A stretch of 64,000 bases of DNA from an uncultured Methanomicrobiales archaeon (lineage in GTDB: Archaea; Halobacteriota; Methanomicrobia; Methanomicrobiales; Methanospirillaceae): assembly GCA_963697895.1 (NCBI GenBank), contig OY969100.1:736001-800000 (forward strand), in the 5' to 3' direction. The notes below the pieces were generated by a model. It made no database searches and had not been told where the DNA came from. It saw only the letters and a list, made by a program, of their open reading frames with translations. Positions 1 to 64,000 of the stretch are shown here, one piece after another; within the stretch, counting starts at the first letter, position 1; the number at the start of each line of letters is the position of its first letter. The position numbers and the translations under genes are program-made.

Positions 1-107
1 CTATCCGGAACCGCTGTTGGATCTGTTGTTTCCTGGGCAATCGCCGGTACTATCATACCAAGCGCAAGTATTGCCGCAATAACAAGGAGATACAGTTGTT
101 TTTTCAT
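1..107 (-). CDS. 5' part of a secreted/surface protein (runs off the window)
   Basis: ATG at 107 gives MKKQLYLLVIAAILALGMIVPAIAQETTDPTAVPD, a typical signal peptide; TATA-like element around 141-150. Confidence 0.75.
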   Translation of the reverse strand, partial: MKKQLYLLVIAAILALGMIVPAIAQETTDPTAVPD

Positions 108-354
108 GAGTTCATCTCCGATAAATAAACTTAGGTTCCTTCATATATATTGTTTCTCGGTGTGACAAACGGGATTTCAACGGAATTTAAAAAAAAAAAT
201 AAATATCAGGGCTCGCAATACAAATCGTACAACGCTCGATCTATTGTAGTCACCTGAGCCCATTAGGTTCGATGGAGCGCAAAGATGAAATTTCTCTGAC
301 GGTTTTTAAGAAAGATTTATCTCATCGGCTATAGCATACGCACTAAGGGACCCC

Positions 355-555
355 ATGATTGAAAAAGTAAAAGTTCCGAGAAAGGTCTATGAAGAATTGA
401 AGGTCATTAACCGGGAGATTCATTATACTCTCGACTATTCTCAGGTCATAAAAAAAGCAGAAGACAACGGATTTATCACAACAGCGGAATGGTTGAGAAA
501 TAATGAAGAACAATATAAACGGGGATTTTCCCATGGGTTTGAACCGATAGACTAA
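355..555 (+). CDS. Small hypothetical protein (66 aa)
   Basis: Clean ATG ORF with protein-like composition; overlapping minus ORF looks spurious. Confidence 0.65.
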   Translation: MIEKVKVPRKVYEELKVINREIHYTLDYSQVIKKAEDNGFITTAEWLRNNEEQYKRGFSHGFEPID

Positions 556-730
556 ATTATTCGGCATGTTATTATTTTTGCAAAAAAATATTGTTTTCCA
601 TGGTTTATTTGTTTTTAATCTTATCGATTTTTTTTGAATACTTAATTTTTTCTCCAGTGGAATCATTCCATAAGATCCCGCATGGATATATCTACGAAAA
701 AATTAACCAAAGATTATTAAATTCAGAAAA

Positions 731-803
731 CGCCCCGGCCGGGATTCGAACCCGGGTCAAAAGTCTCCGGAGGCTTCTAGGATATCCACTACCCTACCGG
801 GAC
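731..803 (-). tRNA. tRNA-Arg(CCG), with one extra A in the 3' strand of the anticodon stem
   Basis: Reverse complement GTCCCGG TA GGGTAGTGGATATCCT A GAAGC CTCCGGA G(A)CTTT TGAC CCGGG TTCGAAT CCCGG CCGGGGC G; acceptor stem, T arm and anticodon loop present. Confidence 0.9.
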
Positions 804-852
804 GCAGGCGCCTCTATATTATTTCCCTTTTGGTTATATTAAAGAGCGGGGA

Positions 853-1881
853 TCAGGTACGACGCACCTGGTACCGGTACCATATCTTGCACGCCCCTTC
901 ATGGCTCACCATGCAGGGACCGATCGGCGTCCGTGGATTACATCCCTTTCCAAAGAGTCTGCAGTCCGAAGGCTGGGCAATACCCCGCAAAACCCGGTCG
1001 CAGATGCAGGCAGAATGCTTCCCGACATGATGGAAAACGATCCCGAATTTCTTTTGTGCGTCATATCGTTCGAATTCTCCCCGGATTCGGAGTCCGGAAC
1101 CGGGTATAACCGGGAACCCCCGCCATTCTACATCAGCCGGTTCGAAGACACGGTGCATTATTTCCTGAGCCCTGACATTACCCTCACAGCTCACCGCCCG
1201 TGGATATGCATTTTCAAGACGATATGTCCCCTCACGTGCCTGGCGTACCAGCATCAGGAGACCGAGAAGGATATCGTCCGGTTCAAAACCTGCAACCACC
1301 TGCGGTACAGGGAACCGTTGATATTCATGATATCCCATCACGGTGCACACATGGCCGGGAAGCATAAACCCGTCAATCTTCGCCTCCCCCTGTTCGAGAA
1401 GCCATTGCATGGCAGGAGGCACCACCCGGTGGCAGGAAAGGATACTGAAATTTGTTGGGGGCTCCGTCAGAATAGTGGCGGCTACGGTAGGGGCCGTGGT
1501 TTCAAACCCGACCGAAATAAATACAACCTCTTTTTCGGTTTTCCTGGCGATATCGACTGCTTTATGGACACCCTGCACCACCCGGACATCTCCCCCGCAG
1601 GATTCGAGGGATCCCTGAGAACCCGGGACGCGAAGGAGATCTCCATACGTTGCAATGATGCAGCCCCGTTCGGCGAGCTCGAGTGCAGCATCGATCTCTC
1701 CCTGCGGGGTGATGCAGACCGGACAACCCGGACCCATGACAATCTTCAACATTTTCGGGAGAATGCTGCGGATCCCGTGACGGGCAATTGCTGCTTCGTG
1801 CGTTCCGCAGATATGCATGAAGCAGAGATCCCGATCGGTGATCGACTCCAGTTGTCGTGCAATATCCTTTCCAATCGCCAT
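853..1881 (-). CDS. hypD: Hydrogenase maturation protein HypD
   Basis: CGTH, GPGCPVC, GFETT, PGHV motifs and C-terminal GPCMVSHEGAC. Confidence 0.97.
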   Translation of the reverse strand: MAIGKDIARQLESITDRDLCFMHICGTHEAAIARHGIRSILPKMLKIVMGPGCPVCITPQGEIDAALELAERGCIIATYGDLLRVPGSQGSLESCGGDVRVVQGVHKAVDIARKTEKEVVFISVGFETTAPTVAATILTEPPTNFSILSCHRVVPPAMQWLLEQGEAKIDGFMLPGHVCTVMGYHEYQRFPVPQVVAGFEPDDILLGLLMLVRQAREGTYRLENAYPRAVSCEGNVRAQEIMHRVFEPADVEWRGFPVIPGSGLRIRGEFERYDAQKKFGIVFHHVGKHSACICDRVLRGIAQPSDCRLFGKGCNPRTPIGPCMVSHEGACKIWYRYQVRRT

Positions 1882-1923
1882 AATGATGAGGATTATTTAT
1901 AATTTGTACATATAAGTATAGGT

Positions 1924-2968
1924 GTGGTAACAGGAAACATCATCGCCGGTACCGTTGTACTGATCGGCCTGGCATTGGCCCTCATTACAAGTTTGATCCT
2001 CAGACTGGATAAAGAAAAGAGCCGATCAAACCGAATCAAAACTCGATGATATTATCGTACTTGCGATTGGAAAGCCACTCGTCATCACGATAATCGTCGT
2101 GTCGATCTATTTTGCCCTGAACTATTACGCCGAAATTCCGGAACAATACCAGTGGATTCTGGACAGCAAATATATTGATTCCGTTTATATCGTCATCGGC
2201 GCCTGGATCGTATCCAATTTCGCCCACAATTTCATCAAGGTGTATGGAACCTGGTTTGCCTCGCGGACGGATACGGAAATTGACGACCGCCTGATCACCC
2301 TTCTTGAACTGATCGCAAAGTACCTCATCTGGTTCATCGCGTTCCTGTTGATCCTGTACACCCTTCAGATCGATATTACCCCGTTCCTCGCCGCCGCCGG
2401 TATCGTTGGCCTCGCGATTGCTCTCGCGGCTCAGGATATCTTATCCAATTTCTTTGGCGGAGCGATCATTACCCTCGATAAACCCTTCAAAGTGGGTGAT
2501 CGGATCCAGATCGACACCCAGATCGGGGATGTCGTCAATGTCGGTCCGCGGAGCACCCGGATCATGACCCTCGATAATCAGCTGGTCACCATACCGAACA
2601 ACAAGATCACCACGAGCGTTATCACCAATTTTTCGATGCCGGATGCCCGGCTCAAGATCAGAATTCCGATCGGGGTGGCGTACGGGACGGACGTGGAACG
2701 GGTAAAGAAAATATTACTTGAAATCGCCGATGAGATCGGGGCAGTATCCAATCTCGTCCTGCATGATCCGTCTCCGGAGGTATTTTTTCTCGAATTCGGA
2801 GAATCGAGCCTCAATTTCCAGATGGTCGTCTGGACTCACGACTTTTCAAAGGTATTCGATGTCAAAGACATGGTTAATACGCGAATAGTAAAGCGGTTCG
2901 AAGCAGAAGGAATCGAGATCCCGTTCAGGCAGGTCGACATTCACGTCAGGTCTCGGGTCGATCTCTGA
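1924..2968 (+). CDS. mscS: MscS family mechanosensitive channel (apparent +1 frameshift at 2002-2006)
   Basis: ALAAQDILSNFFGG, PFKVGDRI and GIEIPF motifs; N-terminal TM segment from GTG 1924 joins in frame if AGACT is read as AGCT. Confidence 0.9.
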
Positions 2969-3003
2969 ATACTTTTTTCATCCTTCGATTAAGATCCAAA
3001 CCT

Positions 3004-3732
3004 ATGTTCGGTGTATCCACTTTCTGTCTCCATCATCAACCGCTTGCGTTCGCAATCGACACGATCTCAACACTAACGGATACCATCGAGATCATGGACG
3101 ACGGGCCCCATTATCTCGTTTCTTCCGAACTCCTGGAGAGTTATGTACTTTCCTTCACCCTCCACGCACCGTCACGGGGAGTCAACATTGCAAGCGTACT
3201 TGAGCCGATCCGGAAAGCCAGCGTAGAGGTGACCGGGCAGTGTTTTCAGATTGCCGGTGCGGTAAATGCTCCGGTGGTGATTCATCCCGGCTATTTTGCC
3301 TGGGAAGAAGAACGGGGGGGTGCCACCCGGCAGTTCAGGCGTTCACTTGGTGAGCTCGATGCCCTCGCGGAAGAGTATTCAACCACCTATTACGTCGAGA
3401 ACATGGGAAACTGGAATTATTTTTTTCTTCGTCACCCCTCGGAGCTTCCCCTGATCGGGAAGACCGGGCTCGCCCTGGACGTCGGACATGCCCATCTCAA
3501 TCATTGCCTTGACGGGTTCCTTGACCACCCGATCCGTCATGTACATCTTCATGACAACAAGGGGGAGGAGGATTCGCACCTGCCCGTCGGTCAGGGGACG
3601 ATCGATTTCACTCCGGTAATGAAAGCGATAAAAAAGAACAAAGCAGTACCCATCATCGAGGTATCGGATTTCGAAGGTGTGAAGACGAGCATTGCCCGAT
3701 TGAAGGGGATTATCGGAACATCGAAAGGCTAA
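3004..3732 (+). CDS. Sugar phosphate isomerase/epimerase (AP endonuclease 2 TIM barrel)
   Basis: HAP, HPG, VENM, LDVGHA, HLHDN...HLPVGQGTIDF motifs. Confidence 0.9.
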   Translation: MFGVSTFCLHHQPLAFAIDTISTLTDTIEIMDDGPHYLVSSELLESYVLSFTLHAPSRGVNIASVLEPIRKASVEVTGQCFQIAGAVNAPVVIHPGYFAWEEERGGATRQFRRSLGELDALAEEYSTTYYVENMGNWNYFFLRHPSELPLIGKTGLALDVGHAHLNHCLDGFLDHPIRHVHLHDNKGEEDSHLPVGQGTIDFTPVMKAIKKNKAVPIIEVSDFEGVKTSIARLKGIIGTSKG

Positions 3733-3980
3733 TTATTCCCTCAAATCTCACGAACCTTTTTTAATGGAAATGTGTGCTCGCACCAGGCCCTGCGTTCCTC
3801 CCCGCAAAAAAAGGGTATCTCCGGAGGAAATCACGTCAAAATCAGGTTTTTTATGGACTTTTCCGCAATCTTTTAAACCTATAAACCCCACATTATTGAT
3901 GCACAGTATGCCTTGTGGCGTAGCCGGCATAGGGTTTCTGTGGAAGGATGCTCTGCAGGATGCTCCACTTGATATGCATT

Positions 3981-4054
3981 GCCTATGTGACACAGCCCGG
4001 TAGTGTGCCTCCTTGGTAAGGAGGAAGTCCCGAGTTCGAATCTCGGCATAGGCT
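3981..4054 (+). tRNA. tRNA-Thr(GGT)
   Basis: GCCTATG/CATAGGC acceptor stem; anticodon arm CCTCC TTGGTAA GGAGG; T arm CCGAG TTCGAAT CTCGG. Confidence 0.96.
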
Positions 4055-4136
4055 TTTCGAGAATTCCTATCGAGGATCAAACTTCTTTTTCTTTTTTATT
4101 ATCAATCCGGTCGTATTATCAAAAGAGGTGAAGTTA

Positions 4137-4226
4137 ATGCAGGTTAAAAAGGAAGAAGAAGGGCCCCTTGACAAAGGAATCCATGAATCAAGGATTCGTC
4201 TCTTTCAGACTTCTATCCGGATTTGA
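4137..4226 (+). CDS. Possible 29-aa small ORF
   Basis: GAGGTGA Shine-Dalgarno 5 nt before ATG; MQVKKEEEGPLDKGIHESRIRLFQTSIRI. Confidence 0.25.
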   Translation: MQVKKEEEGPLDKGIHESRIRLFQTSIRI

Positions 4227-4431
4227 TTCGTCTTTCCAACCGTAAGGGAATATAATAAAGCATTTTTTTCTCCAAAATATCCATATGGCATACAGAAAGA
4301 AATTTTTTTAAAGAAACAGCAGACATCGACGAACTGTTGATTAATGAACCCACTGTCTTGGTCGGGATGTACTTCAAAGGCAAACGGTTATGTACAAACG
4401 TTCAATTCGTTAAAAACTAAATCGGGAGAAA

Positions 4432-5607
4432 ATGAAACAAAATACGAGTGCGCAGATTGTAAAGGAAATCATGAGGGATTATTCCCGCATGACCGGACTT
4501 GACCCGGCCGGTTGCCATCCACACCGCTACCTGTGGACGGATGCGTTCTCCGTCTGCAATTACCTCGAACTTTTTTCACAAACAAAGGATGAGACATACC
4601 TTACTATGGCATTGCGCCTCGTCGATAAAGTGCATCACACGCTCGGCCGTCACCGTGATGACGACGATCGCTCGGGATGGATCAGCGGTCTCGACGAGAA
4701 CGCGGGTGAACTGCATCCGACCGCGGGAGGATTGCGCATCGGGAAGAATCTCCCCGAACGGAGGGCCGATGAGCCACCCGACGAGCGAAGGGAATGGGAT
4801 CGGGACGGGCAGTACTACCATTACCTGACGAAATGGATGCATGCCCTGAACCGGGTGACCCGGGTGACCGGAGATCCGACCTATCTGGGATGGGCGATGG
4901 AGCTTGCCCGGACGGCACACGCCGGATTCACCTACCTTCCCGCTTCTGGCGACCGGAAGGGGATGTTCTGGAAGATGAGCATAGATCTCACCTACCCTCT
5001 CGTCCCCTCGATGGGCCAGCACGATCCTCTCGATGGGTTCGTCACCTACAGCGAGCTGCAGGCGACGGCTACGGTAGATTTTGGCAAACCTGTGCATCAG
5101 GATCTGAGCGCCGAGATCGCCGATATGGCTGGCATCTGCCGGAGGAACAACTGGGTCACGGATGATCCGCTCGGCATCGGTGGTCTTCTGTTCGATGCAG
5201 TTCGCATCGTTCAACTAATGGTAAAAGGCGGTCTCCGGTACGGGATGCTGCTGGAAGACGTCGTGGATTCGGCCCTGTCCGGCATAGAGGCCTACTCGAA
5301 AGGCAGTTCCCAGAGTCTGCCTGCCGATTACCGCCTTGCCTTCCGCGAGCTCGGACTGTCCATCGGATTGCACGGGGTGGAGCTGCTTCGGGAAGAGATC
5401 GTGGAACACCCCGGTTTATTCGGCCGGAAGAGTCCTGTATACCAGGCAGTTGACGCGCTTCTGGAATACCTGCCGCTTGCGGAAGAGATAGAACGATTCT
5501 GGATGGAGTGGAAGAACAGGGAGACCCTGAACTGGAAGGATCATCAGGAGATCAATACCGTAATGCTTGCAACCAGTCTTGCGCCAAGGGGATTCCTGGC
5601 AATTTAA
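4432..5607 (+). CDS. Conserved hypothetical protein, probable helical (alpha/alpha barrel-like) enzyme
   Basis: 391-aa ORF with RYLWTDAF, DGQYYHYLTKWMHAL, WKMSIDL, HDPLDG and RLAFRELGL blocks; fold is an inference. Confidence 0.8.
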   Translation: MKQNTSAQIVKEIMRDYSRMTGLDPAGCHPHRYLWTDAFSVCNYLELFSQTKDETYLTMALRLVDKVHHTLGRHRDDDDRSGWISGLDENAGELHPTAGGLRIGKNLPERRADEPPDERREWDRDGQYYHYLTKWMHALNRVTRVTGDPTYLGWAMELARTAHAGFTYLPASGDRKGMFWKMSIDLTYPLVPSMGQHDPLDGFVTYSELQATATVDFGKPVHQDLSAEIADMAGICRRNNWVTDDPLGIGGLLFDAVRIVQLMVKGGLRYGMLLEDVVDSALSGIEAYSKGSSQSLPADYRLAFRELGLSIGLHGVELLREEIVEHPGLFGRKSPVYQAVDALLEYLPLAEEIERFWMEWKNRETLNWKDHQEINTVMLATSLAPRGFLAI

Positions 5608-5726
5608 TGTCCACCATCACTTGTATCCGCCCGGAGTAGGGGATCTGCAAAAATAATGTTTTCGGGCATTTTTTGATGTCCGTGTCCTGATCACAGTTAG
5701 GGCTCCCATAATCGTTTTCCGCATTA

Positions 5727-6197
5727 TCACCGGACAGTATACCCCTTTCCTTCGAGAAATACTTTCGTCAATTCCTCCACATCCGGTGAAGAACGGGAGA
5801 TCAGCCGTTCGCCCTCTTCCCAGACGAAACGGAGAACGGAATCGCCGGAATGCAGGGCCATGGTTCCGGTCACATACCCGATTTCCTCCCCGGCAGGACG
5901 ATAAATACGCATAATTATACACCGGTATATTTTACATTGTGCCGGGCTTGTTTCATGAATCGTACAGACCACCCTGTCGAGGTCCGGGCGGAGAAATAAA
6001 CAGGCTTCAGGGTGTTGCTCCAGCCAGTTTCTTTCGTCAAAGAGGGCATGTTTGTCTTCATCAACCCGGGCGTTGAAGGACGCACCTGTGGATACCGAGA
6101 TGCAGGCGAACGTGTAAGGGCCGGTCTGCTTTTCTATGGCGATATAATGACCCATATACATACAGCACCGGCCACATTGATGGCAGTTGAATGTCAC
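5727..6197 (-). CDS. YkgJ family Cys-cluster (CxxCxxCC) protein
   Basis: CHQCGRCC ... CLFL ... CTIHETSPAQC. Confidence 0.85.
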   Translation of the reverse strand: MTFNCHQCGRCCMYMGHYIAIEKQTGPYTFACISVSTGASFNARVDEDKHALFDERNWLEQHPEACLFLRPDLDRVVCTIHETSPAQCKIYRCIIMRIYRPAGEEIGYVTGTMALHSGDSVLRFVWEEGERLISRSSPDVEELTKVFLEGKGYTVR

Positions 6198-6487
6198 AAG
6201 AGATTACTTTGGATGTCCTCTTTATGAAACCCCCTCTTTTAAACATAAATTAATGTCCTTTATTCCTTCGACATTCGATTCTGCTGTAATTTCCTTATGA
6301 ATTATTCAATCTTTTGTTGAATCCGATATAACCTGACGGTTACACAATTGAAAGTATAAATTACACTCCATATGTGACTATTTACCAAAACAAACCCATA
6401 AGAATGCTTTTTCTGGAAAGACTTTATAGTACTCTCCCGAACAGGATCCTGATGCTGAGATAATTAGCAGAAAACAGGAGAAAGGAT

Positions 6488-7342
6488 ATGAAATCGCGAA
6501 TCATCGTTCTGGGGCTTGTTGTCATGGCACTCTGTATCGGGTGCGTCATGGCAGCGGTGCCTCCGAACGCAACCTTTGAGACTCAGGGAATCAGGTCAAC
6601 AGGAACTATTTCAGTCCTGAAAGGATCCGTTGCGACATCCACAACCATGGTAATGACCGTAGCAAATAATAACGACGGCATTAACGCACCGCCCCTTGAG
6701 GCCAGCAGCGACAGTCCTGGCGAGCGTCAGTCAACTAATGTTTATTCAGAGATGACGGATGCGAAGAACGGTCAAAATATCGAATATTCGAACACAATAA
6801 CTGCAGACACGGGCAATAAGGTGCTTGGCACCTGGAATACACAGTCACATCGATCCATTCAGTACGAGACAGACCCGACCAAAGACGGCCGGATGACCTC
6901 AAATGAGAGGATCGTGATGGATGTTGTCGGTAATTCGGGAAGCTCCGAGGATGAATACCTTTGTCCGTTTGCATCAGGTAAGTCGGCAGACTCGCCGGCA
7001 TTCTGTAATATTGTACAGATGGGGAGCACCCTAGATGCGACATACGCGAACGTTGTCAGTGATGCTGCGAGTAGAGACATTCAGGCAACTGCTGACTTCC
7101 CGGTGGAGGCCCAGTACTTAATCAGCGCAAAAGGTGTCCTTGTCGATACCCCGGACGGATTGGTCTCACAGCCATACACCGGTTCGATCAACGCGTTCAT
7201 GGATGTGCACACACAGGAAGCTCGGGGAAATAACACCGTGCCGGAGGGAGATTTCGTTTATAAGGAGTCCACATCGGCCAGTGGCTACATCGACAGTTTC
7301 GTGAAGAGTATGTATTACCAGGATGGCGCAATCAGGATCTGA
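6488..7342 (+). CDS. Secreted Ser/Thr-rich envelope protein, possibly sheath-protein-like
   Basis: Signal peptide, NATFETQGI, CPF...P.FCN.V..GS, terminal ASG.I..F.K.M.Y; TTTATA upstream, T-run downstream. Confidence 0.7.
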   Translation: MKSRIIVLGLVVMALCIGCVMAAVPPNATFETQGIRSTGTISVLKGSVATSTTMVMTVANNNDGINAPPLEASSDSPGERQSTNVYSEMTDAKNGQNIEYSNTITADTGNKVLGTWNTQSHRSIQYETDPTKDGRMTSNERIVMDVVGNSGSSEDEYLCPFASGKSADSPAFCNIVQMGSTLDATYANVVSDAASRDIQATADFPVEAQYLISAKGVLVDTPDGLVSQPYTGSINAFMDVHTQEARGNNTVPEGDFVYKESTSASGYIDSFVKSMYYQDGAIRI

Positions 7343-7536
7343 AATCTGATTTGACGAGAGATAAGGAATAATATCCTCCACATTCTCTTTTTTTCACGAA
7401 AAATGGTAAAGATCATTCTCCTTCTCTCGTTATGGAACATCCGGCGATTTTTACTAAATCACGCTGCAGATTTCAAAAACCCTTATATGATAGTACCGTA
7501 TAATACGTTATTGTTCGACAAAGGAGTTGGATTAGG

Positions 7537-7989
7537 ATGAAACTGGAGGAATACAAGAAAATTATCGCGAATGCGATCACGAAAGAAGTAGAATCATACA
7601 CATTTTATCACGATATTCACGCGAAAGTTAAGGATCCCGCGCTGAAATCACTTTTTAAGGAACTCGCTGATGAAGAGACAAAGCACCGCGTTCTCCTCGA
7701 AGGATATCTGTCAGGGACCAGACCGATGCATTTTAATGAAGCAAAGGATTTTAAGATCTCCGCGACTCTCACGAAACAAGTTCCGACTGTGAATATGAAA
7801 CCCATCGAGGGTATCGCGCTCGCAATTAAAAAAGAGGAAGATTCTATGAATATGTATATTCAGTTCTCCACGTTGAGCACTGAAGCGGAACAAAAGAACG
7901 TCTTCCAGGAACTTGCAAAGATGGAACTCGGACACAAGGCCCGACTTGAAGATATCTACACAAACATGGCCTTCCCAGAAGTCTGGTAA
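7537..7989 (+). CDS. Rubrerythrin/ferritin-like diiron protein
   Basis: Two E...ExxH half-sites (AITKE..FY, ELADEETKH; AIKKE, ELAKMELGH). Confidence 0.9.
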   Translation: MKLEEYKKIIANAITKEVESYTFYHDIHAKVKDPALKSLFKELADEETKHRVLLEGYLSGTRPMHFNEAKDFKISATLTKQVPTVNMKPIEGIALAIKKEEDSMNMYIQFSTLSTEAEQKNVFQELAKMELGHKARLEDIYTNMAFPEVW

Positions 7990-8172
7990 TCTTGGCGGTG
8001 GATGAGTAAAAAGTTCCTAAAATGCTTTGGCATTTGACTGGAACCTTTTTTTAAACTTTTATCTGCAGTTATTCTTTTTCAATGTTCATAATTACTATGA
8101 AAGAGACCATACTGCAATGTTTTATCGCCTTTCACCCTGAAATACTACGTATTCGAAGTGATGGTTTATTCC

Positions 8173-8986
8173 ATGGCCGGCCTCGAAGAATTGGTGCACA
8201 TAATACCGCTCGGATTTGAAATTGATCGGGCGGTGAAACCGTTTGAAAAATACAGTGCAAACAGGGCGTATATCCTGACCATCACAGACCATCCTAAATA
8301 CAGACTCACCCGTTGAGATGGAAAAAAATAAAAAACAGCGATACTATGACGCAACTGTTACCCGACTCCTGAAGGAGAGGGGAATAGATGTCCGGATCCA
8401 GAAAATTGATATGTTCGATATCCTTGATGTGATGAGAACAGTATCCGCAATCATTCTTAAGGAAAAATCGGAAAACAACAGGGTGTACCTGAATATGTCA
8501 GCATGCGGACGCCTGACATCTGTAGGAGCAACGCTTGCTGCGATGGCTCACGACATATCCATATATTATGTACGGAGCGATGGATACTCGAGAAGTGTGG
8601 AAGAAGAACGGGAACACGGTCTCTCGATATGTACCAAACCACACATATGGCAACTTGAAAATTTCCATATCGCACTCCCCGATGAAACGAGTGTCAGGAT
8701 CCTTGTCCGCCTTTCAGGGGAGGAACAGGGAATGACGACCGAAGCACTGCTTCGCTACCTCTTCGAAGAGAAGGTACCGGGGTTTGATGAGGACTATCAT
8801 GCACTCCATATGATCGATCGCCGAAGAAAACAGAGCAACTACCTGATGAAACTGAATAAGGGAATTCTCACAAAGATAGAACTCGCAGGGTATATAGAAC
8901 GGAAAAGGTCTGGCAGGAATACGAATGTTTCTATCACTGAGTCTGGTAAATATATCGCATATATCAGCGGATTAATCCAACCGTGA
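8173..8986 (+). CDS. HFX_2341/DUF6293-like regulator, CARF-like N-domain plus winged HTH (apparent +1 frameshift at 8302-8306)
   Basis: VHIIPLGFEIDRAVKPF N-terminus from ATG 8173 joins the 8318 ORF (VYLNMSACGRL; ITESGKY wing) when AGACT is read as AGCT. Confidence 0.8.
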
Positions 8987-9502
8987 ATTAAATGGAGGAT
9001 CGCAGAGAAGGATCCTTCGCCCATTTTTGTTAATAATGCTAATCTTGTTAATTATAATAACATTAAATAATGATTTAATAATAGAATAGTTAAGCAGAGG
9101 GAGGTGAAGAAAGAGACTGCGTTTTAGTTAGCAAAGTTAAATCGGCCACCTTGAATGTGATATAATATTATTCCCTATACAATTGCAATATCTGTTTTTT
9201 GGAACAACTTTAAGAATGTACAAATCTGACATTTTATCTCATTGGCATTGTACTAGAATTAATCGGATGATAATATTCATCTAGTTTTCATAAACAAGGA
9301 AATTTCGTAAATTTAATTCGGTTTGATCTCGGAACAGAATCGCAGTTGAATTGATTTCATTTTCATGAAGAATGTTGTTCGATATATTATTTTCCCTTTC
9401 TATCCTCTTTCCAGCGCATGATAACCAAAAGAGAAGGCTAAAGGCCCCCGTTCCTTTGCAGATATTTTCAAAAGATTTAATAAGGTATCTTATCTATCTT
9501 AT

Positions 9503-9633
9503 AGCAGGTGCATTAGTGTCCAACTAAATCACCGACCAAGACGTTCAATCCAAAGGCGTTCATCCTCCCGATTCCATCACCAAGAGAGAGGGTGGATAGG
9601 GAGGATAGTGCCTCCTTCAGGAGCTTGTCTTTT
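9503..9633 (+). ncRNA. Candidate structured small RNA
   Basis: TTTAATA at 9476-9482; hairpin 9507-9533; long stem 9555-9612; CTCC-TTCA-GGAG; ends in a T-run. Confidence 0.4.
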
Positions 9634-9749
9634 GATATCCGTTCTGACAGATAGAGAATCATTCCGTCAATTCAGTTATATGTAATTGAATGTTGGTGGA
9701 TCTCAGTGTTAAAGGGTTTAAATATCACCAGGTGATAGATTACCTCATC

Positions 9750-11087
9750 ATGCAGTTCATGAAATCCGGAAGTCTGAGCCGAGGAGGATATATTATGTTT
9801 ATTTCGTGTTTGATATCGCTCCTTGCATTATTACCGTTGAATGCGAGCGCAGAATCCTCCTCGTCTGCTACATCAGGTATAGATTCCGGCGTTGGGTATT
9901 ATCAGATTGATTCAGTCCCCGAGGGTGCCGAAGTCCTGATGGACGGACAGTTCAAGGGAGAGACTCCGATTACCATTCCCGTTTACAGTACAGTTCCCCC
10001 CGGACATACCGTGGTTTTAAGCCTTGCAGGTTTTCTTCCTTGGACCGGTTCATTTCGGACAAATCCGCTGCCAGGTGAAGTCGTCCCTATTCTCGCCGAT
10101 CTACAGCCGATAAATCCAAGCGGATCCCTTTTGGTAACCTCTTCCCCGACTGGCTCTCTCGTGACCGTTGACGGTGACCGGGGACAGATGACCCCCTGGA
10201 CGTACACCAACCTTCCACCCGGAGATCATCTTGTCTCGGTATTCCTTTCCGGGTACCAGACCTTCACCACCACCGTGGCCGTCCCTCCGGGCGGTTTTGC
10301 CACGATCCATGCGGATCTCCCCACGTTATCCAATGCTGGGGTATTACAGGTGATTTCAACACCGGGCGGTGCTGATGTGTATGTCGATCAGGTCTTTGCA
10401 GGGATAACCGCGACCACCATAGGAAACCTTCAGGATGGGAATCATAAAGTAAGGTTGCGTTTAACCGGCTATGAGGACTGGACGGGAGATGTACAGATTC
10501 AGGGGGGAAAGACCACAACGATAACTCCGACACTGGTTCCCATTTCCCAGGCATCTACAGGGGATATCCGGGTTTCATCCACCCCTCCGGGGGGATCGGT
10601 ATACCTTGACGGGGTTTTCCAGGGACTAACCCCTCATTCAGAGCATCTCGAACTGACTCAAATCACTCCCGGAGTCCATCTAATCTCCATTCAGCTCCCA
10701 AATTATCAGGATTACCAGGACACCGTCCAGGTAAATGCAAGCCAGATAATCGTATTGTCTCCTGTTCTCACACCAGCGACACAGCCGTCCGGTAATGGAA
10801 GCATGCAGATCAATTCCCAGCCTTCGGGTGCCGATGTCTACCTCGATGATCAGTACCGGGGTTTCACACCCCTTACCCTTCCGGAAGTGCCGGCCGGGAA
10901 CCATACCGTTATGATCCGGCTCACCGGATACAACGAATATGACCAGACTATCCCCGTAGTACCCATGCAGGACATCCTGATATCGGCTTCCCTCTCTACT
11001 CAGGTGATTCCCACCAAGTCTGGCTTGGTTCCTGTCTCGTTGGTGGTTGCGCTGATTTCAATCGGCCTTCTTATGAAGAGGAAATAG
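9750..11087 (+). CDS. PEGA-repeat surface protein with C-terminal sorting-like signal
   Basis: Five S.P.GA.V..DG...G.TP repeats; C-terminal PTKSG, TM helix, KRK; start codon uncertain (9750, 9759 or 9795). Confidence 0.9.
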   Translation: MQFMKSGSLSRGGYIMFISCLISLLALLPLNASAESSSSATSGIDSGVGYYQIDSVPEGAEVLMDGQFKGETPITIPVYSTVPPGHTVVLSLAGFLPWTGSFRTNPLPGEVVPILADLQPINPSGSLLVTSSPTGSLVTVDGDRGQMTPWTYTNLPPGDHLVSVFLSGYQTFTTTVAVPPGGFATIHADLPTLSNAGVLQVISTPGGADVYVDQVFAGITATTIGNLQDGNHKVRLRLTGYEDWTGDVQIQGGKTTTITPTLVPISQASTGDIRVSSTPPGGSVYLDGVFQGLTPHSEHLELTQITPGVHLISIQLPNYQDYQDTVQVNASQIIVLSPVLTPATQPSGNGSMQINSQPSGADVYLDDQYRGFTPLTLPEVPAGNHTVMIRLTGYNEYDQTIPVVPMQDILISASLSTQVIPTKSGLVPVSLVVALISIGLLMKRK

Positions 11088-11269
11088 TCCTGCAATGCGA
11101 TTCAGTCATTCTCATTTTTTCATCTCTTATGGAGTAAACTATTCCTAGACCATCCAAATTTCATCTCCGACCAGAAATGGCAGGGTTGAACAGAAAAGAA
11201 TCATAATATCTCCGGGCCATATTTCCCGATACGGATCGAATTATCTACGATGTATGAAAGGAGCCTTTC

Positions 11270-11899
11270 ATGAAAGCGGACCGCATATGTAAAACAGAGA
11301 TTCTCGGAGACCTCACCGACGCTCCATTTTACCTGCCCGTATTTGAGGATGCCTATCGGTTCATTATCGATGATTATTCGATCCCCGACAAAAATATCGT
11401 AATTTTCATCCCATGCGCCATACGAAAGCCATATAGTTCCAGTCCCAGCCATCGGCTCTTCCGGCGGATCATCGATAGTATCCTTGCTCCCGGAGAATAC
11501 CAGATCATCATTTTCGGTACCTGTGGAACCGTACCTGCGGAGCTGGAGTTGATGTACCCGTTCGCCCATTATCATTTCATGCTGGGAAAGTGCACGGATG
11601 AACGAATCAGGAGGGATTTTCACATCATTGAAACATACCGCATTGCGGGTTTCCTGGAGAAGACAAGGCAGACCTATAAAAAGAGAGTCGCCTATTGTAT
11701 CGGACCCTTCCGCGAGGCAATGATTCATGCATCTCAAAGGACCGGAATTGCTATGGATATGTTGCTTCCTTCCAATCCTACGATTGAACGGCAACGTGAT
11801 GAAGATTGTCCGTTCCCTGAAGGGAGCCTTTCGATGAAAGAGTACGTGGATGAATTTCGTGAAGGATTGCAGGAATTGAAAAACACACTCAAACCGTAA
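11270..11899 (+). CDS. Stand-alone DUF5591 (archaeosine synthase ArcS core-like) protein
   Basis: FIPCAIRKPYSSSPSH and GTVPAELELMYPFAHY motifs. Confidence 0.75.
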   Translation: MKADRICKTEILGDLTDAPFYLPVFEDAYRFIIDDYSIPDKNIVIFIPCAIRKPYSSSPSHRLFRRIIDSILAPGEYQIIIFGTCGTVPAELELMYPFAHYHFMLGKCTDERIRRDFHIIETYRIAGFLEKTRQTYKKRVAYCIGPFREAMIHASQRTGIAMDMLLPSNPTIERQRDEDCPFPEGSLSMKEYVDEFREGLQELKNTLKP

Positions 11900-12014
11900 A
11901 AAGCTATAAAGCCCTGTGGAGATGTATGGACCGACACCGCGTCACCTGCAGAGAGCGCGTAATATTTATCGCGTCATCGATACTCATTTGTATTGGAATT
12001 CATCTGAGCAGAAA

Positions 12015-12380
12015 ATGGCAGACATTTACGAGAAAATTTACCGGGATCTTGAACATCTCGGTGTGCTTGATGTTAGACAATACGCAGTAATCCATAACGA
12101 TCCCTATCCTCCCCTCTGCATCGACCGGCTGGCTCCCGATCGTTTTGCGATTGCGCATAACCGAAATGATGATGGGACTCTCGTTCCGGATCCGGATATG
12201 GAAATTCGGGTATTCCCGGACAAAAAAATGGCAGAACCACTCACCTATCAGGATGCAAACGGCCGAAGAATTGTGTACCCTGAACCTGGCAAGGTTGATC
12301 TTAAAACGAAAAATGAGCTGACGGTCTATCTCGGGCACTGGCTGAAAGACCTGGTGGAGAAAGGATACCATCGCGAATAA
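12015..12380 (+). CDS. DUF6908/DUF1249-like protein
   Basis: IAH...GTLVPDPDMEIRV...AEPLTYQD...YLGHWLKDLVEKGY; probable start ATG 12015. Confidence 0.7.
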   Translation: MADIYEKIYRDLEHLGVLDVRQYAVIHNDPYPPLCIDRLAPDRFAIAHNRNDDGTLVPDPDMEIRVFPDKKMAEPLTYQDANGRRIVYPEPGKVDLKTKNELTVYLGHWLKDLVEKGYHRE

Positions 12381-12422
12381 AGAAAATTTCAGGAAAACGG
12401 TGTGCCCCAGACAAGAAATTCA

Positions 12423-12740
12423 CTGAGTACCTGTTCGGCCCATGGATAATCCGTCTTGGTCGCCCACCGGCCTTACGCCGTTTTGAGCAGTGGACTCGTT
12501 TTATCCACGCAGTGCCATCTATACCCGTTTGTTCGGCCCCCCAGTGCATTGTCTTTGATCGCTCACCGATCTTACGCCATTTTGAACGGATTACTCAATG
12601 CATCAGGGCATCACGGATATTGAGATACACTGTTCGGCCCTGTGATGATGCGTCTTTGTCGTCGGCAGGTCGTCGCGCCGTTCTGACTTGCAGACTGCCA
12701 TACAGCACAGCACCGGTATCCCGGTATACTCTTCTCTGAG
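12423..12740 (-). ncRNA. Tandem array of three ~100-nt structured RNA units, family unrecognised
   Basis: TGTTCGGCCC at 12432, 12530, 12631; GTCTT at 12453, 12551, 12652; CGCCRTTYTGA at 12476, 12575, 12676; variable arms stay complementary; minus-strand TTTATA at 12769-12764. Confidence 0.65.
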
Positions 12741-12877
12741 GCATATCCCAATAGTTGTCTTAATATAAAAATATATCGAAATGAGTACCGTATAAAGAAG
12801 GAGATTGTTTATAGTGTCGATGAAACGCGCATATTTTATCCGTGTATAATTAAAAAATAAATAGGAATTATCTCTCT

Positions 12878-13219
12878 TCAGTGCAGTTCTGGATGGAATT
12901 CCTTCACCGGGGCGCAAGGCCTGTCACCCGAAATAACCCTTTTTATGTCCCTATAGTGCATGATAAAGACTTTCTGCCGTATCAATGCAGTCAGTTCCCT
13001 TTTTTTAACGGAAATGAGGGGTGAAAACCATGCCGTTCCTTCCTGTTCGCCATGAAAATCGACGACTTCGGCAGCCTGATCGCTCGACAACACCAGTATC
13101 TCCTCCGGTGTGATATAGAACCGGGCCCCCGCAATCTCCATGACAAGCCCCTTTCCGGAACGCCGGGCCGAACCAACCGGGGTGTATAGCTCACACACAA
13201 CATGTCTCATGCCACTCAC
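12878..13219 (-). CDS. Hypothetical protein (113 aa)
   Basis: Protein-like ORF; alternative start ATG 13210. Confidence 0.65.
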   Translation of the reverse strand: MSGMRHVVCELYTPVGSARRSGKGLVMEIAGARFYITPEEILVLSSDQAAEVVDFHGEQEGTAWFSPLISVKKRELTALIRQKVFIMHYRDIKRVISGDRPCAPVKEFHPELH

Positions 13220-13704
13220 CTGAGTATCATGGAACTGTTTCTATGTATAGCTGGCGTCTGACAGTTTTTCTGGCTTATATTCCACAATAACCTATATTTA
13301 GAGGATTTTTGGCTTGCCATTATTGCGAAATGGAAGGAAGGAAAATTGAGGAAAAAAACTCGGATTTTTTTCAAGGTATGAAGAGGATCTCATCCACAGG
13401 CCATCCTAAACCTTCCTACTATGATGACATATACCCATGAGTATGCCGGATGGGATAATGCGCGACAATTGCGCTGCCATTACCCTGTATATCAGAATAA
13501 CAAAATCTTTTCTTGCGTATTTTGTGATGTTTTTATTTTTCCGCATCATATTACAATTATTTTGGCTATTTCCTAAATCTTTTAAGAGATCAGCAAGAGC
13601 ACCCCGAATCTCCGCTCGAAGCGGTATCCGGTAACAATATTCGTCTATTTGAGAGAGTTTCTGCATAAAGTATTTATACAGGAACCTAATAAAAAGAAAA
13701 TTGA

Positions 13705-13822
13705 AACCAACATGCTCCAGTGTGCTGGTATCATCATATGATCAAGCTGATACTCATCAGAAAATATGGTGGCTGATACTCTTCCAGCATCATTATAAGC
13801 CTCTGCTTGGATCATGTTGGTT
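13705..13822 (+). ncRNA. Candidate long-hairpin small RNA (or MITE-like inverted repeat)
   Basis: Six nested complementary blocks closed by AACCAACATG/CATGTTGGTT; TTTATA at 13673-13678. Confidence 0.4.
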
Positions 13823-13987
13823 CTTTCCTATCAGATGATCATGAGTTTAAAATTAATATAGGACGATGTCCATGTTCCGAGGGATATAATTTTTTTGCCT
13901 TCATAAAAAATAAACAAGCATTCGGGACCAGTATCAGATACGGAAATTAATGATTCACTGGCGACCCTGTCTGCGGGGAATTGGATA

Positions 13988-15727
13988 TCACCCGATTACA
14001 ATGTATGCAATTATGGAAAGAAGAAATGCAAGGAGCAATATCGCGATACTTAATGGACCGATAAAAAGGATCATCGTATTCACCGTACTGGCAAGTTGGG
14101 CAATGCGTTGAGAGCCAAAGACGACGATCCGTTCGCAGGTCACCGTGCTTGCCGAGACTTCAGCAGGTGAGAGATCCTGAAGCGCTGACTGAATCGCAGT
14201 ATTGACAAATCCCAGTATCTCTTCCGGCGGGACATGGAGACCGATTGGATTTTTTCCGGTTATCAGATTTACGACATGAGAATCAGTTGTCATTATTTCT
14301 GCTTCGTCTATTTGCATCAGGATATGATCCCGGAATATTTCTCTCGCACCCGACTCCATATTATTTCCATCGAAGAGCATATACGCCGTGGTTTGACCAT
14401 GCACCCGCACGACCAGGGTCTGTATGCCACGGTCCCCAAATCCCTGTGCACGCGTGAATGGAAGGTTGATCTCTGAGACACCAATTTCAAAGGGGTATTG
14501 ATCCAAGGAAGGTGCTTCGTCGATAGCCTGGGTGCTTGCCTTGATATACTCGGTTGCAAGAAGAGTCGCAGGGAGTACATGGCTGATATCCCCGGTAAAG
14601 GAGTTATGTGCATCAATAAATGCGATGTGAGGAAAAGAGCGATGCCCCTCAGCCATTATCATCAGACCGATGCCGACATCAAGATCTTCAGTTTTTTCCG
14701 GAGATCGGGTGCATATAAGGAGAAGGGCATCCGAAAATCGCTGGAAGAGCAAACTGACCGATCCATACCGGACTCTTTTTGAAATCGATGCGTCATTCGA
14801 ATAGGTAAGTTGATCGCGGGAGCCCTGTACTGCATCGATTATCTTGTCGATCTCTGTCTCGGAAACCAGGTTGAAATCATGGGTGGCAGCTCCGTGGGGT
14901 ACCATTACCAGCTCGTCGAATGCCCTCTGGAAACAATTTGGCAGGTTTCCCCCTCCGATCTCCCCCATCGGACCGGGATGCACATTTGGGATCGTCATAA
15001 TCACCCCGCGACGTTCCGGACGGCGGAAGAAGAGGGTTACCTCGGGTACATAGACTTCTTCGCCAATTTTACGGAAAAATTCCTCGAGGTCTTTGGATCC
15101 ATCGGTGAGATGGGCGATAAATGCATTGACAAAATCCAGAATACGAATATGAAATGTTTTATAGAGGGGTCGCTCGATCAGCCGGATCAGCAAAATAAAG
15201 CCTACACCAAAGAACAGCTGGAGGAGGAGTCCGAGGAGGAGGAACCCTGGCGGTAGAATGAGTGTCCCGAAGATCAGACCGGCAATACTCTGGGTTGCCG
15301 CGGGAATAATCATTCGACGGATACGGTAATCTGCGACAGCAACAAGTATCAGGAGACGAGAACCGAACATGAATCCCAGGGAAATGGCGACTGCAAGGGA
15401 GAGAAGTGAAACAGATAATACCAGCGAGAAGAGGGTGATGATTACCCCGAATACCATAGTCGCGAGGGCCAGCAACGCAGAACGGTTCCAGGTCATCGGT
15501 TTGCCGGTTATGTTGACGAGGACTTTCGTCAGTATTATACCGATGATTGCGGGAATAGTGAATACCAGAGATCCGAGAAAATGGTAGGAATCTCCGATCC
15601 GGAAGCTGACAACATCGAGGAGAAGCCCGATGATAATGATGATTCCGACCGAGATTGGCCAGGAAGGTGCGCTGAACAGATAACGGGCAAGCCGTTCGAG
15701 CCGTACATCTCCCTGGAGCACCATCAA
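13988..15727 (-). CDS. DUF2070 family membrane protein
   Basis: N-terminal TM bundle; VHPGPMGEIGGG, HDFN, DAHN, DGNNM and TTDSH motifs. Confidence 0.9.
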   Translation of the reverse strand: MMVLQGDVRLERLARYLFSAPSWPISVGIIIIIGLLLDVVSFRIGDSYHFLGSLVFTIPAIIGIILTKVLVNITGKPMTWNRSALLALATMVFGVIITLFSLVLSVSLLSLAVAISLGFMFGSRLLILVAVADYRIRRMIIPAATQSIAGLIFGTLILPPGFLLLGLLLQLFFGVGFILLIRLIERPLYKTFHIRILDFVNAFIAHLTDGSKDLEEFFRKIGEEVYVPEVTLFFRRPERRGVIMTIPNVHPGPMGEIGGGNLPNCFQRAFDELVMVPHGAATHDFNLVSETEIDKIIDAVQGSRDQLTYSNDASISKRVRYGSVSLLFQRFSDALLLICTRSPEKTEDLDVGIGLMIMAEGHRSFPHIAFIDAHNSFTGDISHVLPATLLATEYIKASTQAIDEAPSLDQYPFEIGVSEINLPFTRAQGFGDRGIQTLVVRVHGQTTAYMLFDGNNMESGAREIFRDHILMQIDEAEIMTTDSHVVNLITGKNPIGLHVPPEEILGFVNTAIQSALQDLSPAEVSASTVTCERIVVFGSQRIAQLASTVNTMILFIGPLSIAILLLAFLLSIIAYIVIG

Positions 15728-16381
15728 GAAAACCCGCCCAATACCAACTCGCTCCGATCTGCGTGTATATGGATCTCAGATGTCTTATAGGTGATTGGAC
15801 GTGTGTAGAAAGGAGCATTTAGGGTGAGGCTTTCATATTCCCCGCCCTCACCCGCGAGATGAATGTGATAGCGGGAAGCGATCATTTTGAGGTCTTTGAT
15901 CAACGATTCGTCGATATGAGCCCCGAGAAAATGTGGACCGAGGCCATCAGCAGCGGTAACTACAATAATAGACTCCAGTCGTGCTGCCACCTCGCGGAGA
16001 AGGGACTCGGGATCCATGTGCCAGAGGGGGCAAAATACCTTCATCGCATGTTTCGCAGCGATACGATCGATTCGCTGGCGCTGGTATTCCGACGCAACAG
16101 CGCCAGTAATAATCCCCTCAACAGGAAGATCCCGTATTCCCGCTTCCAGTTCGACGAGTTCCTCTTCCTTTTTTCCTTCCGAACGGATCTCATGGTAAGA
16201 TATCCCAGAGGCGTCGGCGATCACCGGTACCGCATCAAGGTTGGAGCTGATGGAACATGTAAGAATCGGGGTTCCGTGGCCGGATCGTCACAAGATAATC
16301 TACTTCCATATCGGAATCAATCGCACGCTGGATCGAGAGGATAGAGTCCTTTCCCCCGGAGGTCAATGCCGCCCATCCCAT
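15724..16381 (-). CDS. dph6: Diphthine--ammonia ligase / DUF71 ATP-binding protein (apparent +1 frameshift near 16249)
   Basis: MGWAALTSGGKDS PP-loop from ATG 16381, SYMFH, then GAVASEYQ, PLW, GEGGEYES in the next frame. Confidence 0.88.
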
Positions 16382-16386
16382 CCTGC

Positions 16387-17286
16387 TCACCATCTCCTGC
16401 TTCCCGGTGCCGGAAATGCCCCAAAATATGTCCGGTACCGTGTCTGCAGATCATCCCACCGCGGAAGATATTTCTGGCAACCCCGGTGTTCCACAATGAA
16501 AGCAGCGGTAATCGTACCAATTCTACAGCAATCAATTGCATCGTACCCCCGCATATATGCAGTAAGAAAGCCGGCCCGGTACGCGTCCCCCGCACCCGTC
16601 GGATCCATTCTCTCCACAGGAACCGCGGGAATGTGTTCACTTGTTCCCTGCTCATGAAGCACGCTCCCCCCGTGCCCCATAGTGAAGACTGCAATAGGTA
16701 CTCGTTGTATTATCTCCTCTTCCGTCGAATTCAATATTCGACACATTCCCAGCACTTCGTGCTGATTTGCAAATAGGAGGGATATTCGGTCAAGGATTCC
16801 CGATAACTGAATTTTCGAATAACGATGAATATCCTGCCCTGGATCGAAAGATGAAAAACCGCTCTTTTCAGCAATCCGGAGATTGAAATCCGGATCCGCC
16901 GTTGCCATATGAACGAAAGGAAGACTGGGAGCCTCAGCGTCGGCAAACGCCCGTGATGCGCCCCAGTCGAAATAGGTGACCTGATCGCCCTCCCGATCTG
17001 TGAAGATGAATGCCGCGGCAGTAGGGAGATCCGTCCTGATAAAAAATTGCCGCTGAATCCCGAGTTGGTTCATCCAGCGGTCATATTCACTCCCGGGAAA
17101 GTCAAAACCGATCGCCGATATCAGAGTACACGACTCCCCAAGCCGGGTGATTCCGGCAGCGATATTTGCGGCCCCTCCGCCAAAATCCATGTGGCGCTCA
17201 AGTATCAGTGTGGAGCTGTTTTTTACCGGGATAACAGGCACCTGCATCAGATGATCGATCGCGGTGTGACCCACGACGTATATCAT
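16387..17286 (-). CDS. PfkB family carbohydrate/nucleoside kinase
   Basis: GGGAANIA and [13 protein letters not shown] signatures. Confidence 0.93.
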
Positions 17287-17621
17287 GATTCCTGCACATC
17301 CTTCACTTTCAGGGGTACATCACGGAGTGCTTTACCGATGACCGATTTTGCAATCCTGCCTGCGTGCTCCTTGGATTCTGCCTTAAACACTTTCAGTTCG
17401 AGAGACAGGCCAACGAGAGCCGTGTCTGCCACAACGATTGCACTGTTCAGCTCGCCCTCACAGAACGGGCAGGCGAGCATCCCGATCTCTACCTCAACAT
17501 TTTTTGCAGCAGGATTGAGTCTCTTTCCTGCTTCACTTATCGCAATACCGATGGCGTCATCGAGGGATTTAACATCTCTGATAATCCATGCAGATTCCAG
17601 TGTTACACAATAATCAGGCAT
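17283..17621 (-). CDS. DUF555/UPF0212 protein
   Basis: [28 protein letters not shown]. Confidence 0.88.
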
Positions 17622-17638
17622 TCATTTCCTCAAATTGA

Positions 17639-18169
17639 TCATTCCCAGTATTCCTGGTGCACATGTTCCTCAATTGCCATACGATCGGTCAATATCGGCG
17701 GACTTTGCCCCTTACCGACGCACAATATCGAAACGGGACGGATATGGGGTGGCAAGCCGAGAATCTCCCGTATCTCACCTTCATCCATCGCTCCTACCCA
17801 GCAGGAGGCCAGTCGCTCTGCATGAGACGCGAGCATCATATATGTACATGCGATCGTCGCATCCTGAACCGCATACAGGATCCCTCGTTCCCCGTACCGC
17901 GACATGGAACGAATATAATTCGCACAGATAACAAATAGTACGGCCGCATGTTCTACCTGCGGTTGATCGAATGCTGCCCGGGAGAGTGCATTTTTTACCT
18001 CCTCATCGAGGACTACCACGACATCCCATGCTTCAAGGTTGCCCGCACTCGGCGCAGTTGTCGCGCACGCAAGGATATACCTGATCTGCCCGGGTGTGAC
18101 CTCTTCCGCGGAATATTCCCTGACCGAACTCCGGTTGGCCAGGAAATCAAAAAACTCAGATGAGTCCAT
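17639..18169 (-). CDS. Nitroreductase family protein
   Basis: RSSVREY, APSAGNLEAW, LASCWVG; probable start MDSSEFF at 18169. Confidence 0.92.
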   Translation of the reverse strand: MDSSEFFDFLANRSSVREYSAEEVTPGQIRYILACATTAPSAGNLEAWDVVVVLDEEVKNALSRAAFDQPQVEHAAVLFVICANYIRSMSRYGERGILYAVQDATIACTYMMLASHAERLASCWVGAMDEGEIREILGLPPHIRPVSILCVGKGQSPPILTDRMAIEEHVHQEYWE

Positions 18170-18518
18170 GTTCGTTGAGCACCAGCCATGCTGCCTGTGC
18201 TGCGGTCGTCGATGCGCTGATAGATTCGCTAATCCTGAGCGATGCGGCCCCGAATTGATCGCTTTCAGCAAGGCTGATAGCCTCGCTCAGGAGATCCCCC
18301 GCCTTCCTGAATTCTCCGATGGAGGTATTTGCGAAGGCAAATCCAATCTCAGATCGAACAGACTCCATCAGCAGGATGAGCATCCTCTTCCCCCCGGGCC
18401 GCTCAGTCACCGGAAACGCCGGAAGAGCGGTTGAAAGTTGCGAACAGATGATCAGCTCTGATTTTGCCCGTTCACCAAAGGTGTAGGTCTTCACTGCGGT
18501 TTTCTGATCCATACACAT
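18156..18518 (-). CDS. Hypothetical helical protein
   Basis: ORF overlapping and co-oriented with the nitroreductase. Confidence 0.7.
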   Translation of the reverse strand: MCMDQKTAVKTYTFGERAKSELIICSQLSTALPAFPVTERPGGKRMLILLMESVRSEIGFAFANTSIGEFRKAGDLLSEAISLAESDQFGAASLRISESISASTTAAQAAWLVLNEHGLI

Positions 18519-18620
18519 TAGAATATCCCTGGAAATAAAAGATCATTGTTTTCAGATAAAAAGAGAAGGGCGGACCGATTTCATCCCTTTACCAGAATTC
18601 CGGCCCGGAAAGCATATCGA

Positions 18621-18939
18621 TTATCGTGCGGATTTCTGTTTGGCTCCGAGCATGGAAACTTTTGCGCGCCGCATGGACTTCCTGACAATTGAATTCTCAT
18701 TGGCCCCCATATCGCGTCCCCTGCCGCCGCGACCGGAGACTCCGCCTGCCGCCCCTTCCGCCGCGCCCACCGCCCCGCTGATCCCCGGTGCTCTGTTCAA
18801 GTTTCTTGACCGTAGCACCTGCCTTAAAGCGTTGATTCGGGCCTGGTGTCTTTGATTCCCCTTCAGATCTCGGAACCAGTCTGATTTGTCCTTTGACACC
18901 CTTGACCTGGACCCATTGTGTTGTTCCTGTCTTTCCCAT
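18621..18939 (-). CDS. DUF5350-like basic RGG-rich protein (apparent +1 frameshift at 18737-18741)
   Basis: MGKTGTTQWVQVKGVKGQIRLVP N-terminus and VRKSMRRAKVSMLGAKQK C-terminus join into 105 aa when AGACT is read as AGCT; AGGAG SD upstream. Confidence 0.8.
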
Positions 18940-19025
18940 GATTAAACTCCTTTAATTATACCGTTTCTGTTCCTATAAAGGTATGCGAATAAGTCGATTC
19001 ATCGACAACAGGATAGTTCCTGACA

Positions 19026-20888
19026 TCATTCATCCAGGATCTGATCGATCTCACGTTCGAGGGTTTCACATACTACTTTCCCATCAATTGACCCGCGAAC
19101 TTCTTCCATGACAATTCCCATGATCGGTCCGATCGCTCTCTTCCCCCGTTGTTTAATAAAATCGATCCGCTCGTGCACGACCCGCCGGACGATCGTTTCC
19201 AGATCGGTTGAGGATATGGATGAGGTACATTCGCTAATTGCCGTTTCAAGCGGAATGCCGGTAGCAATACTGGTTAAAATACGGGGAATTGCCTCCTTTG
19301 CCGCAGATCCGTTTTCCACCGCGCACATCACCTCGATCAATACGGGACCCAGATCGGTATCCTTCGGTTCATTCACCAGTACCCGGATATCGACCCCTTC
19401 CCGGGAAAGCTCCTTGAGTGTGGAAAAGATGGTGCGGGATGCCAGGTTCGGGTTGATCCCCACCTGTATTGCCCGCTCGAACAGCCAGAGGTATTCGGAA
19501 TAGGCGATCTGCCGTGATAATGCCGGATCGAAACCAAACTCACGGGAAAATCGGTCGGCTTTGACGGTTAACAATTCCGGCAGTGGCAGCGAGTCCCAGA
19601 GTTCCCGGTCAACGGAGACCGGGAAAACATCCGTTTCCGGATACATGCGGGCTGCGCCTGGGAGCGGCCTCATGTACGCTGAATTTCCTTCCTCGATCAT
19701 CTTACGGGTCTCTTCCGGGACACCGTTCAGGGCCGCATTCGCTCTCCTCATCACCTGAGCAGCGGCACACGTGGTCTGAGCATGGTTACCGGCCACGATC
19801 GCCACACAATCGGAAGGACCGGCGCCGACGCATTCACGGAGGCGTGTTACTTCGTCATGGGTAATTCCATAGGCTGGAAGTTCATCGGTATGAAAGATCC
19901 CCCCTACACCGCATTTTTTTGCATAATCGGATAATTCACTTCCAAATCGGCGACCAGGCTGGATCTCCCTCCCGACAATCCCTGCAAATCCTCTGAGCGA
20001 GACGGCGAGGATCCTATCTGCCTTTCTCAGTATGGACGATCGGGTTTCTTCGAATATACTTGATACATCGATCGGGTCTGAATCAACTGAAGCCCCCCTC
20101 TTCCGGAGTTCCGTCCGGATCTGCAGGAGTCCCTGTTGACGGCAGACTTCCCGCCGCACGACTTCGCTGATGAGATCGAGATCCTGGACTCCTTTGATCT
20201 CGATTCGGGCGCCTTCACGGATGGAAATATTGATATCCTGTCTGATGGTACCGAGTCCCCGTTTCACCCGCCCGGTTGAACGCAGAACCATGCCCAGATA
20301 TTGAGCCATCTGTTGCACGTCCTCCGGTGTGTGCATGCAGGGTGAAGTGGTGATTTCGACGAGAGGGATTCCGAGGCGATCGAGGGAAAAGATCTCATCC
20401 TTCACCCGCTGTGCCGCCTCTTCTTCCAGACACAGGGTTTCGATCCTCCCCCCGCCAGGGAGATCCCCGTCGATGGCGATGAGGGCGGTCCGCTGGAAAC
20501 CACTCGTATTAGATCCATCGATCACCAGTTTTCTCATCGTATGCACCTGCTGCACCGGGGTCATGCCGAAACACTTTGCAATGGTGAGACAGATAGTGAA
20601 GGCTTCGTCGTCTAGCAGGGAAGGCGGCTCTTCGTCGTTCTCGACCAGACAGGTTGTGTCGTACGTAAAATACCGGAACCGACGTTCCTGCTTCATCTCT
20701 TCTTTCGCTGCTTCGTCAATCTCGCCGAGTTCGCTAACGGTAGCACGTAAAAACCGGAAGAATTCGCCGTTCCTTTCCTCGAATTTTCGGAGGACGGTCG
20801 GGCATCCGCAGAAGAGTTTCTCCCGGGTATTCAGCTGCTGGTGGATCTCGATGCCTGCTTTGAGGCCGAGAGATTCATAATCCATCAA
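19026..20888 (-). CDS. gatE: Glu-tRNA(Gln) amidotransferase subunit E
   Basis: GLKAGIEIHQQL, DGSNTSGFQRT, RGLGTIRQD, PGAARMYPETD. Confidence 0.98.
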   Translation of the reverse strand: MMDYESLGLKAGIEIHQQLNTREKLFCGCPTVLRKFEERNGEFFRFLRATVSELGEIDEAAKEEMKQERRFRYFTYDTTCLVENDEEPPSLLDDEAFTICLTIAKCFGMTPVQQVHTMRKLVIDGSNTSGFQRTALIAIDGDLPGGGRIETLCLEEEAAQRVKDEIFSLDRLGIPLVEITTSPCMHTPEDVQQMAQYLGMVLRSTGRVKRGLGTIRQDINISIREGARIEIKGVQDLDLISEVVRREVCRQQGLLQIRTELRKRGASVDSDPIDVSSIFEETRSSILRKADRILAVSLRGFAGIVGREIQPGRRFGSELSDYAKKCGVGGIFHTDELPAYGITHDEVTRLRECVGAGPSDCVAIVAGNHAQTTCAAAQVMRRANAALNGVPEETRKMIEEGNSAYMRPLPGAARMYPETDVFPVSVDRELWDSLPLPELLTVKADRFSREFGFDPALSRQIAYSEYLWLFERAIQVGINPNLASRTIFSTLKELSREGVDIRVLVNEPKDTDLGPVLIEVMCAVENGSAAKEAIPRILTSIATGIPLETAISECTSSISSTDLETIVRRVVHERIDFIKQRGKRAIGPIMGIVMEEVRGSIDGKVVCETLEREIDQILDE

Positions 20889-22113
20889 GAGACCTCCGGT
20901 TACACTCGCCCCGTATATCCTGTTTCAGGAGAATCTTTGCCCGTTCGGGATCGGGCTCATTTCCGAGGACCCACATGAGTTTTACCAGCGCAGCCTCAGG
21001 GAGCATGTCTTCTCCTTCAATGACTCCGATTTCAAGAAGGTCACGACCGGTGTCATAGACACGATCGCAGATTCTTCCGTTCAGGCACTGCGAGGTCATT
21101 ATCACCGTGGTTCCTTCCTCGATAAGGGATTTTAATGGCGCAATGAGGTTCGTGCTGGTATGCCCCAGCCCGGTCCCCGCAATTACCAGACCCCGGAAAC
21201 CGGCAAATGCTTCAATCATTGATGCCCGCATCCCGGGATAGAAGGAGATCAGCGCACAGCGTTCTTCGAGCCGGTTATGGAGTGCTGGCTCCCGTTCTCC
21301 CCGTCGAACTGCTTTATCACCCAATTTAACTTCAAGCGACGGATACTCGACATAGCCCAGGGGCGGTATACCGATGCTCCGGAACGCATCCCGGCGCGAA
21401 GTATGCATCTTTCGTACCCGCGTCCCACGGTGGATCGCACACCGGTCGTCGCTCGTCGATTCATGCATTACGACCACAACTTCGCCGAGCAGGCTCACGG
21501 CTGCACTCGCGCTACAAAGAGCGTTCATCGTATTGTCGCTGCTGGGACGATCGGCTGACCTCTGTGAACCTACAAAAATAACCGGTACTGGCGTATCCAC
21601 CATAAAACTGACAGCCGCTGCGCTGTAGGCCATCGTATCTGTACCATGGGTTACTATCACCCCGGTCACGCCGTCACATATCTCCCGGTATACTGCCTCC
21701 GCAAGCTCCTGCCATATCCCGGGGGTCATGTTCTCCGAAAGGATCGTGTACAGCTGACGGGTCCGGTACCGGGCAATCGTTCGAAGCCCGGGTATGGCCC
21801 GCAGAATATCATCTGCATCAAACTGGCTGGTAACCGCTCCGGTCCGGTAATCGATACGGCTGGCAATAGTCCCTCCCGTTGAAATAATGGAGATCTCCGG
21901 CAGGGTTTCGTCCTGTGACACCGTTACCTCGCGGGCAGAGGGCATTACCTGGTGTTCGATTAGGGTTATAAAATCTGAGGATACGCCGATGTTGTATCCA
22001 CTGTCGAGCTTCACCACTGCCATGCTGTCCCGTTGAGTAATATAGGTCCCTCTGCGCGCTTCCCGCCCGAAAGAGCAGAGAACCCGGTCGCCTGGTGAAA
22101 ATGTCCCGCTCAC
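20875..22113 (-). CDS. gatD: Glu-tRNA(Gln) amidotransferase subunit D
   Basis: KLDSGYNIG, TGGTIASRIDYRTGAV, HGTDTM, SQRSADRPSSD. Confidence 0.98.
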   Translation of the reverse strand: MSGTFSPGDRVLCSFGREARRGTYITQRDSMAVVKLDSGYNIGVSSDFITLIEHQVMPSAREVTVSQDETLPEISIISTGGTIASRIDYRTGAVTSQFDADDILRAIPGLRTIARYRTRQLYTILSENMTPGIWQELAEAVYREICDGVTGVIVTHGTDTMAYSAAAVSFMVDTPVPVIFVGSQRSADRPSSDNTMNALCSASAAVSLLGEVVVVMHESTSDDRCAIHRGTRVRKMHTSRRDAFRSIGIPPLGYVEYPSLEVKLGDKAVRRGEREPALHNRLEERCALISFYPGMRASMIEAFAGFRGLVIAGTGLGHTSTNLIAPLKSLIEEGTTVIMTSQCLNGRICDRVYDTGRDLLEIGVIEGEDMLPEAALVKLMWVLGNEPDPERAKILLKQDIRGECNRRSLDGL

Positions 22114-23588
22114 GAAACAATCCTCCTCGCATCATATACGAGACGCTGCTTCGCTTCCGCGATCGAGGCAATCTTCTGCTCGAGTTCGATCCTGTCATCC
22201 CCCAGCTCTTTTCGTCGTTCTCCCAGGGCGATCCTCACCGAAAGGGGTGAGGGGCCTCCTTCCGCCCTCCGGATCGAAACGCTCTGTTCCACATCAAGGG
22301 CTTCATGCACCTGCGCCTCCGTGAGACCCTGTTCCAAAAGCGAAATATGTGCGATTTCATTGCCGGAACTTTCAAGCGTGCTCAGATCTATGCTTCCCTG
22401 CTGTATCGCTCTTGCAACAATAGAATGTGCAGTCCTGAACGGGAGATCAAATCTTCGAACAAGCATGTCTGCAAGATCCGTTGCAGTTGTATCACCTCTT
22501 CCTGCTTCCTCCCGCATTCTGCCTGTGTCAAACTCTGCCGTCGCGAGCATGTCAACCAGCAGCCGTGTGCTGTGTTTCGCGTCACGCGTTCCCCGCCAGA
22601 TGCTGGGGGTCATCTCCTGAAGATCCCGGTTATAACTCATCGGGAGACCTTTTACAGTCGCCAGAGCCGCCGTATATGCGCCAAGCACGGAAGCCGACTT
22701 TGCCCGCATAATTTCAGCCGTGTCGGGGTTTTTCTTCTGGGGCATGATCGAACTGGTTGAACAGAAGGCATCGTCAAGGGAAACAAACCGGATAGAGGAG
22801 GAACTCCAGAGAATGAACTCCTCGCAGAGGCGACTTACATGAATCATCAGGATCGAGAGGTTCGAAAGAAGCTCGAGCGCAAAATCTCTCGATGCCACGG
22901 CATCCATGGTATTGACCACCATTCCATCAAAGCCGAGAAGTTGAGAGGTGAACTCCCTATTAATCGGATAACCCGTTGAGGCGAATGCGGCAGCGCCGAG
23001 GGGAGACTGGTTCACACGTGCAAAACATTCCCTTATGCGATCAAAATCCCGCCCGAATGCCTGTTCATATCCAAGCAGATGATGGGCGAGAGTTGTCGGC
23101 TGTGCATACTGGAAATGGGTGAATCCCGGCATGATCGAACCGGTGTGTTCCTCTGCAATCGCGAGGAGAGTCTCCCGGAGGCGGCAGAGGATAGAGAGCT
23201 GGCGGAGAATATCATCTCGGAGCCTCATCCGCATACAGGTCACCACCTCATCATTCCTCGACCGTGCAATATGGAGCCGTCCGCCGATCTCCTCTCCAAG
23301 GGTCTCAACGAGAAGTGTTTCGATGCCCGCATGGATATCCTCGAAACTGACATCGAATGCAGCTTCCGGGATCCCATTGTCGAACATATCCAGTAACGCT
23401 TCCAGAAGCTTCCTTGCAGGTTCCCGCCCGATGATCTGTTGCTTGTGAAGCATCAGGACGTGAGCCATATCCACAAGGATGTCCGCATCTGCGATACACC
23501 GGTCTGCCTTCATGGAAGAGAGGAACTGCATCATTTCCCCGGTTCGCTCCCCGCTTAAACGGCCTCTCCTGATCACATCATTCGGCAT
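22110..23588 (-). CDS. argH: Argininosuccinate lyase
   Basis: ARSRNDEV, SSIMPQKKNPD, LPMSYNRDLQE. Confidence 0.97.
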   Translation of the reverse strand: MPNDVIRRGRLSGERTGEMMQFLSSMKADRCIADADILVDMAHVLMLHKQQIIGREPARKLLEALLDMFDNGIPEAAFDVSFEDIHAGIETLLVETLGEEIGGRLHIARSRNDEVVTCMRMRLRDDILRQLSILCRLRETLLAIAEEHTGSIMPGFTHFQYAQPTTLAHHLLGYEQAFGRDFDRIRECFARVNQSPLGAAAFASTGYPINREFTSQLLGFDGMVVNTMDAVASRDFALELLSNLSILMIHVSRLCEEFILWSSSSIRFVSLDDAFCSTSSIMPQKKNPDTAEIMRAKSASVLGAYTAALATVKGLPMSYNRDLQEMTPSIWRGTRDAKHSTRLLVDMLATAEFDTGRMREEAGRGDTTATDLADMLVRRFDLPFRTAHSIVARAIQQGSIDLSTLESSGNEIAHISLLEQGLTEAQVHEALDVEQSVSIRRAEGGPSPLSVRIALGERRKELGDDRIELEQKIASIAEAKQRLVYDARRIVS

Positions 23589-23852
23589 TTGATCTGCAAC
23601 CTCTGTACAAAGTGGTGCAGGAAGAGATTAAAACCACGCCTTTCTGGCTTCAAGCTCAATTGTCCGCATCAGCATACCAGGGAAATTACATTGCGACTGG
23701 ATATGCCGAACAGATCTGTACATGAAATTTGTTATACTTTCGAACCCATATACGATATATTTTTGGGGAATTTTGAAAAAATATTAGTACATTTGTACAA
23801 TTATTTTAGTCGAATAAGAGATTATTAAATAGTGAAAAGGCAACGATATTTT

Positions 23853-25061
23853 ATGAGATATAAAAAGGTCCTCGCCCTTATCGGGATGATTGCATTGACG
23901 ATCCTGATCGCCGGATGCGTAACGCCGACCCCACCAGCGCAGGCCGCACAGGTCACTCTGCTCTATGCGAACGTGGGTCAGATGCCCCAGCTCCTTGCAA
24001 CGGGCCAGGTCGATGGCTATATGGCTTGGCAACCCTTCGTTTCGGTAGCAGATGTCACCGGGCTCGGCACCATTGTGTCTTACTCTCAGAACCTTCCCCC
24101 AAAAGGGATTTGGGAAGATCATTCCTGCGACAGCCTGGTTGCGAGGGATGTGATTGTAGCGTCAAATCCTGATACCACTCAGGCACTTGCGACACTTCTC
24201 ACCAAAGCCACGGATTACACTGCTCAAAACCCGGACCGTGCGGCAGAAATTTCCGCAGAATGGATTTTTGGTCGCAATAACCTGACATTCGGGAATATCA
24301 GTGTCGATCCGATAATGATAGAAAAAGCTTCCATTCCAACGATAAAATTTACGAACGATCCTTCACCACAATGGCAAAATTCGAATACGCTCTTCATCGA
24401 TGCGTTAAAGGATATCGGGTACATCACCGGATCCCTGGCGAATGCCACTCCGGAACAGAGGCAGGCGTTGTTATATAATTTTAATCCCTACAATGCCACA
24501 AAATCCATAACCGGACCCGGGCAGCAGACGACACCCTCCGGGGAGACCCAAAAGATAAATATCGGGTATCTTCTCTCCGACCATGATGCACCGTTCTTTG
24601 TTGCCATTAAAGAATGGAGATATTTCAATGATACCTATGGTGTTGCGCTCCGCCCGGTGAGCGATACCTACGGAAAGGTCGACGCAGCCGAACTGATAGT
24701 GAATGGGGAGAAGGTAGCCGACGTTCAGTTAGTCAGAGGTGACAGCGGCGCTCAGCTCATGACCCTGATGGGTTCCAATTCCATCGACTTTGCCGTTGCC
24801 GGAACGCCTCCGACCATCACCGCAATAGACAAAGGCACACCCTTAAAGATCCTCTTCCCGATGCATGTTGAGGGATCCGGATTGGTCGTCTCCTCATCGG
24901 CACCGGTGAAGGACTGGGATAGTTTCATCACCTGGGTCCAGGACCGATCCACACAGGGCAAACCGGTAAAGATCGCGGTCGCACCGAAAGGATCGATTCA
25001 GGATGTGCAACTCAGTTATGCTCTTGAACAGAGCGGAATCACGGTGAGCGAAACTCAATGA
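23853..25061 (+). CDS. SsuA/NrtA-type ABC substrate-binding lipoprotein, apparently circularly permuted
   Basis: LIAGC lipobox; DGYMAWQPF near the N-terminus, IGYLLSDHDA and GSIQDV in the C-terminal half; adjacent permease and ATPase. Confidence 0.88.
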   Translation: MRYKKVLALIGMIALTILIAGCVTPTPPAQAAQVTLLYANVGQMPQLLATGQVDGYMAWQPFVSVADVTGLGTIVSYSQNLPPKGIWEDHSCDSLVARDVIVASNPDTTQALATLLTKATDYTAQNPDRAAEISAEWIFGRNNLTFGNISVDPIMIEKASIPTIKFTNDPSPQWQNSNTLFIDALKDIGYITGSLANATPEQRQALLYNFNPYNATKSITGPGQQTTPSGETQKINIGYLLSDHDAPFFVAIKEWRYFNDTYGVALRPVSDTYGKVDAAELIVNGEKVADVQLVRGDSGAQLMTLMGSNSIDFAVAGTPPTITAIDKGTPLKILFPMHVEGSGLVVSSSAPVKDWDSFITWVQDRSTQGKPVKIAVAPKGSIQDVQLSYALEQSGITVSETQ

Positions 25062-25819
25062 GGAGATATATCTGGATTATATCTCCCATACTCCTTCTTG
25101 TCATCTGGGAAATCCTTGCCATCCTAATCAACAATCAGTTCATCCTCCCCACAGTGGGTTCAGTATTTGCTGTTCTTCTTCATCCCTTCGCTGATATCCT
25201 GGGTACCGGTAGCCTTGTCTCGAACGCAACAATAAGTCTTATCCGGGTCGTCACAGGATTTCTTGTCGGTGTCCTCGCTGCCATTCCGATTGGAATCGTG
25301 ATGGGGAAGTCCGAGCTGGTTGACCGTATGGTCGATCCCATCATTCAGATATTCCGGCCCATCCCTCCGATCGCATGGATTCCCCTGGCACTCGCGTGGT
25401 TCAAAATCGGCTTTACCTCTATTGTTTTTATCATATTCATCGGCGCTTTCTTCCCTGTCCTCATCAATACCATCGATGGGGTGCGTCGGGTAAACCGTAC
25501 ATGGATCGAGACTGCATACATCTTCGGAGCCTCTGAACTCCAGAGTGTTTATAAAGTTGTTATTCCGGCAGCTGCCCCCACCATCTGGACCGGACTCCGG
25601 GTGGGGTTCGGTATCGCGTGGATGTCCGTTGTTGCTGCTGAAATGACTGCGGGGACAAGTTCCGGACTGGGATACCTGATTATTTACGCATACAACTTTG
25701 GACAGGTCCAAGTCATAATTGCAGGAATGATCGTCATCGGTCTGATTGGGCTCGGGATCGATAACATGTTAAGAAGAGTGGAGCGGAAAAAATTCCAGTG
25801 GCAGGGACAGGAAAAATAA
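25058..25819 (+). CDS. Nitrate/sulfonate-type ABC permease
   Basis: RPIPPIAWIPL, EAA-like loop, W..VVAAEM...GLGY. Confidence 0.93.
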   Translation: MRRYIWIISPILLLVIWEILAILINNQFILPTVGSVFAVLLHPFADILGTGSLVSNATISLIRVVTGFLVGVLAAIPIGIVMGKSELVDRMVDPIIQIFRPIPPIAWIPLALAWFKIGFTSIVFIIFIGAFFPVLINTIDGVRRVNRTWIETAYIFGASELQSVYKVVIPAAAPTIWTGLRVGFGIAWMSVVAAEMTAGTSSGLGYLIIYAYNFGQVQVIIAGMIVIGLIGLGIDNMLRRVERKKFQWQGQEK

Positions 25820-25830
25820 CCGGTGGACGT

Positions 25831-26589
25831 ATGGATCTCAAAATTGCGCATCTTTCAAAGGAGTTTATGTCCGCAGCCGGTGAAAAGGTCATCGCATTGC
25901 AGGATATCAATCTTGAGATCAGTGACCGGGAGTTCGTGTGTCTCCTCGGCCCCTCCGGATGCGGAAAGACGACACTTCTCAGGATAATTGCTGGCCTTGA
26001 TGGGGCAACTGCAGGAAGTATAACGATCGACGGGGAGTCCATTACAAAACCGGACAGGAAGATGGCCATGATTTTCCAGGAATACTCGCTTTATCCCTGG
26101 AGAAACGTGATCGATAATATTACCTTCGGACTTGAAGTCAAGGGTCAGGGAAAAGCCGAGCGAAATACCGAGGCACAACACTATCTGGACCTTGTGGGGC
26201 TGGCAGGGTTTGAAAAGAGTTTTCCGTACGAGCTTTCCGGAGGCATGAGACAGCGGGTCGCAGTGGCCCGGGCACTTGCCGTCGATCCCGCCGTTCTGCT
26301 CATGGATGAACCGTTCGGTGCTTTGGATGCTCAGACGCGTAACCTGATGCAGAGAGAGATTCTCGAAATCTGGGAAAAGACGAAGAAAACTATCATATTT
26401 GTTACCCATAGTGTTGATGAAGCGGTGTTCCTTTCTGATCGACTCGTCGTCATGACTCCACGCCCGGGCAGGATTCAGGAGATCCTCCCTATCCTCCTGC
26501 CGCGACCACGGGATCGGACAAGCACGGAATTCGCACAGGTCCGCCGTTATGTCCTGAATCTGATCGATAGCAGAGGCGTTCTCCAGTAA
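25831..26589 (+). CDS. Nitrate/sulfonate-type ABC ATPase
   Basis: GPSGCGKT, LSGGMRQR, LLMDEPFGALD. Confidence 0.95.
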   Translation: MDLKIAHLSKEFMSAAGEKVIALQDINLEISDREFVCLLGPSGCGKTTLLRIIAGLDGATAGSITIDGESITKPDRKMAMIFQEYSLYPWRNVIDNITFGLEVKGQGKAERNTEAQHYLDLVGLAGFEKSFPYELSGGMRQRVAVARALAVDPAVLLMDEPFGALDAQTRNLMQREILEIWEKTKKTIIFVTHSVDEAVFLSDRLVVMTPRPGRIQEILPILLPRPRDRTSTEFAQVRRYVLNLIDSRGVLQ

Positions 26590-26650
26590 GATTTAATAAG
26601 CCACATCTCCTTTTTATAAAGCACGAACAGGGACGAGGAGTTACCCAGCG

Positions 26651-27169
26651 ATGGTCCGAAAACCAGGAAAAATGTATAGGAATCTGTCAAAAAAGGCATA
26701 TACCCGCCGCGAATACATGGGTGGTGTGCCTGGCAGCAAAGTTGTACAGTTCGAGATGGGGAACTTATCCGGAGAATTTCCTGCTGAAGCGCATCTGATC
26801 GTGGAAGAAGCCTGTCAGATCCGGCACACTGCCCTCGAAGCAGCCCGTATCAGCATCAACAGGAAACTACTCAAAGACGTGGGAAGGCAGAATTTTCACC
26901 TGAAACTCCGGGTATATCCCCATCATGTACTCCGGGAGAACAAACAGGCGACCGGTGCGGGTGCAGATCGTGTCTCGGAAGGGATGCGCCTCGCCTTTGG
27001 TAAGGCAGTCGGCACCGCGGCACGCGTGACGTCAGGGCAGAAGATTTTCACCGTCTATATGACGCCTCAGTACACCGATAAGGTGAAAGACGCACTCCGG
27101 CACGGTGGGCACAAACTTCCATCGCCGTCATATATCGTCATCGAGGAAAAACAACCGGTCATCAGCTGA
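26651..27169 (+). CDS. rpl10e: 50S ribosomal protein L10e/uL16
   Basis: [24 protein letters not shown]. Confidence 0.97.
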
Positions 27170-27270
27170 AGATTCCTTTTTTTCTCGGCAGATTTTATTC
27201 TGCAGTGCCCATAGTTTGTACACAGGGGATCATCAGGGGAAATTTTATCCTTTTCCCTCTCTCATGAGTT

Positions 27271-27591
27271 ATGATGGACCAGAGGGAGGAACGAGTGTTT
27301 CTGGACGTGGTTTCGGATGCAACAAAAAGAGCCACCTGGAAAGCCGAAGTATACCTCCCGGGAGATGTTTATCGGGCGATTACCTGGACCGCAGTCCTGG
27401 ATCAAGGCGATGTGCAGAGCTTGTCGCATCCCACATGTACCTCCGCAAAGAATATTTCAAAAGATCCCGGGATGAGAGAAACCGTCCGGAGATTTTTACT
27501 CAGGGAACTCCCGACTGCTGGTTGGTATGGACTCGATGGGCGGGGATCTCCTTGCAAAGGTGAGCAGGAAAGCAAAAATGCTTCTCGATGA
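27271..27591 (+). CDS. Hypothetical protein
   Basis: 106-aa ORF directly upstream of the kor operon. Confidence 0.55.
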   Translation: MMDQREERVFLDVVSDATKRATWKAEVYLPGDVYRAITWTAVLDQGDVQSLSHPTCTSAKNISKDPGMRETVRRFLLRELPTAGWYGLDGRGSPCKGEQESKNASR

Positions 27592-27621
27592 CATGTATTA
27601 AAGAGAGACAGGAAATCCCAC

Positions 27622-27894
27622 ATGAAACTGGTAATTGATGAAAACCGGTGCAAAGGCTGTAATCTCTGTACCATGGTCTGCCCTTACAAGATCTTCCGGC
27701 CGGGAAAGAAGCAGAATCCCCGGGGTGTTGTTATCCCTGAACTTGACCGTCCGGAGCGGTGCGCAAACTGCCGTCTGCAACCTTTGTATGGGCGAACTCT
27801 CTGTGGGGTATGTCAGATGATCTGCCCTGACCAGGCAATACGATGGGAGGAGGAGAAGCCTCATCAACCCCGGAAAGTGGCGGTGGAATATTGA
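27622..27894 (+). CDS. korD: 2-oxoglutarate:ferredoxin oxidoreductase delta (ferredoxin) subunit
   Basis: CKGCNLCTMVCP and CANC...CGVCQMICPD; operon context. Confidence 0.88.
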   Translation: MKLVIDENRCKGCNLCTMVCPYKIFRPGKKQNPRGVVIPELDRPERCANCRLQPLYGRTLCGVCQMICPDQAIRWEEEKPHQPRKVAVEY

Positions 27895-28991
27895 CCAGAA
27901 CAGAGTTCATGCAGGGAAATATTGCGTGTGCAGAAGGCGCACTTGCTGCAGGCTGTCGTTTCTTCGGCGGATACCCAATCACCCCGTCCACCGAAATTGC
28001 GGAACACATGGCGCAGAAACTTCCGAAACAGGGTGGCGTTTTCATCCAGATGGAAGATGAAATCGCCAGCATGGCATCCCTTATCGGTGCTTCATGGACC
28101 GGATTCCGTGCAATGACCGCGACCAGTGGTCCGGGTTTTTCTCTCATGATGGAGAACATCGGGTATGCAATCATGACGGAAACCCCGTGTGTCATCGTAA
28201 ATATCCAGCGCGGAGGACCGAGTACCGGCCAGCCCACGATGGCGGCCCAGGGTGACATGATGCAATGCCGGTTCGGATCTCATGGAGATTCCAGCATCAT
28301 CGCCTTGGCGCCGATGAGTGTTCAGGAGATGTTCGCACTCACGGTCCACGCATTCAACCTTTCAGACCGGTTCAGGGTTCCCACATTCCTGATGGCAGAC
28401 GAGATCATAGGTCATATGCGCGAGCGGATACTTATCCCCGATACCGTGGAAAATACACCGAGAAAGCCCTTGCAGAAGGGCAAACCACCGTTCCAACCGG
28501 ATCCGGATGATATTCCCGGGTTTCCGGAGTTTGGAAAGGGTTACGGAGTTCATGTAACAGGGCTGACCCACGATGAACGGGGATATCCCTGTGCCACGAA
28601 CCCCAAAGTACATGCGTCACTGGTGGAGCGTTTAGTTCGGAAGGTTGAATCCGCACGTCATGAAATTGCCGATTATGAAGTGGTCAATCCCGAAGCACGG
28701 AGGGTGTTCATCACGTACGGGGCACCGGCCCGATCCGTGCAGCAGGTTCTTCACGATCTCGAATCGTCCGATGTCGGGCATCTCCGGCTCAGAATGGTAT
28801 GGCCGTTTCCCGAAAAAGCCCTAATGCAATTTCGGAATGCTGAAGTATTCTTCGTCCCTGAACTGAATCTTGGTCAGATGGCACGGGAGATCGATCGTCA
28901 TACCGATGTTCCCGTCGTTCCGATCCCGAAACTGGGAGGAGATCTTCATACCCCGGAAGAATTGAAAATAAGAGCGCTGGAGGGTAAATGA
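27891..28991 (+). CDS. korA: 2-oxoglutarate:ferredoxin oxidoreductase alpha subunit
   Basis: YPITPSTE, EDEIAS, TATSGPG, QRGGPSTG; probable TTG start at 27891. Confidence 0.93.
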   Translation: MTRTEFMQGNIACAEGALAAGCRFFGGYPITPSTEIAEHMAQKLPKQGGVFIQMEDEIASMASLIGASWTGFRAMTATSGPGFSLMMENIGYAIMTETPCVIVNIQRGGPSTGQPTMAAQGDMMQCRFGSHGDSSIIALAPMSVQEMFALTVHAFNLSDRFRVPTFLMADEIIGHMRERILIPDTVENTPRKPLQKGKPPFQPDPDDIPGFPEFGKGYGVHVTGLTHDERGYPCATNPKVHASLVERLVRKVESARHEIADYEVVNPEARRVFITYGAPARSVQQVLHDLESSDVGHLRLRMVWPFPEKALMQFRNAEVFFVPELNLGQMAREIDRHTDVPVVPIPKLGGDLHTPEELKIRALEGK

Positions 28992-29776
28992 GTTTCAGCG
29001 ACTGGTTCAGGCAGGACCGTCTCCCGCATATTTTCTGCGCCGGATGCGGGAATGGAACCGTTATCAACTGCACCCTGAGCGCGGTGGACGAGATGGGCTG
29101 GTCAAAGGAAGAGACGGTCTTCATTTCCGGTATCGGGTGTTCTTCCCGTGCACCAGGGTATATCCTCACCGACTCGCTGCATACGACACACGGCCGGGCA
29201 CTGGCCTTCGCAACCGGTGTCAAACTTGCCCGACCTGAACTTCATGTGGTGGTCTTCACGGGGGACGGGGATCTTGCTGCGATCGGAGGCAATCATTTCA
29301 TCCATGCATGTAGGCGTAATATCGACATCACCGTGATTTGCATGAACAATCAGATATACGGCATGACCGGAGGACAAGGGAGCCCGACGACCCCCATAGG
29401 GGCTCTCAGCACAACCACTCCCTATGGCTCCGCGGAACCCGCTTTCGATCTGTGCGAACTTGCCATTGCAGCCGGTGCGAATTATGTCTCGCGCTGGACC
29501 TCATATCATGTCAAGGAGCTCTCCCGGGCAGTGAAGGTAGGACTCGAGACCCCTGGACTGTCCTTCATCGAAGCGATGGTCCAGTGTCCGACGAATTTCG
29601 GACGGAGAAACAAGTACCGTCAGGTGACCGATCAGGTCGAATACATGAAAACGCATACTATTCTCCGGCAGCAGCGGGACAGGATGATCGAGGGGGGAAT
29701 AGAGGTCCCATCCGATATGGTACCGGTTGGGGAGTTTATCCGTCGCAACCGACCGGCACTGGGGGTCCTGCAATGA
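28988..29776 (+). CDS. korB: 2-oxoglutarate:ferredoxin oxidoreductase beta subunit
   Basis: CAGCG, GIGCS, GDGD...NN TPP motif, YGMTGGQ. Confidence 0.93.
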   Translation: MSFSDWFRQDRLPHIFCAGCGNGTVINCTLSAVDEMGWSKEETVFISGIGCSSRAPGYILTDSLHTTHGRALAFATGVKLARPELHVVVFTGDGDLAAIGGNHFIHACRRNIDITVICMNNQIYGMTGGQGSPTTPIGALSTTTPYGSAEPAFDLCELAIAAGANYVSRWTSYHVKELSRAVKVGLETPGLSFIEAMVQCPTNFGRRNKYRQVTDQVEYMKTHTILRQQRDRMIEGGIEVPSDMVPVGEFIRRNRPALGVLQ

Positions 29777-30324
29777 GGCACGAAGTCAGGTTTTCCGGGT
29801 TTGGAGGCCAGGGGATCATCCTCTCGGCAGTAATCCTCGGTCGGGCGGCAGTCATGTACGATAACAAATTTGCCGTCCAGACACAGGTATATGGACCTGA
29901 GGCACGGGGTGGTGCTTCAATGAGTGCGGTAATCATCGATGATGAACCGATATTTTACCCGAAAGTCACCATTCCCGATATCTATGTGATCATGTCACAG
30001 GAGGGGTTTGAAAAGTACGGAGAATCCGCCCCTGCCGGAGCAATCATGCTCCTTGATTCAACATTGGTTCATTCCAGACCCGGCTGCAGGTATTTTGAAA
30101 TTCCGGCTACCCGGGAGGCAAAAGAGACGCTGGGAAGGGATATCGTCGCAAATATCGTGATGCTCGGCGCACTTGTGGTTGCGACACATATCGTAAGCGA
30201 GAAAGCGCTTGAACGAGCGATCCTCGACAGTGTACCCAAAGGTACGGAATCACTCAATCAGAAGGCGATGAAAAAGGGATTCGAATTGGCGGAGAAAGAG
30301 GGGAACAGACATGAAGTTGCTTGA
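29773..30324 (+). CDS. korC: 2-oxoglutarate:ferredoxin oxidoreductase gamma subunit
   Basis: MRHEVRFSGFGGQG, YGPEARGG, NIVMLGA; ATG 29773 overlaps korB stop. Confidence 0.93.
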   Translation: MRHEVRFSGFGGQGIILSAVILGRAAVMYDNKFAVQTQVYGPEARGGASMSAVIIDDEPIFYPKVTIPDIYVIMSQEGFEKYGESAPAGAIMLLDSTLVHSRPGCRYFEIPATREAKETLGRDIVANIVMLGALVVATHIVSEKALERAILDSVPKGTESLNQKAMKKGFELAEKEGNRHEVA

Positions 30325-31399
30325 ATTTGAGGCAAAAAGGTGCATGAATACATACGGTATACCGATTCCGAACCATCTACTGATTCGTTCACCGGAAGAA
30401 CTGAAGGACCATATCCAGAATATCGGCGAGGAGATCGTCCTGAAAGCGCAGGTGGATGTCGGTGGCAGGGGAAAGGCCGGTGGAATCGTCATGGCGACCC
30501 CGTCGGATGTCGCTGTCAAAGCATCAGCCCTTTTTCGGAAGGAGATCAAGGGTCTGCCGGTACATGAAATCCTTGTTGAGGAGAGGCTCCCTATCCTGAA
30601 CGAATACTATCTGAGCATCGCGATCGATCGCTCCTCAAAACAGGCGCTCATCCTCTTTGCCGATGCGGGCGGGGTCGACATAGAGAGGGTCGCACGGGAG
30701 AAACCGGAGGCGGTGAGAAGAGGCTCCGTACCACTCCTTATGCATGATATCCCTCCGTTCATGATTCGAGACCTGCTCGCCGGAGCACCGAAGGAGCTGG
30801 GCGGTCTCATCTCTAAGTTGTACCGGGTATTCTCTGAAAAAGATGCCCTCCTTGCCGAGATCAATCCGCTGGTTACCACCCCCCGCGGGGTATTTGCCGC
30901 CGATGCCAAGATGATCATCGATGACAACTCACTACAGCGACAGGGCATTACGGTGAACAGGGATCTTACCGAGCGAGAGAGGGAGGCGGAAAAACATGGC
31001 TTTTCTTATGTCGAACTGAACGGGCAGATCGGCGTGATCGGAAACGGAGCCGGCCTCACCATGGCAACACTGGATCTCATCGAATATTATGAAGGACGGG
31101 CCGCCAATTTCCTGGATGTCGGCGGTGGTGCCGACCAGGAGCGGGTGATGCATGCCGTGAGACTTGTCGCGAGTGTTCCATCGGTGAAGGTGATCATCGT
31201 CAACCTCCTCGGAGGGATCACTCGTTGTGATGAGGTAGCTCGCGGGATCATCGATGCCGGGGTATCCCAAAAGATAATCGTAAGGCTTGCGGGCACAAAT
31301 GAGGATGATGGCAGAAGACTCCTTACTGCCAAGGGATATGAGATGCTCGACACGATGGAACAGGCTGTTAAGGCTGCGGTCATGGAGGCGGCGGAGTGA
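30311..31399 (+). CDS. sucC: Succinyl-CoA synthetase beta subunit
   Basis: KAQVDVGGRGKAGG, EINPL, GNGAGLTMATLD, ANFLDVGGG. Confidence 0.96.
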   Translation: MKLLEFEAKRCMNTYGIPIPNHLLIRSPEELKDHIQNIGEEIVLKAQVDVGGRGKAGGIVMATPSDVAVKASALFRKEIKGLPVHEILVEERLPILNEYYLSIAIDRSSKQALILFADAGGVDIERVAREKPEAVRRGSVPLLMHDIPPFMIRDLLAGAPKELGGLISKLYRVFSEKDALLAEINPLVTTPRGVFAADAKMIIDDNSLQRQGITVNRDLTEREREAEKHGFSYVELNGQIGVIGNGAGLTMATLDLIEYYEGRAANFLDVGGGADQERVMHAVRLVASVPSVKVIIVNLLGGITRCDEVARGIIDAGVSQKIIVRLAGTNEDDGRRLLTAKGYEMLDTMEQAVKAAVMEAAE

Positions 31400-32262
31400 T
31401 TTACGGCGATAAACGAATGGGGATTATCGTTCAGGGCGCGACCGGTAAGCAGGGGGCATTTCATCTGCAACTGATGAATGAATATGCACGCCAGGTCGGC
31501 GGGAGGGGAGTCGTTGCGGGGGTTACTCCCGGCAAGGCAGGCCAGGAGGTACATGGCGTTCCGGTATACAACAGTATTCGCGATGCACTCCGGGAGCAAG
31601 ATGCATCCGTGAATGTCATATTCGTCCCCGCTGTAGCTGCGGGGGATTCCATTATGGAATCGGCAAGTGCCGGGCTCGACCTAGCGGTCGTTATCACCGA
31701 GCATATTCCCGTGCATGATACCATGACGGCCATCTCATTTGCGGAATTGAACGGATGTGCCGTGATCGGACCGAACTGCCCCGGACTCCTGTCTCCGGAT
31801 GAGATAAAGTTAGGTATCATGCCTGCTCACCTCTCCTCGCGGGGTCAAATCGGGGTCATATCGCGGAGCGGTACCCTTACGTACGAGATCGTGAGCGAAC
31901 TGACCCGGTCAGGTCTGGGTCAGAGCACGATCATTGGAATCGGAGGCGATCCGGTCATCGGTCAGACCTTCGCGGATGTTTTATGTCGGTTCGAGGAAGA
32001 CCCGAAGACCAAAGCGGTCGTCATTATCGGGGAGGTCGGCGGATCGCTGGAAGAGGAAGGAGCACAAGCGACCGACATTCCCCTCGCTGCATATATTGCA
32101 GGTGTATCGGCACCCCCCGAAAAGCGTATGGGTCATGCGGGTGCCATCATCGAAGGAGGAGAAGGAGATGCCCGTTCAAAAATATCGAGGCTCAAGCAAT
32201 TGGGAGTCCCAGTGGCATCCCGCCCATCCGAGATCCCCAGGCTCATTAAAGAACTGATTTGA
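31396..32262 (+). CDS. sucD: Succinyl-CoA synthetase alpha subunit
   Basis: QGATG, IGPNCPG, SRSGTLTYE, MGHAGA. Confidence 0.96.
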   Translation: MIYGDKRMGIIVQGATGKQGAFHLQLMNEYARQVGGRGVVAGVTPGKAGQEVHGVPVYNSIRDALREQDASVNVIFVPAVAAGDSIMESASAGLDLAVVITEHIPVHDTMTAISFAELNGCAVIGPNCPGLLSPDEIKLGIMPAHLSSRGQIGVISRSGTLTYEIVSELTRSGLGQSTIIGIGGDPVIGQTFADVLCRFEEDPKTKAVVIIGEVGGSLEEEGAQATDIPLAAYIAGVSAPPEKRMGHAGAIIEGGEGDARSKISRLKQLGVPVASRPSEIPRLIKELI

Positions 32263-32352
32263 CCCCTGAACCTTTTTTTTAATTCGCAAATGGCCCCATC
32301 TCCCAACACAAAGACATTAAGATCACCCGGTAAATAGTATGATGATTGACGA

Positions 32353-33222
32353 ATGGAACCTGAAGATGAGATAGAGCCGGAATTTAATGCTGATGACGAA
32401 GGAGGATTGGGCAGATATCTACAACCCGGAGAAGAGCTGTTTATATCATCCGAAAATATCGGTATTAAAAAGTTCCTCTTTACCGCATGTCTTACGGACA
32501 GGAGGCTCTTTCTCATCGACCAGAAAGGAGCATGCCTCGGTATAACGGCAAAGGAGATCCCGAAAGAATACATCGTAGAGAGCTATCTTGATGCACCCCC
32601 GGGGACAGACCCGGTTTTGATCCTGTCGATCAAGACAGCGGACGATGAAACCCGGACGATGAAACTGGGATTCCAGCAGTCTGGTGAAGACCGGACCCCG
32701 GAATGCGAGGAGTGGATGGTCTTGTTCAGGGAAGGGAAACGTGCATCCATGGATATATTCACCCCGGGGGAGACATCGGAAAAAGAGATACTTCGGAAAC
32801 CGACCGCCCCTACACTAGTCTGGCCGGCAGAGCCTGCGGTTCAAACCGGATCGAAGGCTGAAGAGATACCACCATCAGCAGGGACATCAGCGCAACCGTA
32901 TGTACCTGCCGTTGATATTGTTTTAAGAGAAACACCGGTTGAAAAAAGGACAAAAGGAGAAACTCCTGATGTTCCGGCAACCAGGAATCGACCGGAACAG
33001 ACGCTGAATACCGGTAATGTAGTTATGTATTGTCACCATTGCGGGAAAAAGATCCCTAAAAATGCGAATTTCTGTCCTTTCTGCGGGACTAAAACACATG
33101 ATCCCGAAAAAGGCGGGAATCCGGCATCTCTACCGAATCCGAATCTGCCTTCAGCAGTAATCGACACGAAACCGGAGAGAAGGTCATTCTGGAAGAAAGT
33201 TTTTGGAAAAGGGAAATCATAA
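32353..33222 (+). CDS. Protein with PH-like N-domain, Pro-rich linker and zinc ribbon
   Basis: LTDRRLFL (PH-like, inferred); CHHCG...FCPFCG; basic amphipathic tail SFWKKVFGK. Confidence 0.8.
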   Translation: MEPEDEIEPEFNADDEGGLGRYLQPGEELFISSENIGIKKFLFTACLTDRRLFLIDQKGACLGITAKEIPKEYIVESYLDAPPGTDPVLILSIKTADDETRTMKLGFQQSGEDRTPECEEWMVLFREGKRASMDIFTPGETSEKEILRKPTAPTLVWPAEPAVQTGSKAEEIPPSAGTSAQPYVPAVDIVLRETPVEKRTKGETPDVPATRNRPEQTLNTGNVVMYCHHCGKKIPKNANFCPFCGTKTHDPEKGGNPASLPNPNLPSAVIDTKPERRSFWKKVFGKGKS

Positions 33223-33695
33223 CCTTTTTTTAGGCGACCATCCAGTTCACTGTCATCTTCATCGGACAGAACGATTCTGTGGGAGTTGGGTCGATCCTGA
33301 TCGCGCGGGACAGCGCGGAACACTGGTCTGTTCTTAATGCTTCAACCCTTTAATTCCACCACTGCAAGAAGAAGGGCAGTTGTTTGGAACCCTTTCATTT
33401 CGCTGGTGATCAGAAGAAAATTCCAGGGGATTTCCGGTTCCTATATGAGGTCCCGATTCCCCATTCGCGACCTCCGTATTTCATGTGATCCTGATAACCG
33501 CCATATATTAGGTTCCCCTACTCCATCAGGAGAGTTTATTATCCGTCAGCATCTGGGGTTCTTTTTCGATTAGTAATTTCAAAGATATTGACTCTCATAA
33601 TCTGAAACAATCATCTTGAAATAGAGGGATAAAGCAATCCTTTAAATGAATTCCGACTCTTTTTATATGGGTACGTACGAGCACTGAGTGATTCC

Positions 33696-34898
33696 ATGCC
33701 GAGAAATATCAGAGTTGAAGCCTTGCGTCAGATTCCATTGGAACGGCAGGAGATCGAGCTGGTCGAGCGCAAGTGTCCGGGGCATCCGGACAGCCTTGCA
33801 GACGGTATTGCTGAGTCTATCAGCCAGGCACTGTCTCTCGCGTATATCGAAGAATGCGGAGGGATCCTCCATCACAATACAGATCAAGGCGAGATCGTGG
33901 CAGGGGAATCGATGCCCCGGTACGGAGGAGGAAAGATCATTCGCCCCATCTACATTCTCCTCGATGGGAGGGCGACAAAGAACTTTAACCATTTCAACAT
34001 TCCCACCGATTCGATTGCGGTCGAAGCTGCCCGTAAGTATCTTCGATCCGTACTTCCGGAGCTGAATCTTGAACGGGATGTGATCGTTGATTGCAAACTG
34101 GGAACGGGATCAACGGATCTTCGTGACGTGTTCCGGCCTTGTGATACGAAGGTCCCACGGGCAAATGATACCTCATTTGGCGTAGGACATGCTCCATTCA
34201 GCGAAACCGAGAGCATAATAAAAGCGGTAAGCGCGTTTATCGATGTCGAGCTCCGTCCGAAATATCCGGTATTTGGACAGGATATTAAGATTATGGGGCT
34301 CCGTGACAAGGATACAATCACACTGACCATCGCCTGTGCAATGGTTGACCGATACTGCTCGGATCTCGCTGAATATCGCGAATATAAAGAAATCATGCAG
34401 CATGAACTCCGTAAAGTTGCAGAAAAGATTAGTGACCGTGATATTCATGTTGTGGTAAATACTGCCGATGATCTCGATCGGGGCATTGTATACCTGACGG
34501 TCACCGGAACATCCGCTGAGATGGGGGATGACGGATCTGTCGGTCGGGGAAACAGGTGCAATGGTCTTATAACCCCGAACAGGCCGATGAGCATGGAGGC
34601 AACCAGTGGGAAGAACCCGATCAACCATATCGGAAAGTTATACAATCTTCTTTCTACGCAGCTTGCAATGGAATGTGCCGGGAAGATCGGAGGAATTGAG
34701 GAATTGTACGTCCGGCTACTTTCCCAAATCGGACAACCCATCGATCATCCGTTAGTGGCAAGTGTGCAGGTTCTGACCAGGCCAGAAGTAGAACTTTCTC
34801 AGATCCGACGGGATATCGAATCCGTTATCGATGACGGGCTGGAGAATATTACCTGCATGACCGAGAAGATTATACGTGGTGAGATCGATACGTTCTGA
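33696..34898 (+). CDS. mat: Archaeal S-adenosylmethionine synthetase
   Basis: [40 protein letters not shown]. Confidence 0.96.
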
Positions 34899-35814
34899 TT
34901 CTGAATCCCTGTCTGAAAATCTCGAGACGAAGGGGGATTGGGCAATTGGGTCCTCCTGCGTCAGACTGGCAATTCCAAACAAAGGAAGAATAGCCATACC
35001 GATCAGGGATCTTTTGGAAAAAAGCGGGCTTCATCTCATCGACAACGGCGAGAGGCGACTGATCAGCGCCACTGTCGACCCGGAGGTCGAGGTATTGTTT
35101 GCACGGCCGGTGGACATCCCGGAATATGTCACAAATGGTGCGGCAGATATCGGGATCACCGGTCATGACATGGTGCTGGAACGCTGTGCAGATGTTGAAG
35201 AATTGCTCGATCTCCAGTTGGGCAGAGCCACCCTTGTCCTTGCGGTTCAAGAGGACTCCCCTGCAGAACAGGTTTCGGACCTGGGAGGATCGAGGATCGC
35301 CACGGAATTTCCGATGATAACCCGGAATTACTTCAGGGAACGCGGTCTGTCGGTAACTGTTTTCCCAGTCGGCGGCGCATGTGAAGTGACTCCTCACCTC
35401 GGCATTGCAGAAGCGATCGTCGATCTCACCAGTTCGGGCAACACGCTCCGACAGAACCGGCTCCGGATCCTGGACAGGATACTCGAGACGAGCACGGTAC
35501 TTATCGCAAACCATGATGCGCGGTTAAGAAAATCACAGAAAATTGAGGAGATCTGCCTTGCACTCGAAAGTGTGATTCGCGCCAGGGGACAATGCTACCT
35601 TATGATGAATGTAAAGCGTTCCGCCTTGGATTCAATCAGAAGGGAATTGCCGGGGCTTTCAGGGCCAACCGTGATGGAAGTTGCATCCGCCGAGGACCTG
35701 GTCGCAGTCCATGCCGTTGTTGGTGAGCAACAGGTATACCGCCTGATCAACGCCCTCAAAAGAGCCGGGGCTAAGGACATTCTTGTGATGCCCATCGAAC
35801 GGATGATCAGGTGA
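34876..35814 (+). CDS. hisG: ATP phosphoribosyltransferase (long form)
   Basis: [35 protein letters not shown]; start uncertain. Confidence 0.95.
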
Positions 35815-35818
35815 AGGT

Positions 35819-36529
35819 ATGAAGATATTTCCTGCAGTTGACATTCTCGAAGGAAAGTGTGTTCAGCTTGTACAGGGAAGACCAGAAACCGCAACGATCT
35901 ATGGTGATCCGGTGCTCGCCGCGAAACGATGGATTTATGAAGGGGCCGGCGCACTCCATGTAATAAATCTGGATGGTGCATTCGGAAGATCGGATAAAAA
36001 TGCAGCTCTAATCCGGGAATTGATCCGCGAGACCGGAGTGAAGATCCAGATCGGCGGGGGTATCCGGACAATGACAGATGCTGCAGAATGGATCCGTATC
36101 GGGGTCGAACGGGTTATTCTTGGGACGCTCGCGGTCCGTTCACCCGATATCATTCGTTCCCTCGCAGAAGAATTCGGATCCTACCGGGTGATGGCCAGTG
36201 TAGACGCACGAGGCGGTCGGGTTGCCATCGAGGGGTGGCAACAGTTGGGAGGGGATTTTATCGAATTTGCCCATCTTTTCGAGGAAATGGGGGCAGGCTC
36301 GATTCTCTACACGAACGTGGATATCGAGGGGCTGCAAGGAGGCGTTAAAATGGATCCGGTGCGGAGGCTGATCCGGGAAACACGGTTACCGTTAACCGTC
36401 GCGGGAGGGATTTCTTCGAAAGAAGATCTTATCGCACTCCGCGATGCCGGAGTAGATGGAGCGGTTCTTGGTTCGGCACTCTATAGCGGCCGGTTACCTT
36501 TGCGTGAGGCACTCGAGGTAGGCATATGA
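35819..36529 (+). CDS. hisA: ProFAR isomerase
   Basis: [26 protein letters not shown]. Confidence 0.95.
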
Positions 36530-37110
36530 GACGGAGTGAATTGAATCGGAAAACAGGGGAGACCCATATCCGGGTCGTTCTCGATTTTGACAGCACAGGA
36601 AACAGTGAGATCAGAACAGGAATTCCTTTTTTTGACCACATGCTGTACGCGGCCGCATATCATGGCGGGTTTGACCTCGTCTGCCAGGCGCAGGGTGATC
36701 TAGAGGTTGACTACCACCATACGGTCGAGGATGTCGGGATCGTTCTGGGAGATGCGATAAAATTGGCTGTCAACGGCGGAAGGGGAATGAAACGGTTTGC
36801 ACACGCAATCGTGCCAATGGATGAAGCACTTGCCACGGTTGCACTCGATTGCGGCGGACGGGGATACCTCGTGTATCGGGGCCGTTTCAATGGCGCCCTG
36901 GTCGGGGGAATGGACCGGGACATCTTCGAACATTTCTTCTATAGTATGTGTACGCATGGCGGGATAACGGCACATTTCAACTTTGAGGGTAGAAATGATC
37001 ACCATCAATGCGAGGCGATATTCAAGGCATTTGGCCTCGCTCTCGGGGATTCAGTATCAATCAAACCAGGCCGGCCCGACGAGATCCCCAGCACAAAAGG
37101 AGTGTTGTAA
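36526..37110 (+). CDS. hisB: Imidazoleglycerol-phosphate dehydratase
   Basis: [31 protein letters not shown]. Confidence 0.97.
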
Positions 37111-37144
37111 TCCGGTCCGGCATTAAAATACAGATTGAAGTTTC

Positions 37145-37531
37145 TTATAGATTACTGGCGGAAGACTGACCGTGGAGAATTTTGGAAATGGCTTCACGCG
37201 CCGCCACCCTGACAAAGCAGTTTTCATCACTGCAGGTCATCCTGAGCGGTTCAAGGGCACGGATATCCCCCAGATTTCCGATGGCTTCGGCCGTCACGTA
37301 GCGGATATCATAATCTCTATCTGATAATAGTGTGACCAGATGATCGTATGATCGTCGATCCCGGGTAGATCCAAGACCAGAAATCGCCGCGATGCGAATT
37401 CGTTTGTTCTGATCTCCGAGGGCCAGCATCAGGTCTTCCACGAAAGGCTGGCCGACGGTCCCGGGATCGGGATCTGGTTTGACGATGTTATGCCCGGTCT
37501 TTTCCGTCAATTGCTGCATATTCAACGGCAT
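37145..37531 (-). CDS. HEAT-repeat (PBS lyase-like) protein
   Basis: Three L.D....VR..AA.ALG.-type repeats. Confidence 0.85.
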   Translation of the reverse strand: MPLNMQQLTEKTGHNIVKPDPDPGTVGQPFVEDLMLALGDQNKRIRIAAISGLGSTRDRRSYDHLVTLLSDRDYDIRYVTAEAIGNLGDIRALEPLRMTCSDENCFVRVAAREAISKILHGQSSASNL

Positions 37532-37728
37532 CTCCCCCCAACCTTCTTTTAGAAGGATGATAGACCGTTGTTTTCACAATTTAAGAAAATTCGCCCGTCA
37601 GATCTGCATGGCAAATATTTAATAATAAGAATTGATCAGCAAACCAGTTGTTCCCAATAAAAGGATGAAATTAGTACCGATTGAAGAAAACAACAAAATC
37701 AGAACTTATTCAAAGAAAAGAAGTGAAT

Positions 37729-37935
37729 TCAGGCGGACTTTGCCGCGAGTTCAACGTCCTCTTCCTTGATGGTCTTCCTTCCAGCATGCATTGCAAGCCT
37801 GTTTGCCTCTTTGGTGAGGTTTGCAATGTAGTCTTCAGCTTTTCCCACGAGAGCAGCAGCAGCATCGCTTCCGACTCTCTCTGCGCCATTCTTCTTTGCA
37901 ATTCTTACAACTGCAGCAATAGGTAAATCTGCCAT
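37729..37935 (-). CDS. Archaeal histone (HMf-like)
   Basis: LPIAAVVRI...GAERV...HAGRKTIKEEDV; GAGGT SD; TTTATA upstream. Confidence 0.96.
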   Translation of the reverse strand: MADLPIAAVVRIAKKNGAERVGSDAAAALVGKAEDYIANLTKEANRLAMHAGRKTIKEEDVELAAKSA

Positions 37936-38131
37936 TTATATTACCTCAATCAAAAGTGTATCAGCAACTATATAAATGTTTCTGGAATATGGTCCAAATT
38001 TTTGTTGATTGCCTTATCGGTGGACACTCTGAAGCTTTAATAGATCGATCGGGAAGAGCGCTGGAAGCATGATCAAAAGGGTATAAAATAACTCTTGTTT
38101 CCATAAAAAAGCAAATAATCCCGTAGAATAA

Positions 38132-38878
38132 TTATTTTGCAAGCAAATCAGCAAGCATTAAAGCATTCGTATAATCTGGTGAGGCGCGCGAGGTATCCAC
38201 AAAAATTCTGCCGACATTCACCACAGGGGCGCCGTGTGTTCTGCCAGATCCAAGAAAGATCAATGTTCGGAAGATCAAATTGCCGGTAATACCGTCCGGT
38301 GCTATGATAATACCGCAATCCTGGATTGCTCCCTCAATCAATATCTCATAATGTGTTGCATCCCCGAGCCGGGCAACCAGCACCCCCATGGCAAGACTCG
38401 TGTCTACAGCGGGATAACGCCCGATATCTCCATACCGGCCACCCGAGAGAACCCCTACCCTGTCCGGAAGACCGAGACGTTCGGCAATTGCCTTTCCTCC
38501 ACGGATCAAACTGAGTTTCTCCGATACTGTCCATCCTTCATCAACCCCGACCGGACCAAGGAGAAATTTCCTTCCTCCCGCTGTTTCGAGGAGGGCAATC
38601 CGTTCCAGGTGATCGACCCCTGCAGCCTGCCGCAGACGCTGAAGAGTAGTATTGGCAGTGAATGTACCACGAACTGCCGCATTGATCCGGCCGGTTATCA
38701 GGTCTTTGATCAACTGATCTTCCGGGCTGGCATGCTCTATAACGGGAATATTCCCGACCCCCCGGCCTATGGTTCCGGGCCGGCTATAGCAAATGATCTC
38801 CGCAGACAGGCGTGATTTTTGTATACTATCAAGAACCCTCTCTGCCTCCCCGGCAACACCGATACCGATCTTTTTCAT
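38132..38878 (-). CDS. mtxX: Methanogenesis marker MtxX
   Basis: AAVRGT, PVGVDEG, LSGGR, APDGITGNLIFRTL, FVDTSR. Confidence 0.9.
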   Translation of the reverse strand: MKKIGIGVAGEAERVLDSIQKSRLSAEIICYSRPGTIGRGVGNIPVIEHASPEDQLIKDLITGRINAAVRGTFTANTTLQRLRQAAGVDHLERIALLETAGGRKFLLGPVGVDEGWTVSEKLSLIRGGKAIAERLGLPDRVGVLSGGRYGDIGRYPAVDTSLAMGVLVARLGDATHYEILIEGAIQDCGIIIAPDGITGNLIFRTLIFLGSGRTHGAPVVNVGRIFVDTSRASPDYTNALMLADLLAK

Positions 38879-39891
38879 GGACAGGATCCCGGACCGGTGA
38901 ATAACCCCATGATACCATTATGGGTGAAATCGAAGACTGATGAATCTTCTCCACGATAAGTGATCCGCAACTCACGACTGTCGTCTACTGTCCCTATGCA
39001 TCGTGCTGTCATACCAACGCGGGCAAACCGACTGCATATCTCATCAAGGTGTTCTTCCCGGGCAGTCAGAATGAACCCCATTCCAGGATACATACGCACC
39101 CATTGTTCAAAGGTCAACCCGTGACATTCCATATCCGGCCGGGGTATTGCATCCAGATCGATTGTCGCGCCCTTTCCGCTTACTTCCAGGAGCATTCCCA
39201 GTGTCCCGATAATTCCCGGGTTACTGATGTCTTTTCCGGCCGTTACGAGGTGTTCCCGCCCGAGCTCCTCAAGGAGACGTATCTGTCTGCGGACCTGTTC
39301 CGAAGATTTCATCGTGACCGAGTCCCAGTTCAGGATACACGAGGGATGCACGCGCCCGTCGATATCTATCGCGGCCACGACCCGATTCCCCCTCTCCGCC
39401 GTATGACTGTAGATCACGGAATCACGCTTCGCTATGCCAAGGATTGCAACATCAATCACGCTGTAGGGAGTATCCGGATGCAGATGTCCTCCCACGATCG
39501 GTACATTGAACTGGAGCGATGCATCATGCATCCCTTCGATCACCTTCTTTTCGATCTCCGGATTTGCAATAGAGAGAACATCGACCATTGCAATGGGCTT
39601 TCCCCCCATTGCCGCGATATCATGAATATTAACCAGAACAGAACAATATCCCGCCCAATAGGGATCCGCCTCCATGAGCCTGCTCCATATCCCGTCCGCA
39701 GCAAGAAGAAGGGCTTCGTCATCATGGCTGATAACCGCTGCATCCTCACCGAACGAAGCAATAACATCAGGGGCATCGATACGTATCGCTTTGACCATTT
39801 CTCCAATGGCATGTTTTCGTCGTACACCTTCGTATTCCCTGACGACGGTTGCAATTCGTGCGGTGGAGCAGCTGTTGACCAAGGTATTCAC
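38875..39891 (-). CDS. Methanogenesis marker protein 2 (PurM/SelD-like)
   Basis: YEGVRRK, FGEDAAVI, AADGIW, GGHLHPD, GKDISNPG. Confidence 0.9.
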   Translation of the reverse strand: MNTLVNSCSTARIATVVREYEGVRRKHAIGEMVKAIRIDAPDVIASFGEDAAVISHDDEALLLAADGIWSRLMEADPYWAGYCSVLVNIHDIAAMGGKPIAMVDVLSIANPEIEKKVIEGMHDASLQFNVPIVGGHLHPDTPYSVIDVAILGIAKRDSVIYSHTAERGNRVVAAIDIDGRVHPSCILNWDSVTMKSSEQVRRQIRLLEELGREHLVTAGKDISNPGIIGTLGMLLEVSGKGATIDLDAIPRPDMECHGLTFEQWVRMYPGMGFILTAREEHLDEICSRFARVGMTARCIGTVDDSRELRITYRGEDSSVFDFTHNGIMGLFTGPGSCP

Positions 39892-39969
39892 CGACTCTGA
39901 AAAAGTCTGTTTAGGTTATCTCTCTTCATCAGACATAATTTATTTGATTAGCGGAGCCGATCTGTCTCT

Positions 39970-41346
39970 ATGGACTGGGCGGAAAAATACCGTCCCCAAC
40001 GGCTTGATGAAGTTGTAGGAAACTCCCCTGCTCTTCGCCGGATGTATGAGTGGGGAATTTTCTGGACGCGGAAATCCCCCCCTCTCATCCTGTATGGGAA
40101 ACCGGGCACAGGAAAGACCTCGAGCGCTCACGCACTTGCCGTGGATATGGGATGGGAGGTAATTGAACTCAATGCAAGCGATCAGCGAACAAAAGCAGTG
40201 ATAGAAAGGATTGCGGGTATCAGCAGTATGACCGGAAGCCTCATGGGAGCATCCAGAAAGCTGATCATCCTTGACGAAGCGGATAACCTGCAGGGCACCG
40301 CAGACCGGGGAGGCGCACGGGCAATCATCGATGTGATCCGTAAGGCGCAGCAACCGATCATCCTGATTGCAAATGATCTCCATGATCTTGCAGCGGAGCT
40401 GCGATCGCAGTGCGAACCGGTCCAGTTTCGTGCACTCCAGGCACGCTCAATCGCCCCCCGGTTGCGATTTATATGTGCATCGGAAGGAATACAATGCACT
40501 GATACCGCTCTGCGGGAACTGTCTGAAGTTGCCAGGGGCGATATGCGCCAGGCAATTAACACGCTCTATGCATCGGCGATTGGAAGAACTACACTCGATG
40601 AATCACAGATCCGTGTTTCCCGGAAAGATGAGAGATCAACGATATTCGATCTGGTAGCCGCGGTTTTTGGCGCGAAACCGGGCGACGAGTTGCTGCAGAT
40701 CTCATATGAAGTAGACGAGACCCCCGACACAATAGAACAGTGGCTTGAGGCGAATGTCCACCATATTCATGATCATGTCAGCATTACACAGGCATACCAA
40801 TGCCTGTCCAGGGCTGATGAATACATCGGTTACACCTACCGCCAGCAACACTACACACTCTGGCGGTATGCGACCACATTGATGCTCCTGGGAGTCTCCC
40901 GTGCGTCTAGGGCATGCGGCATCCATGCCCGGATAACAATACCGGCGCGATGGAAGCGGATGGCCGGGTACAGAAAACAGAAATCGGTCAGATCGGCTCT
41001 GACGACCCGACTTGCGGAAATACTTCATATGGCACAGCATACTCTGCGAGAAGGTTACACGGATATGATCGCGTCCCTTATCGACCGTGATCCGTTCAGT
41101 TATGTTGAAGAGTTCGAAATGGATGCAGAGGAATTAACCCTGTTCATTCATGATAAAAGCCGGGCCAGTGAGACCATGAAACAGCTCGCTTTCCGTGAGG
41201 AACAGAGGGAAAAGCAAAAAAAAGAGCAGGAAAAGGCCCGGCAAAAAGAGGAGAAACGAAGGGAGAAGGAACGGACGAGCGTTTCCCCGCCGGATTCCGA
41301 TAAAAAGAGAACTGAGCGGCGTCAGGCGACTCTCGATGGGTTCTGA
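39970..41346 (+). CDS. rfcL: Replication factor C large subunit
   Basis: [26 protein letters not shown]-terminal PIP box QATLDGF. Confidence 0.96.
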
Positions 41347-41738
41347 CGGTGATAGTAGTGCAGGATGACTCCACAGTCGATCAGCTCCCCGCCGTCCCCG
41401 TACCATTCGAATCCCAGGTGATATACGAGCAGATCGGCATTGACCAGACTGGCAAGGGCGATGAGTGGAGCTATCATCTCTTCTCCCGGGCGGATTGCAT
41501 AAAGAAGATCTGCATGTTCGTAGATTCGCAGATCAGGTTTGCATATATCATCGCAGAAAAATGAGAGACTGCCGGGGAGTACGCTCGGCAGGATATCCGT
41601 GCAACAGATTTCTGTTCCCGCCCCCCGTATAATCTCGGCGGCTGTCGTGTTACCCCCCACTCCGATCTCCACTACACGCCGGTATTTATCTGCAATATAC
41701 CTGCCGATATGCCGTTCAATATATTTATCCCCGGCCAT
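41322..41738 (-). CDS. UPF0146 family protein
   Basis: VVEIGVG, DDI..PD..IY..ADL.YAIRP; start MAGDKYIE at 41738. Confidence 0.88.
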
Positions 41739-41756
41739 TGCAGAACATATTAGTTG

Positions 41757-42296
41757 ATGTTTGCCCTTATTTTTTGGGATTCTACCGCACCGGGCGGTAT
41801 TGAACTTCCGGTATTGCGAACAATCACTGCGATCATCGGTATTCCGGCGAAGGTGACAGGGAGCTGTATACTCCTGGATGGGTTTGTAGGAGCGCGAAAA
41901 CAGATTGACGCAAAAGTAGTTCTTGATAGTATGGAGATCTACACGCACCGCACAGGATTCAGTCATCCTCTCCTCCTGGTAATCGGGCAGGATCTCTTCC
42001 GTGACGGAACCCCATCTCTCTTCGGGCTCGCACGACCGGAAACGGGTGTTGCGGTGATCTCCACCGCACGCCTTTCCAACGAGTTTTATGGTCTGTACCA
42101 GAACGATGAGGAATTTATAAATCGGATATCCAGGGAAGGCGCTCATGAGATCGGGCACCTTTTCGGTCTCGGACATTGTTCAGATCCGGAATGTGTCATG
42201 TTCAACCCCTGCACCCTTGACGAGCTGGATCGGAAGAGGAATCAGTTCTGTCAATCGTGTAAGCGGGCAATAGAGAGTGCGATCGCGCAGTCTTAA
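41757..42296 (+). CDS. amzA: Archaemetzincin zinc metalloprotease
   Basis: HEIGHLFGLGHC..PECVM...FCQSC. Confidence 0.92.
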   Translation: MFALIFWDSTAPGGIELPVLRTITAIIGIPAKVTGSCILLDGFVGARKQIDAKVVLDSMEIYTHRTGFSHPLLLVIGQDLFRDGTPSLFGLARPETGVAVISTARLSNEFYGLYQNDEEFINRISREGAHEIGHLFGLGHCSDPECVMFNPCTLDELDRKRNQFCQSCKRAIESAIAQS

Positions 42297-42554
42297 ATGA
42301 GAATTGAACGATATCTCTTTTTCGGAGTTTTTTTACAGTCTTTTCGTGACCCGGCCTATTTATCGACCGGTATCTGGAAGACCGTACGTTGTTTATTTCC
42401 ATTACAATTTACAAATATCGGATGTTTCAGAAACATAATTGCGATATCATATTTTCGGGTTTCATTGCCAAAATCTGGCATTCCACTAGGATTAAAATCT
42501 TTCGGCGCCCTTAAAATGAGCGGCGCTGATCTCTCAAGAACCCTTAAGATTCTG

Positions 42555-43262
42555 TCATTCCGGGATAGTGGTGACAATCCGCTCTTTATCAAGGAATCTG
42601 GTCAGGTATCCTGTGATCAGAAGCAGCAGCACCGCAAGGAAGAACAGGGAAACAAGAACCTGCCAGCTGATGATGAACGATGCCCCAAGCAGTTCGCGGG
42701 TAAATGTGATGAGCAGGATCAGGGCGAAGATAATCCCGAAATTGAGGATCTGATTTTCACGCATCCCAAGAAGGAGCTGGGAAAAGCCAATCAATCCGGC
42801 GGCCGATGCGATAAACAGGGGAACGATAAGGAATATATGTAAGAATATCAGGAATCCTGGGAGGATTAGGGCTCCGTTGGCGGCGGACGCCCCTCCGATT
42901 ATCAATGTGGCCGCAAGAAGCGTCAGCAGATATGCCGGTATCGTTACCCCGAGCACTTTACCTATCCATATCCTGCGAAGGGAAAGCGGTGTACAGAGGA
43001 GTGTCTCGATGACGTGCTCCTGTTTCTCCCGGAAAAATGCCTGCCCCGTAAAGATATACCCAATAAAAATCCCGAGTGTAAGCACCAGGTAAAATCCCAG
43101 CTGATCGATGCTATTGCCTGCATTACCAGGTTGGTCTGCTCCGAACGCAGGTGCAGATACAAACCCGAAGACAACGACAAAGAGGAATGCCGAGATGAGA
43201 ACATTCCTCGAACGGACGATCTGCTGGATCTCCTTTCTGGCAACAACAAGGATATCATTCAT
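42555..43262 (-). CDS. ABC-2 type exporter permease
   Basis: VARKE, REK....ETLLCTPLS...IGK; multiple TM helices. Confidence 0.88.
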   Translation of the reverse strand: MNDILVVARKEIQQIVRSRNVLISAFLFVVVFGFVSAPAFGADQPGNAGNSIDQLGFYLVLTLGIFIGYIFTGQAFFREKQEHVIETLLCTPLSLRRIWIGKVLGVTIPAYLLTLLAATLIIGGASAANGALILPGFLIFLHIFLIVPLFIASAAGLIGFSQLLLGMRENQILNFGIIFALILLITFTRELLGASFIISWQVLVSLFFLAVLLLLITGYLTRFLDKERIVTTIPE

Positions 43263-43267
43263 GGCGA

Positions 43268-44191
43268 TTATGCCTCCGCCTGACGCATTACATCCAGATA
43301 GATCTCCTCCAGTGTCCGTGAAACCTTTATCGCCTCTTCTATGCTGATCCCTTGGCGTATAAGGCAATCGAGCATGGGAGATGCTGACTTACCGGCCAAG
43401 ACCATCCGAATCCTATCACCCTCCTGAATTACTTCCTTAACCTGCGGATCAGCACTCAGAACTACGATGGCGGGATCTATCTCTTTGGGATCCGCAAGCG
43501 TAATCAGCATTGTCGTGATCCCGGTACCGGCTGTAAGTCGCTGTATCGAATCGAGTGCCTGAATCTTGCCCCGGTGAAGGATCGCAACACGCGAACAGAC
43601 ACGGGATACTTCGTCAAGATTATGCGAGTTTAAAAATATCGTAATTGATTCGCGTCTGGAAAGCTCGAGGATAAGTTCCCGCACCATATGCTGGGCTTCC
43701 GGATCGAGGCCCGATGATGGTTCGTCAAAGAACAGGATCTCCGGATCGTGGAGAATTGCCCGGGCAACGCCGAGTTTTCGTTTCATTCCCGTGGAGAGCA
43801 TCCCGACCATCTGATTCCTCGATTCAGAGAGACCGACAAACGACAGAAGTTCAGAAATCCTTTCTTCACGATGGGGTACCCGGTAGAGGCGAGCAAAATA
43901 ATCGAGGTTCTCGTACGCGTTCAGTCGTTCATACAGCCCGTTATTTTCCAGCAGTACACCAACCTTGTGGCGAATGGCATCTTGATCCGAGAGCGAATAT
44001 CCGAGTACCGAAGCCTTACCACTGTCCGGCCGGAGGAGGCCGAGGAGGAGCCGCATCGTGGTTGTCTTCCCGGCACCGTTCGGCCCGAGAAATCCAAAGA
44101 CCTCGCCCTGTTCGATCGAAAAGCTGATACCATCCAATACAGATCGCCCATGAAAACTCTTTTTCAGCCCTTGGATCTCAATAACGCTCAA
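43268..44191 (-). CDS. ABC-2 type exporter ATPase
   Basis: GPNGAGKT, LSTGMKRK, FFDEPSSGLD; probable TTG start at 44191. Confidence 0.92.
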   Translation of the reverse strand: MSVIEIQGLKKSFHGRSVLDGISFSIEQGEVFGFLGPNGAGKTTTMRLLLGLLRPDSGKASVLGYSLSDQDAIRHKVGVLLENNGLYERLNAYENLDYFARLYRVPHREERISELLSFVGLSESRNQMVGMLSTGMKRKLGVARAILHDPEILFFDEPSSGLDPEAQHMVRELILELSRRESITIFLNSHNLDEVSRVCSRVAILHRGKIQALDSIQRLTAGTGITTMLITLADPKEIDPAIVVLSADPQVKEVIQEGDRIRMVLAGKSASPMLDCLIRQGISIEEAIKVSRTLEEIYLDVMRQAEA

Positions 44192-44396
44192 AAAAAGTAA
44201 CCCCTTGTGCTCATTATTCTGATAGGCCCCATAAGGAATTCTTCTCTGTGACAGAAGATACTCGGTTGATATTGAATGATCCGGTTTATTCTCGTCCTGC
44301 CGCCGCACCAGTCCTGGCAAGCTTGTGATTTGGGAATAAATCCGGGTACAAAATATCCCATCGAGGGCAAAAGATGGCTTAAACCGATAAAAGAGA

Positions 44397-44718
44397 TTAA
44401 CCGAACAGGGCTCCGAGCCCTGCCATGCCGCTCTCTTCTTCTTCCTTCTTTTCCTCCACGGATTCTCCCGCAGCAGGGGCTTCAGCCACACCCGCGGCTG
44501 GCGCACCGGCTGCCGGTGCTGCTACAGCCGCGACCGGTGCGGCAGTCTGCCTTGCTGATCGCCTCGTCGATATTTATCCCTTCAAGGGAAGCAACAAGTG
44601 CCTTTACACGGGATTCATCAACGGCAATACCCGCGGCAGTAAGGACTGCTTTGACATTTTCTTCATTAACCTTCTTTCCTGCCTTGTGCAGCAGAAGTGC
44701 TGCGTAGATATACTCCAT
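44397..44718 (-). CDS. rpl12: Ribosomal stalk protein P1/aL12 (apparent +1 frameshift at 44544-44548)
   Basis: [12 protein letters not shown]-terminus; Ala-rich hinge and [16 protein letters not shown]-terminus restored by reading AGACT as AGCT. Confidence 0.95.
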
Positions 44719-44742
44719 CTCATTCACCTTATCAATTTTAAA

Positions 44743-45597
44743 TCAGCGGCCCTCCACTATTTCTTTAAGGGCCTGTGTTTCTCTGTACGCTTTACCTATA
44801 ATCGCATCAATAACGTCTTTTTCATAGACGCTCGCCTCGATCGCAAGTCCACGAGCTTCCCTGACCGCTTTCGTGATTATCGGCTGGATGGTCTCCCGTG
44901 TTGGAATGGCCGCATTCACCGAGAGATTGAAAGCCTGTACCGATGCCAGAGTGATCTGGTTCAGAACGACTGTCTCATCGATAGCAAGGACTGCAGGCTC
45001 ATAAATGCCACCATCATACCATGCGACCTGGAGGAGAAGACCGATATCCATCGGTTTGATATCCAGTTTGGAGAGGACATCTGCAAGTTTTGCACCAATC
45101 ACCGCACCTTTCTTCACGACGGTCTTAGTCTCACGAATCTTAACCTTGCCTGCCTCGATAGCAGCGGGAATTCCTGCCTGCTGGAGTTCCCCGACGATAG
45201 GTCCCGGTTTGAAACTCGTCGGTCCTTTCTCAACAACGATGTCCTCCGGGGCGACCTCGCCAGCCTTGGCTGCCATCTTGGTCTTGGTCTTCTCCAGCGT
45301 TCTAAATAACCGGAACGGGTTCTCGTTCGTAAAGATCAGGGCGGAGTGCCCGGAAACAAACCCGCTTACTTCCTTTTTATCCCCTCCGATCTCTTCGAAA
45401 GCATGTTTAATCAGGGTGTTACGCGTCATCCTGATGACTGCCGTTCCGCGGAGATTGCGCCGGATCTGCTGGACCTGGGTTCCTGGTATTCCGTACATAT
45501 CGACCAGACCAACGAGGGTATACTGATCCGCATACCGTTTAATCTCCTCGATCTCCTTGCGCTTCCATTCCGGGAGATGATGAGTGTACAATGCCAT
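44743..45597 (-). CDS. rpl10: 50S ribosomal protein L10 (P0)
   Basis: PEWK, RNTL, FTNENPF, GPTSFKPGP. Confidence 0.96.
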   Translation of the reverse strand: MALYTHHLPEWKRKEIEEIKRYADQYTLVGLVDMYGIPGTQVQQIRRNLRGTAVIRMTRNTLIKHAFEEIGGDKKEVSGFVSGHSALIFTNENPFRLFRTLEKTKTKMAAKAGEVAPEDIVVEKGPTSFKPGPIVGELQQAGIPAAIEAGKVKIRETKTVVKKGAVIGAKLADVLSKLDIKPMDIGLLLQVAWYDGGIYEPAVLAIDETVVLNQITLASVQAFNLSVNAAIPTRETIQPIITKAVREARGLAIEASVYEKDVIDAIIGKAYRETQALKEIVEGR

Positions 45598-45598
45598 G

Positions 45599-46243
45599 CT
45601 ACACCAACCTCTCTGCCGGCCCCATCGTCGTTTTCACATAGACCGACCGGATATTGAGATGTCCCTGCTCCAGAACGGACTCAACCCTCTTCAAAACGGT
45701 GTCGATATTTTCAGCGATCTGTTCCGGTGCCATCTGTGTCGTCCCGACTTTCACATGAAAGACTTTCTTATCCTTGGTCCGTATCTTCACAGAATTTCGG
45801 AGACGATCAACGATGGGCCTGATATCCGTCCCGCTTGGGATGGGCATCGGCATGCGGCCCCGTGGTCCGAGGCGCGGCCCCAGGAATCGTCCTACCGAAG
45901 GCATCACTCCCGTTTCTGCGAGGAAAAACCGGTACGCATTCGCTATCTTCCGTGCTTCGCGGGGTTCTCCTCCGAGACGTTCTATCTCTTCGGGACCGAT
46001 GATCAGATCCACGCCGGCTTCTTTGGCCTGCGTCACAATATCCCCTTTTCCAAGCACCACAATGCTGTTCTGTTTTCCGGTGCCGAAGGGGAGAAGAATC
46101 GTTTCGTCGATACGATTTTTCGGCTGCGCCATATCGATATTCTTGAGATTGACGGTAATATCTACGCTCTCAGAGAATTTTCGTTCAGGCGCTTTTTCAA
46201 CAGCCGACTTTACGGCCTGCAAAATTCTGGCCCTTTCAACCAT
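45599..46243 (-). CDS. rpl1: 50S ribosomal protein L1
   Basis: RKFSESVD, LGPRGRMP, VKTTMGP. Confidence 0.97.
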   Translation of the reverse strand: MVERARILQAVKSAVEKAPERKFSESVDITVNLKNIDMAQPKNRIDETILLPFGTGKQNSIVVLGKGDIVTQAKEAGVDLIIGPEEIERLGGEPREARKIANAYRFFLAETGVMPSVGRFLGPRLGPRGRMPMPIPSGTDIRPIVDRLRNSVKIRTKDKKVFHVKVGTTQMAPEQIAENIDTVLKRVESVLEQGHLNIRSVYVKTTMGPAERLV

Positions 46244-46252
46244 CTGATTCCT

Positions 46253-46285
46253 CCATAGTACTCGACCTTTTTAGATCTTCTATGG
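46253..46285 (-). promoter_or_regulatory. Hairpin with loop-E-type internal loop overlapping the rpl1 Shine-Dalgarno
   Basis: CCATAG-AA-GATCT-AAAA-AGGTC-GAGTA-CTATGG followed by AGG. Confidence 0.5.
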
Positions 46286-46295
46286 TGTGTTCTCT

Positions 46296-46772
46296 CTACT
46301 CTGCGAGGAGCTTATCATAGACTCCCGCATTTATCGCGGCGATAGCATCTTTCGGTTTTTTACCATCAACGGTAACACCGACGCTGACGCAGGTACCAAC
46401 AACTTCCTTGACCGCATTCCGAAGGTCATAAGAGAGCATATCGTCGCGCTTCATACGGGCGATTCTGATTGCGGCCTCGATCTGCAAATCTCCGACCACC
46501 GTGGTGGCCGGCTCCGGGGAACCCTTCTCGATATTAACCTCTTTTTTAATGAGAGCCGTCGTAGGCGGGACGCCTACCGAGACCGTGAAGTTCTTCTTGT
46601 CATCGACCTCGATCTTCACCGGCACCTGCATGCCGTTGAACGTCGAGGTCTTGCTGTTGATCATGTCAACAACTGCCTTCACATTAATGCCGAGTGGTCC
46701 GAGAGCAGGTCCTATCGGTGGACCTGCAGTCGCCTTCCCTCCGGATACCAATACCTCGACCACTTCTGCCAT
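46296..46772 (-). CDS. rpl11: 50S ribosomal protein L11
   Basis: GGKATAGPPIGPALGPLG. Confidence 0.97.
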   Translation of the reverse strand: MAEVVEVLVSGGKATAGPPIGPALGPLGINVKAVVDMINSKTSTFNGMQVPVKIEVDDKKNFTVSVGVPPTTALIKKEVNIEKGSPEPATTVVGDLQIEAAIRIARMKRDDMLSYDLRNAVKEVVGTCVSVGVTVDGKKPKDAIAAINAGVYDKLLAE

Positions 46773-46875
46773 AGTATCTCCATGCCGTCCCCTCTCGGTG
46801 ACGTAGCGTGGGTTAAATAAGGTTGACGCGGGGAGATTTAAAGGTAGTACCAGAACAACATACAGGAGTTCAGCC

Positions 46876-47349
46876 TTATGTCATGTCACCTTTATCAACT
46901 ACTCGGACATTATCGCCCCGTACGGTGATGGGGATGGGAAGTACACTCTCATAGAGTTCCACGGTAATCTCTTCTTTACCCGCATCTATTCGTTTCACAA
47001 CCGCCTTTTCTCCCTTGAATGGTCCCGCGATCAGTTCAACGATAGTACCCTCGCTGATACCGGATACGACCGGTTTTGGCACGAGGAAGTGGCCTACTTC
47101 GCTCAGGCTTGTCTCCCCGCGGACGACGGTGCGCGCGTGTGGAACTTTCTCTACGAGCTGCTCGACCCGCGGGAGGCTCTCTGGAGTCTCAACAAGGACA
47201 TATCCCTTCAATTCGTCCGGGACGATAACGGCAACAACCTTAACATCGGTCGCTTTGGTATCGATTGCTTTTTTGATATTGTCTGCTACCGTCCGCTCCT
47301 GCTTCGAGGTCGTCTTGATGGCAAAAATTCGGTTTGGATTTTCTTCCAT
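46876..47349 (-). CDS. spt5: Transcription elongation factor Spt5/NusG
   Basis: LKGYVLVE NGN domain; KOW GPFKGEKA. Confidence 0.96.
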   Translation of the reverse strand: MEENPNRIFAIKTTSKQERTVADNIKKAIDTKATDVKVVAVIVPDELKGYVLVETPESLPRVEQLVEKVPHARTVVRGETSLSEVGHFLVPKPVVSGISEGTIVELIAGPFKGEKAVVKRIDAGKEEITVELYESVLPIPITVRGDNVRVVDKGDMT

Positions 47350-47354
47350 GGGGA

Positions 47355-47552
47355 TCAGACCGATGCAGCGAAGAACAGCTTGTAGATGATAAATCCGATG
47401 ATCCCAACGACGGCGACACCCGCGGCCGCAACCAGGGCGATCTTTTTGTATTCATCCCATTTCGGCGTCCTCGCAAGTTTGAGGATTCGGATGTATTTCC
47501 TGAATAACTCTTCATTCAGGTTCAATTTTAAATTCGGTTTCGGGAGCTCCAT
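47355..47552 (-). CDS. secE: Protein translocase SecE/Sec61 gamma
   Basis: YIRILKLARTPKWDEY plus TM; conserved ftsZ-secE-spt5 order. Confidence 0.93.
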   Translation of the reverse strand: MELPKPNLKLNLNEELFRKYIRILKLARTPKWDEYKKIALVAAAGVAVVGIIGFIIYKLFFAASV

Positions 47553-47557
47553 AGTGA

Positions 47558-48649
47558 TCACTTCAGGAAGTCGATCTCAAACTGCTTCTGCACTTTGGGG
47601 GTAATCTTTTCGTTTCTTCCATATATTTGTGGTGACCGTACACCGGTGACCACGAGCATGGTCCGCATACGGTTCTGCATCTCCGGGTCTATCTGAGCGC
47701 CCCATATAATGCGCGCATTGGGGTCGATCCGGTTATAGACCTCCTGTACAACTCCTTCCGCTTCTTCCATAGTCATATCGGGTCCCCCGATGACATTGAC
47801 GAGCGCGGCGGTTGCTCCCGAAATATCCACATCGAGCAAAGGCGAACGGATCGCCTTCTTTACCGAGTCTCCCGCTTTATCTTCACTATCGCTCTCCCCC
47901 ATCCCAATCATTGCGACACCGCCCCGCTCCATAACCGTGCGGACGTCAGCGAAGTCGAGGTTGACCAGCCCGGGCATGGTGATCAGTTCCGTGATTCCCT
48001 TGACGGCTCGCATGAGGACCTCATCCGCCACCTTAAACGCCGCGTACAGGGGGAGTTTCGGTACAACCTCAAGGAGCCGGTCATTTGGAACAACAATGAC
48101 GGTATCGGTGACATCCCTCAGCCTTTCAAGTCCGGCTTCGGCATTTTCCATCCGGATGGAGCCTTCAGCCGTGAACGGCAGTGTCACTATTGCAATCGTG
48201 AGGGCTCCTTCCTCATGCGCTGCTTTGGCAACGATGGGTGCGCATCCGGTCCCCGTGCCGCCCCCGAGCCCCACAGTAATGAACACCATGTCGCATCCCG
48301 ATACTGCATGCTTGATGTCCTGCTCGTTCTCGAGCGCCGCTTCCTCTCCAATCTGCGGAATGGAGCCCGCCCCGAGCCCCCGTGTCCGTTGCCTTCCGAT
48401 CAGAATACGGTAATCGGCCTGCGTTCTCGCAAGGTGCTGTGCATCCGTATTGATGGCAATTAGTTTAGCACCGTGGATACCCTCGTCCATCATGCGGGTG
48501 ATCGTATTGGACCCGCTTCCACCGCATCCGATCACCGTGATTTCGGTCTTTAATTCTTTCAGGATCTGGTCCAGCTCTTCATTATTCTTCGAAGCGTCAA
48601 GTGATTCGTCTTTCACCTTATTGAGTGCCTCTTCGACGATTGATCTCAT
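47558..48649 (-). CDS. ftsZ: Cell division protein FtsZ
   Basis: [30 protein letters not shown]. Confidence 0.98.
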
Positions 48650-49955
48650 ATGTAACGTTCTCCAACCCCGGGATCTGGATTTTTTTCACTATGGTTTTTT
48701 GGACCATCTCAGGGATGATCACCCGATCACCGATCCTGACTTCATGCCCTTTCATCAGGTCTCCGCAGAGTGGTCCTTCGGTGACCCCCAATTCGCGCGC
48801 TTTCAGGGGGTCAAACCTCTTCTTATGGATTGTCAGCTGATCTCCTTCAATTGCAATCTTTTCTTTATAACTAATGATTGTTACGCATAAGGTTATTAAA
48901 TCATGCAATACCTGCGACCGCTCTGCGCTCCCGGTGATAAAAATCGGCAATATCGAACGTTTCGGGGTGGAGATGTGGGCGAACGGAAGGGGTTCGAATG
49001 CCACCAGGAGTGCCTGTTCATCTGCCTTCCGTGCCTCATCAAGGAGTTCCCGGTTAACTTCAAAGAATTCAGGGACCTGTTCCCTTCGCATCCGGTGAAT
49101 ATGGCAGGTTGCGGACGATTCCACCGAAAGTGCCATCTCGATTATGACCCGGAAGGTACCCCATGACAGGTCACCGATAGAGGCGAGATCCCGCTCCCAG
49201 AGCCTGGTAATTCCTAAATTCGTTAGAATCTGCTCCAATCTTCTGATTTCCATTGTGGAAAGCGCTTTGCGGTCGATATATGCAGCAACGGCCCCGGTCT
49301 GCTCCTGCATCCTGCGAACCTGTTCGATGCCGAGATCCGGTATAACCCGGCTTGGTGCGATATGCCCGAATGCACCTCTGGTCGTCAGCGCAATCTGAGT
49401 CTGACGCTGGCAGTAATGCGTCCCCCCTAACCCGATGAGATCAATGGTATCAACCGGTTCGGCATTGATGACGCTCTCTGCTACTGCTTCACCTGCCGCC
49501 TCATCGATCCACTCGTCCTCAGTGCTTCCAATTTCAACAAAAAATGAGGGTGTTTCCAGTTCCGTCGGACCATGATGGGTACTCTCATACGAGACCCGGT
49601 ATCCTGCAGGAGCATGGCAGGAGAGCCCACGCAGGACGGCATGCATCCAACCCGGTGCGGCGGGAGGGAGAATACCTGGTCTCCCGCCGAGGCTGGCATG
49701 AGAGAAATTTCCTGATACATGAACGGTAAGCACCGGTTCCGGTTTTTGACTGACGTGTCTGGAGAGGAAGCAGATCGTATCGGCATCGACTTTCCTGTCG
49801 ATCCGGTCCTGCTCGATAAGCTTGCCCTCTACTTCAATAAGTTCGAACTGGTGAACCCCCCGGATAGGTTTCCCTGAATCGATAATCTGCTCGATATGAC
49901 TGCGAATATTCTTCCCGGCCGGGTCATTACAGGAATTGATCAGGGCAATGTTCAC
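48618..49955 (-). CDS. dtdA: D-aminoacyl-tRNA deacylase (DTD2/GEK1 type) with C-terminal extension
   Basis: [27 protein letters not shown]. Confidence 0.92.
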
Positions 49956-50041
49956 CGGTCATTACGCTCCCGTCTGATGAGATTACATATGTATTTCCTT
50001 GATAGTAAACACTATTTCATGATAACTGCACTATTGTTAGT

Positions 50042-50218
50042 ATGAATGCAGAGCAGATCAAAAAAGTCTTCGAGACCGAGGGGATTACTACTGAGATAAA
50101 ATGCCCTGATGCATTCGCGATCGCGGAAAAATACGGCATCTCAAAGACTGATATCTCCCGGTACTGCAACCAGAAAGGGATAAAAATACGGGCATGCCAG
50201 TTGGGCTGCTTCAAATGA
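50042..50218 (+). CDS. 58-aa Cys-containing protein heading the moeA operon (absent from the ORF track)
   Basis: MNAEQIKKVFETEGITTEIKCPDAFAIAEKYGISKTDISRYCNQKGIKIRACQLGCFK; stop overlaps moeA start (ATGA). Confidence 0.85.
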   Translation: MNAEQIKKVFETEGITTEIKCPDAFAIAEKYGISKTDISRYCNQKGIKIRACQLGCFK

Positions 50219-51441
50219 GCCTTTTTTTACATACAATACCCGTTGATGAAGCAATACGGAAGGCGGTCGCTCTCGCCCCGCTGATGCCGGTGGAAGAAGT
50301 CAGACTCTCCGAAGTGCTTTCCAGGGTACTCGCATCGGACATTCACGCCGATATCGATATCCCGGGATTCAATCGATCATCCGTGGATGGATTTGCTGTC
50401 CTCGCCTCGGACACTACAGGTTCAGGGGAAGCGGTGCCCGCGATGCTTACTTTTGTGGGATCGATCGGAATGGGAATGGGAGACCCTCTGGAGTTGCACC
50501 CGGGAGAATGTGCCTATGTCCCGACAGGAGGCCGGGTGCCGGACGGGGCGGATTCTGTTGCCATGATTGAATACTGCGAACGGGCCGGAGATATCATCCT
50601 GATAAAGCGGGCGGTTGCACCGGGGGAGAATCTTGTACGAAGGGACGAAGACTTTGCACGTTCGGAGGTGGTCCTCCATCAGGGAAGACGGCTATCCCCA
50701 CAGGATATGGGGGTACTTGCCGCGGTAGGATGCGATTCGGTACCGGTACGGAAAAGGCCCCGGATCGGGATTATATCGACAGGAAATGAACTAATATCCA
50801 TTCATGAACGGCCTCTTCCCGGTGAGGTCCGGGATGTGAACACGTACCTCTGTAAAGGATTTGTACAAATCTACGGCTGTCAGGCATCCTGTTATGGTAT
50901 TATCCCGGACGACAAGGTTTCGCTCCTTCATGCACTGACCCGGGCGACTGGAGAAAGTGATGCGGTGATCATATCCGGGGGGAGTTCCAAAGATGAACGG
51001 GACATCACTGCATCGGTGATCGGCGAACTCGGTGAGGTGGTTGTTCACGGTGTTGCGATATCGCCGGGTAAGCCTACCATTATCGGGCATGCAGGTAAAA
51101 TCCCGGTCATCGGTCTCCCTGGTCACCCGGCTTCGGCATATATCGTTCTCTTCGTCATCGTGCACCACCTCCTCACCACCATGTGCGGTGAGAGCCACCG
51201 GCAGAGACCAGCGAGAACAGCAATTCTTTCCCAGAATATTCCCTCTGCCCGGGGACGGGAGGAATATGTCCGGGTTCGTATCTTTAATGGAATGGCAGAT
51301 CCCCTCTACGGAAAATCCGGTCTCCTCAACACGCTCGTGCGGAGCGACGGGGTTGTATCCATACCGGCGGGCTGTGAAGGATATGAGAAAGGCGACACGG
51401 TGGAGGTGCTCCTGTGGGAGAACGGTACCTTAACGTCATAA
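50215..51441 (+). CDS. moeA: Molybdopterin molybdotransferase MoeA
   Basis: SSVDGFA, TGG..P.GAD, STGNEL, SGGSS, PGKP, LPGHP. Confidence 0.94.
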   Translation: MSLFLHTIPVDEAIRKAVALAPLMPVEEVRLSEVLSRVLASDIHADIDIPGFNRSSVDGFAVLASDTTGSGEAVPAMLTFVGSIGMGMGDPLELHPGECAYVPTGGRVPDGADSVAMIEYCERAGDIILIKRAVAPGENLVRRDEDFARSEVVLHQGRRLSPQDMGVLAAVGCDSVPVRKRPRIGIISTGNELISIHERPLPGEVRDVNTYLCKGFVQIYGCQASCYGIIPDDKVSLLHALTRATGESDAVIISGGSSKDERDITASVIGELGEVVVHGVAISPGKPTIIGHAGKIPVIGLPGHPASAYIVLFVIVHHLLTTMCGESHRQRPARTAILSQNIPSARGREEYVRVRIFNGMADPLYGKSGLLNTLVRSDGVVSIPAGCEGYEKGDTVEVLLWENGTLTS

Positions 51442-53270
51442 CGCTCGAAAAAGCCATAAATCTCATGAAAATAACGTTCCCATCCCGGATTAAGACGATC
51501 CGGATTCCACTCGAGGATACAGTCGGAAGGATAACCGCTTCGGCGGTATTTGCAAAGTACTCGGTCCCGGGCGTTCATCTCTCCGCGATGGACGGTATCG
51601 CGGTGAAAAGTGGGGATACTATAGGGGCTGATGAGCAGCACCCCGTTACCCTTCCGGTTTCAGTCCTGGTCAATACAGGAAATATCGTTCCTCCGGGTTT
51701 CGACGCGGTGATTATGGTCGAAGATGTCTGGGAGGAGAAAGGTCATTATACGATCAGAAGATCTGTTAGTCCATGGCAGCATATCCGTCCGGCAGGCGAA
51801 GACATCGCGGAATCTGAGATGATTATTCCTTCGCTACACCGGATACGTCCGCACGAACTCGGTGCCCTTGCTGCATACGGAGTGACCCATCTGGATGTGA
51901 TCACCCTCCGAATAGGGCTGGTCCCGACAGGAAGTGAGCTGATATCCCCGGGTATTCGTCCCGCTCCCGGTCAGGTTATCGAGAGCAATACCGTCATGGC
52001 AGCAGCATGGCTGACCTCGATGGGGGCGGAATGCACGCGTTACCCGATTACCCGGGATGAACCCGACCAGATCCATGACGCATTGCATCGCGCTGTCGCC
52101 GAGAACGATATGGTTATCATTTCAGCCGGATCCTCGGCAGGCACCCGCGATTACACGGCTCAGACTATTGCCGACATGGGAGAAGTGCTCATCCACGGGG
52201 TCTCAATAAAGCCTGGAAAACCGGTGATCGTGGGAAAGATTGATGGGAAACCCGTTATCGGGATGCCGGGATATCCCCTGTCGGCGCTGACGGTCCTTCG
52301 TGAGGTCGTGAAGCCCCTCCTCACGCAGTATGGGTTCCAGAACAGCGAAGAGGAGGTTCTTGAAGCGATACTCACCCGCAATTTGCACTCCGATATCGGC
52401 ACCGATGAATTTGTGCTCCTCTCAATCGGGAGGATCCATGACCGCTGGGTTGCCATTCCACAATCAAGGGGTTCCGGCATTCAGATGAGTGCCGTTCGCG
52501 CGAATGCATATCTCAGGATTCCTGGTGCACGGGAAGGCTACGAAGCAGGTGATCGGGTCGAAGTACATCTGATGGCTAACCGGCATCTGGCAGAAACGGC
52601 GCTTCTGATAACCGGAAGCCACGACCCGGCACTCGACTACCTCGCCGATCTGGTCCGGATAGGGGATGTGGAACTTCATTCAACGCATACAGGAAGCATG
52701 GGTGGACTTATCGCCCTTTCGAGGGACGAATGTCACGCTGCCCCCATGCATCTCCTCGCGGCGGACGGGACCTATAATACCGAGTACCTCTCCCGCTTTA
52801 TGCCCGGCATCAACCTGACTTTGATCTGTATTGCGGAACGGGAACAGGGCATCGTTTCGAAGGATGGGATATCCCTTGACGGGGTTGTTGGGCGGCGGTT
52901 TATTAACCGGCAGAAGGGTTCAGGAACCAGGATGCTCCTCGATTATGAGTTGAAACGCCGGGGGATCGATCCTGCTGCGATCCGGGGTTATGACCACGAA
53001 GTGACTACCCATATCGCGGTCGCACTTGCGGTCATGACCGGTGAGGCCGATGCAGGCATGTGCGTAGCAAGTGCGGCAAAGGCGCTTTCACTTCCGTTCG
53101 TGCCGGTTGCAAAGGAACGGTATGAGCTGGTGCTCCGTACCGAACATCTGCAGGATTCCCGTATAGATGTACTCATCGATGCGATAGGGTCCCCTCAGTT
53201 CAGCTCTGTCCTCGCCCGACTCGGCGGGTACGATCTGAAAGAAACCGGCGTGCGGAGGATACTGCCATAG
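51414..53270 (+). CDS. moeA: MoeA fused to a periplasmic-binding-protein-like domain
   Basis: SAMDGIAV, KPGKP; C-terminal GSHD, GSMGGL, INRQKGSGTR. Confidence 0.92.
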   Translation: MGERYLNVITLEKAINLMKITFPSRIKTIRIPLEDTVGRITASAVFAKYSVPGVHLSAMDGIAVKSGDTIGADEQHPVTLPVSVLVNTGNIVPPGFDAVIMVEDVWEEKGHYTIRRSVSPWQHIRPAGEDIAESEMIIPSLHRIRPHELGALAAYGVTHLDVITLRIGLVPTGSELISPGIRPAPGQVIESNTVMAAAWLTSMGAECTRYPITRDEPDQIHDALHRAVAENDMVIISAGSSAGTRDYTAQTIADMGEVLIHGVSIKPGKPVIVGKIDGKPVIGMPGYPLSALTVLREVVKPLLTQYGFQNSEEEVLEAILTRNLHSDIGTDEFVLLSIGRIHDRWVAIPQSRGSGIQMSAVRANAYLRIPGAREGYEAGDRVEVHLMANRHLAETALLITGSHDPALDYLADLVRIGDVELHSTHTGSMGGLIALSRDECHAAPMHLLAADGTYNTEYLSRFMPGINLTLICIAEREQGIVSKDGISLDGVVGRRFINRQKGSGTRMLLDYELKRRGIDPAAIRGYDHEVTTHIAVALAVMTGEADAGMCVASAAKALSLPFVPVAKERYELVLRTEHLQDSRIDVLIDAIGSPQFSSVLARLGGYDLKETGVRRILP

Positions 53271-53682
53271 AAACCGCTTCCTCCGGGGTACGAGAGATCG
53301 ATACCCCGGGAATATCCCAGCTCCGGTATCCGCATACCGTACGCCCTATCTTTAACGCGATTGCAATTTCACTCAGAGTGCCGTAGGATCCCCCGATTGC
53401 GACGATCGCATCGGATGATTGTACAAGAACCGCATTCCGGGCATAACCGAGTCCGGTCCGGATTACCAGATCGATGTAGGGGTTTCCTTCCCCGGTGTGC
53501 GGAATGATCCCGACCGTCCTTCCCGACCGGACCTTTGCACCCCTGCAGGCGGCTTCCATCACCCCGGACAATCCGCCGCAGAGGAGTACGCCCTCTTGTT
53601 CCGCTATTAACTCTCCTGCCATCATCGCCGCAGCGTATTCCTCCGGCGTACAGTCACCCGGTCCTATCACCCCGATCTGCAT
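53200..53682 (-). CDS. LOG family (TIGR00725-type) protein
   Basis: IGVIG, CGGLSGVMEA, ARNAVLV, GGSYGTLSEI. Confidence 0.9.
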   Translation of the reverse strand: MQIGVIGPGDCTPEEYAAAMMAGELIAEQEGVLLCGGLSGVMEAACRGAKVRSGRTVGIIPHTGEGNPYIDLVIRTGLGYARNAVLVQSSDAIVAIGGSYGTLSEIAIALKIGRTVCGYRSWDIPGVSISRTPEEAVSMAVSSARRFLSDRTRRVGRGQS

Positions 53683-53822
53683 AAGGATTCCCTTTGACAC
53701 TGGAGATATAATCGTTCCGGCATGGATCTCAGACCCGCAAACTACTTTGTGCCTGCAGGATAATAGTTGTGGAATCACGCTCATCACGGTTTTTTGGCCG
53801 GGAGCGCCCCCGGGGGATTAGG

Positions 53823-56800
53823 GTGAAGGAAGTCACCAGCAGCTATAACGCACGCGAGATAGAGGACGCAGTACAGCAGTACTGGAGTACGGAACGTGTA
53901 TATGAACAGGTGAAGGATCTCCATAGGGACGATCCACCGTTTTTCTTTGTGGATGGTCCGCCATACACCACCGGACATATCCACCTCGGCACCGCGTGGA
54001 ACAAGATAATCAAGGATAGTGTGCTCCGGTTCAAGCGGATGTGCGGGAATAATGTGATTGCCCGGGCCGGGTATGACATGCACGGACTGCCAATAGAGGT
54101 CAGGGTCGAGCAACAACTCGGGTTTTCCTCAAAGAAGGACATCGAGAAGTACGGAATCGAGGAGTTTATTGCGGAATGCCGTTCATTTGCCGCACGGAAT
54201 AAGGATGTGATGAGTGAGCAGTTCAAACGCCTCGGCGTCTGGCTCGATTTCGATGATCCCTACCAGACGATGCAGCCTGAGTACATCGAGTCAGCATGGT
54301 GGACGATAAAGCAGGCTGACGACCGCGGCATGCTGGAGAGAGGATACCGTGTAGTGAACTGGTGCCCCCGCTGTGCAACCGCGATTGCCGACGCAGAGGT
54401 CGAGTATTGGGATGAACGGGATCCCTCCATCTTTGTAAAGTTCCCCGTCGATGAGAAGCCGGGTGAATTCCTCGTTATCTGGACCACCACTCCCTGGACA
54501 TTGCCGGCCAATGTCGCAGTCGCGGTGCACCCCTCTCTTACCTACGCCCGTGTACAGGCGGAAAAGGACGGCCGGAATGAGATTCTCTGGATCGCAGAAC
54601 CCCTTGTCGAGCCAGTGCTCCGCCGGGGCCGTTACCAGCATTTCACGATCTTGGAGAAGAGACCGGGCATAGATCTGGTCGGGCTGACCTACCACTCACC
54701 GCTTCGCCACCGGATCCCGCTGCAGGATGAGATCGAACACCGGGTAGTGACTGCAGACTTTGTCACCGTTGAAAATACCGGCCTTGTTCATATCGCACCG
54801 GGGCATGGCTGGGATGACTATCTCCTCGGTTGCCGTGAAGGGCTGCCGATCGTCTGTCCGGTGGATACGACTGGTTGTTTCACTGATGAAGGGGGATTTC
54901 TCGCATGCATGTACGTTAAGGATGCAAATCAACCGGTCCTGGACGAACTGGGTGAGCATCTTATGGCGGAAGAGACCGTGATCCATCGGTACGGACATTG
55001 CTGGCGATGCAAGACACCGATCATATTCCGAGCAACAGAGCAATGGTTTCTCAAGGCGACGGAGATTCGCGAGCGGATGCTTGAGGAAGTGAAGGAAGTC
55101 ACATGGTTTCCGGAATGGGCAGGGAGCGCCCGTTTTTACGACTGGATCAAAGATGCCCGTGACTGGTGCATTTCCCGTCAACGGTTCTGGGGGATTCCCA
55201 TCCCAATCTGGCAATGCGATTCCTGCCCGAATACACGGATAATCGGAACCATACAGGAACTCGAGGGGCTTATCGGCACTTCGATACCGGATCTCCACAG
55301 GCCATACGTAGACCGGGTGACGATCCCTTGTTCCTGTGGGGGTACCATGCACCGGGTCGAGGATATCTTCGATGTCTGGTTCGATTCAGCGGTGGCATCC
55401 TGGGCGACGCTCCGCTTTCCGGGGCAGACCAAAGCGTTTTCCGAGCTATGGCCTGCAGATTTCATTACAGAGGGCCAGGATCAGACTCGGGGGTGGTTCT
55501 ATTCCCAACTCGGTGCAAGCACGATCGCCTTCAACCGGGCCCCGTACAGGAATGTGCTGATGCATGGGTTTGCCCTGGATGCAGAAGGCCGGAAGATGAG
55601 CAAGAGCCTCGGAAACGTGGTCACGCCGGAAGAGGTGTGCATAAAGGCCGGGGTTGATGTCCTCAGACTCTATGTACTCTCCCAGAGCGCTCCCTGGGAC
55701 GACCTGAAATTCAACTGGGAGGGGATTCGGACGACCAGCCGCGCCATTAACATCTTCTGGAATGTATACCGTTTCCCTCTCCCGTATATGATCCTGGATG
55801 GATTTACCCCTGCTGACGCTGCTCCATGGGATGGGGAGTATATAAGGGAGCATATCAGCGGAATGCCACCCGAAGACCGCTGGATTATCTCACGGGTCAA
55901 TTCCCTTTCCATGGAGGTAGAGGCTGCGATGCATGACTGCGAGTTGCACCATGCCACCCGTGCTTTGATTCGTTTTATCCTGGAAGATCTTTCCCGATGG
56001 TACGTCCAGCTGGTACGGCCCCGGATGTGGCTGGAAGGTGAATCAGAAGAGAAAAAATTCGCCTACGAAACCATGTATTACGTCATGAGAGGCCTCGTCC
56101 AGCTTCTTGCACCGTTTGTCCCGCACATCACGGAAGAGATATACCGGAACCTGCGACTAACGGGTGATCCTGGGAGTGTCCATATGCTCCCGAATATGGG
56201 CTCTGAAAGTCTCCTTATCGATCAGAACCTCGAATCTGATATGGAGATCGCGCGGGCATTCGACGACGCCCAGGCAAATGCGCGACAGGCAGGGAAGAGG
56301 AAGCTCCGATGGCCGATCGGGAACTGCGTCGTGGTTACCCGTTCGTCCCATATCCGGGACGCCCTCCGCCGACTGAACATCATCTGCAGAGACCGGGCAA
56401 ATGCATGTGAGGTTCAGGTCCAAGACACCGCATGGGACCGTATCGGATGGCAGGCCGAGCCGGTCATGAAGGTACTCGGACCCGCATTCGGACGGGATGC
56501 TCCCCGGGTCCGGGAACTAATCATAAAGAGTGACCCCTTTATCCTGAAACAGGCACTTGATGCCGGAAAGACCGTGACCCTGGGAGACGCAAACGTGCGT
56601 TATGAGATAACCGCAGAACATGTCAGTTTCCAGGAACGGTTACCCGAGGATGTATTTTCGGCCCCGATGGAAGGTGCAACGGTCTATGTGGATATCGCAC
56701 TCACCCCGGAACTGGAGGCGGAGGGATATGCGAGGGAGATCATCAGAAGACTGCAGGAGATGAGACGAATGCTGGATCTCAATGTCGATGATTTCATCAG

Positions 56801-57008
56801 GGTTACAATCGTGATCTCTGACACCCGGATAGGAGACCTTGTGAGGGATCAATGGATGCTGGGGATACAGGATGAGGTCAGGGCCCGTGAATTAACCATT
56901 TATTCGGATTCGGATCGGATTGTTTCCGGAGATCACGAACTGGTGAAAAACTGGGAAATTGAAGGAATTCCAATCGGGATCGCCATTTCAAAAGCTTCCG
57001 ATCAGTGA
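53823..57008 (+). CDS. ileS: Isoleucyl-tRNA synthetase
   Basis: DGPPYTTGHIHLG, WTTTPWTLP, DWCISRQR, GQDQTRGWF, KMSKS; probable GTG start at 53823. Confidence 0.98.
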   Translation: MKEVTSSYNAREIEDAVQQYWSTERVYEQVKDLHRDDPPFFFVDGPPYTTGHIHLGTAWNKIIKDSVLRFKRMCGNNVIARAGYDMHGLPIEVRVEQQLGFSSKKDIEKYGIEEFIAECRSFAARNKDVMSEQFKRLGVWLDFDDPYQTMQPEYIESAWWTIKQADDRGMLERGYRVVNWCPRCATAIADAEVEYWDERDPSIFVKFPVDEKPGEFLVIWTTTPWTLPANVAVAVHPSLTYARVQAEKDGRNEILWIAEPLVEPVLRRGRYQHFTILEKRPGIDLVGLTYHSPLRHRIPLQDEIEHRVVTADFVTVENTGLVHIAPGHGWDDYLLGCREGLPIVCPVDTTGCFTDEGGFLACMYVKDANQPVLDELGEHLMAEETVIHRYGHCWRCKTPIIFRATEQWFLKATEIRERMLEEVKEVTWFPEWAGSARFYDWIKDARDWCISRQRFWGIPIPIWQCDSCPNTRIIGTIQELEGLIGTSIPDLHRPYVDRVTIPCSCGGTMHRVEDIFDVWFDSAVASWATLRFPGQTKAFSELWPADFITEGQDQTRGWFYSQLGASTIAFNRAPYRNVLMHGFALDAEGRKMSKSLGNVVTPEEVCIKAGVDVLRLYVLSQSAPWDDLKFNWEGIRTTSRAINIFWNVYRFPLPYMILDGFTPADAAPWDGEYIREHISGMPPEDRWIISRVNSLSMEVEAAMHDCELHHATRALIRFILEDLSRWYVQLVRPRMWLEGESEEKKFAYETMYYVMRGLVQLLAPFVPHITEEIYRNLRLTGDPGSVHMLPNMGSESLLIDQNLESDMEIARAFDDAQANARQAGKRKLRWPIGNCVVVTRSSHIRDALRRLNIICRDRANACEVQVQDTAWDRIGWQAEPVMKVLGPAFGRDAPRVRELIIKSDPFILKQALDAGKTVTLGDANVRYEITAEHVSFQERLPEDVFSAPMEGATVYVDIALTPELEAEGYAREIIRRLQEMRRMLDLNVDDFIRVTIVISDTRIGDLVRDQWMLGIQDEVRARELTIYSDSDRIVSGDHELVKNWEIEGIPIGIAISKASDQ

Positions 57009-57719
57009 GGAGATAAACAGCTTTCCTTCCGGTGAACCGAAGACCGGAATTTCCCGGTCGGAGACGACCACCGAGCGGGCGGTCTCCACCTCTTCCTGCC
57101 TGCGAGGGTTGTATCCCAGAACCGGGAAGGATTTTTTATAAATCATTACACCCCGACGCTGCCAGGAGGGTGTCTCTGCCAGGTTGATCCCGCGGGAGAA
57201 CATCATTTCATGAAGTTTTCGGGATGATACCCCTTTGAGTGCGGATGCTGCCTCCGGAGCGGTCATCCCCTCAACTATGAGGGCATGCTGGCAATATGCA
57301 TTCAGATGGTTCCGCCATGCCTCACTCTGCCGGTTGACCAGATATTCCTGGACAAGCGCAGGGGTCATCTGTACGATACGGGCATCAAATGAGACCGGCG
57401 AATCCGCTTTCAATTCCAATGTAAGGGCACTCGAGGCAAACGAAGCAGAAACTGAATCGATCTTCTCGACCCGTCCACCGAACGGCAGGTTCGTCATATA
57501 CAGACTGATCTCATCTGAAAATGTATATGCGAATTCAGGGTTGAGCCCGCTCTCCGCCGTAAGCCGGCGACATACTGCTTCCATCGCCTCACTGAACCGG
57601 AGATCGAATGGCTTTTCCAGAGCAATCCGTTCTACAAGACTGTGAAACGCCCGTCCATCGAGACGGAGAAAAATAGGTGGAACCGTAAGGAGATTGCTGA
57701 ACAATTCGCGGTGCTTCAT
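56988..57719 (-). CDS. thg1: tRNA(His) guanylyltransferase Thg1/TLP family
   Basis: RLDGRAFH, YTFSDEIS, FDAR, RQ.EAWRN. Confidence 0.93.
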   Translation of the reverse strand: MKHRELFSNLLTVPPIFLRLDGRAFHSLVERIALEKPFDLRFSEAMEAVCRRLTAESGLNPEFAYTFSDEISLYMTNLPFGGRVEKIDSVSASFASSALTLELKADSPVSFDARIVQMTPALVQEYLVNRQSEAWRNHLNAYCQHALIVEGMTAPEAASALKGVSSRKLHEMMFSRGINLAETPSWQRRGVMIYKKSFPVLGYNPRRQEEVETARSVVVSDREIPVFGSPEGKLFISSLIGSF

Positions 57720-57789
57720 GGAAGGATCCGGTTGTCCGGAATTGTTTCTCGTGAGCTGGTCGTCGTATGTGATATCATAAACTCAATTA

Positions 57790-58053
57790 TTATTCGTCAA
57801 AATTTCCCGTTTTAAACGCACCGGGGAGGTGTCGTATAAGGACGATGTCCCCGACACTCCGGATAATCCTGAAAGGTACCTTCAGACCCTTAAAATTCTT
57901 AATATCTATAAGCTGTGGGTTTAATTTCCCGACTACCAGTGATTCCATCTTTTTGCCTTCCACATCGATGAGCACATCCTCAACTTCTCCCACAAATACA
58001 CTCTTCTCTGTGTAGATATTCAGGCCAAACAGTTCAGTAATCTGCGTTCTCAT
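57790..58053 (-). CDS. PRC-barrel protein (possibly CdpB-like cell division factor)
   Basis: IYT..S.FVGEVEDVLID...VPF..I.SVGDIVLI. Confidence 0.88.
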   Translation of the reverse strand: MRTQITELFGLNIYTEKSVFVGEVEDVLIDVEGKKMESLVVGKLNPQLIDIKNFKGLKVPFRIIRSVGDIVLIRHLPGAFKTGNFDE

Positions 58054-58102
58054 CCTAATCACTGAAGGTATATACTATAATGGTTAAAAAGATACTCCTT
58101 TT

Positions 58103-59236
58103 ATGAACGGTTCTTTGAGGATTGGATCGATATTCCATATTCCCATTTTGATTCACTGGTCATTTCTTGTCATTATCCCTCTCTTCGCATGGATCATCGG
58201 GACAGCGATCGTTCTGACCACCGATCTGATTTCATCATTGTACAGGATACCTATAGATACATCAGTTATCACCGCCGGGTATATGCCGTATATTCTCGGA
58301 ACGGTCGTTGCCATCGGCCTCTTCATCGGTGTGCTGATTCATGAATTGTCTCATTCTTATTATGCCATGAAACACGGCATCAAGATCAACAGCATAACCC
58401 TCCTCTTCTTCGGCGGGATATCGTCCATGGAAGAAGGCACCCCGGAACCGAATGTAGAACTCCTGATGGCTGCGGTCGGGCCCCTGGCCAGTCTCGCGGT
58501 TGGTCTTGTCTGTGTCCCCCTGGTATATGCAAGCCAGTATGTTATCGCCGATCCCGGCATGGAAGGAGTATTTGTTTTTATCTTCGGATATCTGGGCCTG
58601 CTCAACATCCTTCTCTTTGGCTTTAATCTTATCCCCGCTTTCCCTATGGATGGCGGCCGTGTCCTCCGGGCCTGGCTGGCACGAACAATGCCCCTCCCGC
58701 GGGCAACCCAGATCGCGGCCAACGTGGGAAAGGTATTTGCGGTGATATTTGGAATTGTCGGGATCGTTTTCCTGAATTTTATCCTGATCATTATTGCACT
58801 CTTCATATATCTCGGCGCCAGCCAGGAATCGACCGCAGTAAAATACAGTTTTCTGCTGAAAGACGTGAAAGTTCGGGATATAATGAGCGGATCGGTTATG
58901 ACCCTGCCCCCGACAATGCCTGTCCGGGACATGATCCAGCATATGTACACCACCAAACATCTGGGATTCCCGGTTGTGGAGAACGGGGTGCTGATCGGAA
59001 TGGTCACCCTTAACGATGTTCACCGCGTCCCGCAACTTGACCGTGAGGCAATGCAGGTCAAGGACATCATGAGCCGGAATGTCATTGCCCTTCCTCCCGA
59101 TGCTCCGGTCATAGACGCACTGAGGATCATGTCGACTCGGGATATTGGTCGTGTTCCGATCCTGGATAACAGTCAGCTGGTGGGAATTGTAACCCGCAAT
59201 GATATTATGAAGGTAATGGAACTCCGTGAAGCCTAA
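58103..59236 (+). CDS. Site-2 (M50) protease with CBS pair
   Basis: HELSH, NLIPAFPMDGGR, two CBS domains. Confidence 0.94.
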   Translation: MNGSLRIGSIFHIPILIHWSFLVIIPLFAWIIGTAIVLTTDLISSLYRIPIDTSVITAGYMPYILGTVVAIGLFIGVLIHELSHSYYAMKHGIKINSITLLFFGGISSMEEGTPEPNVELLMAAVGPLASLAVGLVCVPLVYASQYVIADPGMEGVFVFIFGYLGLLNILLFGFNLIPAFPMDGGRVLRAWLARTMPLPRATQIAANVGKVFAVIFGIVGIVFLNFILIIIALFIYLGASQESTAVKYSFLLKDVKVRDIMSGSVMTLPPTMPVRDMIQHMYTTKHLGFPVVENGVLIGMVTLNDVHRVPQLDREAMQVKDIMSRNVIALPPDAPVIDALRIMSTRDIGRVPILDNSQLVGIVTRNDIMKVMELREA

Positions 59237-60876
59237 ATTCGGATAAGGTGATCGATAGGGGTGGTACCGGCAGTCGCATTAAAGTCTTCCATGGATGAAA
59301 ATGGCCTTTTTGCGACGATCATCCCTGCTTTTTTCTTCCCGATCCCGGGGATCCAGCGCAATCCGCTCATGGGAATATGGTTGATATCCAACGGAACCGG
59401 CAGGCAGGTGACGGATCGGGCCCCATTTGCAATAACAACCGCATCCAACACAGAACGGATCGGGAGGTCAAGAGGAATTCCCACAAGGATCGGATAGGAT
59501 CCCATCTGTCTTCCGAAGGAAACGGTATCCCGCTTTTCGATGATGACATCCCGCAGGACGGTTCCCACGGGAAACACCTCCCTGAGCATCGGAGTATCGA
59601 TGGTTCGGCGCACGAACTCCTTAAAGGATCGGAAACGCGCATCGTGCCTGCCCAGAGTATTCAGAGAATATGCTTTAGTTCCTTCAAAAGGCATCAACTG
59701 CCGTATGTTTATCCTCCGGAGGAGGAGACCACTCGAACGGACCGAAGCAAGAAACTGCTCATTCAGATTAAATGTCTGCAATGTTTCTCCCGGAAGCCCT
59801 ATTACAAAATTCAGGCCGGGCAGCAACTCGGGGATTCCCGACCGGCGTACACCGCCGACCTCGTTGATAATCCGGATCGCAGACATGACCTCTTCGGGAC
59901 TTGCCTTCAGATTATTCCGTGAAATAACGGCTGGGTCCGCCGTTTCCATCCCGCATGCCGCAACATCGCCCGGGGTATGCCCTTCGATGATCGCCTGCAG
60001 TGCCGCTCGCGCCGATTCTTCATGGTGTGCTATTGTACCGGGGTTGACATTGTCGATGTGCAGCGTAAGCAGCCCGGGAGCTTCTTGTCTGATTATATGG
60101 AACAGATCCTCGATATGGTCCGGACGTGGTGCGGGGAACTCGCCGTGTGCGGCACCGTATACCAGAATATCCGGCTGTCTCCCCAGCCGGAAGTGCCGGG
60201 CACCCGCCGCATATAGCGCCGCGATCTCGTCCCCGATTCCTTCAATCGAACGGTACTTTGGAGGCCCGTAGAAGGGTTCAGTACAAAACGAGCACCCGCC
60301 GCTTATAAACCGCGTGCATCCACGACCGGTCTCGAGTTCGCACATCACGTAGGGAAACGAAGGGTGCTGTGCGACAACGAAACTCCCTGCGACAGCCCAC
60401 CGGTCATTCTGTGCATAATCCAGCACACCTCGTGGGTTCCGTCCCTGGAGCAGTGCATCGAGTGCCTCGGCAGCCGAACCCTCGAGAAAATGATCGAATC
60501 CCGAAATCGCCTGCTTTATTGCCTTCGTTCCTCCTTCGGGTGCATAACCGAATCCAATAGGGCCCCCTATGACACGCCTCGTACCCCTGAGCATGCCCCC
60601 GATCTGCTGCAGCTCGGTGAGCGTAACCGGGGATCCGCCCAGGTACTTTCCGGGAACGGTAACGCCGGCGATAACGATGACCAACTCAGCCTTTGAGATG
60701 GCTCTCAGAAGCTTCGGATCAATCCTGATCTGATCGATTGTCACGTATTGTGCGGCATACCCGTGCTCTGCGAGTACACCCGCAACAGTACGAATATACG
60801 GGGAGAGATAAGGGGGAACCCCGAGGCACGCGGGCTCATCCACGTATCCGTCCAGAATTACGGCATCAGCACTCAT
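59233..60876 (-). CDS. Radical SAM protein with C-terminal helix-hairpin-helix
   Basis: DGYVDEPACLGVPPY; RGC......CSFC with extended spacing; IPGIGKK HhH. Confidence 0.9.
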   Translation of the reverse strand: MSADAVILDGYVDEPACLGVPPYLSPYIRTVAGVLAEHGYAAQYVTIDQIRIDPKLLRAISKAELVIVIAGVTVPGKYLGGSPVTLTELQQIGGMLRGTRRVIGGPIGFGYAPEGGTKAIKQAISGFDHFLEGSAAEALDALLQGRNPRGVLDYAQNDRWAVAGSFVVAQHPSFPYVMCELETGRGCTRFISGGCSFCTEPFYGPPKYRSIEGIGDEIAALYAAGARHFRLGRQPDILVYGAAHGEFPAPRPDHIEDLFHIIRQEAPGLLTLHIDNVNPGTIAHHEESARAALQAIIEGHTPGDVAACGMETADPAVISRNNLKASPEEVMSAIRIINEVGGVRRSGIPELLPGLNFVIGLPGETLQTFNLNEQFLASVRSSGLLLRRINIRQLMPFEGTKAYSLNTLGRHDARFRSFKEFVRRTIDTPMLREVFPVGTVLRDVIIEKRDTVSFGRQMGSYPILVGIPLDLPIRSVLDAVVIANGARSVTCLPVPLDINHIPMSGLRWIPGIGKKKAGMIVAKRPFSSMEDFNATAGTTPIDHLIRI

Positions 60877-61486
60877 ATCCGATAACCGCGAGAAGTCGTC
60901 GAGCCCAGTATAGCTTTCCCCGTTTTACCGGGTCCACATCCTGATCATCCAGATCGAAACCGATGATCCGGATCCGTTCCGCACCGAGCGCTTGGGCCGC
61001 AAATACGGCCCGATCTCCGTCCGTAAACCCGCCATAATTGTGGACTCCGTTAAAAGGGACACTCTGCGTGGTCGCGACAACAGGGCCTTCAAAACGGGGT
61101 ACCCAATAGCGAAGCAGCGGGATATTATCCCCATGGGCATGGACGACCATGACAGTGCCCTTTCGGTTCAGTTCCGGAAAGGTATCGGTTGCCCCGTCGA
61201 GGTCCGTAAAGACCGCATCAGGCCTGATCCCCTCTGATACAAGCACCTCTGTTGCTGCATCCGCAGCAAAGATATTTCCTGATACCATGTTCGTTTCCCG
61301 ACGAAGACAAGGGGCATTCCCACATACCGTCACAGTCTTCCCTTTGCAGAGGGAAACGAGGACAGGTAATCCGTCGAAGGGCAGGAGGGAGGCGAGCAGG
61401 CATGCTGCCTCTTCATCCCTTTTTCGATCGAACGAGAAATATTCGCAAATTTCCTGATAATAGGGTTCCCAATCCTCAAATCTCAT
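60866..61486 (-). CDS. mptE: 6-hydroxymethyl-7,8-dihydropterin pyrophosphokinase MptE
   Basis: AAD, TDLDG, VHAHGDN, GGFTDGDRA. Confidence 0.9.
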   Translation of the reverse strand: MRFEDWEPYYQEICEYFSFDRKRDEEAACLLASLLPFDGLPVLVSLCKGKTVTVCGNAPCLRRETNMVSGNIFAADAATEVLVSEGIRPDAVFTDLDGATDTFPELNRKGTVMVVHAHGDNIPLLRYWVPRFEGPVVATTQSVPFNGVHNYGGFTDGDRAVFAAQALGAERIRIIGFDLDDQDVDPVKRGKLYWARRLLAVIGYEC

Positions 61487-62942
61487 TTTTATCCTCATTT
61501 TCGAGGCCGACGATGCTGATAAATTTCTTCAGGATCGGTTCGATGACTAGATTCAGGAGTTCTTCCTTGTTCTTGACCCTCCTGAAATAAGAGAGGGGTA
61601 TTGTAGCCGCAGCCATATTCGGGTGACCCCCCGCATCCCCGATGTCCCCAAAGGATTCTTCCAGAACGTTCCCGATATGGAGGCGAATATCTCGATTCCT
61701 TGCAGAAATGATGATTGCATCGTCAGATATACCATATACCAGTGCGGTATTCACCCCTTCGAGATTTATGAGGAGATCTGCAGCCTGAGGAAGGGTGTCA
61801 CGGTTTCTCACGTAACCGATATTGGAGAAGAGATATCCGCTACGGATCCTCCTGTTTCTGATCGCATTCCCGAGCACGTCCAGGGTCTCCTGGGAGAGGG
61901 AGGGGGACATGATCTTGTCAAGGAGATCTGCATCAGTAAGCGGGAGAAGGAAAGCAGCATAATTCAGATCCTGAGAAGTCACATTTCTCCTGAATTCCCG
62001 GGTATCAGAACGGATCCCATAAAGGAGCCCTGTTGCCACGTTCCGATCGATTGTCATATCCAGTTCCTGCATATACTGTGTCAGTATACTCGCAGTCGCA
62101 CCGAGCCCGGGACGAATATCCACGAAACTGGTCCCTGATTCCAGGTTGGAACCGTCACGGTGATGATCGATTACGATATGAACCCGGGTTCGCGGGCTGA
62201 GGGCGTTGTTCATACCCGGAGCGGAACAATCCACCAGGGCGAGATAATTACATTCTTGGAGAAGCTGAGGGGTCAGCCGCTCCATTTTGATCTCAAGAAG
62301 ATTCACCATTGTCCGGTTCTCCTGGTGACCGATGATACCATCATAGAAAATCCGGCATATCAGTTTACCAGGGTTCGCGTTCCGGGCAATCGCGACGAGG
62401 GCCATCGCACTGGAGATTGCATCCGGGTCCGGATTGTTGTGGGTAATTACACCGAGGGTTCCTTCTATACCCGCCAGAAGAGTGAAGAGTCGTTGTGAAA
62501 GCTTATTGGCATGAATCTTATTGATCTGAAGGATCGCTGCCTTTGCCATCACCTGCGGGGGATATAACACATATTCGGCACCTGCGGACTCCAGAACGCC
62601 GGCACTTATCGGATCTATCGCCCGTGCGACAACATGGGTCTCCGGATGGTGCTGTTTGATAATTCTGAGGGCATTCAAATTGGCATCATGATCCCTGGTG
62701 AGAATAAAAGCGATTTCAAAGGATGGAAGCCGCTGGAGAAGTCCCTGATCCGTGAGATCCCGGACAATTGCATCATAATTCTGATCCCGAAGTTCTTTGA
62801 CCCGGTCTTCGTCCCGGTCAATCACGATGACCGGCCCGTTCTCCTTGGCAAGTTCCTGCAGAATGTTGTAGCCGACACTTCCGCACCCGAAGATAGCATA
62901 TTTAACCCGTTCCGACTGTTCTTTCTGGGCTGACTCAGGCAT
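61476..62942 (-). CDS. TrkA-N (RCK) domain fused to DHH/DHHA1 phosphoesterase
   Basis: IFGCGSVG; THNNPDPDAISS; IDHH; DAGGH. Confidence 0.92.
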   Translation of the reverse strand: MPESAQKEQSERVKYAIFGCGSVGYNILQELAKENGPVIVIDRDEDRVKELRDQNYDAIVRDLTDQGLLQRLPSFEIAFILTRDHDANLNALRIIKQHHPETHVVARAIDPISAGVLESAGAEYVLYPPQVMAKAAILQINKIHANKLSQRLFTLLAGIEGTLGVITHNNPDPDAISSAMALVAIARNANPGKLICRIFYDGIIGHQENRTMVNLLEIKMERLTPQLLQECNYLALVDCSAPGMNNALSPRTRVHIVIDHHRDGSNLESGTSFVDIRPGLGATASILTQYMQELDMTIDRNVATGLLYGIRSDTREFRRNVTSQDLNYAAFLLPLTDADLLDKIMSPSLSQETLDVLGNAIRNRRIRSGYLFSNIGYVRNRDTLPQAADLLINLEGVNTALVYGISDDAIIISARNRDIRLHIGNVLEESFGDIGDAGGHPNMAAATIPLSYFRRVKNKEELLNLVIEPILKKFISIVGLENEDKNEI

Positions 62943-63070
62943 ATAGGGAATGGTGCAACGCGGCAGGATATTAAGGTTGTTTACACGAGTACGGGACGAA
63001 AATGATGAAAAACCGGGGATTTCGAAAGGTTTATTTCTCTCTGTGTACCATTTATCTGGGTCAGTTTAGC

Positions 63071-63144
63071 GGGCTTGTAGCTTAGTTCGGTAGAGCGACG
63101 GACTCTTAATCCGTAGGTCAAGGGTTCAAATCCCTTCAGGCCCG
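63071..63144 (+). tRNA. tRNA-Lys(CTT)
   Basis: GGGCTTG/CAGGCCC acceptor; ACGGA CTCTTAA TCCGT anticodon arm; AAGGG TTCAAAT CCCTT T arm. Confidence 0.97.
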
Positions 63145-63258
63145 TTCGATCTTTCATTTTCGTTTTCCTATTCCACTGGTACCGGCGAAGAAGGATCTCC
63201 CGACTTTTTCTTTGCTCTGGACGATAACCAAATCAGGGAATAAGCCCCGGGGTTTCCC

Positions 63259-64000
63259 TCATTCCACGGGATTATAGATCCGGTCCACATTAAATGACTG
63301 CACCATGTTCAGGGCATCCCATCGGTAGGTATCGAACATATTATCCTTTTCGACAGAATAGGGCGCACTGTAGGTGATGATGTATATCTTGTCGTCGATG
63401 AGCACATACAACTGCATGACCATCCGCATTGGTACTCCCCGCTCGTCTTTCGTGTAATAATTCAGGCCATATGCCTTTACACCCGAGATATAAGTGGTAG
63501 GGGTGTTCGTGGTGGTTGTTATCGAGTATTCCTCCTGTAGATCCGAAACCGCTTTGTTGAAATACGCCTCAAGCTCGGCAGGCTGTGGATTGGGAATGAC
63601 CTTGATCGTGAAGAGAGAAAAGAGCGAGTAACATTCCGTTTTCATATCGTTGCATATTCTTCTCTCCGGCGATGAAAACGTGATTTCGGATGATCGTGAT
63701 TCATCCAGGGTCCAGTTTTTTAAATATTCGAGTGAGTACCGATAATCCCCGCTCTCATAAGTTAGATACTGCAATTCCGGTGTAGGTTCGGGAGTAAGTT
63801 CCGGGGAAGGTTCAGGTGTTTGCTCTGGTGTCTCCGAAATCGGGGTATCTGTGGGTACGGCAGAGGAGAAGATTGTGGCATTCATCGTTTCCGACAGGTT
63901 ATTGTATGCTTGTTCAGCATCATTGAGCCTGCTGCTAAGGTCCTGGATTTCCTGCTGCTGAAGGATGTAGACACTGGAAGTGAAAAGAAGGTTACCTACT
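63259..64000 (-). CDS. Membrane-anchored PsbP/DUF1795-like protein, 5' end beyond the window
   Basis: Frame stays open to the window edge (VGNLLFTSSVYILQQQEIQDL...); TPEP linker; YSLEYLKNW and KIYIITYSA pattern. Confidence 0.7.
   Translation of the reverse strand, partial: VGNLLFTSSVYILQQQEIQDLSSRLNDAEQAYNNLSETMNATIFSSAVPTDTPISETPEQTPEPSPELTPEPTPELQYLTYESGDYRYSLEYLKNWTLDESRSSEITFSSPERRICNDMKTECYSLFSLFTIKVIPNPQPAELEAYFNKAVSDLQEEYSITTTTNTPTTYISGVKAYGLNYYTKDERGVPMRMVMQLYVLIDDKIYIITYSAPYSVEKDNMFDTYRWDALNMVQSFNVDRIYNPVE
63772..63832 (-). repeat. Imperfect 12-bp tandem repeats encoding a (T/S)PE(P/L/Q) linker
   Basis: ETPEQTPEPSPELTPEPTPEL. Confidence 0.7.

Follow-up and report, generated by a model that had tools for sequence, protein, structure and literature searches.

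The six one-base insertions that disrupt genes in the window (the whole 64,000-nucleotide stretch of DNA analysed here) probably represent consensus errors of long reads, presumably nanopore reads, at places where the DNA likely carries N4-methylcytosine (m4C) in AGCT. That the six genes are intact, with the extra bases being assembly errors rather than signs of gene loss or recoding, is supported, since related strains and more distant relatives lack the additional base and an AG[N]CT pattern (inserted base in square brackets) recurs genome-wide. The scheme we favor is that AGCT and GTAC would be m4C-methylated in this organism, as recorded for Methanospirillum hungatei, that the reads would stem from native-DNA nanopore sequencing, and that the mark may disturb the signal and so provoke, at a few percent of the sites, an extra base in basecalling or polishing.

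Table 1. Disrupted genes of the window with the extra base of each, and candidate methyltransferases of the genome (window positions unless marked as genome, G000)
Feature	Positions	Strand	Extra base or motif
tRNA-Arg(CCG), detected by ARAGORN	730..804	-	T 764 (+ strand), A in RNA sense; AGTCT at 762-766
mscS-type mechanosensitive channel gene	1903..2968	+	A 2004 in AGACT 2002-2006
HFX_2341-like / DUF6293 regulator gene	8158..8986	+	A 8304 in AGACT 8302-8306
dph6 (diphthamide synthase) gene	15724..16393	-	G 16249 (+ strand), directly 3' of AGCT 16245-16248; sense strand CAT[C]AGCT
DUF5350 gene	18621..18939	-	one base within GGAGACT 18735-18741; AGACT at 18737-18741
rpl12 (archaeal P1 stalk protein) gene	44397..44718	-	base 44546, within AGTCT 44544-44548 (+ strand); sense strand GCAG[A]CTGCC
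PF01555 methyltransferases L204/L205	G000 965,298-966,164 and 1,884,823-1,885,872		SPPY; outside the window
PF01555 methyltransferase L207	G000 1,658,818-1,660,101		SPPF; outside the window

All six motif positions given in a previous sequence-only reading of this DNA were confirmed by reading the sequence, and none of the sites lies within a homopolymer. The extra base of the tRNA is located in the 3' strand of the anticodon stem, where AGCT appears as AGACT, and the Rfam score of this tRNA is 43.4 bits, compared to 64.1 and 74.4 for the two other tRNAs of the window. Its ggagactttt stands against ggagctttt in both the orthologue of a relative (G012) and the genome's own tRNA-Arg(GCG). Among the coding genes, the Pfam matches flanking the break cover adjoining profile positions for the DUF6293 regulator (HFX_2341_N 2-33 before the break and 35-120 after it, the latter side also with DUF6293_C), dph6 (Diphthami_syn_2 3-44 and 45-208 on either side) and rpl12 (Ribosomal_60s 2-40 and 48-88). 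The break in mscS splits a hydrophobic N-terminal transmembrane piece of 33 residues, as judged from the reading frames, from the remainder, with all three channel domains (MS_channel_1st, 2nd and 3rd) located after it, in 2006-2965. In the DUF5350 gene the domain (1-53 of 57) is whole before the break, and the frame shifts only in the RGG-rich C-terminal tail.

The insertions are missing from independent sequence, at five sites in contigs from four public metagenome runs of four studies (X1, X2, X4 and X5) and at the sixth in 19/19 relatives; the contigs represent related strains, mostly 90-99% alike, and not this strain or sample. The contigs of all four runs are shorter by one base at 764, 2004 and 16249; the same holds for X1, X4 and X5 at 8304 (where X2 has no cover) and for X2, X4 and X5, with X1 as the exception, at 18738. 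For rpl12, the 19 metagenome relatives, which are more distant with a P0 protein 75-87% identical, all align with a gap of one base that falls precisely on the inserted A of AGACT. Together with the tRNA orthologue and paralogue, these comparisons bear out the earlier advice that the six genes be treated as intact. Three of the five positions set by strain contigs are exact centres of AG[A/T]CT, an outcome with a chance of ~4e-9 given that a random position is such a centre with probability 1572/2,091,725 = 7.5e-4.

The sequence-only reading had furthermore assigned all six insertions to AGCT, and this was only partly upheld. The tRNA-Arg, mscS, DUF6293 regulator and rpl12 insertions occupy the centre of the motif. 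For dph6, the extra G indeed follows immediately after AGCT, as had been observed, but the T[G]AT signature of this error recurs at positions 14297 and 15380 of a second stretch of 20 kb (L211) that was compared with metagenome sequence, both without AGCT. For DUF5350, the relatives differ from the proposed repair of AGACT to AGCT: the base absent in them is G 18738, leaving GGAACT, and not A 18739, the removal of which leaves GGAGCT. Both words encode Ser-Ser, and either may be the true word of this strain. Three other AGACT words, at about 4207, 9114 and 12692, had also been suspected as errors, and among the differences listed no indel falls on them.

Programmed +1 frameshifting, or another form of recoding at AGACT, could be considered as a +1 shift at a common 5-mer would restore the frame in all five coding breaks. 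Such an origin is scarcely conceivable, since one of the six features is an untranslated tRNA, the word occurs in both orientations and in every codon phase, and relatives are without the extra base at every site, leaving nothing conserved. True pseudogenes were likewise rejected as a candidate, the lesions being absent from related strains, bound to a motif and striking a tRNA, rpl12 and dph6.

We then turned to frame changes in the entire genome, exploiting tblastn of 2847 open reading frames of G012, and the reciprocal search in the other direction. The former recovered 184 frame-change loci, 107 of them strong, while the latter yielded 92 loci in G012, of which 51 echo this genome's own and 7 of the 41 independent ones are strong. 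This disparity, 7 strong independent changes in G012 versus 107 here, also speaks against the insertions being real mutations of the strain, whether as decaying genes or because AGCT is prone to mutation. The compared contigs come from related strains, making strain-specific changes formally conceivable, but they would inactivate a tRNA, a ribosomal stalk protein and around a hundred conserved genes, in a 2.09-Mb genome estimated as 93.85% complete, and the deletion-type changes, located in homopolymers, are a classic long-read error. We therefore regard real mutations as very improbable.

The contexts of the insertion-type loci, the tabulation of which had been suggested as a check, with a lack of AGCT enrichment to count as refutation, revealed a clear enrichment. 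Of 102 insertion-type windows, 26 contain AGACT/AGTCT, the top 5-mer among those listed, where 2.8 would be expected (p 5e-18), and 38 contain AG.CT, with an expectation of 7.5 (p 9e-18), i.e. approximately five-fold enrichment. Among 136 four-mers tested for insertions at their centre, AGCT alone gave a strongly significant pattern. A second hot spot is represented by intact GTAC, found in 28 insertion-type windows with 13.0 expected (p 6e-5), and CTCAG (CTNAG) is weakly enriched (10 against 3.7). In our reading of a repair scan of 46 loci, 12 belong to AG[A/T]CT, 2 to AG[G]CT and 8 to GTAC, and 7 lie within or next to an intact AGCT; AGCT thus covers only about half of the insertion errors, with GTAC, homopolymers and other contexts forming the rest. 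Only a few percent of the AGCT sites are affected, as 5 errors were detected beside 74 intact AGCT in 38.4 kb checked against contigs, and the genome as a whole shows no shortage of the motif (4084 sites, observed/expected 0.97). A further AG[T]CT insertion was recovered at position 1030 of L211.

The AG[N]CT insertions are preferentially CAG[A]CT. When each site is read on the strand on which the inserted base is A, a C lies immediately 5' of 22 of the 31 error sites, compared to 493 of 1541 other AG[A/T]CT sites. Such a preference agrees with a report of modification errors in R10.4.1 reads that are strand-specific (PMC11610603). The same dependence on the flank also indicates that k-mer context matters. 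This favours a reading in which CAGCT and GTAC carry no modification and the words themselves cause the basecaller or polisher to insert a base. Further points in this direction are the T[G]AT and CCA[G]TCG insertion classes (the latter at L211 17060), which match no known motif and occur in the same assembly, and the modification errors in the published accounts, which are substitutions and not insertions. On the other hand, AGCT is the only prominent word among the 136 four-mers, and both hot spots are palindromes recorded as m4C-modified in a Methanomicrobiales methanogen, according to a review table (PMC11033074). A general weakness of a widely used basecaller at AGCT would moreover be expected in print, and our literature search found none. 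Taken together, we consider such an error at unmodified words unlikely, although of the alternatives it deserves the most attention, and retain m4C in AGCT as the probable cause.

The organism encodes candidate enzymes for this modification. Three PF01555 methyltransferases all display the N6_N4_Mtase fold and the catalytic SPP[YF] motif (Table 1); comparison with the PDB returned generic beta-class matches only, and Pfam analysis of the neighbouring genes detected no nuclease beside any of the three. The SPPY motif generally marks m4C methyltransferases. Orthologues in G012 share 71% (L205) and 61% (L207) identity, L205-type homologues that are 59% identical are present in Methanospirillum genomes, and the methyltransferase at 1,884,823-1,885,872 is matched in 59 of the 61 family genomes sampled. 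Only one C5 methyltransferase was identified in the genome, with Vsr and an EcoRII-C-type nuclease as neighbours, and it looks CCWGG-like (Dcm-like) rather than AluI-like. That the C of AGCT is modified by an enzyme encoded outside the window, as had been proposed, is plausible, because AGCT m4C methyltransferases are recorded in archaea and the three SPPY/SPPF enzymes are found here.

It may be asked whether the mark on AGCT is real but of another type, such as 5-methylcytosine, N6-methyladenine or a bulkier modification. The assembly itself cannot tell mark types apart, the insertions differ in kind from the substitutions known for 5mC and 6mA, and a review table lists one predicted AGCT m5C enzyme, of Methanocella (PMC11033074). 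Yet the sole C5 methyltransferase here is Dcm-like, accompanied by Vsr and the EcoRII-C nuclease, the SPPY/SPPF enzymes suit m4C by the general motif rule, and the marks recorded for AGCT and GTAC in Methanospirillum are m4C (PMC11033074). A mark other than m4C is accordingly improbable.

Precedents exist for both the modification and the error. The review table includes M.MhuIV (AGCT), M.MhuII (GTAC) and M.MhuI (CTNAG), all m4C enzymes, for M. hungatei JF-1, and enzymes of the AGCT m4C kind, which include M.Mma5219II and M.Nca01I as well as M.MhuIV, also in Methanohalophilus mahii and ammonia-oxidising archaea (PMC11033074); the AGCT motif of M. hungatei has been retrieved from nanopore signal (PMC10689673). 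As in JF-1, the host is a Methanomicrobiales methanogen with AGCT and GTAC, two of the m4C motifs of that strain, as its hot spots, whereas the third, CTNAG, is weakly enriched here and the marks are predicted from assembly errors. Consensus errors in nanopore assemblies are known to arise at modified motifs, as reported for Dcm CCWGG sites by Wick, Judd and Holt in 2019 (PMC6591954), for methylation-induced ambiguities (PMC11610573) and for modification-mediated errors in Listeria (PMC10687267). Like those Oxford Nanopore cases, the present one features a short word that recurs and survives the consensus, a dependence on strand and flank, absence from independent data, and intact genes that seem broken. 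In contrast, the modification-linked errors in the papers we consulted affect 5mC and 6mA motifs and are substitutions (C>T, G>A, purine/pyrimidine ambiguity), whereas here a single base is inserted at the centre of a palindrome with suspected m4C. Our literature search found no report of insertion errors at AGCT or 4mC.

A modification-linked assembly artefact is of a known kind and matters mainly for genome quality, and no new biology follows from the insertions on their own. Roughly a hundred frameshifts in this single-contig genome are false, and caution is due for its 'pseudogenes', its lowered completeness estimate and any claim of recoding; polishing by short reads or by a model aware of methylation is advisable. 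At the same time, the error spectrum hints, indirectly and at no cost, at the motifs methylated in an uncultured methanogen, namely AGCT and GTAC, probably with m4C, and draws attention to conserved orphan methyltransferases. Tentatively, and with less confidence than in m4C as the cause of the errors, the centre insertion CAG[A]CT and its GTAC counterpart could constitute a specific, unpublished nanopore footprint of m4C, left by methyltransferases that lack a nuclease partner and are conserved in nearly all of the family (59/61 sampled genomes), with AGCT/GTAC methylation then being a family-wide epigenetic rather than defence system. If so, AGCT/GTAC methylation would be mappable in uncultured archaea from assembly errors alone.

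Homopolymer indels, well known from long-read assemblies, occur in the same genome, and the six window sites differ from these in lying outside such runs. C5 and G4 runs are enriched at the deletion-type loci, and comparison with metagenome sequence shows T6 and T7 runs with one T too many and an A4 run that lacks an A. The genome is a single contig, which in combination with these homopolymer indels fits native-DNA long reads assembled without short-read polishing.

The window (G000:C1:736001-800000) belongs to a one-contig genome, G000, of 2,091,725 bases and 53.8% G+C, which encodes mcrA, and the organism is thus a methanogen. The six motifs at which the sequence-only reading had placed single-base insertions were all recovered at their positions by reading the sequence, and each break is a true frame change within the assembly. 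Indeed, Pfam profiles continue across three of the breaks, with positions 2-33 and 35-120 of HFX_2341_N, 3-44 and 45-208 of Diphthami_syn_2 (dph6), and 2-40 and 48-88 of Ribosomal_60s (rpl12) matched on either side. The MscS gene has a hydrophobic N-terminal piece before its break and three channel domains after it, while the DUF5350 domain is whole, with the frame change confined to the tail as judged by Pfam and the reading frames. The tRNA-Arg(CCG) gene scores 43.4 bits, whereas the window's two remaining tRNAs reach 64.1 and 74.4 bits.

Coordinates of the insertion sites, the second stretch compared and the methyltransferase loci (bracketed base, inserted; L211 and L202, stretches of the genome under study)
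Feature	Coordinates	Gene strand	Motif or remark
tRNA-Arg(CCG) gene	window 762-766	minus	AGTCT
MscS gene	window 2002-2006		AGACT
HFX_2341_N gene	window 8302-8306		AGACT
dph6	window 16245-16248	minus	AGCT
DUF5350 gene	window 18737-18741	minus	AGACT
rpl12	window 44544-44548	minus	AGTCT
Second stretch, L211	genome 486001-506000		20 kb
Insertion	L211 1030		AG[T]CT
Insertion	L211 14297 (genome 500,297)		GT[G]ATC
Insertion	L211 15380 (genome 501,380)		GT[G]ATC
Insertion	L211 17060		CCA[G]TCG
Dcm-like locus, L202	genome 1,077,321-1,081,238		C5 methyltransferase
SPPY/SPPF methyltransferase	genome 965,298-966,164
SPPY/SPPF methyltransferase	genome 1,658,818-1,660,101
SPPY/SPPF methyltransferase	genome 1,884,823-1,885,872

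Twenty public runs, with no RNA dataset listed among them, contain part of the stretch; as none holds half of its words, they represent related strains rather than this strain. From four of these runs, each of a different study, Logan contigs were aligned on window 600-19000 (18.4 kb). One base is missing at 764, 2004, 8304, 16249 and 18738 in every covering run, except for metagenome run X1 at 18738 (run X2 does not cover 8304), and among the rows listed no other one-base omission in this stretch is consistent. Three of the five positions defined in this manner are exact AG[A/T]CT centres, for which the chance is about 4e-9 given that a random position is such a centre with a probability of 7.5e-4. 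The sixth site, 44546, was judged from 19 metagenome relatives located via the neighbouring P0 gene (75-87% identical; no near-identical strain was found among the metagenome contigs, the top P0 match being 87%), and all 19 display a one-base gap at exactly the A of AGACT. Similarly, the same-family relative G012 in its tRNA-Arg(CCG), and G000 in its own tRNA-Arg(GCG), read ggagctttt where the window has ggagactttt. Thus the six genes are almost certainly intact and the insertions errors of assembly, in agreement with the sequence-only reading, since related strains and relatives lack the bases.

Two sites required adjustment. At DUF5350 there is indeed an extra base, but the relatives lack G 18738 (GGAACT) and not A 18739 (GGAGCT), both versions encoding Ser-Ser. 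In dph6 the extra base does lie beside AGCT, its exact position being G 16249, directly after the motif. The suspicion of further errors at 4207, 9114 and 12692 found no support among the comparison rows listed. The AGACT at 12694 cannot be judged by frame because it falls within window 12250-13260, about 1 kb with AT-rich patches in which neither strand shows a convincing coding frame. Separately, three runs have contigs with an additional T following 7379, just beyond the end of ORF 6488-7342; this is due to strain variation or else to an error of the deletion type in DNA that is non-coding.

We then extended the analysis to the whole genome. Screens for frame restoration using open frames only were too noisy, with 1860 windows (15% of all positions) passing and no AGACT signal, and a hexamer coding-frame screen was weak, ranking sense AGACT third of 1024 (19 sites versus about 9 expected) and detecting only 2 of the 5 coding sites. 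For this reason a search based on a relative was exploited instead, in which 2847 non-overlapping open frames of the whole G012 genome (2,174,862 bases) were compared with G000 by tblastn, a locus being called wherever neighbouring matches to the same query lay in different frames. This yielded 184 frame-change loci, 121 insertion-type and 63 deletion-type, 107 of the 184 being strong. The reciprocal search, with G000 frames against G012, returned 92 loci in G012 and is confounded, as 51 of these echo the frame changes of G000 itself via conserved out-of-frame translation; the usable control is therefore the filtered comparison only, in which just 7 of the 41 independent G012 loci are strong. 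The contrast of 7 versus 107 strong loci indicates that the excess of frame changes is a property of the G000 assembly.

The 184 loci do include false positives. Window 39955 was rejected as a frameshift since a gene begins there, that of the RFC large subunit to judge from the translation, and window 47552 resembles an antisense ORF, while loci at 1,370,6xx-1,373,7xx of the genome, in short and very conserved ORFs, are suspected to lie in the rRNA operon. Seven loci crowd into two adjoining genes at 1,169,751-1,171,855, mostly at C/G runs, reflecting either poor consensus over this patch or genuine decay of the gene pair. Another insertion-type locus is found at 1,494,664-1,494,684, where, considering the many false frameshifts of the assembly, any claim of a programmed frameshift needs caution.

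The sequence-only reading had named an absence of AGCT enrichment among genome-wide frameshifts as its refutation; on the contrary, the motif is enriched. Of the 102 insertion-type loci that could be used, 38 have AG.CT, whatever its central base, in a narrow surrounding window versus 7.5 expected (p 9e-18), the sole strongly significant centre-insertion pattern of 136 four-mers, and 26 have AGACT/AGTCT versus 2.8 (p 5e-18). Intact GTAC was also over-represented (28 of 102 versus 13.0 expected, p 6e-5), as was intact AGCT (19 versus 10.1), while C and G runs were enriched at deletion-type loci. GATC was present at many loci, a co-occurrence that we attribute to chance since the genome has 21,422 such sites. 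Next, in a repair scan, each base was deleted in turn and the mended protein scored against the relative. The error could be localised to within about 3 bases at 46 loci, classified by reading of the rows: AG[A/T]CT in 12, AG[G]CT in 2, in or beside intact AGCT in 7, GTAC (GT[C]AC, GGTAC or GTACC) in 8, homopolymers only in 9, other in 6 and the suspected rRNA region in 2. AGCT thus accounts for only about half of the insertion errors.

Only a few percent of AGCT sites are affected, with 5 centre insertions versus 74 intact sites in the 38.4 kb compared with reads, and the motif is not depleted from the genome (4084 sites, observed/expected 0.97). When the error sites are oriented to make the inserted base an A, 22 of 31 are preceded by C, compared with 493 of the 1541 remaining AG[A/T]CT sites and 3024 of 8168 flanks around intact AGCT; typically, CAGCT has become CAGACT. 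A context tied to the strand in this way would be expected from strand-specific basecalling errors.

The second stretch compared with reads, L211, added one AG[T]CT insertion and three of other types, as well as T6, T7 and CC runs one base over-long and an A4 run one base short. Together with CT[G]ATG in dph6 (16249), its two GT[G]ATC sites form a second recurrent signature, T[G]AT; the G is absent in related strains, and no known methylation motif fits. As this signature (sense AT[C]A in dph6) also occurs without AGCT, the link of dph6 to AGCT is uncertain, even though the repair scan repeatedly shows [C]AGCT insertions.

Nanopore consensus errors are well known to arise at modified motifs: Dcm sites account for about 70% of consensus errors under default models (PMC6591954), strand-specific errors induced by modification are seen in R10.4.1 reads and carry over into assemblies (PMC11610603), and similar effects are reported across 32 species (PMC11610573) and in Listeria (PMC10687267). 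The errors in these papers are however substitutions, while those of G000 are insertions, and our literature search recovered no published account of insertion errors at AGCT or 4mC motifs. This difference is the main point against simply filing the insertions as known modification errors, and it keeps alive the alternative that sequence context without base modification causes them. On the other hand, Methanospirillum hungatei JF-1, a methanogen of the Methanomicrobiales, has the m4C motifs CTNAG (M.MhuI), GTAC (M.MhuII) and AGCT (M.MhuIV) according to a review of archaeal restriction-modification systems (PMC11033074), which also records AGCT m4C enzymes for Methanohalophilus mahii and ammonia-oxidising archaea; two of these JF-1 palindromes, AGCT and GTAC, are the two error hot spots of G000. 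The M. hungatei AGCT motif has moreover been recovered from nanopore signal (PMC10689673). Modification of AGCT, most likely as m4C, is the best-supported cause and probably the correct one. Artefacts of this kind are already known, with the modest technical difference that the errors here are insertions and the motif is probably an m4C one; their biological interest is low, yet they are a clear warning for annotators of this genome.

Regarding possible enzymes, G000 encodes one type I HsdM/HsdS pair, two DPPY/DPPF methyltransferases of the CcrM/DpnA kind and three of the SPPY/SPPF type, with no nuclease found by Pfam adjoining any of the latter three. Two of the three have G012 orthologues (71% and 61% identity). 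The 1.88-Mb enzyme is matched in 59 of 61 sampled family genomes, and its homologues extend to Methanoregula, Methanolinea, Methanospirillum and Methanoculleus records and many bacterial genomes. Homologues of the conserved SPPY methyltransferase in bacterial genomes recovered from metagenomes (Anaerolineae, WOR-3, Dehalococcoidia and others; L250-L329) are 55-70% identical, which suggests horizontal spread or binning contamination. The single C5 methyltransferase is flanked by a Vsr mismatch endonuclease and an EcoRII-C-type nuclease, and it resembles a Dcm/CCWGG-type system rather than an AluI-type one. With a further 321-aa ORF lacking a Pfam match, the compact L202 locus has the appearance of an entire m5C restriction-modification system plus repair partner. 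Finally, CTAG is the most under-represented 4-mer genome-wide (observed/expected 0.41), and CTGAG and CTCAG the two most under-represented 5-mers (0.65 and 0.66); by analogy with the M. hungatei m4C motif, the avoidance of CTNAG may reflect restriction pressure.

What the first reader, a model, noticed from the sequence alone, without database searches (positions are those of the whole stretch)
12423..12770. Unrecognised tandem array of three ~100-nt structured RNA units with covarying stems and its own promoter
Seen: this intergenic segment holds three units spaced 98 and 101 nt apart. On the minus strand each reads [arm]-TCARAAYGGCG-...-A(A/C)AGAC-type block ending AAGAC-[arm']-GGGCCGAACA. 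The arms differ between units yet stay complementary: CGTGGATAA/TTATCCATG, TGCATTG/CAATGCA and CTGTG/CACAG. Outer stems also differ but pair: GATAC/GTATC, ATATCCGT/ACGGGTAT, GGGTAT/GTACTC. Inner pairings TGCTCA/TGGGCG and CGTTCA/TGAGCG covary, and a YGGC apical stem carries a GTAA loop in two units. Most non-canonical pairs are G-U on the minus strand, and a minus-strand TTTATA (12769-12764) lies about 25 nt upstream of the first unit. No co-oriented gene follows; the next gene is convergent. Inference: a stand-alone multi-unit RNA under selection for structure, for example a processed antitoxin or guide array, a protein or ligand sponge, tandem ribozymes, or an atypical multi-hairpin H/ACA-like RNA (each hairpin is followed by A-ACA). 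I could not match it by eye to CRISPR, attC, hammerhead, ZTP, glnA or guanidine-III consensus patterns. This is my best candidate for an undescribed system here.
Basis: partly seen in the sequence, partly recalled or inferred. Interest (0 to 1): 0.85.

Follow-up and report, generated by a model that had tools for sequence, protein, structure and literature searches.

The report
New three-domain structured RNA in methanogens
This stretch is a stand-alone gene for a roughly 340-base non-coding RNA built from three copies of one pseudoknotted fold, found only in one order of methane-producing archaea and matching no described RNA family, so its function remains to be discovered.

Summary
The three ~100-nt units are real. 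They belong to one RNA gene on the minus strand, about 12743 to 12403 (341 nt). It has a TATA box upstream, an 8-bp helix joining its 5' and 3' ends, and a T-run downstream. It matches no Rfam 15 family. It is single-copy in the genome and is not the RNase P or SRP RNA. Covariance models find it in 45 of 151 genomes of the family and 38 of 151 of the order. None was found in 132 genomes of 20 other families of the phylum. Named carriers are Methanolinea, Methanoregula and other Methanomicrobiales. Two families carry a one-domain form of 141-145 nt with the same closing helix. Across 125 units, 88.9% of cells pair against 67.2% in shuffles, and 28 of 30 pairs change on both sides. A loop-to-tail pseudoknot has compensatory changes. 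Metatranscriptome contigs bridge all three units. H/ACA guide, processed array, cis riboswitch and MITE readings fail. Function is unknown; I favour a modular trans-acting binder.

The parts
12764..12772 (-). TATA-box-like promoter element (TTTTTATAT on the minus strand), about 21-29 nt upstream of the conserved 5' end
   Evidence: Read. An A/T-rich TTATATATA-type box stands at the same distance upstream of UGCC in all 30 Methanoregulaceae loci aligned. It is also seen in the loci of the other families that I read. The function as a promoter is inferred.
12736..12743 (-). 5' arm of the closing helix (UGCCUCAG)
   Evidence: It pairs with CUGGGGCA at 12410-12403 (8 bp). A 5'/3' duplex of at least 9 bp, found with 13/14-nt arms, is present in 51 of 52 RNAs. 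There are 35 distinct arm pairs. Mean dG is -19.2, against -7.3 (sd 3.1) for shuffled 3' arms. Compensatory variants are listed.
12627..12717 (-). Loop CGGC is at 12680-12677 and tail GCCG at 12638-12635.
   Evidence: R2 hit, 58.5 bits, E 6e-14. Pairing is counted.
12525..12615 (-). Domain 2: loop UGGC at 12579-12576 and tail GCCG at 12537-12534 (U-G in the pseudoknot).
   Evidence: R2 hit, 62.1 bits, E 6e-15. The loop/tail combination is listed.
12427..12516 (-). Domain 3: loop CGGC at 12480-12477 and tail GCCG at 12439-12436.
   Evidence: R2 hit, 68.5 bits, E 9e-17. On its own it folds at z = -2.64 against shuffles.
12403..12410 (-). 3' arm of the closing helix (CUGGGGCA).
   Evidence: Contigs from RNA libraries of three studies end at 12406, inside this arm.
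12394..12397 (-). T-run (UUUU) 5 nt after the closing helix; likely archaeal oligo-T terminator
   Evidence: Read. A T-run 4-10 nt after GGGGCA/GGGCA was seen in most of the loci of the other families that I read. The function as a terminator is inferred.

Best explanation
Window 12743 to 12403 (minus strand, 341 nt) is a stand-alone gene for a structured non-coding RNA. It belongs to a family that I could not find described.

Shown:
- A conserved TATA box lies about 25 nt upstream.
- A helix joins the 5' end (UGCCUCAG) to the 3' end (CUGGGGCA), and a T-run follows.
- Between the two arms lie three paralogous domains of about 91 nt.
- Each domain is a long hairpin. It has P0 and then P1 (about 13 bp). 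Next comes an asymmetric internal loop, with one A on the 5' side and G(C/U)GA-nn-ARAGA on the 3' side. P2 (about 11 bp) follows and is capped by a 12-13-nt loop, nAAAYGGCRnAA.
- The loop's YGGC pairs with the GCCG of the conserved tail GGGCCGAAC, which lies between P1 and P0. This is a pseudoknot that must fold P2 back along P1.
- The family is restricted, as far as searched, to one archaeal order (Methanomicrobiales by the names of carrier records).
- The family exists as a one-domain RNA (141-145 nt) and a three-domain RNA (315-357 nt) with the same closing helix.

Inferred:
- The RNA acts in trans as a stable, modular binder.
- Each pseudoknot-locked domain offers the same pocket, lined by the near-invariant loop and junction bases, to one partner.
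- I think that partner is more likely a protein (decoy or scaffold, one or three sites per RNA) than a small ligand.
- The closing helix protects the ends.
For: Gene and structure:
- Three units confirmed.
- No Rfam family at gathering score in the window, and nothing meaningful at E up to 10 in 12300-12900. Nothing for four relatives' loci either.
- The ORFs over it have no Pfam hit above cut-off.
- 3 of 3 pattern matches in the genome are these units.

Homologues:
- R1: 45 of 151 family genomes, 9 of 19 genera.
- R2: 38 of 151 order genomes. By family: f1 13/29, f2 2/20, f3 10/12, f4 4/30, f5 8/30, f6 0/29.
- 0 of 132 genomes of 20 other families of the phylum.
- 30 of 30 Methanoregulaceae-type loci have exactly three tandem units.
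- 15 of 15 named archaeal loci have three units each, and 0 of 8 bacterial pattern hits are confirmed.

Covariation:
- 90 units: 87.9% of cells paired against 68.7% shuffled, 0/500. Slid controls give 34-40%.
- 125 units: 88.9% against 67.2%. 28 of 30 pairs change on both sides, in 853 cells. Slid controls give 32-39%.
- The pseudoknot is not part of the model, so the alignment is not fitted to it. It is 99.4% paired, and 3 of its 4 pairs show two-sided changes: CAGC/GCUG twice, CGAC/GUCG once, CGGU/ACCG four times.

Closing helix: 51 of 52 RNAs have it.

One-domain forms keep the TATA box, closing helix and T-run.

RNA: contigs of RNA libraries from three studies hold the stretch. Single contigs run 12406-12729 (X1) and 12406-12724 (X4), bridging all three domains.

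Trans action:
- The gene downstream is convergent in the window.
- It is convergent in 20 of 30 family loci, and in the loci of f3 and f5 where a downstream gene was recognised.
Against: - No partner is identified and nothing tests binding.
- No neighbouring gene is shared by all families. The neighbours are DUF5591/DUF6908 downstream in Methanoregulaceae, a symporter upstream in 17 of 30 of those loci, an RNase III-domain gene divergent in f3/f4, and a small ferredoxin-like gene upstream in f5.
- About 19 positions are conserved at 85% or more, mostly in unpaired or pseudoknot positions. That density is as typical of aptamers and ribozymes as of protein sites.
- Distribution is patchy. Five complete genomes of the family keep the DUF5591 gene but show no hit beside it. 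The RNA is therefore dispensable in many relatives.
- Contigs cannot give strand, level or exact ends. An RNA library can hold DNA.
- The G-U excess over A-C in helices is modest: 258 against 173 of 3649 cells. The strand assignment therefore rests mainly on the TATA box, the T-run and the strand of the model hits.
Confidence: 0.55

Rival explanations
1. Each domain is a natural aptamer for a small molecule or ion, for example a cofactor of methanogenesis. The RNA senses or buffers that ligand in trans, with one or three sites per molecule.
For: - Near-invariant bases sit in the loop, the junction and the pseudoknot rather than in helices. A pseudoknot closing a pocket is the usual build of riboswitch aptamers (my knowledge).
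- The family is confined to one order of methanogens.
Against: - There is no expression platform and no co-oriented downstream gene. A T-run follows the closing helix directly.
- Stand-alone aptamer RNAs are almost unknown (my knowledge).
- No riboswitch family of Rfam 15 matches.
- No ligand was tested.
Confidence: 0.2
2. The domain is a catalytic RNA. Either each unit cleaves itself and the array is cut into pieces of about 100 nt, or it is a trans-acting ribozyme of a new class.
For: The fold is compact and pseudoknotted with many invariant unpaired bases. Tandem arrangement is known for some self-cleaving ribozymes (my knowledge).
Against: - No hammerhead, twister, twister-sister, pistol, hatchet, HDV or other ribozyme family reaches E 10.
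- Contigs of RNA libraries from two studies bridge all three units in one piece, 12406-12729 and 12406-12724. No joints were reported.
- The one-domain form would have nothing to release.
Confidence: 0.08
3. It is a three-hairpin archaeal box H/ACA guide RNA. Each hairpin is followed by ACA and guides pseudouridylation with Cbf5, Nop10, Gar1 and L7Ae.
For: There are three hairpins, each followed by A-ACA. Three-hairpin H/ACA RNAs exist in Euryarchaeota (my knowledge).
Against: - The internal loop is 1 nt on the 5' side and 8-9 nt on the 3' side. It cannot pair with a substrate on both sides of a target U.
- The loop's sequence (GA-nn-ARAGA) is conserved among the three domains and among families. 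It does not differ by target.
- The CA of AACA is paired with the conserved UG at the top of P0 (U-A in 90 and G-C in 89 of 124 distinct rows counted). A further helix follows it.
- No tandem sheared G-A K-turn can be placed. G25-C77 covaries as a Watson-Crick pair.
- No Rfam H/ACA family matches.
Confidence: 0.02
4. It is a cis-regulatory tandem riboswitch or leader, or a processed repeat array (a type III antitoxin like ToxI, or CRISPR-like), or a mobile repeat (MITE).
For: Tandem repeats of similar units lie in an intergenic region.
Against: - The downstream gene is convergent.
- The units are only 58-69% alike, not near-identical, and Tandem Repeats Finder reports nothing.
- Nearly all genomes with a match hold a single locus (three tandem matches in most).
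- No nuclease or toxin gene is shared by the loci.
- Contigs bridge the units.
- 0 of 21 pattern hits in viral contigs are confirmed by the model.
Confidence: 0.03

Closest known systems
Orphan large structured non-coding RNAs of bacteria (raiA motif, OLE, ROOL, GOLLD)
   Same: It is a stand-alone gene with an intricate, covariation-supported fold and many invariant unpaired bases. It has a narrow taxonomic range and no known function. That these classes are of this kind is my knowledge and the abstract of PMC10861870 (seen in the listing).
   Different: There is no sequence or model match to any of them in Rfam 15. It is archaeal. It is built from one or three copies of one 91-nt module inside a closing helix.
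Tandem-aptamer riboswitches (for example glycine)
   Same: Homologous, independently folding domains stand in tandem on one RNA, with conserved junction bases.
   Different: There is no downstream gene or expression platform. The RNA has its own promoter, closing helix and T-run. No riboswitch model matches.
Multi-site protein-sequestering RNAs (CsrB/RsmZ type; 6S and Y RNAs as closed-end stable RNAs)
   Same: Binding modules are repeated in a variable number on a stable trans-acting RNA, and the ends are closed by a helix. This is what I think it works like (inference).
   Different: The modules here are large pseudoknotted folds (91 nt), not short GGA hairpins. No partner protein is known. 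There is no homology to those families.
Three-hairpin archaeal box H/ACA sRNAs
   Same: Three hairpins, each followed by ACA.
   Different: The defining features are not met. There is no two-sided guide pocket, the loop sequence is conserved, the ACA is paired, and there is no K-turn.
ToxI-type type III antitoxin repeat arrays
   Same: Tandem pseudoknotted RNA units.
   Different: ToxI repeats are about 36 nt, near-identical, cut apart by the toxin, and lie beside the toxin gene (my knowledge). Here the units are about 100 nt and 58-69% alike. They are bridged by contigs, and no endoribonuclease toxin gene was recognised beside them.

Membership tests
Any Rfam 15 family (4227 models) | Score at or above the family's gathering threshold | tested here: not met
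   Whole window: only 3 tRNAs elsewhere. 12300-12900 at E up to 10: only mir-33 (21.5 bits against 50) and CRISPR-DR33 (16.7 against 39). Five relatives' loci: nothing on the RNA.
Archaeal RNase P RNA / SRP RNA | Match to RF00373 / RF01857 at this locus | tested here: not met
   Both are found elsewhere in the genome. RNase P RNA is at C1:566968-567304 (207 bits). SRP RNA is at C1:1957475-1957786 (173 bits).
Box H/ACA guide RNA | Pseudouridylation pocket with unpaired guide bases on both strands, differing between hairpins | tested here: not met
   The loop is 1 nt by 8-9 nt, and its sequence is conserved among domains and families.
Box H/ACA guide RNA | Single-stranded ACA directly 3' of the lower stem, about 14-16 nt from the target position | tested here: not met
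   The CA of AACA pairs with the conserved UG (U-A 90 and G-C 89 of 124 distinct rows). It is followed by the P0 helix.
Box H/ACA guide RNA | K-turn or K-loop for L7Ae in the upper stem | tested here: not met
   No tandem sheared G-A arrangement fits. The candidate G25-C77 covaries as Watson-Crick: GC 63, CG 6, UA 1. Protein binding is not testable here.
Self-cleaving ribozymes (hammerhead, twister, twister-sister, pistol, hatchet, HDV-like) | Match to the family model, and cleavage into units | tested here: not met
   No model hit at E up to 10. Single contigs bridge all units. Cleavage in vitro is not testable here.
Cis-acting riboswitch or leader | Co-oriented gene directly downstream, with an expression platform | tested here: not met
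   The downstream gene is convergent in the window and in 20 of 30 family loci. A T-run follows the closing helix.
Type III toxin-antitoxin antitoxin array | Near-identical short repeats beside an endoribonuclease toxin gene, processed to single repeats | tested here: not met
   Mean column identity is 69% (3 units) and 58% (90 units). No shared toxin-like neighbour was found. Contigs bridge the units.
MITE or other dispersed repeat | Many dispersed copies with terminal inverted repeats and target-site duplications | tested here: not met
   One locus in the genome. Nearly all genomes with a match hold a single locus.
The new family proposed here (closing helix plus 1 or 3 pseudoknot domains) | Domain with P1, P2, loop YGGC pairing with tail GCCG, inside a 5'/3' closing helix, behind a TATA box | tested here: met
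   The window has three R2 hits of 58.5-68.5 bits, an 8-bp closing helix, and TTTATA at 12769-12764.

The most novel reading that the evidence does not exclude
The 91-nt domain is a new natural RNA fold with an activity of its own: a new aptamer or ribozyme class specific to methanogens of the order Methanomicrobiales. The three-domain RNA would then be a covalently fused pseudo-trimer of a machine that, in the families with the 143-nt form, assembles from separate one-domain chains. On this reading the RNA works as an oligomeric particle. In most Methanoregulaceae the P0 arms of the three domains share ACAU/AUGU. Arms of different domains could therefore also pair with one another, which would suit such assembly.
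Probability: 0.15. Interest if true: 0.92.

Novelty: categorically new. Interest (0 to 1): 0.8.

Why it matters
Large, intricately folded RNAs of unknown function are rare, and almost all known ones are bacterial. Each one solved so far has revealed new biochemistry.

This RNA has a structural model with unusually strong comparative support. That model includes a pseudoknot, supported by compensatory changes, that was not built into the search model.

The RNA also comes as a natural one-domain and three-domain pair, which points to the minimal functional unit. Sequences near-identical to it occur in RNA libraries from soil, root, sediment and estuary samples.

It is confined to Methanomicrobiales, which are hydrogen-using methanogens important in wetlands, sediments and digesters. 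A regulator or catalyst specific to them would bear on methane biology.

Practically, the two models built here could be turned into an Rfam family. That would let genome annotation label the locus.

Tried and rejected
- Tandem Repeats Finder on 12000-13200 found no array. The units are too diverged.
- The bacterial sigma-70 and hairpin-terminator scan gave one chance-level promoter hit and no terminator. It does not apply to archaeal promoters, so I did not use it.
- Single-sequence folding is weak evidence. Units A and B fold no better than shuffles (z -0.14 and -0.31). Only unit C does (z -2.64).
- The inverted repeat 12394-12403 with 12475-12484 would pair the loop of domain 3 with the trailer. 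The trailer lies beyond the closing helix and differs in the other genomes. I treat the repeat as chance.
- Parts without cover: no contig of the four runs lay on 12150-12405 or on 12730-13000.
- The 16 listed runs that I did not lay are no evidence either, and I name no habitat from them.
- Contig ends. X1, X4 and X6 (three studies) all stop at 12406, and at 12729, 12724 and 12727 at the other end. All have loose ends.
  - The loose letters in X4 and X6 look to me, from memory, like Illumina TruSeq and Nextera adapter sequence. That would mean cDNA inserts ended there.
  - This is at most a weak hint of a discrete RNA whose 3' end lies in the closing helix. It does not fix the ends or the strand.
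  - No joint (circular junction) was reported.
- RNase III link.
  - The gene lying divergent, directly upstream of the RNA in f3 and f4 encodes an RNase III-domain protein.
  - Close relatives of it were found in 56 of 201 order genomes, but in none of the RNA-bearing genera g2, g5 and g7, and not in this genome.
  - This genome's own 147-aa RNase III-domain ORF occurs in 86 of 151 family genomes without relation to the RNA. It is in g13 23/25 where the RNA is 0/25, and in g2 4/19 where the RNA is 19/19.
  - I rejected it as a general partner.
- DUF5591 link. Five complete genomes without the RNA keep that gene, and no model hit lies beside it (best E 0.19).
- Viral contigs: 21 pattern hits, 0 confirmed by the model.
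- A FastTree of the 125 units shows that in Methanoregulaceae the units group by position. Resolution for the other families is too poor to date the triplication.
- Papers. Four searches were answered. I saw only listings and abstract starts, and none describes this RNA. Two searches timed out. Subscription journals and supplementary files were not searchable, so an earlier description cannot be excluded.
- I did not use structure prediction, complex prediction, the protein-database searches or the metagenome scan.
Full report
**Observation**

The minus strand of 12423-12770 holds three units. GGGCCGAACA occurs at + coordinates 12432-12441, 12530-12539 and 12631-12640 (spacing 98 and 101). TCARAAYGGCG occurs at 12476-86, 12575-85 and 12676-86 (spacing 99 and 101). 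The three units align with 69% mean column identity.

The exact decamer occurs nowhere else in the window. The combined unit pattern occurs only at these three places in the 2.09-Mb genome, with 0 matches for the reversed control. Tandem Repeats Finder sees nothing because the copies are too diverged.

That gene is 11916-12380 on the + strand, DUF6908/DUF1249.

**Not coding, not a known RNA, not a repeat element**

- The four ORFs that overlap the stretch have no Pfam hit above cut-off.
- The alternative minus-strand ORF 12000-12371 has no Pfam hit either. The + strand ORF over it is the real gene.
- Rfam 15 finds only three tRNAs elsewhere in the window. At E up to 10 on 12300-12900 it gives only two sub-threshold chance matches.
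- Five loci of relatives, including one-domain forms, also give nothing on the RNA.
- RNase P RNA and SRP RNA lie elsewhere in the genome.

**Homologues**

A strict pattern found the same RNA in two genomes of another genus. Over about 350 nt the three loci align base for base. The alignment includes an A/T-rich box upstream and a conserved 5' GATATGCCTCAGAG.

I built model R1 from 9 units. It found matches in 45 of 151 genomes of the family: 28 of 95 high-quality genomes and 9 of 19 genera. Most of these genomes had three tandem matches about 100 nt apart at one locus. All 30 loci that I examined have exactly three units.

I built model R2 from 90 units. Its results were:

| Search | Genomes with a match |
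|---|---|
| Order | 38 of 151 |
| Class (same six families) | 46 of 151 |
| Phylum, 20 other families | 0 of 132 |

By family in the order search: f1 13/29, f2 2/20, f3 10/12, f4 4/30, f5 8/30, f6 0/29.

A pattern scan of one genome per species of GTDB gave 23 places. Fifteen are in records titled Methanolinea, Methanoregula, Methanoregulaceae, Methanomicrobiales or Methanobacteriota. All 15 have three R2 hits. None of the 8 bacterial places has one.

The distribution is patchy. Five complete genomes of the family keep the neighbouring DUF5591 gene but have no hit beside it.

**The domain**

On the 90-unit MAFFT alignment the domain reads as follows:
- P0top: U-A and G-C.
- P1: 13 pairs.
- One unpaired A on the 5' side.
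- P2: 11 pairs, closed by UC/GA.
- A 12-13-nt loop, nAAAYGGCRnAA.
- A 3' junction, G(C/U)GA-nn-ARAGA.
- After P1, the tail GGGCCGAAC.

Pairing counts:

| Alignment | Cells paired | Shuffled | Shuffles reaching it | Slid controls | Pairs changing on both sides |
|---|---|---|---|---|---|
| 90 units (MAFFT) | 87.9% | 68.7% | 0 of 500 | 34-40% | 25 of 30 |
| 125 units (model-made) | 88.9% | 67.2% | 0 of 500 | 32-39% | 28 of 30 (853 cells) |

The second alignment is fitted to the nested helices, so those counts lean towards the model. The MAFFT alignment is not fitted and gives the same picture. RNAalifold alone recovers P2.

The pseudoknot joins loop YGGC to tail GCCG. It was not in the model, so the alignment is not fitted to it. 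It is 99.4% paired, and three of its four pairs show two-sided changes:
- CAGC with GCUG, in two units.
- CGAC with GUCG, in one unit.
- CGGU with ACCG, in four units of two families.
- G-U intermediates also occur, including UGGC in the window's second domain.
- One unit has a mismatch (tail GCCA).

About 19 columns are conserved at 85% or more. They are mainly the loop A's, CGGC, the junction G and A's, and GGGCCG.

**The whole RNA**

In every family a TATA-type box lies about 21-29 nt upstream of a conserved (U)GCCUSRG. That 5' arm pairs with a 3' arm ending GGGGCA or GGGCA. A T-run follows in most of the loci read.

Of 52 RNAs, 51 have a 5'/3' duplex of at least 9 bp. There are 35 distinct arm pairs. 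Mean dG is -19.2 kcal/mol, against -7.3 (sd 3.1) with shuffled 3' arms. In one locus (L061) I could not find the 5' arm.

The arm variants are compensatory:
- GUGAGG/CCUCAC against GAGGGG/CCUCUC.
- UGCCUCAG/CUGGGGCA against UGCCUCGG/CCGGGGCA.
- The same helix against UGCCUGAG/CUCGGGCA.
- UGCC.../...GGCA against GGCC.../...GGCC.

In the window the helix is UGCCUCAG (12743-12736) with CUGGGGCA (12410-12403), which gives 341 nt.

Arm to arm, 41 RNAs with three domains measure 315-357 nt. Ten RNAs with one domain, in families f2 and f5, measure 141-145 nt. Within the window's family the units group by position in a tree, so the triplication is older than that family's radiation.

**RNA evidence**

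Four metatranscriptome runs from four studies were laid on 12150-13000. Contigs 95-99% alike to the window (100% in X8) cover these stretches:
- 12406-12729 in one piece (X1).
- 12406-12724 in one piece (X4).
- 12406-12628, 12454-12637 and 12608-12727 (X6).
- 12566-12715 (X8).

RNA libraries from several studies therefore hold this sequence, and single contigs bridge all three domains. No joint was reported.

Contigs give no strand, level or exact ends, and RNA libraries may hold DNA. What I make of the common stop at 12406 and of the adapter-like loose ends is in Tried and rejected.

**Strand**

- Model hits are all on the minus strand.
- The TATA box and the T-run fit that strand.
- G-U pairs outnumber A-C only modestly: 258 against 173 of 3649 cells.

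**Context**

- In the window's family, a stand-alone DUF5591 gene lies convergent downstream in 20 of 30 loci. It resembles the ArcS domain: its weaker matches in five genomes fall in open frames of 543-565 aa.
- A DUF6908-like gene lies between it and the RNA in 9 of 30 loci.
- A sodium/solute-symporter-like gene (my reading of its sequence; not searched against Pfam) lies co-oriented upstream in 17 of 30 loci, but not in the window.
- In f3 and f4 the gene lying divergent, directly upstream, is an RNase III-domain protein.
- In f5 a small ferredoxin-like gene lies upstream, and one genome has the gene-plus-RNA pair twice.
- No neighbour is common to all families. Neither RNase III-type protein tracks the RNA.

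**How it most likely works**

Shown: a stand-alone gene, a closed-end RNA, and one or three copies of a pseudoknot-locked module with near-invariant loop and junction bases.

Inferred:
- It acts in trans. Nothing co-oriented follows it, and a T-run ends it.
- Each module binds the same partner.
- The number of modules can be one or three, as in multi-site decoy or scaffold RNAs.

I put a protein partner first, at about 0.4 of my belief within the overall statement. A small ligand comes second (0.2). Catalysis is third (0.08). The H/ACA, processed-array, cis-regulatory and mobile-repeat readings each fail defining features that I tested (see Membership tests).

**Novelty and limits**

There is no Rfam 15 match. 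Four answered full-text searches (listings and abstract starts only) found no description. Two searches timed out.

I file this as a new RNA family that cannot at present be placed in any known functional kind. The structure and distribution are well supported. The function is not.

Noticed in passing
L061:2031-2717 (+); also beside the RNA in L050, L052, L055, L066 and L068 (full length), L054 (apparently frame-shifted) and L067 (fragment): In two other families of the order (f3, f4), the gene lying divergent, directly upstream of the RNA, encodes a protein of about 230 aa with an RNase III domain (PF00636, 40.3 bits). RNase III-type enzymes are uncommon in archaea (my knowledge), and the RNA has a 9-13-bp closing helix. 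Its relatives do not track the RNA in the window's own family.
   Followed up: partly
window 11270-11899 (+) and 11916-12380 (+): A stand-alone 209-aa DUF5591 protein is followed by a DUF6908/DUF1249 protein. DUF5591 is the domain also found in archaeosine synthase-like ORFs of about 550 aa in relatives. Both genes are convergent with the RNA. The DUF5591 gene keeps this position in 20 of 30 family loci.
   Followed up: partly
L058:1750-1832 and L058:5584-5666 (+): One genome of family f5 has two copies, 3.8 kb apart, of a small ferredoxin-like gene followed by a one-domain RNA with its own TATA box. Another genome (L059) has two one-domain genes about 400 nt apart.
   Followed up: partly
G123 (contigs C25 and C14) and G272 (three contigs): Two assemblies show two or more separate three-unit loci (6 and 8 model hits). 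This could be real duplication or mixed strains in a metagenome bin.
   Followed up: no
window 12394-12403 with 12475-12484: A 10-nt inverted repeat (90% complementary) could pair the loop of domain 3 with the trailer just past the closing helix. The trailer is not conserved in relatives, so I took it as chance.
   Followed up: partly
alignment, linkers between domains (for example L018, L010): In most Methanoregulaceae the 5' P0 arms of all three domains contain ACAU and the 3' arms contain AUGU. Each linker could therefore also form a local hairpin (AUGUUC...GAACAU), or arms of different domains could pair. In the window, the 3' arm of domain 2 and the proposed 5' arm of domain 3 are the same bases.
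   Followed up: no
G000:C1:2006901-2007341 (L108:1447-1890, minus strand): The window's genome encodes a 147-aa protein that is little more than an RNase III domain (PF00636, 62 bits). It is found in 86 of 151 genomes of the family, unrelated to the presence of the RNA.
   Followed up: yes
window 12878-13219 (-) and 13988-15727 (-): Upstream of the RNA lie a 113-aa ORF without a Pfam match and a 579-aa DUF2070 membrane protein. The symporter-like gene that precedes the RNA in 17 of 30 relatives is not here.
   Followed up: no
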